IMG/VR virus record: IMGVR_UViG_3300027571_000063
Coordinates: 1-26,533 of that record
Reading direction: 5' to 3' (one strand)
Length of the DNA stretch: 26,533 nucleotides
Origin: a virus
Lineage: Duplodnaviria > Caudoviricetes
Shown: positions 1 through 26,533 of the stretch, piece after piece
How the letters are laid out: every line of letters begins with the position of its first letter
How positions within the stretch are numbered: the first letter of the stretch is position 1
The notes under the pieces: generated by a model
What the model saw: the letters and a program-made list of their open reading frames with translations, nothing else
What the model was told of the DNA's origin: nothing
The model's database searches: none
Made by a program: the position numbers and the translations under genes

Positions 1-79
1 AACAACAATGCTGTTGGTTATGCAACAACTGAAGGTTTGGTGCGTGGACTCAATACAAGTGGTTATACTGAAGGTGCAG
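1..79. repeat. Terminal direct repeat/circular overlap, left copy
   Basis: Positions 1-79 match 26455-26533 at 78/79 positions (G61 vs A26515); the reading frame is continuous across the join. Confidence 0.95.
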
Positions 80-2367
80 TGTTATGGTTGGATGGTGCAG
101 GTGTGTTTACACAAACCAAACCACTAACACCACTACACTTGGTACAAGTTGGTTATGTTGTCCGCAGTCATCCTACTCAAGGCAGTATTTTTGTTTGCAT
201 TAAAAATGGCTGGGAACTAGATGAACTTCATGATGTGCTAATCACTGGCATAACTGATGGACAAGGCCTAGTTTGGGATGCCGGTAATGGTTATTGGAAA
301 AATGAAACTATCAGTGTTGACCTAACTGGGTATGCAACTGAAGCATATGTGGATGCTGCAATTCCTACAAATGTAAGTGCATTCACTAACGATGCTGGTT
401 ATGCAACTGAAGAATATGTTAACAGTCAGTTAAGTGGAATTAGTGTTCCAGCCACTACAGATGATCTATTAGAGGGTAGTTTAAACCTTTACTATAGTGA
501 TACATTAGTTAATAATTACCTAACTGCAAACAACTATGCAACCACTGACGATATCCCAACTGATGTAAGTGCATTTAACAATGATGCGGGTTATATTACG
601 GATCCAGGCAATACTTTCACTACTGATGGACAATTTACATTTGTAACTGATTATGGTATTCCAGCATGGGAACCATATAATGGTGAATTTAAAATTGCCA
701 ACTACACTGATCCAGATAACAATCTTTTAAACACCGTTCGTTTACTAACCAGCAACGGCAATGGTTTTGCACAGTACGATGTAGTCGATACTGGTGGTGG
801 TGATGATGGAAGTCACCGGGTTGAATTAAGACTAACTGGCAATGAAAGTGCTATTTTAACTGATAATGCATTGAATATTGGTTCAGATCAATTAACACTC
901 AACAGTGCTAATAATCTAAACATATCAGGTGGTAGTATTGAATTAAATTCTGTCAACCCATTACACTTAAACAGTAATACTGCATTAAATCTTAATGCTA
1001 CTGAGCATAATTTTGTTAATGATGGTACTGTTTATATTAACGCTCTAGACAGCACCAGTTCATATGTTGGAATACAATACAACAGCACACAAACTGTCTA
1101 TAATAGTATAACAGACAGCACTGAAGAACTAAACATTCCATTCAGAATTATCCGCAAGCATACTGATGCCATCGATTATGCTGATGATACACAGATCCTA
1201 ATTCAGTTTGGTGCAGGTGAAGGTGGTAACTTCTACCAATTGGGACAACTTGGTGGGCGTTTTGACCGCATTGATGGTCATGAAACAAAACTACAAACCA
1301 TGAATCCAGCAGACAACAGTTTGTTAAACAACTGGACTGTTCATGAGCATTACCTATATGGTGGTAAACCAATCCGTCAAACATACTATAACAACGCTGG
1401 CCGTGATGGTCTAGCATTGGTGCAAGATGGTATGCTTATCTGGAACACTGAAGGTAATGAACTGCAAGTATACCATGACAGCACTTGGAATAGTGTTGGC
1501 GGCGGTGGCGGAGCCAGTGCGCTAGATGATTTAACTGATGTAACCATCTCTGCGGTTAGTGATGGTGATATCCTACGCTATAATGGTATTGCAATGGAGT
1601 GGCAGAATACTAACCTAGGCCTAAGTTTAACACCACTAATAAGTATTGAAAGTTCATTTGTTGGTGCCACAAATATCTGCACTATTACTAACTATGGTGA
1701 TTATGAAGATCCAAATATTTGGGCACAGGTTAAAGATAGCGGTGGAACAGTAGTAATAACAAACAGCCAGATCACTGACAAATATGATGGCACATTTTCA
1801 TTCACTACGCCATCTATAGACACTGGTTATGTTCTAGAAGTTAAAGTGCAGGATTTCGGTGATTTAGCGAGTGATACTGCCACCGCAACTTTTGATTCTC
1901 TAGCGATTCCGGCAGCAAGATATTATCGCATTAAATTTATAAATGCCACAAGTTATAACATGATCGACCGTGTGCAATTATTTACAGGACCTGCGCAGTC
2001 TGGAACATTGTATCCAACCACAGGGATGACATCAAATACTGCACCAGCACCATATGTAGCAAGTGCTGAATATGTGGCTTCTGTGTCATATGACGCATAT
2101 GAAGCATTTGATAATATCGTAGGTGGTACCGGTAGAAGTTGGTGGAATCTTGGTTCATCTAATTATGCAGGTAGTTGGGTTCAAATAGATCTAGGATCAA
2201 GCATACAAATTGCAAGTTTTATATTAAATCCAATAACCAATCCAAGTTATATTAACTGTGATGGATGGTTAATATACACTAGTAATACAGGAGCATTTGC
2301 TGGCGAAGAAGTATTAAGAGCCACTATTGACAGAATACCAGGCATATATGAGTATACAGTAGGATAA
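1..2367 (+). CDS. Tail fibre/receptor-binding protein, 3' part (starts at 25846 across the circular junction; ~991 aa in total), with a C-terminal discoidin/F5-8 type C-like domain
   Basis: Frame 1 is open from base 1. Fibre-type repeats (LDDLTDVTI...DGDILRYNG..EWQN; IPTNVSAFTNDAGY x2; TTDDLLEGSLNLYY). C-terminal AYEAFDN...SWVQIDLG...IASF pattern resembles discoidin domains. Confidence 0.75.
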   Translation, partial: NNNAVGYATTEGLVRGLNTSGYTEGAVLWLDGAGVFTQTKPLTPLHLVQVGYVVRSHPTQGSIFVCIKNGWELDELHDVLITGITDGQGLVWDAGNGYWKNETISVDLTGYATEAYVDAAIPTNVSAFTNDAGYATEEYVNSQLSGISVPATTDDLLEGSLNLYYSDTLVNNYLTANNYATTDDIPTDVSAFNNDAGYITDPGNTFTTDGQFTFVTDYGIPAWEPYNGEFKIANYTDPDNNLLNTVRLLTSNGNGFAQYDVVDTGGGDDGSHRVELRLTGNESAILTDNALNIGSDQLTLNSANNLNISGGSIELNSVNPLHLNSNTALNLNATEHNFVNDGTVYINALDSTSSYVGIQYNSTQTVYNSITDSTEELNIPFRIIRKHTDAIDYADDTQILIQFGAGEGGNFYQLGQLGGRFDRIDGHETKLQTMNPADNSLLNNWTVHEHYLYGGKPIRQTYYNNAGRDGLALVQDGMLIWNTEGNELQVYHDSTWNSVGGGGGASALDDLTDVTISAVSDGDILRYNGIAMEWQNTNLGLSLTPLISIESSFVGATNICTITNYGDYEDPNIWAQVKDSGGTVVITNSQITDKYDGTFSFTTPSIDTGYVLEVKVQDFGDLASDTATATFDSLAIPAARYYRIKFINATSYNMIDRVQLFTGPAQSGTLYPTTGMTSNTAPAPYVASAEYVASVSYDAYEAFDNIVGGTGRSWWNLGSSNYAGSWVQIDLGSSIQIASFILNPITNPSYINCDGWLIYTSNTGAFAGEEVLRATIDRIPGIYEYTVG

Positions 2368-2372
2368 AGATC

Positions 2373-2591
2373 ATGACATTACAAGAACATTGTGAAAATG
2401 CGATATTAGAATACGCACCATACTATAGACAAAACAATGCTGCATTATTCGGTGAATATACCGATTATATTGCCGCAGTGATTGAATTGCACCGTGGCCA
2501 TTATAGATCTATAGTGGCTGCTGGTGGTACTGAATGGACTGAACTTCCAGCAGATCTGATTCAGTGGATGAACGAGAACAAGCCATACTAA
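2373..2591 (+). CDS. Small hypothetical protein, possibly a fibre assembly chaperone
   Basis: 72 aa, AGGA RBS, directly after the fibre gene; function inferred from position only. Confidence 0.6.
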   Translation: MTLQEHCENAILEYAPYYRQNNAALFGEYTDYIAAVIELHRGHYRSIVAAGGTEWTELPADLIQWMNENKPY

Positions 2592-2602
2592 TGGCTTGTT
2601 CT
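2575..2602 (+). terminator. Perfect 12-bp hairpin without U-tract (attenuator or mRNA-stabilising stem)
   Basis: AGAACAAGCCAT-acta-ATGGCTTGTTCT spans the stop codon of 2373..2591. Confidence 0.5.
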
Positions 2603-2624
2603 ATAATAAAAGGAGAATAACCCC

Positions 2625-4034
2625 ATGTTAATTAATATCAATGGCGTAGCCACAAACACAACTACAGGTGCAAGAGATGTGCAAACTGTAACACGCATAC
2701 AGGATCTGAGTGATGTCAGTATCCCAACTACACCTAGTGAAGGACAACTGCTGATCTGGAATGGCAGTGTCTTTAACTGGCAAAACAGTGATACAGTTAA
2801 TGCTGACTTCACTGTCACTGGCAACTTAATACCATATACCCTGAGAGCAAATGCAGATACAAATAATGCTTTTACATTCCGTACCACTTGGGAAAATTAT
2901 GGCGTTACTGATTATGATTTGAGTACAACTCTAATAACATTCAAAGATTTAAGTTCAAATCGTTTGGGTGTAAACCAATGGCGCACTGAAAATGAAAAAC
3001 AATGGTATCTATACGAAGCAATTGACACTGGTGGTGGTGATGATGGAAGTCATATTAGTAAACTAACACTTCAGGGCAATGGTGGTGCAGAGATAACTTC
3101 AAGCAGTGGTTTGTTAACTGTTAATCCTGCGGTATTGTTGGCAAATGCTAGCACAGGTAATGCCCTAAAGTTCAGCCACATGTGGGAAAACTACGGCACT
3201 ACTGATTATGATGTGACCACACGCTTTGTGCAATATGCAGACCCAGGCAACAGCCATATTGTAGTGCAAAGATGGCAAACACCACAATCTAATACTTTCA
3301 TAACAGTCAATGTTGGTGATACTGGTGGCGGCGATAATGGTACTCACCTCACAGAATTTAACATGCAAGGTGATGAAAGTGCTATTAAAATTACTGATAT
3401 TGGCAATAACTATGCACCACTAAGAATTGATGCCAGTGAATTGCATATTAAGAGTTGGGGCGGTATTAGTGAAATACAAAGTGAAGGAAACCTTAGCTTT
3501 AGCACACTCAGTGGTGGTTCACTGCGCTTTAACCATGAATCAAGTGGTAGTTATATCCAATTAACTGACAATATTGAAATTAACAACAGTAATGGACACA
3601 GCATAGTACTGTCAAACCAGCCTAAAATGTTAACACGGTCGGGTCACTTAAACAGTGGAAGTGAAATATCACTATACCGCTGGAACAACAGTGGCAGTAG
3701 TGCATTGGAATCAGGTAGTCAACTTGCACTTAACTTTAACATGTTAAGTGAAGATCAGACCACTGAAGCTTATGTTGGACAATTCCAAGTTATCTATGAT
3801 TCACCCTCTGGCGGCAACATATTCAATATTGCTGTTAATGATACACTAAACAACCAAGCGAACGCAGTAGAAGTCCGTGAAACACACACTAAATCACAGC
3901 AGCCCATTGCATTTCCACAATTTAACCAAACTGATATTAATGCTATGAGTCCAGCTAATGGTTGGGTTGTATACAATACTACTACAGATAAACTACAAGT
4001 CTATGCAGGCGGAACCTGGGTAGATCTACATTAA
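2625..4034 (+). CDS. Second fibre-like virion protein, paralogous to the central part of the first fibre
   Basis: Strong AAGGAG RBS. Shares DTGGGDDGSH modules, an IQDLSDV...GQLLIWNG..WQN repeat and a C-terminal GWVVYNTTTDKLQVYAGGTW motif with ORF 1..2367. Confidence 0.7.
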   Translation: MLININGVATNTTTGARDVQTVTRIQDLSDVSIPTTPSEGQLLIWNGSVFNWQNSDTVNADFTVTGNLIPYTLRANADTNNAFTFRTTWENYGVTDYDLSTTLITFKDLSSNRLGVNQWRTENEKQWYLYEAIDTGGGDDGSHISKLTLQGNGGAEITSSSGLLTVNPAVLLANASTGNALKFSHMWENYGTTDYDVTTRFVQYADPGNSHIVVQRWQTPQSNTFITVNVGDTGGGDNGTHLTEFNMQGDESAIKITDIGNNYAPLRIDASELHIKSWGGISEIQSEGNLSFSTLSGGSLRFNHESSGSYIQLTDNIEINNSNGHSIVLSNQPKMLTRSGHLNSGSEISLYRWNNSGSSALESGSQLALNFNMLSEDQTTEAYVGQFQVIYDSPSGGNIFNIAVNDTLNNQANAVEVRETHTKSQQPIAFPQFNQTDINAMSPANGWVVYNTTTDKLQVYAGGTWVDLH

Positions 4035-4051
4035 AAACGGAGGCTATACTC

Positions 4052-4408
4052 ATGAGCAATAATGAGGATGATAACTCAATACCAGAGGAAAAAGGTAAAT
4101 CAGGAAGACCAGAACGGGTATTCACTGAAGAAGAAAAAGAACAGATCCGGCGACTGAGTGAAATATTTGCCAGCCAAGCGGATATTGCATTTGTGATGGG
4201 CGTTAATAGAAGCACACTTCAAAAACACCCAGAACTTATGGAAGAAGGCAAAGCACGGGGTAGAGTAAAACTACGCCGTGCGCAATACGAGAAAGCACTG
4301 GAAGGTAATCCTACTATGCTTATTTGGTTGGGGAAGCAGATGCTTGGTCAATCTGATAATCCTAATGATGGTGACGAAAATCTAGTGTTGCCATGGGAAA
4401 GTAAATAA
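4052..4408 (+). CDS. terS: Terminase small subunit
   Basis: GRP motif, HTH-like QADIAFVMGVNRSTL, and GNPTMLIWLGKQMLGQSD motif typical of this TerS class; lies upstream of TerL; GGAGG RBS. Confidence 0.8.
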   Translation: MSNNEDDNSIPEEKGKSGRPERVFTEEEKEQIRRLSEIFASQADIAFVMGVNRSTLQKHPELMEEGKARGRVKLRRAQYEKALEGNPTMLIWLGKQMLGQSDNPNDGDENLVLPWESK

Positions 4409-4429
4409 ACGAACACGAGGAAATAAAAT

Positions 4430-4753
4430 ATGCCGGGACTGGATTTAACAAGTATAATTGTTACGGGATTAACACTACTGGGCGGCCAAGGCGCTTGGAA
4501 TTATTACCAGCGCAGGCTGGAATTCCGCATTGCAAATGAAAGAAAAGATAAAGATGATAAAAATCTATATCGTGATGATTTGCGTGAACGAGTTGCGATA
4601 CTAGAAGATAGACTGGAAAATGAACGCCGTCAAAACGACGATCTTCATTTACAAATTGCAGAATTAAAAAGCAAAATGATGGAATACATTGTTCGTTTAG
4701 AATACCTGGAAAAAGAAAACCTACGCCTACGCACCAAAGCAGGTGAACTTTAA
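4430..4753 (+). CDS. Single-TM plus coiled-coil membrane protein (holin-like/lysis-associated candidate)
   Basis: N-terminal hydrophobic segment LTSIIVTGLTLLGGQGAW followed by a long heptad-rich charged tail; GAGG RBS. Confidence 0.55.
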   Translation: MPGLDLTSIIVTGLTLLGGQGAWNYYQRRLEFRIANERKDKDDKNLYRDDLRERVAILEDRLENERRQNDDLHLQIAELKSKMMEYIVRLEYLEKENLRLRTKAGEL

Positions 4754-4763
4754 GGAACAAGTT

Positions 4764-4982
4764 ATGATTTATAGATATGAAATAGCGGGTAAGATTATCC
4801 GTGTTAAAGGCGAAAGCCAAAGTGCCGCTGATGCTTATATTAAATTAGTATATGGCTGGCCAGCTGAGGAATTGGAAGATGAACTACACGAAGAAGCGCA
4901 AGCCAAAGAAATAATCAGTGATGGTAGTGAGGCGGAATCTGATCCACATCAGAACGATGGCCCGACAGGGGCAGGTGAATAG
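4764..4982 (+). CDS. Hypothetical acidic protein (72 aa)
   Basis: ATG 4764 follows AAGGA and is preferred over GTG 4743; fills the gap before terL. Confidence 0.6.
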   Translation: MIYRYEIAGKIIRVKGESQSAADAYIKLVYGWPAEELEDELHEEAQAKEIISDGSEAESDPHQNDGPTGAGE

Positions 4983-4997
4983 AGAATATATCAGTAT

Positions 4998-6224
4998 ATG
5001 GCGTTAACAACCCCCCAACAGACTATATTTGATGATCCTGCACGATTTAGAGTTGTAGCGGCAGGTCGCCGTTTCGGTAAAACCTATCTGAGTATGTATG
5101 AGATTGCTCGTATTGCACGATTTCCAAACAAAAGGATATTCTATGTGGCGCCAACTTATCGCATGGGCAAGCAAATTATATGGGAAGACCTTAAACAACA
5201 ACTCAGTGATCGTAAATGGGTTAAGCGTATTAACGAGAGTGATCTTACTATTACTCTGGTCAATAATAGCCGCATTAGTGTGCGCAGTGCTGATAATTTT
5301 GACAGTATGCGTGGCGTTAGTCTTGATTTCATTGTGCTTGATGAATGCGCTTTTATGGATCGTGAGGTCTGGACTGAAGTTTTAAGACCTACACTGAGTG
5401 ATAGACAGGGTGGTGCCCTGTTTATTACTACGCCCAAAGGTTTTAACTGGGTATATGATATGTGGACTTATGCTAAAACTGCTGAGTACTGGAGTTCATT
5501 TCAGTATACAACTATACAAGGTGGCAATGTTACACCTGAAGAAGTTGAATCAGCACGGCATGACTTAGACCTCAAAACATTCCAGCAAGAATATGAAGCA
5601 AGTTTCGAAAATGCTGGGCATATAATTTACCATTCATTTGATATTGAACACAATGTTAAAAGCTATACTGATGACATACCAAAAATATTGCATCTGGGTT
5701 GCGACTTCAACATTAACCCTGTAAGTGGTGTCATTGGAGTTAAAAATAAAACTGGTATGCACATTATTGATGAGATTGTTATCAGTGACAGTAATACGGA
5801 TGAACTTGCGCAGGAGGTTGTCCGCCGTTATCCTGGATATACTATAGTAGCATATCCAGATCCTGCAGGTGCGCAGCGTAAAACCAGCGCAGTTGGTAGA
5901 ACAGACCATAGCATATTGCAGCAATATGGATTTGAAATAAAAGCACATCGCAGACACACCGCGGTGAACGATCGTATTAACGCAGTAAATAAGATGTATT
6001 GTGATGCTGCTGGCGAGCGACGATTATTCATTGATCCACGCTGCCGTAAGACTATTGAATGTGTCACTAAACATCAATATAAAGAAGGAACCCGTGTTCC
6101 TGATAAAGAGAGTGGCTATGACCACCAAAATGATGCAGTTGGATACCTAATAGATTACTTGTATCCAATCCGTAGACCTCATGATCAGACGGAAAATCAA
6201 CCAACGATATGGGGGGTTTATTAA
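4998..6224 (+). CDS. terL: Terminase large subunit
   Basis: Walker A AGRRFGKT, Walker B FIVLDE, coupling motif ITTPKG, nuclease acidic motifs LGCDFN, YPDPAG and DHQNDAVGY. Confidence 0.97.
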   Translation: MALTTPQQTIFDDPARFRVVAAGRRFGKTYLSMYEIARIARFPNKRIFYVAPTYRMGKQIIWEDLKQQLSDRKWVKRINESDLTITLVNNSRISVRSADNFDSMRGVSLDFIVLDECAFMDREVWTEVLRPTLSDRQGGALFITTPKGFNWVYDMWTYAKTAEYWSSFQYTTIQGGNVTPEEVESARHDLDLKTFQQEYEASFENAGHIIYHSFDIEHNVKSYTDDIPKILHLGCDFNINPVSGVIGVKNKTGMHIIDEIVISDSNTDELAQEVVRRYPGYTIVAYPDPAGAQRKTSAVGRTDHSILQQYGFEIKAHRRHTAVNDRINAVNKMYCDAAGERRLFIDPRCRKTIECVTKHQYKEGTRVPDKESGYDHQNDAVGYLIDYLYPIRRPHDQTENQPTIWGVY

Positions 6225-6302
6225 AATGCTAAATATATTGAACGCTTGTCACAGGACTGATCATCCGCATACCCCGTCAAGCATCCTCGAGGAAACAAAC
6301 AA

Positions 6303-7694
6303 ATGAATCTAGAAAAATTATTAAAGACGCATCCGTCTTATGATAGCAACACAGTACAAGCAGATTATCTTTACCGTTCATACCTAGGGGGTGACAAATA
6401 TCGTGCTGGTGAATACTTAACACACTACATTGGTGAGGAATCTGGTCCAGGCGATCAATATCGCAAGAGACTGGCCGCTACGCCACTTGATAACCATGTG
6501 CAAACTACTGTAGACATTTACCGTAGTTTCCTATTCCGTGAATATCCTGAAAGATACCTCGGTAAATTGGCAGACAACCCACTAGTAAAGGATTGGCTAT
6601 CAGATACTGACCAGAGTGGTCAGAGTATGGATAGTTTCCTGAAGTCAGGTAACGACTTAGCTATGGTACTGGGCAATGTCTGGATTCTTGTGGATAAGCC
6701 TTCATATAAAGTCCAAACACAAGCGGAAGCAGAAGCGTTAGGAATACGAGCGTATGCCTGTGTGTATACTCCACAAAATGTACTGGACTGGGAATATAAG
6801 CGCAATATAGCGGGAAAACTACAACTAACATACATCAAAGTGCGTGAGCATGAGAATGATGAGACTATGACACTAACATGCTGGTATCCAGACATGGTTG
6901 TCAAGTATGTGGTTAGTAAAGATTCAACTGGTAAGCCAGATGAAGTTGTAGGCATGGAACAGTATGATAATCCACTAGGTTATATTCCGTTCATTAACCA
7001 TGCACCAGTTAAAGCACCAGTCAATGGCCTAGGTCAGAGTTTAGTTGCTGATGTTGCTGATGGGCAAAAATACATCTACAACTTACTAAGTGAACTAGAG
7101 CAAAGTATCCGTATTAGTGGTCACCCAAGCCTAGTTAAAACACCAAGCACAACTGCAAGTGCAGGTGCAGGCAGTATTATTACTATGCAGGAAGATATGG
7201 ATCCAGGCTTAAAGCCATACCTATTGCAGCCAACCGCTGCTGGTATTGACAGTATCCTAAACACTATTGATAAAGTAGTTGAAGGCATCCAGCGCATGAC
7301 TCACACTGCGGCTGTGCAGGCAACCAAAGGTGCTCCAATGAGCGGTGTTGCACTGCAAACAGAGCGTCAATTGCTTAATGCTAAACTAAGTGATATTGCA
7401 GATACAGTCCAAGAAACAGAGATTGCTATGTGGCGTATCTGGTTGGATTGGCAAGCACTTAACATGCCTGAAGAATTTGAAATTGAATATAAAACAACTT
7501 TTGATTTGCGTGACCAACACGCAGAACTAGAACTATATCGCAAGGCTATTGAAACTGTACCATCGTCAGCGTTTAAGCGTGCCTTGTATACTGAGATTGC
7601 TAAAATGACAGTTGATGAAGAAATGCTCAGCGAAGTTTTAGCAGACATTGGCGCTGCCAATGTTGAGGTCCCGCTAGAAAGCGGCGAAGCATAA
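6303..7694 (+). CDS. Portal protein (SPP1 gp6-like)
   Basis: 463 aa directly after terL; NPLGYIPF and MSGVAL motifs characteristic of this portal class. Confidence 0.88.
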   Translation: MNLEKLLKTHPSYDSNTVQADYLYRSYLGGDKYRAGEYLTHYIGEESGPGDQYRKRLAATPLDNHVQTTVDIYRSFLFREYPERYLGKLADNPLVKDWLSDTDQSGQSMDSFLKSGNDLAMVLGNVWILVDKPSYKVQTQAEAEALGIRAYACVYTPQNVLDWEYKRNIAGKLQLTYIKVREHENDETMTLTCWYPDMVVKYVVSKDSTGKPDEVVGMEQYDNPLGYIPFINHAPVKAPVNGLGQSLVADVADGQKYIYNLLSELEQSIRISGHPSLVKTPSTTASAGAGSIITMQEDMDPGLKPYLLQPTAAGIDSILNTIDKVVEGIQRMTHTAAVQATKGAPMSGVALQTERQLLNAKLSDIADTVQETEIAMWRIWLDWQALNMPEEFEIEYKTTFDLRDQHAELELYRKAIETVPSSAFKRALYTEIAKMTVDEEMLSEVLADIGAANVEVPLESGEA

Positions 7695-7725
7695 ATAAAG
7701 CATATAACTCCCAAAGGAATCTGAC

Positions 7726-8397
7726 ATGACAGAAAACATGGTTAATACTGAAGCGACATCTACTGGGGAAGTTGCAGAGGGTCAAAATACTGAATCCCAG
7801 GCTACGACAAAGACATTTACTCAAGATGAAGTAAATGAAATTGTCACCAAGCGATTGTCACAAGTGAACAAAAAGTATGCAGAAGTTGATGTTGATGAAT
7901 ATCGCCAACTAAAGCAACTTCGTGAACGAGTGGAAGAACAAGAACTAATGGAACGCAAGGACTTCGAGACATTGCTCAAGAAGACCAAAGAAAAAGCAGA
8001 TACTGAAGTTAACACTCTTAGAAGTCAACTGGAAAGTATTAAAATTGATGGTGCACTAATCAACGCCGCTAGCAAGTTGAAAAGTGTTGCACCAGAACAA
8101 ACTGCTAAACTATTGCGTGAACAATTGGCTCTTGATGGTAATGGAAATGCAATTGTTAAAGATGCGAACGGACAAATCCGCTATAATGACAACGCAGAAC
8201 CAATGACAGTGGAACAACTCGTTGATGAATTCCTAAGTTCAAACACTTACTTCCGTAATGCTGGCCCAGCCGGCACTGATTCACAAGGCAATCGTAACAT
8301 AGTAGACCATCAGAAGATGGATCTACGGTCATTAGATATGACCAATCCTGAACATCGTGCTATCTATAAAAAGTGGCGGATGGAAGGGAAAGTTTAA
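7726..8397 (+). CDS. Capsid scaffolding protein
   Basis: KTFTQDEVNEIVTKRL motif, coiled coil, position between portal and MCP. Confidence 0.85.
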   Translation: MTENMVNTEATSTGEVAEGQNTESQATTKTFTQDEVNEIVTKRLSQVNKKYAEVDVDEYRQLKQLRERVEEQELMERKDFETLLKKTKEKADTEVNTLRSQLESIKIDGALINAASKLKSVAPEQTAKLLREQLALDGNGNAIVKDANGQIRYNDNAEPMTVEQLVDEFLSSNTYFRNAGPAGTDSQGNRNIVDHQKMDLRSLDMTNPEHRAIYKKWRMEGKV

Positions 8398-8422
8398 AAC
8401 ATAGCCAAAAGGATTTAATATT

Positions 8423-9232
8423 ATGGCATTTAACACAGCATACGACCTAGACGCACTTATGGTCCCAACTAAAGCCGCTGCCGTTTACACAGCGCAAGAA
8501 AACAGTCTATACATCACTGGTGGTCTTGTCCCAATGACAATGATTGCAAGTGGTTCATTCTCAGCACAGATCCCAGTATTCAACGGTGTAACTGCTGAAG
8601 AACTAACTTCAGGCGCACATGACGCTGAAGACTTCACAGCACTAGGTGTTAGTGCAAACAAAGTAACAATCGAAGCAAATATCATCGCTGCTCGCGATGT
8701 TATCCGTGATCTAGGTGGTGTAAACCCAGCAGATCTAGGCCGCGTTCTAGGTAACGCTGTTGCTGCAAAATTTGACGCCAATGTTTCAGCAGTTCTAGCA
8801 GCCGCTGGCATCACTGACACAATCACAACTGGTGGTTCAGTTGACACAGACGCACTATTCGACGCAGCAGCAGTTATCCGCGGCAACGGCGAAATGGGCG
8901 CTCTAGTAGCAGTTCTATCACCAGCAGCAGCCGCTGGCCTAATGAAGGCAATCGGTAGTGCAGCATACGCAGGTTCAGACCTACAGAACATGGCAATGGC
9001 TAACGCTTATGTTGGTTCAGTTGGTGGCATCCGCGTATTCCAATCAGCATACATGACAGCACAAGATGGTTGCGTATTCGGTGCAGACGCTGCTCGTATC
9101 GCAATGTTCGCTAATGTTAATGTTGAAGCACAACGCCGTGCAGCAGCAGTTGGCGCCGATGTTGTAGCATCACTACACGCTGGCGTTGGTCTACTAGACG
9201 GCAGCCGCGCTGTTCGCCTACTAACAGCCTAA
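8423..9232 (+). CDS. Major capsid protein (compact HK97-fold, 269 aa)
   Basis: Follows scaffold. LGRVLGNAVAAKFD, AVLSP and VGSVGGIRVFQS patterns; strong codon bias of a highly expressed gene; followed by a hairpin. Confidence 0.88.
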   Translation: MAFNTAYDLDALMVPTKAAAVYTAQENSLYITGGLVPMTMIASGSFSAQIPVFNGVTAEELTSGAHDAEDFTALGVSANKVTIEANIIAARDVIRDLGGVNPADLGRVLGNAVAAKFDANVSAVLAAAGITDTITTGGSVDTDALFDAAAVIRGNGEMGALVAVLSPAAAAGLMKAIGSAAYAGSDLQNMAMANAYVGSVGGIRVFQSAYMTAQDGCVFGADAARIAMFANVNVEAQRRAAAVGADVVASLHAGVGLLDGSRAVRLLTA

Positions 9233-9243
9233 TAGAACAACTA

Positions 9244-9269
9244 GTGGGAGGGTAAAGATATCCTCCCAC
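9244..9269 (+). terminator. GC-rich hairpin after the MCP (attenuator/3' stabiliser, no U-tract)
   Basis: GTGGGAGG...CCTCCCAC inverted repeat just after the MCP stop. Confidence 0.6.
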
Positions 9270-9285
9270 ATTCAGGAGAAATAGC

Positions 9286-9699
9286 ATGTCTTTTGCAACA
9301 AACAATGACCTACAACAATATGCTCCAGAGATTTTCGACCAAGGTGTTGATGATTGGAGTGATGAACTTGCACTTGCTGAGACTGATGTAGTTAATCAGG
9401 TTCAGGTTCGTTATTACAACAAACATCACGATGGCAGAAACTTTCAGCGTAGTCGCTTAACTGCTGGTCAGTGGACTAAGGCAACTGTATACCGTGCATT
9501 ATGCACATATATCATGCCCAAGTTGTCAACATTCCGTGTTGATGATGTGTTCCTGGAACAACTAAAATTCTACAAAGAACGCTTTGCTGAAGAAATGGAC
9601 CTACAATTTGCACTTGGTATTGAATATGATACCAATGGCGATGGTTCAACAACCAGTGGCGAGATTACAGAATATAGCCAGGATAGACTATACAGATGA
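9286..9699 (+). CDS. Head-tail adaptor (connector) protein
   Basis: MSFATNNDL start, helical 137 aa, first gene after MCP; AGGAG RBS. Confidence 0.7.
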   Translation: MSFATNNDLQQYAPEIFDQGVDDWSDELALAETDVVNQVQVRYYNKHHDGRNFQRSRLTAGQWTKATVYRALCTYIMPKLSTFRVDDVFLEQLKFYKERFAEEMDLQFALGIEYDTNGDGSTTSGEITEYSQDRLYR

Positions 9700-10109
9700 G
9701 CAGTAGAGAAAATATAGCCCAAGAGATATATGCGGCACTCAAGAGTATCCGCACTGTAAAACTTGGCGTTGTAAGTCGTGATCCAATTATCCCTGAGGAG
9801 TTGCCTAAAACAGGCTTCCCCGCAGTGAGCGTTGAATCAATGCGTGAAGAACGAGTTCGTATTGCTAACACCATGGGCGAAAGCATAATGGAAGTAGAAC
9901 TAGTTCTTTATGTTGCAGGTAAAAATCGTGATCAACAGCTCAATACAGTTATTGAGGGTATCGATAATAAATTGGCTGAAGATCGCACTTTAAATAAAAA
10001 TGCAAAAGACTTATTATTAACCAGAATAGAAGCAATACAAACAGGTGAAGCAGCACCATACGGTAGTATGAGATTGGTTTACACTGTGCGTTATTGCTAT
10101 ACCATGTAA
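9696..10109 (+). CDS. Tail terminator/completion protein
   Basis: SSRENIAQEIYAAL...FPAVSV...IDNKLAEDRTL pattern; directly upstream of the tube gene; ATGA overlap. Confidence 0.7.
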   Translation: MSSRENIAQEIYAALKSIRTVKLGVVSRDPIIPEELPKTGFPAVSVESMREERVRIANTMGESIMEVELVLYVAGKNRDQQLNTVIEGIDNKLAEDRTLNKNAKDLLLTRIEAIQTGEAAPYGSMRLVYTVRYCYTM

Positions 10110-10126
10110 CCATAGGAGTAATAATC

Positions 10127-10510
10127 ATGGCATGTACACAAGGTAGAAATGGTGTTCTAAAGGCGGATGACACAGCAATCGCGCAACTAACATCATATAC
10201 ACTAAACGAGTCAGTAGACACAATCGAATGCACAAACTTCGATTCACCAGCATATCGCGAATACTCAACAACTTTCAAAGCCTTCGATGGTAGTTTTGAT
10301 GTTGTTTGGGACCGTCAGGATGGCGATGTTGTTGTAGGCAACACCTACACAATGGACCTATATCCAGAAGGTGAAGGCTCAGGCGTATGGAAGATCAGTG
10401 GCGATATCATCGTTACTGCTCTAGAAATCACTGGTGCTACAGAAGAAAATGTTAGCGCATCAGTAACTTTCCAAGGCACTGGCGCTCTAACACGCAGCCA
10501 AACTGCTTAA
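10127..10510 (+). CDS. Major tail tube protein (127 aa)
   Basis: ATG 10127 after AGGAG. Pattern G.NGVLK...LTSYTLNES.DTIECT...SASVTFQGTGALT is typical of siphovirus tube proteins; codon bias like the MCP. Confidence 0.85.
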   Translation: MACTQGRNGVLKADDTAIAQLTSYTLNESVDTIECTNFDSPAYREYSTTFKAFDGSFDVVWDRQDGDVVVGNTYTMDLYPEGEGSGVWKISGDIIVTALEITGATEENVSASVTFQGTGALTRSQTA

Positions 10511-10526
10511 TCAGGAGTAAAGAGTC

Positions 10527-10820
10527 ATGGCCAGTACGCCAAAAGGAGTTATGAATGAACTTACTAGGGCTATTGGCCGTGACTTCTCTGCTACTAGTAG
10601 AGAATTTCATGCTAACCTAATATCTGCTACCCCTGGTAATACAGGCAGAGCCAGAGCAGGTTGGCAGCATACATACAGAGAGCAATTGTTTAAATCTCCA
10701 ACTTTCCAAATTGAACGAAACAATGTTCCATATATTGGTGTATTGGATACTGGTACTAGTAGCCAAGCACCCAGAGGCATAGTAATGCCGGCAGTAAACA
10801 AAACAAGGAATCTAAAATGA
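10527..10820 (+). CDS. HK97 gp10-like neck/tail completion protein
   Basis: TPGNTGRARAGW...NNVPYIGVLDTGTSSQAPRG matches the TPVDTG..R..W / N.v.Y...L..G.S.QAP.G family pattern. Confidence 0.75.
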   Translation: MASTPKGVMNELTRAIGRDFSATSREFHANLISATPGNTGRARAGWQHTYREQLFKSPTFQIERNNVPYIGVLDTGTSSQAPRGIVMPAVNKTRNLK

Positions 10821-11152
10821 GCGTAATCGACAACGCAAAATCACACTTCAAAGCAGCACTTGCACAAAATATGAAAAGTGTAGAAGTGCCTGAGTGGGAT
10901 ACAAAAATCTATTTCAAGCCCGTAGTAAGTTTTGCACAGGAGCAGAATGTTATTAAACTACACGCTGAAGGCAAGCAAGTGGAAGCACTTGTTGAAAGCC
11001 TAATCACTCGTGCAGTTGATGCAGATGGCAACCGTCTATTCAAGAGCGCAGACAAAGTAATATTAATGAACGAAGTTGATCCCAGTGTAATTCTTCGTGT
11101 TGTTAATAGTATGAATAGCCTGGATATTGAAGAGGCTGACCTGGGAAACTAA
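10817..11152 (+). CDS. Tail assembly chaperone (gpG-like)
   Basis: VEVPEW and DADGNRLF motifs; lies between tube and tape measure; ends at the slippery G GGA AAC. Confidence 0.85.
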   Translation: MSVIDNAKSHFKAALAQNMKSVEVPEWDTKIYFKPVVSFAQEQNVIKLHAEGKQVEALVESLITRAVDADGNRLFKSADKVILMNEVDPSVILRVVNSMNSLDIEEADLGN

Positions 11153-11307
11153 TCAAGGACAAGGAGATATTCTTCTTGTTCCAATTAGCAGAACAACTTC
11201 ATATGCCAGTCAGCGAGCTGATGGAAAAACTGAGTTCCGTCGAAATTCGTGCTTGGGCTAAATATTACGAACGCAAGGCTGAATTAGCCAAAAGGAAACA
11301 ACGCTGA
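11143..11307 (+). CDS. -1 frameshift extension of the tail chaperone (gpGT-like), absent from the ORF track
   Basis: G GGA AAC at 11143-11149; the -1 frame reads KLIKDKEIFFLFQLAEQLHMPVSELMEKLSSVEIRAWAKYYERKAELAKRKQR* and its TGA overlaps the TMP ATG. Confidence 0.85.
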   Translation, partial: GKLIKDKEIFFLFQLAEQLHMPVSELMEKLSSVEIRAWAKYYERKAELAKRKQR

Positions 11308-14255
11308 TGGCAATCAATTATGATATTAATATTATTGCTAAGGACAACGCAAGTCGTGTCCTTAGCAGAGTAGAACAAAATCTCAATAAAATCGGAAGTT
11401 CCCCAGGAGCAACTAACGCTGCCACCGGGCTTACTTCTATAACAAGAATTGCAGGTCCGGCCGCGTTAGCTGTTACTGCCGTTGCAACTGCTATGACAGC
11501 AGTATCTAAATCTGCTATAGATGCTACTAAACAATTTGAAAATTATCGCAATAGATTAAGTCTTGTTACTAACTCAAGCACTGAATTAGCATCAACAATG
11601 ACTAGACTGCAAGGATTGGCAGTGCAAAACCGTACAAGTTTTGCAGATACCGTTGATCTATATAGTAAATTAAGTTCAGCGACTGAAAATCTAGGTTATA
11701 GCACTGCACAAGTTGAAGAATTAACAACTAAAATGTCACAGGCATTAGCAGTTGCTGGTGCAGATGCTGGAACAGCTAGTGGCGTTATCCGTCAATTTGG
11801 ACAAGCTATGAATAGTGGTGTTGTTCGTGGTGATGAATTTAACAGTATTGTTGAAGGCTTGGGACAAGCACTTGTTATTATGGCTCGTGAGAGTGGCCGA
11901 ACTGTAGGTGAATTACGCGCCTTGGCCGCTGATGGCAAATTAAGTTCACAAGCATTCGCTGAAATGCTATTGAATTCAACTGCATTGGGAGAATCTTTCC
12001 AGAAAATGCAACCAACAATTAGCGACTTAGAACAAGCATCAAGTGATGCGTTTGGTCGTATGATGGTTCGCATTGGTGAGTTATCTGGTGTTACAGAAAC
12101 ATATAGATTTGTTCTAAGAAGTTTACCAGAACTGTTTGATAAGGTAGCTGTTTCACTTACACCACAAGAACAAGCATTGGCTGAAATTACAAAACTTCAA
12201 GCCGAATTAACTCGTTTAACAGAACAACAAGCAGCAGGACAAACCACAGTAGAAAATGGTCACCTCCGTCAAGTAGGATTCCTGCAAAATCAACAGCGTT
12301 TAATGGATAACCTTGTGTTTTTGGAAGAAATGCGAGCAAGATATCAAGCAGAAGGTAATGCTGAGGGTGTAGAATACTATAATCAACAGATTATGATATT
12401 ACAAGGTAATCTTAATGATCTTAATTCTACTATTAAATCCAACGGGCAAACAACAGAATCTGTTATAGCAGCAACACAGTCTAAGATTGATGGTTATCGC
12501 GAAGCATATTTTATGCTTGAAGCCGCAGCACGCCGTGCATCACAGAATGATGAATTCGTAAGAGCGACTCAAGAAGCAGCAAATGCAGCAACCGCAGCAG
12601 AGCGTCAATTAACCGAGGCTCGTACAGCAGCACAGACAGCAGCACAAAAAGTTATAGAAGCAAATTCTGGATTATTGAATAGTGAAAACGCAAATACACA
12701 AGCAATATTGGCGAATGCAGCAGCATATGAAGCAGTTAAAGCATCATTAGCAGATAGAGGAAATCTAACCGAACAGCAAGTATTAGCATTAGAAGATCTT
12801 AAACTGTCACTGTATGATACCGGTGAGCAGTTGATGAAATTTGGCGAGCATTATACACTATTATCAAGTGTAACAACTGGTATAAGCGATGCTATTAATA
12901 GAAATAGAAGTGAATTTGAAGCATTAACGGCTGTTCAAGCACAACTTAGAACACAAATACAAAGCAATGTATTTGATAATGAAATTCTTCGTGCAGAGAT
13001 GGCAGCAGTATCAGCTGCAATCGCTGATAACCGTAATGAATATAGTCAGTTAACTGGTACAATTCAAGATACAGGTGGCAATTTAAGTCAATTCGAACAA
13101 TATTATAGACAATTGCTTGAAACAGCAGGTCAAGCAGTTACTTCACAAACTAACATGAGCTTGGCTGTTAACCGTCTAAGTGCAGATTTGGCTGCTGGCA
13201 TTATTAACCTAGATCAATATGCTGCGGCTATGGCAAGTCTAAACGCAGTAAGCACCCCAACCAGACTGGAAGCATTGCAGGGTCGTTTGGCTGCGATGCG
13301 TGAAGAAGCGGCAATGAATCCAATACTCATCGGTCAATTAAAAGAATTGGGCGAAGTTAGCAATAAGGAGTTAATTGCACTTGGTTTAATGGAACCTGCA
13401 AGACGGGCTAGCACAGCGGCAAAGCGTGAAGAATTAAGTGCAAGTGAACAACTTGCAAAACAACTTGGTGAAGAACGCCTTCGCTGGGAAAACCTAAATG
13501 CTACACTAAGCGATACCAGTGCAATTGAAGCACTTGCTAAGAAATATGGCGTAAGTGCTGATATTATTAGTCGTCAACTAACCAAAGCAAGAGATTCAAT
13601 TGATACTTTCCAGACTTCAACTATTACTGCAAGTGGTATTATTAAGTCTACATGGGAAGAAATGAGCAAGAGTATGGCAAGTGGTATCGCACAGGGTATT
13701 ATGGCAGGCAAAGGTGCATTTAATAGTTTTGCAGACTTCCTAAAAGACTTTGCTAACCGTGTGCTAACACAGATACTTGAAAAAATGCTTATCCAACCAA
13801 TGATTGACCAGATGAGCAACATGTTTATGGGAACAAACATTCAGGTTCCAACACTAGGTCAACAAATGGGTGGCGGCGGCGGCCTACTTGGTGGATTGTT
13901 TGGCGGTGGCGCTGGCGGCGGCGGTGGATTGTTTGGCGGCATTGGCAACTTCTTCAGTGGACTATGGGGCGGTATCAGCAACTTCTTTGGTGGATTGTTT
14001 GGCGGCTTCTTTGCTAGCGGTGGTTATTTGCCGTCAAACAAACTAGGTGTTGTTGGTGAAGCAGGTCCAGAACTTATTACTGGTCCAGCAAATATTACAC
14101 CAATGGGTGAAGGTGGCGGCGCACTAGTAGTTAACTTTAACATAAATGCAATTGACCCTAGCACAGGTACACAGTTTATTCTAGAGCATAAACAAGACAT
14201 CGAAGGCGTTATCCAGAACGCATATAACAGACGCGGTAAGGCAGGAATTTACTAA
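11307..14255 (+). CDS. Tail tape measure protein
   Basis: 982 aa, Ala-rich helical. N-terminal tape-measure motif QFGQAMNSGVVRGDEFNSI; C-terminal FASGG...VGEAGPELI. Confidence 0.95.
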   Translation: MAINYDINIIAKDNASRVLSRVEQNLNKIGSSPGATNAATGLTSITRIAGPAALAVTAVATAMTAVSKSAIDATKQFENYRNRLSLVTNSSTELASTMTRLQGLAVQNRTSFADTVDLYSKLSSATENLGYSTAQVEELTTKMSQALAVAGADAGTASGVIRQFGQAMNSGVVRGDEFNSIVEGLGQALVIMARESGRTVGELRALAADGKLSSQAFAEMLLNSTALGESFQKMQPTISDLEQASSDAFGRMMVRIGELSGVTETYRFVLRSLPELFDKVAVSLTPQEQALAEITKLQAELTRLTEQQAAGQTTVENGHLRQVGFLQNQQRLMDNLVFLEEMRARYQAEGNAEGVEYYNQQIMILQGNLNDLNSTIKSNGQTTESVIAATQSKIDGYREAYFMLEAAARRASQNDEFVRATQEAANAATAAERQLTEARTAAQTAAQKVIEANSGLLNSENANTQAILANAAAYEAVKASLADRGNLTEQQVLALEDLKLSLYDTGEQLMKFGEHYTLLSSVTTGISDAINRNRSEFEALTAVQAQLRTQIQSNVFDNEILRAEMAAVSAAIADNRNEYSQLTGTIQDTGGNLSQFEQYYRQLLETAGQAVTSQTNMSLAVNRLSADLAAGIINLDQYAAAMASLNAVSTPTRLEALQGRLAAMREEAAMNPILIGQLKELGEVSNKELIALGLMEPARRASTAAKREELSASEQLAKQLGEERLRWENLNATLSDTSAIEALAKKYGVSADIISRQLTKARDSIDTFQTSTITASGIIKSTWEEMSKSMASGIAQGIMAGKGAFNSFADFLKDFANRVLTQILEKMLIQPMIDQMSNMFMGTNIQVPTLGQQMGGGGGLLGGLFGGGAGGGGGLFGGIGNFFSGLWGGISNFFGGLFGGFFASGGYLPSNKLGVVGEAGPELITGPANITPMGEGGGALVVNFNINAIDPSTGTQFILEHKQDIEGVIQNAYNRRGKAGIY

Positions 14256-16525
14256 TGAAATCAATATTCACATATCCAAATAATGCGGGTACGCATTATA
14301 TTAATCCAAACTATGTAGGTGACGCTAGTGTTGGATTTCAAAAACGCATACAAGATGTAATTGATGGAAATATTGTTAACTGGAGCGGATTCACACCCCC
14401 AGTTAATGATGTTGACACAATTATGGAAAACATCAGTAAATTTAACCAATTTTATGATGAAGCAGGTCGTCCAGGTATTGGCTTGTACGATTTCTGCGAG
14501 TGGCCGCTTACTGTTGCTGAAGTTAATTACCTAGGTCATCTGATGGATATTACTGAAAGTGGCGGTGTTTACACTGTTACTATAGATGATACCAGTAGCT
14601 TTAGCGATAGTGAAGAAGTTAAAATGTTTAATACTACAGGTGGGTTATCCTGGCCAAAACCTGTATATATTGATGTTATTTCTGGCACACAGATTGGACT
14701 ATACAATGACAGTGGATTAACTGATCCACTACTAACTGGTGAAGGCACTGTAATTTATAGCAGCAACATATTCTTTATTAAAAATGGCACTGGTGTTAAA
14801 GCATACACATATACTTCAAATGATTTTGAGGATGGTGACAGTTTTAGACTAAGTCACAACTTTACTGAAGTAGGTGACACTGGAACACTTAATGACATCA
14901 ACACTGACTTCTATGTAAATGGTAGCACAGGTACTGAATTTGAAATCTACACTGATCCTGGTTATAGTACACCAGCAACACTGGATGAAACATATTATGC
15001 AAGTGCTGTAACACCATATCCTTCAATTATTGCACCAAATACAACATTTGATGTTTGGTCAACCAATTCAACTATTTTAACTCGTGTAGTCAATGACTTT
15101 TTAGCAGGTATTGGACCAACACCAGTTCGTGCATGGGTAAGCAGTGTTGGTGGCGGTGGTATCTGGAGTAGCACTGATGGATTAACTACAAGTCTAAGTA
15201 CATCACCATTGTTTTGGGCAAAGTATGAAACAGATACACCAGCAGGTGCACCTGGCAGTACGCCTAGAGCGCAGTTGTATGTTGATCGTGCTTGCACAAA
15301 CAGAGTTCAAATTACTGTTGACCAATATTCACAAGCAAATATTACAATAAACACAATTAACCCAGCACGAATGTCTCCTGCAGGCTTTGCATACACTGCA
15401 TTGGGTGCATTTATTCTTGGCGGTGATTATAGTGTTGTAAAAATAGGTCAGTGGAACAGTAGTATAGAACAACCCTACTGCACTGTGACAAATATTGACC
15501 TACTAATTCCAAGCAATAAGCAATTTACATATCAGAATAGTGGTGGCAGTTATGTATATGGTGCGGGACTGGGCGACTATTGTTATTTGCCAGGTGCTAC
15601 AGGTTTAACTATTCTTAATACATTGTTAAAAGATAGTGATCCACTAAACCGTCCAGATCTAACATTCAATAAAAATGCTGGAAACAATGGTATTGCTAGT
15701 ATTACTATAAATGATGGCGGTTTGTTTGTATATCCAAACAGTGTTAAAATTAATATTGATCCACTACCAAGCGAATATGTGCCACCTGCACCAACACCAG
15801 CAGATATTGCCGGTTGGGAAGATGACTTTGATCTAAATGCACAATGGGATACAACCAGTGATTATAGCGCAGGTAAAACATGGCCACTAATTCCATATAA
15901 GAGTATCAAGGTTAAAATGAACCAGCCAAGTGTTAAAACTATGAGCCAAAGCGGAATCAAGTATATACGGAGTGGCGGTTATGCTCGCTGGAATATGGAG
16001 GTTGAATATCCACCACTAACTGAAGAACAGTTTAATGAAATATTAACTGCAAGTCACTTGGCAAGAGGACAGGCTGCCGTTTTTGAGTTCTTCTTTAAAG
16101 ATTTTTATAATGAACCATCAAATTGGTGGGAATGGCGCCACTGGCAACCAAAAACAGGTTATGATGGTGTTAGCACAGTAAGCCCAACAATTCAACGCTG
16201 GGTTGATGAAAGAACAGTTCTACTTGAAGGTTATACCAGTAATGAAAGTAATCCAATTCCGGAAGGACAATTAATTGGTGTAGGCATCAGCAGAAATGGT
16301 GGGGTTGCACTAGCAGTAAATAGCAATGATGCCAATGTTTATGGTGAATTAGCAGTTCGTGTTGCTTACAATGATTTTAGATACAAAGGTAACCCAGGTG
16401 ATCAGATCTGGAGCACACCAGATAGAATTACTGTAAGTTTAGGCAGTGATGAACTCAACTATACTCTTGGCGCAGATGGTTACTACTATGTAACTGTAAG
16501 TTTTGATTTGGACTTTTGGAAATGA
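14255..16525 (+). CDS. Distal tail (Dit-like) protein with a ~540-aa N-terminal extension
   Basis: First gene after TMP. The C-terminal ~215 aa (SQSGIKYIR...RWNMEVEYPPLT...ARGQAAVFEF) resemble Dit proteins; a beta-rich N-terminal region is joined by a Pro-rich linker. Confidence 0.65.
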   Translation: MKSIFTYPNNAGTHYINPNYVGDASVGFQKRIQDVIDGNIVNWSGFTPPVNDVDTIMENISKFNQFYDEAGRPGIGLYDFCEWPLTVAEVNYLGHLMDITESGGVYTVTIDDTSSFSDSEEVKMFNTTGGLSWPKPVYIDVISGTQIGLYNDSGLTDPLLTGEGTVIYSSNIFFIKNGTGVKAYTYTSNDFEDGDSFRLSHNFTEVGDTGTLNDINTDFYVNGSTGTEFEIYTDPGYSTPATLDETYYASAVTPYPSIIAPNTTFDVWSTNSTILTRVVNDFLAGIGPTPVRAWVSSVGGGGIWSSTDGLTTSLSTSPLFWAKYETDTPAGAPGSTPRAQLYVDRACTNRVQITVDQYSQANITINTINPARMSPAGFAYTALGAFILGGDYSVVKIGQWNSSIEQPYCTVTNIDLLIPSNKQFTYQNSGGSYVYGAGLGDYCYLPGATGLTILNTLLKDSDPLNRPDLTFNKNAGNNGIASITINDGGLFVYPNSVKINIDPLPSEYVPPAPTPADIAGWEDDFDLNAQWDTTSDYSAGKTWPLIPYKSIKVKMNQPSVKTMSQSGIKYIRSGGYARWNMEVEYPPLTEEQFNEILTASHLARGQAAVFEFFFKDFYNEPSNWWEWRHWQPKTGYDGVSTVSPTIQRWVDERTVLLEGYTSNESNPIPEGQLIGVGISRNGGVALAVNSNDANVYGELAVRVAYNDFRYKGNPGDQIWSTPDRITVSLGSDELNYTLGADGYYYVTVSFDLDFWK

Positions 16526-17100
16526 CATCAAGATATATGACCCCCAGTCTTGTTACTGAGACCGAAAAAGCTGTTGTCCAGTATTATGAACTAGTAGCCA
16601 TCCGTGCAGGTGTTGGCTACTACATTACCAACGCACCATGGGATATTAGTTATGGCGGGTACACCTACATCAGTGCTGGCGCATTATTGAGTATTGACAG
16701 TGTGCAGGAAAATATTGGATTTGAAATTGAAAAATTAAGTATTACAATTGCTGGTATTGATCCGCTACCAGGCGACAGTGATCCTTTTATTAAAACTATA
16801 TTAGGAATTGATTATGTAGATAAACCTGTGATTATACATCGTGCCTATTATAACCACGATGTATATGTTAATAGTGTTGAAGTATACAATGGATATATTA
16901 ATAAAGCAGGTGTAACCAATGGACTTGGTGAATCTGGCGCAGCGGTAAGAATTGAAACAAGTAATAACTGGACTGACTTCAGCAAAATCAGTGCTAGATA
17001 TACCAATGATACCAGTCAACAAAATCTGTTTCCAGGTGATTTGGGTTTTGAATACGCAGTAGAGGTGCAAAAATCCGTGGAATGGAAGGAACCTGAATAA
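16522..17100 (+). CDS. Baseplate hub/minor tail protein (DUF2163/gpL-like)
   Basis: ITNAPWDISYGGYTY...RYTNDTSQQNLFPGDLGFEY pattern; ATGA overlap with the upstream gene. Confidence 0.75.
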   Translation: MTSRYMTPSLVTETEKAVVQYYELVAIRAGVGYYITNAPWDISYGGYTYISAGALLSIDSVQENIGFEIEKLSITIAGIDPLPGDSDPFIKTILGIDYVDKPVIIHRAYYNHDVYVNSVEVYNGYINKAGVTNGLGESGAAVRIETSNNWTDFSKISARYTNDTSQQNLFPGDLGFEYAVEVQKSVEWKEPE

Positions 17101-17495
17101 TGACAAATGATGAAAAATTAAAATTTGCGCAATTTATTAGCCGTTATGCGCACCACAGTTATGAATGGGGACGCCATGATTGTATGCTATTCCCTGTTAA
17201 CTGGCACGATGCACGATACGGTACAACTAAAACAGCCAGTATTCAGCACAAATACAGCAATAGAATACAAGCAATTAAATTCTACAAAAACTTTATCAGC
17301 GTCACTGGTTGGCTTGCTGGCAATGGTTATAATGAAGTACAAGATCTACAAGACGGCGATTATGTTGTTAGTGGTATCGCACAATGGCCACAAGTATATG
17401 TTGCACTAGGTGGTGTACTGTATATGATGTGTGAAGATGGTTTGCGTGGATTTAGTTCTGGCGCTATCGATATTAAATCAATCTGGAGACGCTAA
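17100..17495 (+). CDS. NlpC/P60-like tail-associated protein (gpK position)
   Basis: YEWGRHDCMLF motif and later QDGDYVV; lies between hub and tip genes. Confidence 0.75.
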   Translation: MTNDEKLKFAQFISRYAHHSYEWGRHDCMLFPVNWHDARYGTTKTASIQHKYSNRIQAIKFYKNFISVTGWLAGNGYNEVQDLQDGDYVVSGIAQWPQVYVALGGVLYMMCEDGLRGFSSGAIDIKSIWRR

Positions 17496-18968
17496 ATGCC
17501 ATTTCTAGCACCTATTTTAAGTTCAGCAGTAGGTAGTTTCTTAGTAAGATTAGCTATTACATATGTAATTGGCCGCATCCAACAGAATGCTATGGAAAAG
17601 AAGATGGAAGCCATGCAAAAGCGTGCTGGCGCTGTCATGGTTAATACTGCAAGTAACAGCGAACCTCTTAATTTAATCTATGGCCGGTCTCGTGTTGGTG
17701 GTAATAGAACATATACTGAAACAACCAATGGTGCTGGTGATATCAAAGGCACACAATACCTAAACATGGTCCTGTCAATGGGCGAAGGCGAACTTGGTGA
17801 TATAAGACAACTTTGGTTTGATGACAAACTTGTATGGGATGTTGCCGCCGGCGGCACTACTACTAGTGCTGGCAATGGCATTAGACTACAGACATTCCGT
17901 AGCGATGGATTACCTGCTGAAGGTACAGAAACACCTTTTGCTGGTGCATTGAATGATGCTGACACTTACATCATATACCATAGTGGCAGCGACAGTCAGG
18001 CTTATGATACTGTATTAAGGGACAGTGTTGGTGCCAGCAATTGGACCAGCAACCACCGCTTGCGTGGTGTTGCATATATAACACTAAAATTAAAAGCAAG
18101 TGCAGGTTCATATAAAGGTGGCTTGCCACTGATTACTGCGGTTGTCAATGGTAAAAATATTCAGAATGTCAGCACTATCAGCAGTGGACAAACTACACGG
18201 AGTTTCAATACTGTAGGCAATGATCAAAATCCAGTTGATGTGCTTTACGACATATTGGTGAGTAAGCGTTATGGTAAAGGTTTAGATCATGACGGCAGTG
18301 GAAACTATAGTGCTGGATTGCATATTGATTTAGATAGTTTTAAAGCTGCAAGAACTAAAGTTAACGGTTATTTTAAGATCAATGGTGTATTAGGCACTGG
18401 TACAGCCGTATACAACAATGTTGGTGAGATACTTGAGAGTATGAATGGCATCCTAGTATTCCAAAATGGTCGCTATAGACTACGCATTAAACAGCAAAAT
18501 GAAACCAGCGTTAAAACATTTACATACGATGAAATACTGAGTCCAATCAGCATAGATCTACCAGCAAAAGAAAACAAATACAACAAGATGACCGCGGTAT
18601 TCCGCAATAAGGGCAGTGATCACAACTATAATGATGATATTGTTATTAGTGATAATGGCACTTATAGAAATGAAGACAACGGCGTCACACTGGAAGGACA
18701 GATACGACTTGACTTGGTTGATGATCCTGTTTTAGTGCAAAGTATCAGTGACTTCCAGATGAACGAAAGCCGTTATCAGATGGTTATTAAATTTGATGCA
18801 CCACACACTGCACTTAAAGTAGAATGCGGCGATATTATTGGTGTGCAAGATACTAATTTTGGCTGGGATACACCAAAACTATTCCGTGTAGCCCAAATGG
18901 AACTAACCCAGGAAAATACTATAAATATTACTGGTATTGAATACAACAGTTCAATCCAATTAGTATGA
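17496..18968 (+). CDS. Tail tip/central hub protein (gpJ-like, short, 490 aa)
   Basis: PLNLIYGRSRVGG, HRLRGVAY, NPVDVLYDIL..KRYGKG and VECGDII...FRV motifs. Confidence 0.85.
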   Translation: MPFLAPILSSAVGSFLVRLAITYVIGRIQQNAMEKKMEAMQKRAGAVMVNTASNSEPLNLIYGRSRVGGNRTYTETTNGAGDIKGTQYLNMVLSMGEGELGDIRQLWFDDKLVWDVAAGGTTTSAGNGIRLQTFRSDGLPAEGTETPFAGALNDADTYIIYHSGSDSQAYDTVLRDSVGASNWTSNHRLRGVAYITLKLKASAGSYKGGLPLITAVVNGKNIQNVSTISSGQTTRSFNTVGNDQNPVDVLYDILVSKRYGKGLDHDGSGNYSAGLHIDLDSFKAARTKVNGYFKINGVLGTGTAVYNNVGEILESMNGILVFQNGRYRLRIKQQNETSVKTFTYDEILSPISIDLPAKENKYNKMTAVFRNKGSDHNYNDDIVISDNGTYRNEDNGVTLEGQIRLDLVDDPVLVQSISDFQMNESRYQMVIKFDAPHTALKVECGDIIGVQDTNFGWDTPKLFRVAQMELTQENTINITGIEYNSSIQLV

Positions 18969-18975
18969 GGAAACT

Positions 18976-19452
18976 ATGACCCAGACCCCCGATAGTATTA
19001 GAGCAAAAGTTAACTGGAAATTAAAAACATACAGTACTGGATACCGTACTGATCATGTAGCCGTTATATGGCTACTTTCATATACACCAAAAGTTTTGCC
19101 CAATGGTGAATACACTGGAATGATTATGGATCATTCACTAAAGCGTAATGTTGTAGTGTTTAGTATGGATCCTGACGATATAGATTTCTATAATGATTAT
19201 ACTATTATCTGGATTAACCCTGAACTACTAGTTAAGACAGATGGGGTTAAACTGAATGTTGGACGCAAGGCCAGCAACAAAGCACGACTAACTGATGTGC
19301 TGGATGATTTTGAAAGAGTTATAGGTTTACCTGACCTCAGTGACAATAAACGAGCAAAAATGTTAAATGTCAGTGAAACAAAATTTAAGAGTTGGTGTAC
19401 GCAATATAATGAATTGTTTCCAGAAAAACTTCTTGACAGGGAACTTCACTGA
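18976..19452 (+). CDS. Hypothetical protein (158 aa)
   Basis: GAGG RBS; exact TATAAATA at 18920-18927 upstream; no recognised family. Confidence 0.7.
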   Translation: MTQTPDSIRAKVNWKLKTYSTGYRTDHVAVIWLLSYTPKVLPNGEYTGMIMDHSLKRNVVVFSMDPDDIDFYNDYTIIWINPELLVKTDGVKLNVGRKASNKARLTDVLDDFERVIGLPDLSDNKRAKMLNVSETKFKSWCTQYNELFPEKLLDRELH

Positions 19453-19463
19453 TACTATAAATA
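19433..19463 (+). promoter_or_regulatory. Sigma70-type promoter whose -10 is an exact TATAAATA
   Basis: TTGACA(19433)-17 nt-TATAAATA(19456). Confidence 0.75.
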
Positions 19464-19468
19464 ATATT

Positions 19469-19658
19469 GTTAACGGAATTGCTAGTTTTTCTGTTAACCC
19501 GTAGATGAAGTATTAACTATGATTACAAGCCGTTATCTAGTTTTCTCCTTATTTTAAGGTAACTTAAACCGCGCATCTTATGCCCTAGAGTCATCTACAT
19601 CTTTTGTGAAGTTGTTTACACAGCGGGGCTCCAGGTTTTCTCATTACCTGGAGCCTTT
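19469..19658 (+). ncRNA. Putative structured sRNA 1 (~190 nt)
   Basis: Follows the promoter and has no RBS-led ORF. Stems 19469-78/19489-98, 19501-08/19591-98 and 19536-40/19585-89, a GTAA-tetraloop hairpin and a terminal hairpin 19627-19655. Confidence 0.55.
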
Positions 19659-19662
19659 ACTC

Positions 19663-19691
19663 TTGACAAAGCGGATTAAATATTGTATAAC
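19663..19691 (+). promoter_or_regulatory. Sigma70-type promoter
   Basis: TTGACA-17 nt-TATAAC, with TAAATA in the spacer (19677-19682). Confidence 0.7.
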
Positions 19692-19697
19692 AATCAT

Positions 19698-19810
19698 ATG
19701 CACAGTTAGGCTGCGCATTCTCCATGAGATACAGGTTTCTTATTCATTCCCAGTATCTCACAACTTAGTCACGAGTGTGACAGCCCTGGCGAATGCCGGG
19801 GCTTTTTTTT
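19698..19810 (+). ncRNA. Putative sRNA 2 (~110 nt, four hairpins)
   Basis: Stems 19698-705/19711-18, 19725-32/19753-60 and 19768-72/19777-81, then a canonical terminator. Confidence 0.6.
19782..19810 (+). terminator. Rho-independent terminator
   Basis: AGCCCTGGC-gaat-GCCGGGGC followed by T8. Confidence 0.85.
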
Positions 19811-19818
19811 CACTGAGT

Positions 19819-19834
19819 GTTGCAGATCTGCAAC
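19819..19834. promoter_or_regulatory. Perfect 16-bp palindrome, candidate operator
   Basis: GTTGCAGATCTGCAAC about 20 bp upstream of the 19854 -35 box. Confidence 0.4.
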
Positions 19835-19853
19835 GGAAATCCGGTTTTCTAGG

Positions 19854-19883
19854 TTGACAAAGTATACACATATGTTATAAATA
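19854..19883 (+). promoter_or_regulatory. Sigma70-type promoter (copy 1 of a 27-bp duplicated promoter)
   Basis: TTGACA-16 nt-TATAAATA with a TG extended -10; 19854-19880 is identical to 20598-20624. Confidence 0.8.
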
Positions 19884-19922
19884 TAGATGTAACAGATGGT
19901 TACGCTACAAAGGAAAAAGACA

Positions 19923-20102
19923 ATGACATATACACAATTCAAAAAAATAATGATAGAGATTAAATCAGGTTCAGATAATATCTGTATTGGTAAACTTGGT
20001 TTTCATAGCAATGATGATGCTAAAATTCGTATGGGATTACTTTTGGATCTTGTTCCGGAAGAATACTGCACAAGACTATTGAAAGAGGAGACAACAGAAT
20101 GA
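19923..20102 (+). CDS. Hypothetical protein (59 aa)
   Basis: ATG 19923 follows AAGGA (preferred over 19896); ATGA overlap with the next gene. Confidence 0.65.
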   Translation: MTYTQFKKIMIEIKSGSDNICIGKLGFHSNDDAKIRMGLLLDLVPEEYCTRLLKEETTE

Positions 20103-20593
20103 ATATCTTCAAGATTAAAGAACATGCTATGGATCCGCAAACCACACGCAGTGGTAAAATTAAAACGGATAGCAATGGCGAACCACTACGCAGTGTGCAA
20201 CTATTACAAAGTCCAGAACAACGCCGCGAGATGGCTAAAATCCTAAACAACATGCCACGCATTTATGATGAATGCCCAGAACTATTCCCCACAGGTAAGC
20301 ATCACATTGGCAATGATCCCACAAGTTATACTGTTGCTGATATGATGGCTGACTGCAAAACCCGTATGCCACGCTGGAGCAGTGCAATGAGTGGTGCCCA
20401 CATTTACCGCAGTTTTGTTGAACGCCACAACTGGTGCTTGGATCGACTGATTGAGGGCTTGTATGCTGCTGGATTGGAAGACGAGATTATGAATGTTGAG
20501 CGTGACTACCGCATTAAACTACGCCTACCAAAGCATGAAGAAATCAGCCGCGCTCTTAAAAAGAGTGATATCTTTGATCTATACAGTGAATAA
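20099..20593 (+). CDS. Hypothetical protein (164 aa)
   Basis: GAGGAG RBS; no recognised family. Confidence 0.75.
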   Translation: MNIFKIKEHAMDPQTTRSGKIKTDSNGEPLRSVQLLQSPEQRREMAKILNNMPRIYDECPELFPTGKHHIGNDPTSYTVADMMADCKTRMPRWSSAMSGAHIYRSFVERHNWCLDRLIEGLYAAGLEDEIMNVERDYRIKLRLPKHEEISRALKKSDIFDLYSE

Positions 20594-20597
20594 AATC

Positions 20598-20631
20598 TTG
20601 ACAAAGTATACACATATGTTATAAGTAAATA
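20598..20631 (+). promoter_or_regulatory. Sigma70-type promoter (copy 2) followed by TAAATA
   Basis: TTGACAAAGTATACACATATGTTATAA identical to 19854-19880; TAAATA at 20626-20631. Confidence 0.8.
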
Positions 20632-20641
20632 GTGAGCAGGA

Positions 20642-20750
20642 AGGTTGACCTTTAACCTAGATTTCACCTAGTATGATCCGCACTAGGCTGCACAAGCGGA
20701 TCACACACTGAACTGAAATCCAGTGTCTAAACAAAACTAGAGGTTCCAAA
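20642..20750 (+). promoter_or_regulatory. Structured 5' leader with a predicted double pseudoknot
   Basis: Four perfect Watson-Crick stems of 7, 6, 8 and 6 bp in crossed order within 67 nt (20660-20726). Confidence 0.6.
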
Positions 20751-22097
20751 ATGAAGATAAGTGTTGATAGTCGTAGATGTGGTGCTGGCAAGACTGCTGG
20801 CATTGGTGGTATTTTTGACCGTATCCAATTACACACACAACGAAATGAGAGCGTGTTGGTAACTGTTCCCAGCATTAAACTAATTGAACAGTATTATAAA
20901 CAATTCCCTGATGCCACTGTTATTACAAGTGAGACAGTGGACAATGTTCAAGCACACCTGCATAACGCATTTAACAATGGTGCTGAACTAATCATTATTA
21001 CACATAAAGCATTCCTTGAAAGCCAGATCCTAAGTGGAACACGCGGCTTGTATAACTTGATTATTGACGAGGCTTTTGACCCCTGGCGTAGCCAAACATA
21101 TGAGCAATCAGCACTTGACATTAACTTTGACTGGAATGTCTTGCTTGCGGCAACTCCAGTAAATGATATTGAGGGCTGGAACACGCTGCATTTGAAACAC
21201 AATATCCGCACTAATACTATTAGCAATAGCAGCAACTTTGTTCGTGATATCTACAACACTAACTGGCGTATGTATATTAAGACTGAGCAATACGAAAGTT
21301 GGACTATGGATGGCACTCGTCGTGTTGAGTTTGTGCAGGAACTAGATCCAGGTATACTGAGTGGCTGGTGCAGTGTGCATGTTGCAGCCGCAGCATTTGA
21401 AAAGACATTCATGTATTGGTGGGTGCTGAAGCATGGCATTCATATCAAAGTCACTAAGCCATTTGAACCTCACACCACACAGATCACTATTCATTATCCA
21501 GAAGATGGACATGGCGGCACTACTTGGAGCAAATACAAGACACTGAATCAACCAGAGATCAAACAAACATTTCGTGATTATGTAAATGCTGTTGGTGCTC
21601 CACTACTGCGTCTAAAAAATAACAATGATTTTACTGTAATGAATAACAGCGAAGTTATCGGTCATAATGCAGCAGGTATCAATGGCAAAAGCCATTATGA
21701 GCATGTTGTTATGGAAAGCACACTTAATCCAACACCACTTATGGGTGAATGGCTTAAAATGCAAGCCAGCAATTACTTGCCAAGCACAACTCGAGCAGAT
21801 GTTGCACTATTTGAAGCCCGCACTGGTTATATCTTTTATCAAGTAGGTATGCGTTGCAGCCTGCGTGATGAGCGGCCAGCCCACTTCTATGTAATTGATA
21901 ATAGAGCAGTTATTGCCCTAACTTATTACTTTGATAATGTTAAAATGGCAGATATCCACTACAAGTCAGATAGAGGACCTGCCCCACTAACAGGAGCAGA
22001 AAAATCAAGGGCAAACAGAGCACTTAAAAAGAACCCAGAGAAGTATAAAGGGATGAAATACAGGGATATCTTAGATGACCTGCTACGCAAGTCATGA
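20751..22097 (+). CDS. SF2 helicase-like protein, putative replication initiator/origin-binding protein
   Basis: Walker A CGAGKT, motif Ia VPSIKLIEQ, Ib IITH, Walker B LIIDE, motif VI-like YQVGMRCSLR; basic C-terminus. The initiator role is inferred. Confidence 0.75.
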   Translation: MKISVDSRRCGAGKTAGIGGIFDRIQLHTQRNESVLVTVPSIKLIEQYYKQFPDATVITSETVDNVQAHLHNAFNNGAELIIITHKAFLESQILSGTRGLYNLIIDEAFDPWRSQTYEQSALDINFDWNVLLAATPVNDIEGWNTLHLKHNIRTNTISNSSNFVRDIYNTNWRMYIKTEQYESWTMDGTRRVEFVQELDPGILSGWCSVHVAAAAFEKTFMYWWVLKHGIHIKVTKPFEPHTTQITIHYPEDGHGGTTWSKYKTLNQPEIKQTFRDYVNAVGAPLLRLKNNNDFTVMNNSEVIGHNAAGINGKSHYEHVVMESTLNPTPLMGEWLKMQASNYLPSTTRADVALFEARTGYIFYQVGMRCSLRDERPAHFYVIDNRAVIALTYYFDNVKMADIHYKSDRGPAPLTGAEKSRANRALKKNPEKYKGMKYRDILDDLLRKS

Positions 22098-22190
22098 CAT
22101 TTCACAAATGCAAGCATTTGTTCATGTCATATTTTAGAAATACAAGAGTAACTAAGACCTAATAAGACTCTATAGAAAATAGTTACTCTT
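22094..22190. repeat. Two inverted repeats, candidate replication origin
   Basis: ATGACAT..ACAAATGC-aa-GCATTTGT..ATGTCAT (22094-22130) and AAGAGTAACTA-25 nt-TAGTTACTCTT (22144-22190). Confidence 0.5.
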
Positions 22191-22224
22191 TCCAAAAGAA
22201 ACACCAAGGGGGCGCGATATGCAC

Positions 22225-22252
22225 TTGACAACTGAATGCAATGCACTATACT
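22225..22252 (+). promoter_or_regulatory. Sigma70-type promoter
   Basis: TTGACA-16 nt-TATACT upstream of the AAGGAG RBS. Confidence 0.7.
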
Positions 22253-22283
22253 TAAAATATACACTGAAAAAGGAGCGAATGAA

Positions 22284-22610
22284 ATGAAAGATCTACCACT
22301 AGTAATGCAGCAAACATGTGAAGACATTATGCGAACCTATAAAGTAGATGCAGATTGTGCAGCAAAAATATTTGACCAAAAAATGCTAGGGAAATGTGAA
22401 TGTTGTGGTAAAAAAGACATACCTGCAAACAAAATGCATATTGATCATAACCACAAAACAGGACTTGTTAGAGGTGTTGTTTGTGCTAGTTGCAATGTTA
22501 CATTTGGAAGAATGGAAAGTGATGCTTTTAAAAGGATAAAGCACAAGCATAGACTATATCAGCCATATCATTGGGATTGGATAGTGTTCCGCGGATACCC
22601 AAAAACATGA
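22284..22610 (+). CDS. Endonuclease VII-family (His-Me finger) nuclease
   Basis: CECCG...HIDHNHKTGLVRGVVCASCN matches the CxxC...DHxH.TG.VRG.LC..CN signature; ATG 22284 follows AAGGAG. Confidence 0.88.
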   Translation: MKDLPLVMQQTCEDIMRTYKVDADCAAKIFDQKMLGKCECCGKKDIPANKMHIDHNHKTGLVRGVVCASCNVTFGRMESDAFKRIKHKHRLYQPYHWDWIVFRGYPKT

Positions 22611-22708
22611 CTATATATAGTATAGAAAAACTGCAAAAACAGCGTTTAAGGGCATTCTTTTGCAATTCTAGACATATGAAATCCGTTAAGGTATACCACA
22701 CTACATGA
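22607..22708 (+). CDS. Possible 33-aa peptide (MTIYSIEKLQKQRLRAFFCNSRHMKSVKVYHTT)
   Basis: ATGA overlaps at both ends; no RBS of its own. Confidence 0.3.
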   Translation: MTIYSIEKLQKQRLRAFFCNSRHMKSVKVYHTT

Positions 22709-22719
22709 AAGGTAGCAAA

Positions 22720-22839
22720 ATGGATAAAGACAGCCGTGCATACCGAATAGGATACACTATAGGTAGACAGTTAGTGGCAGCAGTATTAGCGGCTGCACTA
22801 GTGTTCATCCCATATCTAATCTACATCAAATACTTCTAA
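22720..22839 (+). CDS. Small single-TM membrane protein (39 aa), absent from the ORF track
   Basis: MDKDSRAYRIGYTIGRQLVAAVLAAALVFIPYLIYIKYF*; GAAAGG RBS; alternative in-frame ATG at 22705. Confidence 0.65.
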   Translation: MDKDSRAYRIGYTIGRQLVAAVLAAALVFIPYLIYIKYF

Positions 22840-22874
22840 TAAATAACTATACAACGAAAAGGAAACCCCCCAAA

Positions 22875-23069
22875 ATGAAATATCACAACATTAAAGAAGC
22901 AGCAGAATGGTTTTATGACCGCATCTTTAGTCAGCCCACAGAAGGCCTAAAGAAACAAGTGTTAATCACTTACTATGAAGAAGGCGGTAACTTCCATGTG
23001 GAAACTGTTACACGCAACTATTATGGCGTAAATGATTATCAGGACAGTGTAAGTCACGAGGTATTCTGA
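22875..23069 (+). CDS. Hypothetical protein (64 aa)
   Basis: AAGGA RBS; ATAAATA upstream; stop overlaps the next start. Confidence 0.7.
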   Translation: MKYHNIKEAAEWFYDRIFSQPTEGLKKQVLITYYEEGGNFHVETVTRNYYGVNDYQDSVSHEVF

Positions 23070-23500
23070 TGATTGACCCACAAATGAGCAGTGACCACCG
23101 CTGGCGTTCCTTCCAAAATTGGTGGAATAAAAATCACCACAGGCGCAAGGGACATGACTGGCTTTGCGCACATGCACGGCGTATCGCTTATGCATACTTC
23201 TTCCCACCAGAACTGTTTGATGATATTCAATACATTACAAAGCGTTATTATAACAGTGAATACAAGCGGCTAAGTCATATTAATGCTTGGATGCTTTGGA
23301 AGTTCGTGCATCCACTACACAATCGCCGTGTAAAAGCAATTGAAGCAGCGGCAGATCGTTACGAGGAAAAGCGTCAAAAACTCAAAGAACTAAAAGACAG
23401 CCAGCCAGAGAAAACTGATAAACCAGCAGAACCAGTCAAAAAGACTGTAATCGTAGAAAGGAAAGTAAAGCGTGTTCTTAACCGTCCAACCTCAACATAA
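23069..23500 (+). CDS. Hypothetical basic protein (143 aa)
   Basis: TGATG coupling; Trp/His-rich N-terminus and charged C-terminus. Confidence 0.7.
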   Translation: MIDPQMSSDHRWRSFQNWWNKNHHRRKGHDWLCAHARRIAYAYFFPPELFDDIQYITKRYYNSEYKRLSHINAWMLWKFVHPLHNRRVKAIEAAADRYEEKRQKLKELKDSQPEKTDKPAEPVKKTVIVERKVKRVLNRPTST

Positions 23501-23684
23501 CTTCATAAAAGCAGCAAATGAATTGCTGGATATACTTAACAATGGTGGCTATGATCCCTTAACATATCGTTATGGATTAGACCCACGCAGACGGAGTATT
23601 CGTGTAGAACTTAACGATCCCAATCATATACTCACTATAGTGCAATTTAACGATCTGTATGTGTGGGCTCAAAAATACACATAA
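23472..23684 (+). CDS. Hypothetical protein (70 aa, GTG start)
   Basis: AAGGA upstream; ends exactly where the first cassette repeat begins. Confidence 0.55.
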   Translation: MFLTVQPQHNFIKAANELLDILNNGGYDPLTYRYGLDPRRRSIRVELNDPNHILTIVQFNDLYVWAQKYT

Positions 23685-23823
23685 CTGTAACATTCTGTAA
23701 TCTTTTGTTACTAAGAAAAGTGAAAAAAACTTCAAAAAACTCTTGCTCTTTGGGTCAACACACACTATATTATAAGAGTAAGCAGAGAGGCTTACTTAAC
23801 AACACAGAAAGAGAGAAATAGAA
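23684..23823 (+). repeat. Cassette leader repeat 1: phased boxes, promoter, 5' stem-loop and RBS
   Basis: CTTGCT(23742)-17-CTATAT(23765); GTAAGC-agagag-GCTTAC hairpin; near-identical to 24155-24272 and similar to 24570-24694. Confidence 0.9.
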
Positions 23824-24093
23824 ATGTTTAAAACTGTAGCGCAAAACATGCTTATAAAATCCGTTGTAAACGCACACATCAAATACCTTGAGAACACTGT
23901 TCTCCCGCGTATGGAAGAACTTGGATACGCAGGGTTTAATAAAGTGGTTGATAAAGACGGCAATGAACGCACTCCGATTTTGAAAGTCCTCTATGAAGCA
24001 TATATGACTCACGGGCGCAGAATTCCGCAGCACAAACTAGACTACATTATTCATTCTCACTGCTGCAAAGATGACGCAGTAGACGCTGCTTAA
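23824..24093 (+). CDS. Cassette 1 hypothetical early protein (89 aa)
   Basis: Has its own promoter and terminator; ends in -DAA. Confidence 0.8.
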   Translation: MFKTVAQNMLIKSVVNAHIKYLENTVLPRMEELGYAGFNKVVDKDGNERTPILKVLYEAYMTHGRRIPQHKLDYIIHSHCCKDDAVDAA

Positions 24094-24103
24094 CACATAC
24101 TAC

Positions 24104-24150
24104 CCTAACATTTACAGTACTGGCCCAGCGATTGCTGGGCTTTTTTTGTA
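24104..24150 (+). terminator. Repeated Rho-independent terminator, copy 1
   Basis: CCTAACATTTACAGTACTG-GCCCAGC-gatt-GCTGGGC-T7; near-identical to 24520-24565. Confidence 0.88.
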
Positions 24151-24154
24151 TCAG

Positions 24155-24272
24155 ACTGTAACATTCTGTAATCTTTTGTTACTAAGAAACTTCAAAATAA
24201 CTCTTGCTCTTTGGTTCAACACACACTATATTATAAGAGTAAGCAGAGAGGCTTACATTAACACAGAAAGAG
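24155..24272 (+). repeat. Cassette leader repeat 2
   Basis: CTTGCT(24203)-17-CTATAT(24226); same boxes and leader hairpin as repeat 1. Confidence 0.9.
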
Positions 24273-24509
24273 ATGAAAATGAGACTTACTATTGAAACTG
24301 CAACTGACTACGCAATGACACTGAAGCCTGCTGAAGCGTTTGACATTGAATTGCCCGCTGGCACTAAAATGCGTATTATTAAACACACTGACTGGGTTGT
24401 AATTGACCTCAACAATTATGCTGTTACACAGTGTATGAATGCTAAAGAACTTAGCAAAGCAATTGAAACTGTATACACACTGGACTTTCACAAGAGTCTA
24501 GCAGCGTAA
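24273..24509 (+). CDS. Cassette 2 hypothetical early protein (78 aa)
   Basis: Has its own promoter and terminator; ends in -SLAA; start could be 24279. Confidence 0.8.
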   Translation: MKMRLTIETATDYAMTLKPAEAFDIELPAGTKMRIIKHTDWVVIDLNNYAVTQCMNAKELSKAIETVYTLDFHKSLAA

Positions 24510-24519
24510 TACACACTGT

Positions 24520-24565
24520 CCTAACATTTACAATACTGGCCCAGCATTGCTGGGCTTTTTTTGTA
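24520..24565 (+). terminator. Repeated Rho-independent terminator, copy 2
   Basis: GCCCAGC-att-GCTGGGC-T7. Confidence 0.88.
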
Positions 24566-24569
24566 ACAA

Positions 24570-24694
24570 ACTGTAACATTTTGTTACTAAGAAAAGTGAA
24601 AAAAAGTAGTAATATGTCTTGATTTTCTTAGTAACACACACTATATTATAAAGGTAAGCGCGGTGCTTACAGCAACACAGAAACGGAGACACAG
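24570..24694 (+). repeat. Cassette leader repeat 3 (diverged)
   Basis: CTTGAT(24618)-17-CTATAT(24641); leader stem GTAAGC...GCTTAC retained with a different loop; GGAG RBS. Confidence 0.85.
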
Positions 24695-24979
24695 ATGACC
24701 AAACGCAACGCAATCAAAGAACTAGTTAACAGCAACGACACTGTGCGTATGAAAAAAGCAATGGATGCTTGGAATGAAACATTAGATAGCATTGTTGCTG
24801 CCAACACTGACATTCATACCCGCACCACGCTTAATGACTACGGTTTCTATAACATGGCTAACAAACTCAAGCGTGAAGGCAACATTGCGCTATACAACGA
24901 GTTTACTAGCATTCATGAACTTTACATGAGTGTCTACTACTCATGGATGGAAGCAGAAACTGGCGTTAAAATGCGTTAA
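24695..24979 (+). CDS. Cassette 3 hypothetical early protein (94 aa)
   Basis: GGAG RBS after the repeated promoter. Confidence 0.8.
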   Translation: MTKRNAIKELVNSNDTVRMKKAMDAWNETLDSIVAANTDIHTRTTLNDYGFYNMANKLKREGNIALYNEFTSIHELYMSVYYSWMEAETGVKMR

Positions 24980-25026
24980 AACTTCAAAATAACTCTTGAC
25001 AAGATGATTTTGTTGTAATATAAATA
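24978..25026 (+). promoter_or_regulatory. Sigma70-type promoter sharing the cassette upstream element, -10 = TATAAATA
   Basis: AAACTTCAAAATAACTCTTG identical to repeat 2; TTGACA(24996)-17-TATAAATA(25019). Confidence 0.75.
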
Positions 25027-25030
25027 AAAA

Positions 25031-25105
25031 TATAATAGAGTTTCTAATACTTTATTCATCTCCATAATAACTTGGGACTGGGCCTAAAAATCCAGTCCCT
25101 TTTTT
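25031..25105 (+). ncRNA. Putative sRNA 3 (~75 nt)
   Basis: Promoter, then a largely unstructured stretch containing TTTATTCATCTCCAT, then terminator GGGACTGG...CCAGTCCC-T6 (25074-25105); no ORF. Confidence 0.55.
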
Positions 25106-25106
25106 C

Positions 25107-25134
25107 TTGACATCTCTGAACTATATATTATTAT
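25107..25134 (+). promoter_or_regulatory. Sigma70-type promoter
   Basis: TTGACA-16 nt-TATTAT immediately after the terminator. Confidence 0.55.
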
Positions 25135-25138
25135 GGAA

Positions 25139-25250
25139 GTATGGCACAGAGTGCCGTACCCCAGAAATGACACAGAGTGTTGTTTTAAAACATTAAACAA
25201 AATATTAGCATATTATGTAATGGACGGAGCCAACCACTCCGTCCATTTTT
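25139..25250 (+). ncRNA. Putative sRNA 4 with twin CAC-AGA-GTG hairpins
   Basis: Hairpins 25139-25159 and 25164-25186; terminator AATGGACGGAG-ccaacca-CTCCGTCCATT-TTT (25219-25250). Confidence 0.55.
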
Positions 25251-25306
25251 CTTGCTTAAATACACTGTATGATCGCTCAGGTGGGGGTTCCTGTGCTGAG
25301 CATACT

Positions 25307-25360
25307 GGGCCAGCACCTCCTTGGGCTGGCCCTCCTTTTGCTAAATATAAACACAAGGAG
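25307..25360 (+). promoter_or_regulatory. RBS-sequestering element with an embedded TAAATA late-promoter-like motif
   Basis: CTCCTTG(25317-23) and CTCCTT(25332-37) are complementary to (C)AAGGAG(25354-60); TAAATA at 25342-47 lies between them. Confidence 0.6.
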
Positions 25361-25369
25361 ATCATGATC

Positions 25370-25519
25370 ATGACAAACGAAAATACCCCATTAGAAAAAG
25401 AGATCGCATATCTCGTAAAAGCAACTGGCAACTTGGTAACAGTATTAACACTCTGGTTTATCATTACACAAGTTTACGCTGGATTGGACTTTATAATGCA
25501 AAGTTTATTTGGAGTATAG
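25370..25519 (+). CDS. Small membrane protein (49 aa), first gene of the virion operon
   Basis: AAGGAG RBS (ATG 25364 or 25370); hydrophobic LVTVLTLWFIITQVYAGLDFIM. The 25133 start in the ORF track runs through terminators. Confidence 0.7.
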   Translation: MTNENTPLEKEIAYLVKATGNLVTVLTLWFIITQVYAGLDFIMQSLFGV

Positions 25520-25522
25520 TAT

Positions 25523-25849
25523 ATGGCCATATACAATATAACAGTTAACAGGAATGCGGATTTTACCAGAAGTTTCCAGGTTAAAATTGACGGTGTTCCT
25601 GTTGACATCGGCGGGTATCAGTTTGATGCCAGCCTTAAAGAGAATATTCACGAACCTGCTGGCGTAGCATTCACCACTGTAATTGCAAGTGCAGTGGATG
25701 GATTGTTTAACATCAGTTTGAGTGACACTACAACAGCCAGCATGAAGAGCGGAACATGGGTATACGATATCCTAATGACTGACACTGCTGGATTTAAAAC
25801 ACGCCTACTAGAGGGTCAGGCATTTGTTAAGGGTGGGGTAACACTATGA
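25523..25849 (+). CDS. BppU-N-like beta-sandwich fibre attachment/adaptor protein
   Basis: YNITVNRNADF...DGVPVDIGGY...GTWVYDI...RLLEGQAFV pattern; directly precedes the fibre gene. Confidence 0.7.
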   Translation: MAIYNITVNRNADFTRSFQVKIDGVPVDIGGYQFDASLKENIHEPAGVAFTTVIASAVDGLFNISLSDTTTASMKSGTWVYDILMTDTAGFKTRLLEGQAFVKGGVTL

Positions 25850-26533
25850 CAGTTTATACTACAGTCCCACAGGATGACAGCAATCTAGAAATCACTGTAA
25901 TTGAAAGTGATGATCTAGTAACACTGGATCTAAACAGTGCCAGTTTCAACCTTATTGGTGCCGTTAACAGTGTTAATGGACTACAGGGCGATGTTACACT
26001 GGAACTGGGCTTACCTGAAGCCGCAGTTCAAACACTTATTGACGACAGTATTGCCAGTATTGACTATCCAGTTGATACGGTTAATGGGCAAACTGGTGAT
26101 GTAGTACTAACCACAACTGAAGTAGCCGAAGGAGTAAACCAGTATTATACTGATGAACGAGTGGACACATACTTAACAGGTGGTGAAGTAACCAGCATTA
26201 ACTTTGGTGGTGCGACAAGTCTATCATGGAATAGTGATGAAGGCACACTGGAGTTTCCAGTCAACGCTGATGTAACACTGCAAGTTGGACAAGAGAATCT
26301 TATCCATGTTAAGAATCTGAGTGGAAGTACATTAAACAATGGTGCTGTTGTTCGTGTAACCGGTGCAAGTGGAAGCAAACTAACAGTTGACTTGGCAAAC
26401 AATACCAGTGATGCTGTCAGTGCAGATACAATTGCAGTCATGACACAATCATTGAACAACAATGCTGTTGGTTATGCAACAACTGAAGGTTTGGTGCGTG
26501 GACTCAATACAAGTAGTTATACTGAAGGTGCAG
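25846..26533 (+). CDS. Tail fibre, 5' part (continues at base 1), absent from the ORF track
   Basis: ATG 25846 (ATGA overlap), open to the window end. Fibre repeats VNSVNGLQGDVTL and VDTVNGQTGDVVL; in frame with 1..2367 via the overlap. Confidence 0.9.
   Translation, partial: MTVYTTVPQDDSNLEITVIESDDLVTLDLNSASFNLIGAVNSVNGLQGDVTLELGLPEAAVQTLIDDSIASIDYPVDTVNGQTGDVVLTTTEVAEGVNQYYTDERVDTYLTGGEVTSINFGGATSLSWNSDEGTLEFPVNADVTLQVGQENLIHVKNLSGSTLNNGAVVRVTGASGSKLTVDLANNTSDAVSADTIAVMTQSLNNNAVGYATTEGLVRGLNTSSYTEGA
26455..26533. repeat. Terminal direct repeat/circular overlap, right copy
   Basis: Matches 1-79 with one mismatch. Confidence 0.95.

Follow-up and report, generated by a model that had tools for sequence, protein, structure and literature searches.

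How does a small phage transcribe its virion genes when the promoters in front of them resemble those of T4 and no protein that would read such promoters is recognized in its genome? The question is raised by a 26,533-nt stretch of viral DNA (IMGVR_UViG_3300027571_000063:1-26533; hereafter, the window). The original prediction, made from the sequence alone, described it as the closed genome of a phage with a full head and tail, which may borrow late transcription, and perhaps replication and lysis, from a co-infecting T4-like phage.

The structural part of this description was borne out. The window holds a closed genome of siphovirus type, 26,454 bp in length, as shown by a 79-nt terminal repeat with a single mismatch and by a fibre ORF of 991 aa that spans the circular junction. 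Profile searches (Pfam, PHROGs) gave matches for a full set of head and long-tail genes, namely TerS, TerL, portal, scaffold, MCP, terminator, tail tube, neck, chaperone, tape measure, Dit, hub, Tal, and fibre assembly (Table 1). The phage belongs to a widespread family of small marine phages with a complete head and tail; at a threshold of E<=1e-20, 3,608 relatives of its portal were found. No close relative turned up among the 185,579 species genomes scanned, which yielded only two distant contigs.

Table 1. Features of the window, with predicted promoters, genes, and RNA elements in order of position
Position	Strand	Feature	Remarks
1..4034	+	Remainder of fibre 1, 72-aa gene, fibre 2	
4052..6224	+	TerS, membrane/coiled-coil gene (weak holin/spanin matches), small ORF, TerL	Without a conserved box of its own
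6229..6235	+	CTAAATA, predicted late-promoter box of the portal gene	55/55 relatives
6303..7694	+	Portal	PHROG 145, E 7e-55
7691..7697	+	ATAAATA, predicted late-promoter box of the scaffold-capsid-tail operon	53/53 relatives
7726..18968	+	Scaffold, MCP, connector, terminator, tail tube, neck, chaperone, tape measure, Dit, hub, NlpC/P60-like protein, Tal	
18976..19452	+	Protein of no assigned function, candidate regulator or initiator	Position where relatives have an alpha/beta protein with C-terminal HTH
19433..19463	+	Putative dual promoter TTGACA-17-TATAAATA, sigma70 geometry plus box	Box in 11/11 genomes
19469..19812	+	Structured non-coding region with end terminator, candidate regulatory RNA or origin	z -5.2
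19854..22610	+	Variable module behind sigma70-type promoters 19854, 20598, 22225	
22839..22845	+	ATAAATA box (site 22840) ahead of the 22875-23069 operon	Kept at the equivalent place in 7/9 genomes
23069..23500	+	Sole sequence-conserved non-structural protein, five helices	10/11 family genomes
23686..24979	+	Three repeated single-gene cassettes, sigma70-type promoters TTGCTC/TTGATT-17-TATATT	First two terminator-ended
24996..25134	+	Two sigma70-type promoters (24996, overlapping TATAAATA 25019; 25107)	Terminator-like hairpin after each
25257..25262	+	TAAATA box, first of a conserved pair, heading a small two-hairpin RNA	Pair in window and 9/9 relatives
25263..25341	+	Two-hairpin RNA element; loop 1 UGGGGGUU, loop 2 anti-Shine-Dalgarno-like CCUUG	
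25342..25347	+	CTAAATA box of the operon small membrane gene, LtfC, fibres, TerS, TerL	Conserved
25361..25519	+	52-aa membrane protein, holin-like by shape only	Similar small gene here in 9/10 relatives
25523..25849	+	LtfC-like fibre assembly protein	PHROG 3304, E 5e-17
25846..26533	+	Fibre gene, 5' part, running over the circular junction	

All twelve TAAATA coordinates listed in the original prediction are correct. The window contains 16 such sites on the + strand and 1 on the - strand, a bias that is not general, as relatives have 13-20 and 0-18, respectively. Nine sites are wholly intergenic, in 2,305 intergenic bases, compared with 2.36 on average over 2,000 dinucleotide shuffles, one of which reached 9. 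The positional enrichment that had been proposed as a check is also present, with TAAATA ranking fourth among all hexamers within 100 nt of starts, behind three Shine-Dalgarno words. The listed sites are of unequal worth: those at 6230, 7692, 19458, 25257, and 25342 are strongly conserved, but about half are weak (chance, coding, or sigma70 overlap). Sites 4402 (kept in 2/10 near-complete relatives), 11259 (4/10 near-complete relatives; within the W-A-K-Y codons of a chaperone extension), and 18920 (0/9 relatives) are probably not core promoters, judging from their conservation.

Among relatives dereplicated at 90% portal identity, TAAATA is found upstream of portal in 55/55 and of scaffold in 53/53, at distances from the start that vary from 16 to 97 nt; the counts for other genes are 0/43 (terL), 1/33 (terS), 3/49 (MCP), and 1/47 (connector). 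After dereplication at 70%, all 16 portal and all 14 scaffold regions carry the box, and TAAATA is the sole hexamer common to every one of them, ranking over the Shine-Dalgarno words. The base at -1 is A or C in 107/108 portal and scaffold sites. The box is orientation-specific, since its reverse complement occurs at 0/55 portal and 1/53 scaffold regions, and it is mostly separate from the preceding stop codon; the scaffold box of the window overlaps the portal stop, but stands free in most relatives. TTGAC occurs within 45 nt upstream of the box at 0/55 portal and 1/53 scaffold sites, and neither a TG extension nor a -35 is conserved at the head-gene boxes. Boxes are placed before the portal, scaffold, and fibre operons, and also before some non-structural units.

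The claim that no TTGACA-type promoter precedes the structural genes needed correction. Host-type promoters are numerous in this genome, with a separate sigma70 set on the small non-structural module, and one of them, TTGACA-16-TATTAT at 25107, lies ahead of the virion operon, with a terminator-like hairpin (25219-25247) behind it. Three sites with exact TATAAATA (19456, 19876, and 25019) stand 16-17 nt behind exact TTGACA (19433, 19854, and 24996) and, by sequence, also form sigma70 -35/-10 promoters; site 20626 is preceded by TTGACA at 20598. The overlapped sigma70/box form at 19433 occurs in the window and in 7/10 relatives. In 4/10 relatives, TAAATA stands apart, behind a full TTGAC..TAnAAT promoter, and the box is thus not the sigma70 -10. 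The variable module at 19854 holds two ORFs of no assigned function, a DEAD-like helicase, and endonuclease VII. The helicase gene is found in the window and one relative (G003) only; its cultured matches are T4-like Aeromonas/Stenotrophomonas phages, and the matching gene of Aes508 (22% identity, E 3e-4) adjoins gp55.

T4 late promoters are described in the available text of two papers as TATAAATA at -13 to -6 with no -35, and CTAAATA as the Aeh1 variant (PMC1524935, PMC2988020). The pelagimyophage HTVC008M, which encodes gp55, has the same box before 22 of 41 inspected genes, the majority of the 22 being virion genes; the base at -1 is A or C in 19 of them. The flanks are unlike those of HTVC008M, in that +6 is A in 77% of family sites and G in 72% of HTVC008M sites. 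The likeness to T4-family late transcription consists of an (A/C)TAAATA box with a core as in HTVC008M and Aeh1, no -35, and a position before virion genes. Given its invariance over a diverged family, we regard the predicted assignment of the box to the T4-type late promoters as strongly supported. The phages themselves differ, since the window encodes a 26-kb phage of siphovirus type, whereas T4-like phages are myoviruses, and the T4 family (Straboviridae, Kyanoviridae) has its own gp55, gp33, gp45, gp43, and contractile tail, none of which was detected in the window.

Searches for polymerase, primase, SSB, integrase, sigma, and endolysin gave no match in 33 window ORFs (Pfam, PHROGs) or 20 (NCBIfam), and no tRNA was found in the window. 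Likewise, gp55, gp33, sigma, polymerase, integrase, and endolysin were not detected in the window or in up to 10 relatives, and six-frame profiles for gp55, gp33, sigma70 region 2, and two endolysin families matched 0/5 complete genomes each. Comparison of 17 HTVC008M replication, transcription, and lysis proteins with 12 small genomes gave one weak 43-aa match, and 87/144 non-structural proteins of 10 relatives gave HTH and holin-like matches only. The predicted lack of a sigma, replisome, integrase, and endolysin was thus reproduced by profile searches in the window and in complete relatives, and profile searches for gp55, sigma factors, and lysins among unassigned ORFs, as had been suggested, gave no match either. 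The list of missing functions does need qualification, as a helicase-like gene, endonuclease VII, and weak holin/spanin-like genes occur (the 52-aa membrane protein had no NCBIfam match), and each genome has some dozen small ORFs to which no function is assigned, so that absence here means non-detection.

On balance, we think it probable that this is a helper-dependent small phage, whose virion genes are read by the gp55 of a co-infecting T4-like phage. Of the original proposal, the box and the missing reader, replisome, and endolysin stand; the dependence itself is what we infer from them. Following injection, host sigma70 would transcribe the early cassettes and non-coding RNA, and the virion operons (25342, 6230, and 7692) would be silent until helper gp55/gp33 arrive. 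Activated T4 late transcription requires the gp45 clamp to be loaded on the same DNA, and the genome would therefore probably be replicated or entered by the helper replisome. Helper endolysin would then release both kinds of particle. With no integrase, the helper might be met by chance co-infection, in a carrier state, or through binding to the helper virion. The missing integrase, together with the size and diversity of the family, implies that frequent co-infection would be required, which counts against helper dependence. We are evenly divided on whether the 24-29 kb ocean tailed phages of this large, diverse family are bacterial counterparts of virophages. On that reading, they would build complete virions of their own, but express their late genes, and probably also replicate and lyse the cell, through the machinery of co-infecting T4-like myoviruses. 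Small RNAs and the one conserved helical protein would serve to exploit the helper or hold it back.

We consider it unlikely, though worth serious attention, that the phage is autonomous and that an unrecognized late factor of its own (an HTH protein or the product of 23069) steers host RNA polymerase to TAAATA, while host enzymes replicate the genome and an unrecognized enzyme lyses the cell. Cultured kin do replicate without their own polymerase, holin-like genes are present, 23069 (74 homologs; structure model pLDDT 83) is found in almost every family genome, and an HTH-type protein follows Tal in 8/10 relatives (cluster c22). The latter aligns to Mor and Mu C among other proteins (Z 5.5; E 0.017 against a Mor-labelled viral model). 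It resembles many HTH families, since similarity of its C-terminal domain (residues 124-181 only; Z 5.5-7.7) extends to sigma region 4, LuxR, DeoR, and Mu Mor/C. However, late operons of the Mu C/Mor type have a conserved activator site upstream of the sigma70 -10, and no conserved non-coding motif was found ahead of the boxes of portal and scaffold, where positions -45 to -8 are variable or belong to coding sequence. Moreover, the gene after Tal varies in sequence while the box is invariant, and the model of the HTH protein has beta strands in its N-terminal domain, unlike sigma region 2, the reader of -10 boxes, which is helical. Region 2 profiles had no match in the 18976 or 23069 proteins, fold comparisons leave room for such a domain, and homology between the 18976 protein and the HTH family was undetected (identity 11-22%, hhalign probability 0.1%). 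As for 23069, it looks late itself, because a box precedes it in 7/9 genomes, and the uncultured phage DSL-LC06 has the box with 23069 undetected. Convergence on the exact T4-family box would also be unexplained by a factor of the phage's own.

It is improbable that a host factor reads the box, whether this is sigma70 at promoters that consist of a -10 alone or another host sigma that acts in a particular physiological state, making a helper unnecessary. Although the three exact TATAAATA sites overlap sigma70 geometry, sigma70 -10 boxes have a TAnnnT core, which (A/C)TAAATA fits in no register; the head-gene sites conserve neither a -35 nor a TG extension, and the tandem arrangement in 4/10 relatives points to two promoter classes. 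Still less credible is a signal at the RNA level or for DNA binding (processing, antitermination, or packaging-related) in place of a promoter, despite the conserved RNA hairpins just 3' of several boxes. The two-hairpin RNA has compensatory changes at 9/12 consensus pairs of a 19-sequence alignment (z -2.9), and the structured region at 19469 has its terminator at 19782-19803, with one RNA piece spanning 19480-19621; neither element had a match in Rfam. Against such a signal, the box is orientation-specific and belongs to a known promoter class; it opens operons, immediately behind a stop codon or a terminator, as well as small RNAs that have a terminator at their end. Chance, or a stop-codon artefact of AT-rich DNA, can be given virtually no weight; it would account for sites 4402, 11259, and 18920 and for AT-rich cultured kin, but is refuted for the core sites by the 108/108 portal and scaffold regions with a box and by the shuffle control.

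The nearest cultured head and packaging genes are those of HTVC111P-type pelagiphages (portal 38-40%, TerL 45-48%), with a like gene order. According to the available text, these phages grow without their own DNA polymerase (10.1101/2019.12.14.876532), so that a missing polymerase alone is no argument for a helper. They differ from the window family in having a lysin and a DnaD-domain protein, both annotated in the fully read HTVC111P and HTVC026P (HTVC111P also has an HTH regulator); both lysin families were found in 0/5 complete genomes of the window family. The two groups form separate clades in the portal tree (99/100 for the window family; 99/99 for the HTVC111P type), and the HTVC111P type has the box before scaffold in 0/4. 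At 30% GC, these phages have TAAATA within 130 nt of MCP in 3/4 and of portal in 1/4, at stop codons. The 29.8-kb DSL-LC06 (OR003941; proposed 'Nanhuiviridae'), in whose description the available text mentions neither satellite nor helper (PMC10611076), has no annotated replication or lysin gene, and boxes precede its scaffold and connector genes and further operon heads; it differs in its portal (39% identity, without box) and in its glycosyltransferase cargo. Another relative at 39% portal identity (L188) also has the scaffold box.

Satellites such as MiniFlayer, MulchRoom (PMC10690885), Ando (PMC13587820), cf-PICIs, and Phanie (via PMC11476376) likewise have their own capsid/packaging genes and no obvious replicase; MiniFlayer lacks an integrase (PMC10690885) and Ando lysis genes (PMC13587820). 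As far as the available text of these sources goes, use of a helper's late sigma is not mentioned. MiniFlayer, MulchRoom, Ando, and cf-PICIs have no full tail of their own or need a helper tail, whereas the window family has tube, tape measure, Dit, hub, Tal, and fibres; dependence has been demonstrated for these satellites and is proposed here. P4, PICI, PLE, and PICMI are parasites of larger phages, as the window phage would be, and PLE and PICMI exploit virulent ones, but they integrate and borrow virion parts, whereas in the window no integrase was detected and all virion parts are its own. Virophages of giant viruses are described as having a complete virion of their own and borrowing transcription and replication from a large co-infecting virus (PMC11389934). 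Their eukaryotic hosts and unrelated capsids make this a functional analogy only. Sputnik and mavirus reportedly have late-promoter motifs in common with their helpers.

Virion-gene RNA was found in three metatranscriptomes, which is equally compatible with an autonomous phage. RNA contigs of three runs start at 25366, 25377, and 25399, past the box at 25342, where a DNA contig runs through, and those of two runs start at 6254 and 6255, after the portal box at 6230, where DNA contigs continue; these starts, 19-52 nt past the boxes, are a weak hint, as contigs cannot show transcription starts. RNA contigs also cover the first two cassettes of the repeated set at 23686. Almost all of the 25 best cultured matches of the LtfC-like protein belong to cyanophages and Melnitz phages of 140-200 kb, with HTVC008M also matched, and LtfC is thus common mainly to large cyanophage-type myoviruses and the window phage.

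Among 7,999 candidates scored, 3,608 were portal relatives at E ≤ 1e-20, and the best 120, the window's own excepted, shared 60-87% identity. We fetched 160 loci of this marine family, which together with the window were dereplicated to 56 at 90% portal identity, and counted the TAAATA box, our candidate gp55-type late promoter, within 130 nt upstream of gene starts in those loci with enough flank. The portal gene was preceded by the box in 55/55 loci and the scaffold gene in 53/53, at 16-97 nt from the start, while it was found upstream of terL in 0/43, terS in 1/33, the capsid gene in 3/49 and the connector gene in 1/47. At these two genes, the conservation that would be expected from the original prediction was observed. 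At 70% dereplication, TAAATA (16/16 portal and 14/14 scaffold genes) was the sole hexamer common to all; the preceding base was A or C in 107/108 cases and a -35 element was absent. The fibre-terminase operon starts behind a pair of boxes in the window and in all nine near-complete relatives shown, and a box also follows the gene after Tal (11/11 genomes) and precedes the operon of ORF 23069 (7/9). Because four of ten relatives carry a complete TTGAC..TAnAAT promoter with a separate TAAATA downstream of it, we distinguish two promoter classes in the family. In the lake phage DSL-LC06 and contig L188 (39% portal identity), the box precedes the scaffold and connector genes. The published DSL-LC06 sequence (L164, 239-18927) has no annotated replication or lysin genes, and its + strand holds only 9 TAAATA sites, most at operon heads, making it a second clade of candidates.

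The window has 16 copies of TAAATA on the + strand and one on the - strand. Nine copies lie wholly within intergenic DNA (2,305 bases), where dinucleotide shuffles gave a mean of 2.36, and nine was reached by 1 of 2,000 shuffles, in line with the proposed enrichment. The mask behind this count took 23519 as the start of the gene whose ORF is at 23472, which shifts 18 of its bases, none of them holding the box. The coordinates originally listed for TAAATA were correct, and those listed as promoters divide into a retained core set, three poorly kept sites that overlap coding sequence, and three that double as sigma70 promoters (see table). Scans for sigma70 promoters were overall at chance (48 vs 49; 23 vs 30). 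Measured against the archaeal TATA consensus, an archaeal reading was set aside, given A/C at base -1 and the Shine-Dalgarno and TTGACA signals of the genome.

Coordinates of features in the window
Position	Feature	Observation
4402	TAAATA	kept in 2/10 relatives; overlaps coding sequence
6230, 7692, 22840, 25257, 25342	TAAATA	core set
6254, 6255	RNA contig starts (two runs)	just past box; DNA contigs continue
6255-6267	TGATCA in portal leader
11153-11306	open frame after tail chaperone	consistent with frameshift extension; holds 11259 site
11259	TAAATA	kept in 4/10 relatives; overlaps coding sequence
18899, 19892	loose ends in run X2	match G003 form
18920	TAAATA	kept in 0/9 relatives; overlaps coding sequence
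19456, 19876, 25019	TAAATA	TTGACA 16-17 nt upstream
19469-19812	structured non-coding region	after dual promoter
19892-26454	module	proteins identical in G003
23686-24979	three repeated promoter-gene cassettes	~415-460 nt each; leaders near-identical
25263-25341	two-hairpin RNA
25350-25360	Shine-Dalgarno	of downstream small membrane gene
25366, 25377, 25399	RNA contig starts (three runs)	just past box; DNA contigs continue

Three estuary metatranscriptome assemblies contain pieces of the genome; their runs, located by way of the head region, perhaps belong to a single campaign and may include DNA carry-over. The positions at which their contigs begin give a weak hint that transcription starts just after the boxes at 6230 and 25342, and say nothing of the reader. 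The terL gene, the helicase module and 24530-25360 lie outside RNA contigs, although contig gaps prove nothing. RNA contigs over the first two cassettes stop near the cassette terminators.

Terminal repeats of 79 nt, differing at one position, close the window to a 26,454-bp circle; a 991-aa fibre ORF spans the junction, and all credible genes are on the + strand. A complete siphovirus-type virion is encoded in ~20 kb (Pfam, PHROGs): TerS, TerL, portal, scaffold, capsid, connector, terminator, tail tube, neck, chaperone, tape measure, Dit, hub, Tal, fibres and LtfC. The other 6.5 kb carries a DEAD-like helicase, endonuclease VII and ~10 ORFs of unassigned function. No tRNA was found in the window, and its ORFs (33 searched with Pfam and PHROGs, 20 with NCBIfam) gave no match to a polymerase, primase, SSB, integrase, sigma or endolysin, in agreement with the original claim of a full head and tail without recognised genes of these kinds. 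ORF 4430 weakly matches holin and spanin. The NlpC/P60-like ORF 17100 was rejected as a lysin and taken as a tail part: of the NlpC/P60 catalytic motif, the conserved Cys is present but the conserved His is absent (10 sequences). In tblastn searches of cultured phages, 20099, 23069, MCP and fibre 2 gave zero matches; no close prophage of the family was found in GTDB genomes, and codon use in the window (CTA, 54% of Leu; AGA, 9% of Arg) is unlike that of SAR11 phages.

T4 late promoters are described as TATAAATA at -13 to -6, without a -35 and read by gp55, with CTAAATA as the variant of Aeh1; gp55 by itself supports basal late transcription, and activation requires gp33 and the gp45 clamp loaded on the same DNA (PMC1524935, PMC2988020). 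In the gp55-encoding pelagimyophage HTVC008M, the box lies ahead of 22/41 inspected genes, most of which encode virion proteins, and base -1 is A or C at 19 of the 22 sites; its gp55 and gp45 genes themselves are without it. The position matrix of HTVC008M was built on 18 of these 22 sites chosen by hand, and the A/C count given here is that of the unselected set. The flanks of the box differ somewhat between HTVC008M and the family, and we therefore regard HTVC008M as a model of the helper class, not as the helper. Given two classes of promoter, a box that never varies at the virion operons, and a reader, replisome, integrase and endolysin that went undetected in our searches, we think it somewhat likely that these are helper-dependent phages, whose virion operons are switched on by the gp55 of a co-infecting T4-like phage. 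The early module would be served by host sigma70 and the virion operons turned on by helper gp55 and gp33; since late activation requires the gp45 clamp, the helper replisome would act on this phage's DNA, and progeny would be released by the helper endolysin. MiniFlayer, which is without an integrase, meets its helper by binding the helper virion (PMC10690885).

Two gene links point weakly the same way. The 25 best cultured matches of LtfC are nearly all 140-200 kb cyanophage-type myoviruses, and cultured matches of the helicase are confined to T4-like phages of Aeromonas and Stenotrophomonas (22% identity). In Aeromonas phage Aes508 (L007:3971-5410), the relative of the helicase-like gene, which bears the annotation hypothetical, immediately precedes gp55. 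One member of protein family c20 (L178:7133-7375) weakly matches HTVC008M gp32 over 43 aa (E 0.003 and 4e-5), whereas the other seven c20 members did not.

The closest cultured kin, the HTVC111P-type pelagiphages (portal 38-40%), form a separate clade in the portal tree, and the two fully read carry a lysin and a DnaD-domain protein. Here the box precedes the scaffold gene in 0/4 and the portal gene in 1/4, there 3 nt from the start codon. However, a box does lie near the capsid start in 3/4, at stop codons in 30%-GC DNA, which counts against dependence on a helper; TAAATA is common on both strands of these genomes. As they are also without a polymerase (bioRxiv 2019.12.14.876532), the missing replisome is not itself evidence for a helper.

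That the box is instead read by the phage's own activator is rather unlikely in our view. The layout is the same in ten relatives that measure 24-29 kb, four of which have terminal repeats, and their non-structural module, a few kb long, varies; 87 of their 144 non-core proteins, at least one per family, gave only HTH and holin-like matches, and a six-frame profile search for gp55, gp33, sigma70 region 2 and two endolysin families returned zero in 5/5 complete genomes. One candidate activator is encoded after Tal in 8/10 relatives and comprises an alpha/beta domain with a C-terminal HTH (model pLDDT 80), resembling sigma region 4, LuxR, DeoR, Mor and Mu C alike in fold comparisons that cover residues 124-181 only and barely test the N-terminal domain. 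The window's ORF at the same place, 18976, has no detectable homology to this HTH family, although the box is invariant. Another candidate is 23069, kept in 10/11 genomes, but it usually stands behind a box itself and was undetected in DSL-LC06. A host factor as the reader seems to us very unlikely, and a non-promoter role for the box barely probable.

ORF 23069, with a predicted fold of five helices, was rejected as a sigma or gp55: it had no profile match to HTVC008M gp55, gp44 or gp62, Foldseek matched nothing at E ≤ 0.001 (PDB, viral models), and no sigma stood among its top 50 VIA matches. A clamp-loader collar domain ranked first in the fold comparison (2gno; Z 6.7, rmsd 2.5, 73 residues), and clamp-loader or related AAA C-terminal domains made up 9 of the top 50; this is not significant, since Z is under 8 for a helical bundle, and serves as no more than a lead. 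Should the modelled likeness be real, 23069 could help to load the helper clamp. Atlas searches gave sub-threshold leads only. G003 (L169; 16178-equivalent region), with a portal 69% identical, has its non-structural module in common with the window and does not count as independent; either the module was swapped recently or the assembly is a chimera.

Virophages share late promoters with their helpers. They build whole virions and borrow a giant virus factory (PMC11389934), and the family would be their functional analogue, not a true virophage. MiniFlayer, MulchRoom, Ando, cf-PICIs and Phanie encode capsids of their own; a full tail is missing from them or has to come from the helper. Known phage satellites take heads or tails from another phage and are recognised by the virion parts they miss. 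One with a complete virion would pass for an ordinary phage in every method based on gene content. In literature from which subscription papers were mostly missing, we found no report of a complete-virion phage using helper gp55, nor of the promoters of this family. If the helper reading is correct, a family with thousands of marine portal variants would be parasites of T4-like myoviruses rather than independent predators, which would change the counting of viral lysis and phage-phage competition at sea and could explain why single-phage isolation misses them; the box offers a simple sequence test for finding more. If the own-activator rival is correct, a factor not yet known reads T4-type late promoters.

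Several RNA elements accompany the boxes. In the conserved two-hairpin RNA, the CCUUG loop complements the downstream Shine-Dalgarno, with which it appears by eye to covary, and translation of a holin-like protein could be blocked by this RNA, acting in cis or in trans, for as long as the second box is silent. A small-RNA pattern scan was too loose, with 20/119 loci passing a second filter and 16 of these 20 carrying family genes. The structured non-coding region after the dual promoter is found in all genomes (L166:5958-6063, for example), has no Rfam match (six sources) and is a candidate helper-interfering RNA or origin; there, an 11-pair helix closes an RNA common to eight relatives, and the window sequence differs. 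Finally, TGATCA, usually in a hairpin loop, is present in the portal leader of 43/55 relatives and is a possible translational control site.

Follow-up and report, generated by a model that had tools for sequence, protein, structure and literature searches.

A predicted double-pseudoknot leader, absent from Rfam, precedes the helicase-like gene of a small tailed phage

A short intergenic stretch ahead of a helicase-like gene in a marine tailed phage contains a set of complementary strands that a first-pass annotation had read as two interlocked RNA pseudoknots with a possible switch at the ribosome binding site (RBS). Is this a real structure, does it control the gene downstream, and what would it respond to? 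The window, by which we mean the whole stretch of DNA analyzed, is an entire virus record of 26,533 bases with a completeness of 99% (CheckV). Its open reading frames (ORFs) encode terminase, portal, scaffold, capsid, tail tube, tape measure, and tail proteins, and no match to an integrase, polymerase, primase, or SSB was found among the 35 ORFs scanned. We found that 19 of the 23 runs listed hold at least half of the window's words, and those runs are marine metagenomes, 14 of which may be where the DNA came from. The leader sits in a 157-nt gap between a 164-aa ORF, which has no assigned function and gave no usable match, and the 448-aa ORF at 20751-22097. One of three near-complete relatives annotated encodes an integrase (genome G017, L138:4786-5883), while the window is without one.

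The product of the 448-aa ORF matched phrog_2467, a family of unknown function, with an E value of 2e-28, and had weak matches to Pfam DEAD and ResIII that fell below the cut-off. It has 191 relatives at the 50%-identity cluster level, and its closest protein relatives are 89%, 62%, and 55% identical, the metagenome scan for their DNA having covered 53 of 64 parts; tblastn of the protein gave no match in the phage records, and no relative was found in genome_contigs. The AlphaFold model (pLDDT of 89.3) has XPD and DinG as its nearest solved structures, with an E value of 1e-8 and a TM score of about 0.5, is also nearest to phage proteins that are either named helicase or unnamed, and has Atlas neighbors that carry a YonV_C domain. 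Of the earlier label of helicase/initiator, the helicase-like part is supported by the predicted XPD/DinG-like fold, while we infer the initiator role because this is the only replication-type gene in the 26.5-kb tailed phage. In phage RB49, an unannotated member of the helicase family, RB49p044 (L102:2971-4440), lies directly upstream of the late sigma gene 55. This protein, carried by 59 phage records, is about 23% identical to the L074 protein described below and is a distant homolog of the window's helicase.

The features of the leader and its surroundings, in order along the plus strand, are as follows.

20598 to 20625 (+): predicted sigma-70-like promoter, TTGACA-16 nt-TATAAG, read from the bases
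20626 to 20631 (+): TAAATA, predicted promoter core like that of T4 late promoters
20642-48/20652-58 (+): hairpin E1, 7 bp with one G-U, -5.4 kcal/mol; predicted ON state, which would hide the anti-RBS strand
20647 to 20654 (+): anti-RBS strand, the 5' side of stem E3 (GACCTTTA), 8 bp with 20738-45, including two G-U pairs
20660-66/20714-20 (+): stem A, 7 bp, exact Watson-Crick
20667 to 20703 (+): H-type pseudoknot B/C, with B at 20667-72/20682-87 and C at 20674-81/20696-703, both exact
A20673 and 20688-95 (+): loops of B/C, a single A (loop 1) and 8 nt
20705-10/20721-26 (+): stem D, exact; its loop carries A' (20714-20), which makes the second crossing
20727 to 20737 (+): A-rich linker from D' to the RBS
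20738 to 20745 (+): Shine-Dalgarno region (GAGG), the 3' side of E3 (TAGAGGTT), ending 5 nt before the ATG at 20751
20751 to 22097 (+): gene for a 448-aa superfamily-2 helicase-like protein (phrog_2467, YonV-like); the regulated gene by position

The four perfect stems that had been described at this locus are all exact Watson-Crick complements. They total 27 bp, pair 54 of 67 nt, and follow the order A-B-C-B'-C'-D-A'-D', with B/C nested inside the A/D crossing just as the first-pass annotation had it. A descriptor of this topology, with four Watson-Crick stems of at least 5 bp each, matched once in the window when both strands were scanned, and it matched none of 5000 dinucleotide shuffles of the 123-nt leader and none of 87 shuffles of the whole window. 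When stems of 4 bp were allowed, 2 of 5000 leader shuffles matched, with at most 18 bp; a G-U-tolerant version of the descriptor was unspecific, with dozens of matches, and was dropped. Nested folding gave z values of -3.39 for the 78-nt core, -1.43 for the 129-nt leader, and -1.81 for the reverse strand, which are less striking because half of the helices cross and nested folding cannot show pseudoknots. Since stems A to D are all Watson-Crick, the pairing cannot tell RNA from single-stranded DNA, nor one strand from the other. Searches with Rfam 15 gave no match at the gathering score in the window, in agreement with the earlier statement that the element could not be matched to a known riboswitch or ribozyme, nor in L074, and a relaxed search of positions 20550 to 20800 gave only a chance snoRNA match (E = 7.6).

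Scans with the helicase protein, together with alignments, yielded 30 other distinct loci with enough upstream sequence, after duplicates, window copies, and low-flank fragments had been left out (L001, L059, L065, L066, L069-L071, L076-L078, L080, L089, L094, L097, L101, L105, L106, L109, and L111-L114). One of the 30, L074, whose helicase has 32% protein identity to that of the window, carries the same A-B-C-B'-C'-D-A'-D' topology at the same distance from promoter and RBS. The window's 27 pairs are represented in L074 by 16 identical and 8 compensatory pairs, with no one-sided change and 3 pairs lost, all at helix ends, so that 24 of 27 pairs are kept. By stem, these are 5 same, 1 compensatory, and 1 lost for A (the end pair lost is the window's first G-C pair), 5 same and 1 compensatory for B, 3 same, 3 compensatory, and 2 end pairs lost for C, and 3 same and 3 compensatory for D. 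This count is partly circular, because pairing was used to set the L074 registers of C and D; the independent control is the shuffle test, in which the descriptor matched 0 of 5000 shuffles of the L074 leader. The covariation that the first-pass annotation had proposed to look for among helicase leaders is found, as 8 compensatory and no one-sided changes, in a comparison of two independent examples only.

The two leaders share the invariant words TTTCA, CTAGT, ACTAG, and TGAAA, and L074 has a 9-nt A-rich linker at the corresponding place. The H-type form of B/C holds in the window, with its single-A loop 1 as earlier noted, but the single A is not conserved, since loop 1 of L074 is U or UCU. 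Stems C and D covary between the two leaders, but A, B, and the first part of loop 3 keep their sequence, a pattern that suggests a recognized surface or a triple helix in the predicted RNA. In a tree of the helicases, L074 groups with homologs that are without this leader, and the leader has therefore been lost or swapped repeatedly. We regard it as highly probable that the element is a functional structure of some kind, and we conclude from these sequence comparisons that the leader is a real RNA motif absent from Rfam, backed by two divergent examples and with a putative function.

In the fold that we propose, B/C would form a classical H-type pseudoknot and D with A a second, circularly permuted one in which A' and D' are one continuous strand. 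Since that strand is continuous, A and D could stack into 13 bp, with the D-to-A' link (3 nt; 1 nt in L074) as loop 1 and the A-rich linker as loop 3. This linker (20727-20737) probably runs along the minor groove of stem D. Stem E3 would close the break of the circularly permuted pseudoknot, B/C (14 bp) would bridge the far ends of the A/D stack, and the leader's 5' strand would be set beside the RBS.

No third copy of the leader was found in viral contigs, prokaryote genomes, or 58 further sources. When viral contigs were scanned for exact 14-mers, 57 stretches came up, with the fold in none but the window's own copy, and a pattern of shared words gave 3 viral stretches, namely the window's own copy and two without stems C and D. 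In 185,579 prokaryote genomes the same pattern gave 22 stretches, none with the fold at the match, and a model built from the two leaders recovered, in the 523 kb of the 58 sources, nothing beyond the two sequences used to build it. A blastn search of the leader against 50,697 phage records returned only short chance matches. In one RNA run, parts of the upstream gene were covered and the leader was not, and in DNA runs no leader variant was seen among the rows listed; contigs cannot show absence, so that these runs argue neither way. Searches of mostly open-access literature showed no paper on the leader, on YonV-like phage helicases, or on small phages with T4-like late promoters. The 224 motifs described in PMC5737381 could include a relative of the leader, and the other papers drawn on here are PMC535899, PMC3014915, PMC7892883, and PMC2984593.

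The proposed switch at the RBS would work by covering or freeing it. The first-pass annotation had proposed that AACCT at 20654-58 pairs with AGGTT either upstream or in the RBS. Both of these pairings are exact, but the register conserved between the two homologs is 20647-54 with 20738-45, not 20654-58, and the computed energies are -0.5 to -2.5 kcal/mol for the AACCT pairing versus -4.0 to -6.0 kcal/mol for E3. Six E3 pairs are common to the window and L074, of which 4 are the same, 1 changes from U-G to C-G, and 1 is compensatory. L074 has a weaker, bulged hairpin in the place of E1 (-3.2 kcal/mol versus -5.6 to -6.2 kcal/mol for its E3), and the gap between E1 and E3 is about 0.6 to 3 kcal/mol in window and L074, in energies that omit pseudoknots. 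With C and D enforced at 37°C, and pseudoknots again left out of the energies, the window favors E1 (0.72 versus 0.20 for E3) and L074 favors E3 (0.99). The anti-RBS duplex by itself is within chance, as 97 of 300 shuffles equal it in the window and 63 of 300 in L074, and what argues for E3 is the conserved position and predicted pairing. Both homologs can thus form an anti-RBS stem and a 5' hairpin that would compete with it, as a putative RBS switch would need, but the strength of the anti-RBS pairing alone does not argue for one. The 5' strand of B could also pair, weakly, with 20736-40 in both homologs. Control would act on translation, since U runs of 5 or more are absent from both leaders and no terminator was predicted in that of the window. 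An RNA thermometer was rejected, since warming increases the computed share of the RBS-covered state in both homologs, whereas a heat-on thermometer would free the RBS.

The promoter ahead of the leader was absent among the 21 sites of a consensus scan; L074 has a TTGACA at the matching place. It is followed in the window by a TAAATA, and this hexamer occurs 16 times on the plus strand and once on the minus strand, with 10 occurrences in the 9% of the window that is intergenic; genes that it precedes include those for portal, scaffold, and tape measure. For the T4 late promoter the sequence given is TATAAATA, and for that of cyanophage NATAAATA (PMC2984593). The core of this T4-type late -10-like element, TAAATA, is found upstream of 20 of 20 stand-alone helicase homologs versus 0 of 11 operon-internal ones, groups that were sorted by upstream coding sequence after the TAAATA tally had been seen; the next-best nonoverlapping hexamer of the same letters reaches 6 of the 20. 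The base before TAAATA, in the 19 loci tallied, is A in 10, C in 6, G in 2, and T in 1, and it is G in the window. Across a group of 25- to 36-kb phages (the window and L138-L157), TAAATA points into genes. We detected no gp55 in 20 of 20 records, 5 of which are at least 90% complete, while the positive control RB49 was detected; Sigma70_r2 and DNA polymerase A were not found in 5 of 5 near-complete records, nor gp32 and polymerase B in 4 of 4. TAAATA promoters in genomes where gp55, gp32, and DNA polymerase were not found make dependence on a T4-like helper possible.

The 30-nt promoter itself is duplicated, at 20598-20627 and 19854-19883 (29 of 30 nt identical), and, in further contigs of the same runs, immediately precedes a different gene. 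Two other noncoding regions of the window are of note. The 440-nt gap at 19452-19896 has several inverted repeats, two TTGACA/TAAATA sites, and a strong terminator at 19782-19803, and is a candidate origin or small RNA. A cassette of about 100 nt occurs in three copies (23686-23783, 24147-24244, and 24562-24659), each with a promoter-like ACACACACTATATTATAA, a small stem, and an RBS ahead of one small unknown gene, and near-identical terminators precede two of the three. By these signals, the region looks like a modular early-gene array.

Among the stand-alone homologs, 10 have long leaders (106 to 193 nt after TAAATA, the window and L074 included) and 10 have short ones (19 to 46 nt); in these 10 of 20 and in the 11 operon-internal cases, the gene does without such a leader. 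In 5 of the 10 long helicase leaders, no more than 4 of 300 shuffles attained the pseudoknot score of the leader itself, which was the case for none of the 13 other long leaders that follow TAAATA in these phages (Fisher P = 0.0075), a contrast of 3/8 versus 0/13 (P of about 0.04, calculated by hand) when the window and L074 are removed. A significant anti-RBS stem was present in 3 of 10 long helicase leaders and 2 of 13 others. The folds of the other long helicase leaders differ from that of the window, and Rfam gave no match in nine homologous-leader loci. Different knots on one gene family would fit a common protein ligand, most simply the gene's own product.

Several of these other leaders are structured in their own ways. 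The one at L062:1165-1272 has an anti-RBS stem that closes a stem and an H-type pseudoknot, with no stem D; this pseudoknot, whose 9-nt first loop is identical to that of B, is not significant alone (64/300), and the leader is possibly a simpler relative of that in the window. Those at L108:2850-2979, L110:2870-3000, and L115:2810-3003 have significant, different pseudoknots, none of them in Rfam; the pseudoknots of L108 and L110 lie within a long RBS-covering stem, and L107 resembles L110. The leaders at L061:2375-2491, L063:2335-2473, and L064:2300-2485 have, respectively, a three-way junction, a possible kissing-loop pair, and a 180-nt multi-stem fold (z of -6.4), and in the three-way junction a loop pairs with one of three Shine-Dalgarno copies.

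We compared the leader with known systems that combine pseudoknots and gene control. On ColIb-P9/IncI plasmids, an RNA pseudoknot governs translation of the replication gene repZ, a likeness to the arrangement seen here, and this system needs a translated leader peptide and an antisense RNA. A pseudoknot of this type was rejected, since none of the four ORFs of 5 to 12 codons in the window's leader is shared with L074; no antisense promoter was called near the leader in the window. HDV-like and theta ribozymes also have crossing P1 and P2 helices with room for an insertion, and a descriptor of their fold (P1-P2-P3-L3-P3'-P1'-P1.1-(P4)-J4/2-P2', with the catalytic C) had 0 matches in either homolog. 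A hammerhead was rejected because its CUGANGA/GAAA core calls for a CTGANGA that neither leader has, and a likeness of the A-rich linker to the tail of preQ1-I because there is no Rfam match and the likeness is not kept in L074. The Escherichia coli alpha-operon S4 and rpsO S15 operators are cases of autogenous translational control by pseudoknots with two competing folds, and the alpha operator is a nested double pseudoknot. In these operators the RBS or start codon is part of the knot, on which the 30S subunit becomes trapped. In contrast, the knot in the window's leader lies wholly upstream and would act through its closing stem, and there is no ribosomal-protein gene and no Rfam match. The rpsO pseudoknot is named in PMC3014915.

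The closest parallel is with the T-even gene 32 operator, which is likewise an H-type pseudoknot upstream of the RBS in the leader of a phage replication gene (PMC535899, PMC3014915). The T4 gene 32 pseudoknot has stems of 4 and 7 bp, a single-A loop 1, and a 5-nt loop 3, compared to 6 and 8 bp, a single A, and 8 nt in the window. The likeness drawn by the first-pass annotation is therefore real for the shape of B/C, but it extends no further. Here, a second pseudoknot encloses the first, a helix covers the RBS, and the gene encodes a helicase and not an SSB; no PF08804 (gp32) match was found in the window genome. Gene 32 also has an unstructured UUAAA tract of more than 40 nt, whereas the window has 27 nt from D' to the ATG with one TAAA, L074 two TAAA in 23 nt, and T4 five in 70 nt. 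Membership in the T-even gene 32 operators was rejected on the missing UUAAA tract and SSB gene and the added second knot, although by analogy the leader would work most like them. The leaders of T4 genes e, soc, 49, and I-TevI are alike in that an upstream strand covers the RBS and late promoters lie nearby, and their late transcripts start inside the 5' arm and so remove it (PMC3014915), unlike the window, where both predicted starts are upstream of E1 and E3.

The reading that we favor, at somewhat less than even odds (a probability of about 0.45), is that the leader acts as a translational operator whose most likely ligand is the helicase, which would thereby limit its own synthesis. The anti-RBS strand would choose between E1, with the RBS free (ON), and E3, with the RBS covered (OFF), and once there is more helicase than DNA substrate to occupy it, the surplus would bind the knot and either keep the RBS covered or obstruct the ribosome. 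This action is modeled on that of T4 gp32, which represses its own translation via a pseudoknot (PMC535899, PMC3014915). Against such an operator, the predicted fold of the helicase resembles DNA helicases, and its RNA binding is hypothetical; in addition, there are two independent examples only, and the anti-RBS duplex is beyond chance in no more than 3 of 10 long leaders.

The T4-like promoter cores lead to another reading, in which the late sigma factor and replication proteins of a T4-like phage are borrowed and a helper protein reads the leader, so that the helicase would be made only in co-infected cells. The obvious candidate would be gp32, whose own operator is a similar H-type pseudoknot matched in shape by B/C, and the strand bias of TAAATA (16 versus 1), its place before 20/20 stand-alone homologs, the lack of gp55, gp32, Sigma70_r2, and polymerase A/B matches in the records scanned, and the distant helicase homolog next to gene 55 in RB49 all fit with a helper. 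However, TTGACA is present in many of these promoters, which host sigma-70 might then serve unaided, TAAATA may belong to a divergent phage sigma factor or to an unknown one of the host, and the phage encodes its own head and tail. Small phages without a polymerase are common, and with the single-A loop lost in L074 and the long UUAAA-rich gene 32 tract missing, we think a helper sensor unlikely. A similarly low probability attaches to the wider proposal that the 25- to 36-kb tailed phages are parasites of T4-like phages, with their own virions and a borrowed late sigma factor and replisome, and that the leader serves as an RNA sensor by which a helper protein, for example gp32, turns on the one replication gene that the parasite has. 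It is also rather improbable that the knot is a fixed structure that dampens translation to a set level or shields the 5' end of the transcript; the weak anti-RBS signal, the dominance of the RBS-covered state in L074 at 37°C (0.99), and a compact fold covering most of the leader are what one would expect of it, but against it stand the constant sequence of A, B, and the start of loop 3 beside covarying stems C and D, and the competing 5' hairpin found in both homologs.

Riboswitches are typically compact pseudoknots with conserved cores and an RBS switch, and the four invariant words would suit a sensor of a metabolite or ion, for example a nucleotide, that ties helicase synthesis to the state of the host. 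Such a sensor is nevertheless quite unlikely, given no Rfam match in the window or the nine homologous-leader loci, no true copy among the 22 pattern matches in prokaryote genomes, and the restriction of the element to a single phage gene family, in which the other members have different folds. The leader might instead be part of a replication origin, as a folded R-loop primer RNA or as a single-stranded DNA structure for helicase loading: DinG-like enzymes act on R-loops, the element adjoins the only replication-type gene of a genome without a primase or polymerase match, and the all-Watson-Crick stems could form in DNA. Yet the place of the element relative to the RBS is conserved, as is the anti-RBS pairing, and the leader has neither iterons nor a break in GC skew, which makes an origin quite unlikely as well. 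A self-cleaving ribozyme, of a known or a new class, is the reading to which we give almost no weight. HDV-like and glmS ribozymes are nested double pseudoknots, and stem A has 7 bp and starts with G, as does HDV P1, but the leader has no room for P3/L3, P1.1, and J4/2, its D-A' link is 3 nt (1 nt in L074), the first G-C pair of A is lost in L074, and there is no Rfam match.

Should the T4-late-like promoters reflect reliance on a helper, co-infection would be sensed by the leader RNA, in a phage group that we have not found described in this way in the literature searched. Whatever its ligand, the leader is a 67-nt, covariation-supported candidate whose size suits it to probing and structure work, and by its position it would control an uncharacterized XPD/DinG-like helicase family of small phages and RB49. 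Since several relatives carry other knotted leaders on the same gene, the question of the ligand is directly testable.
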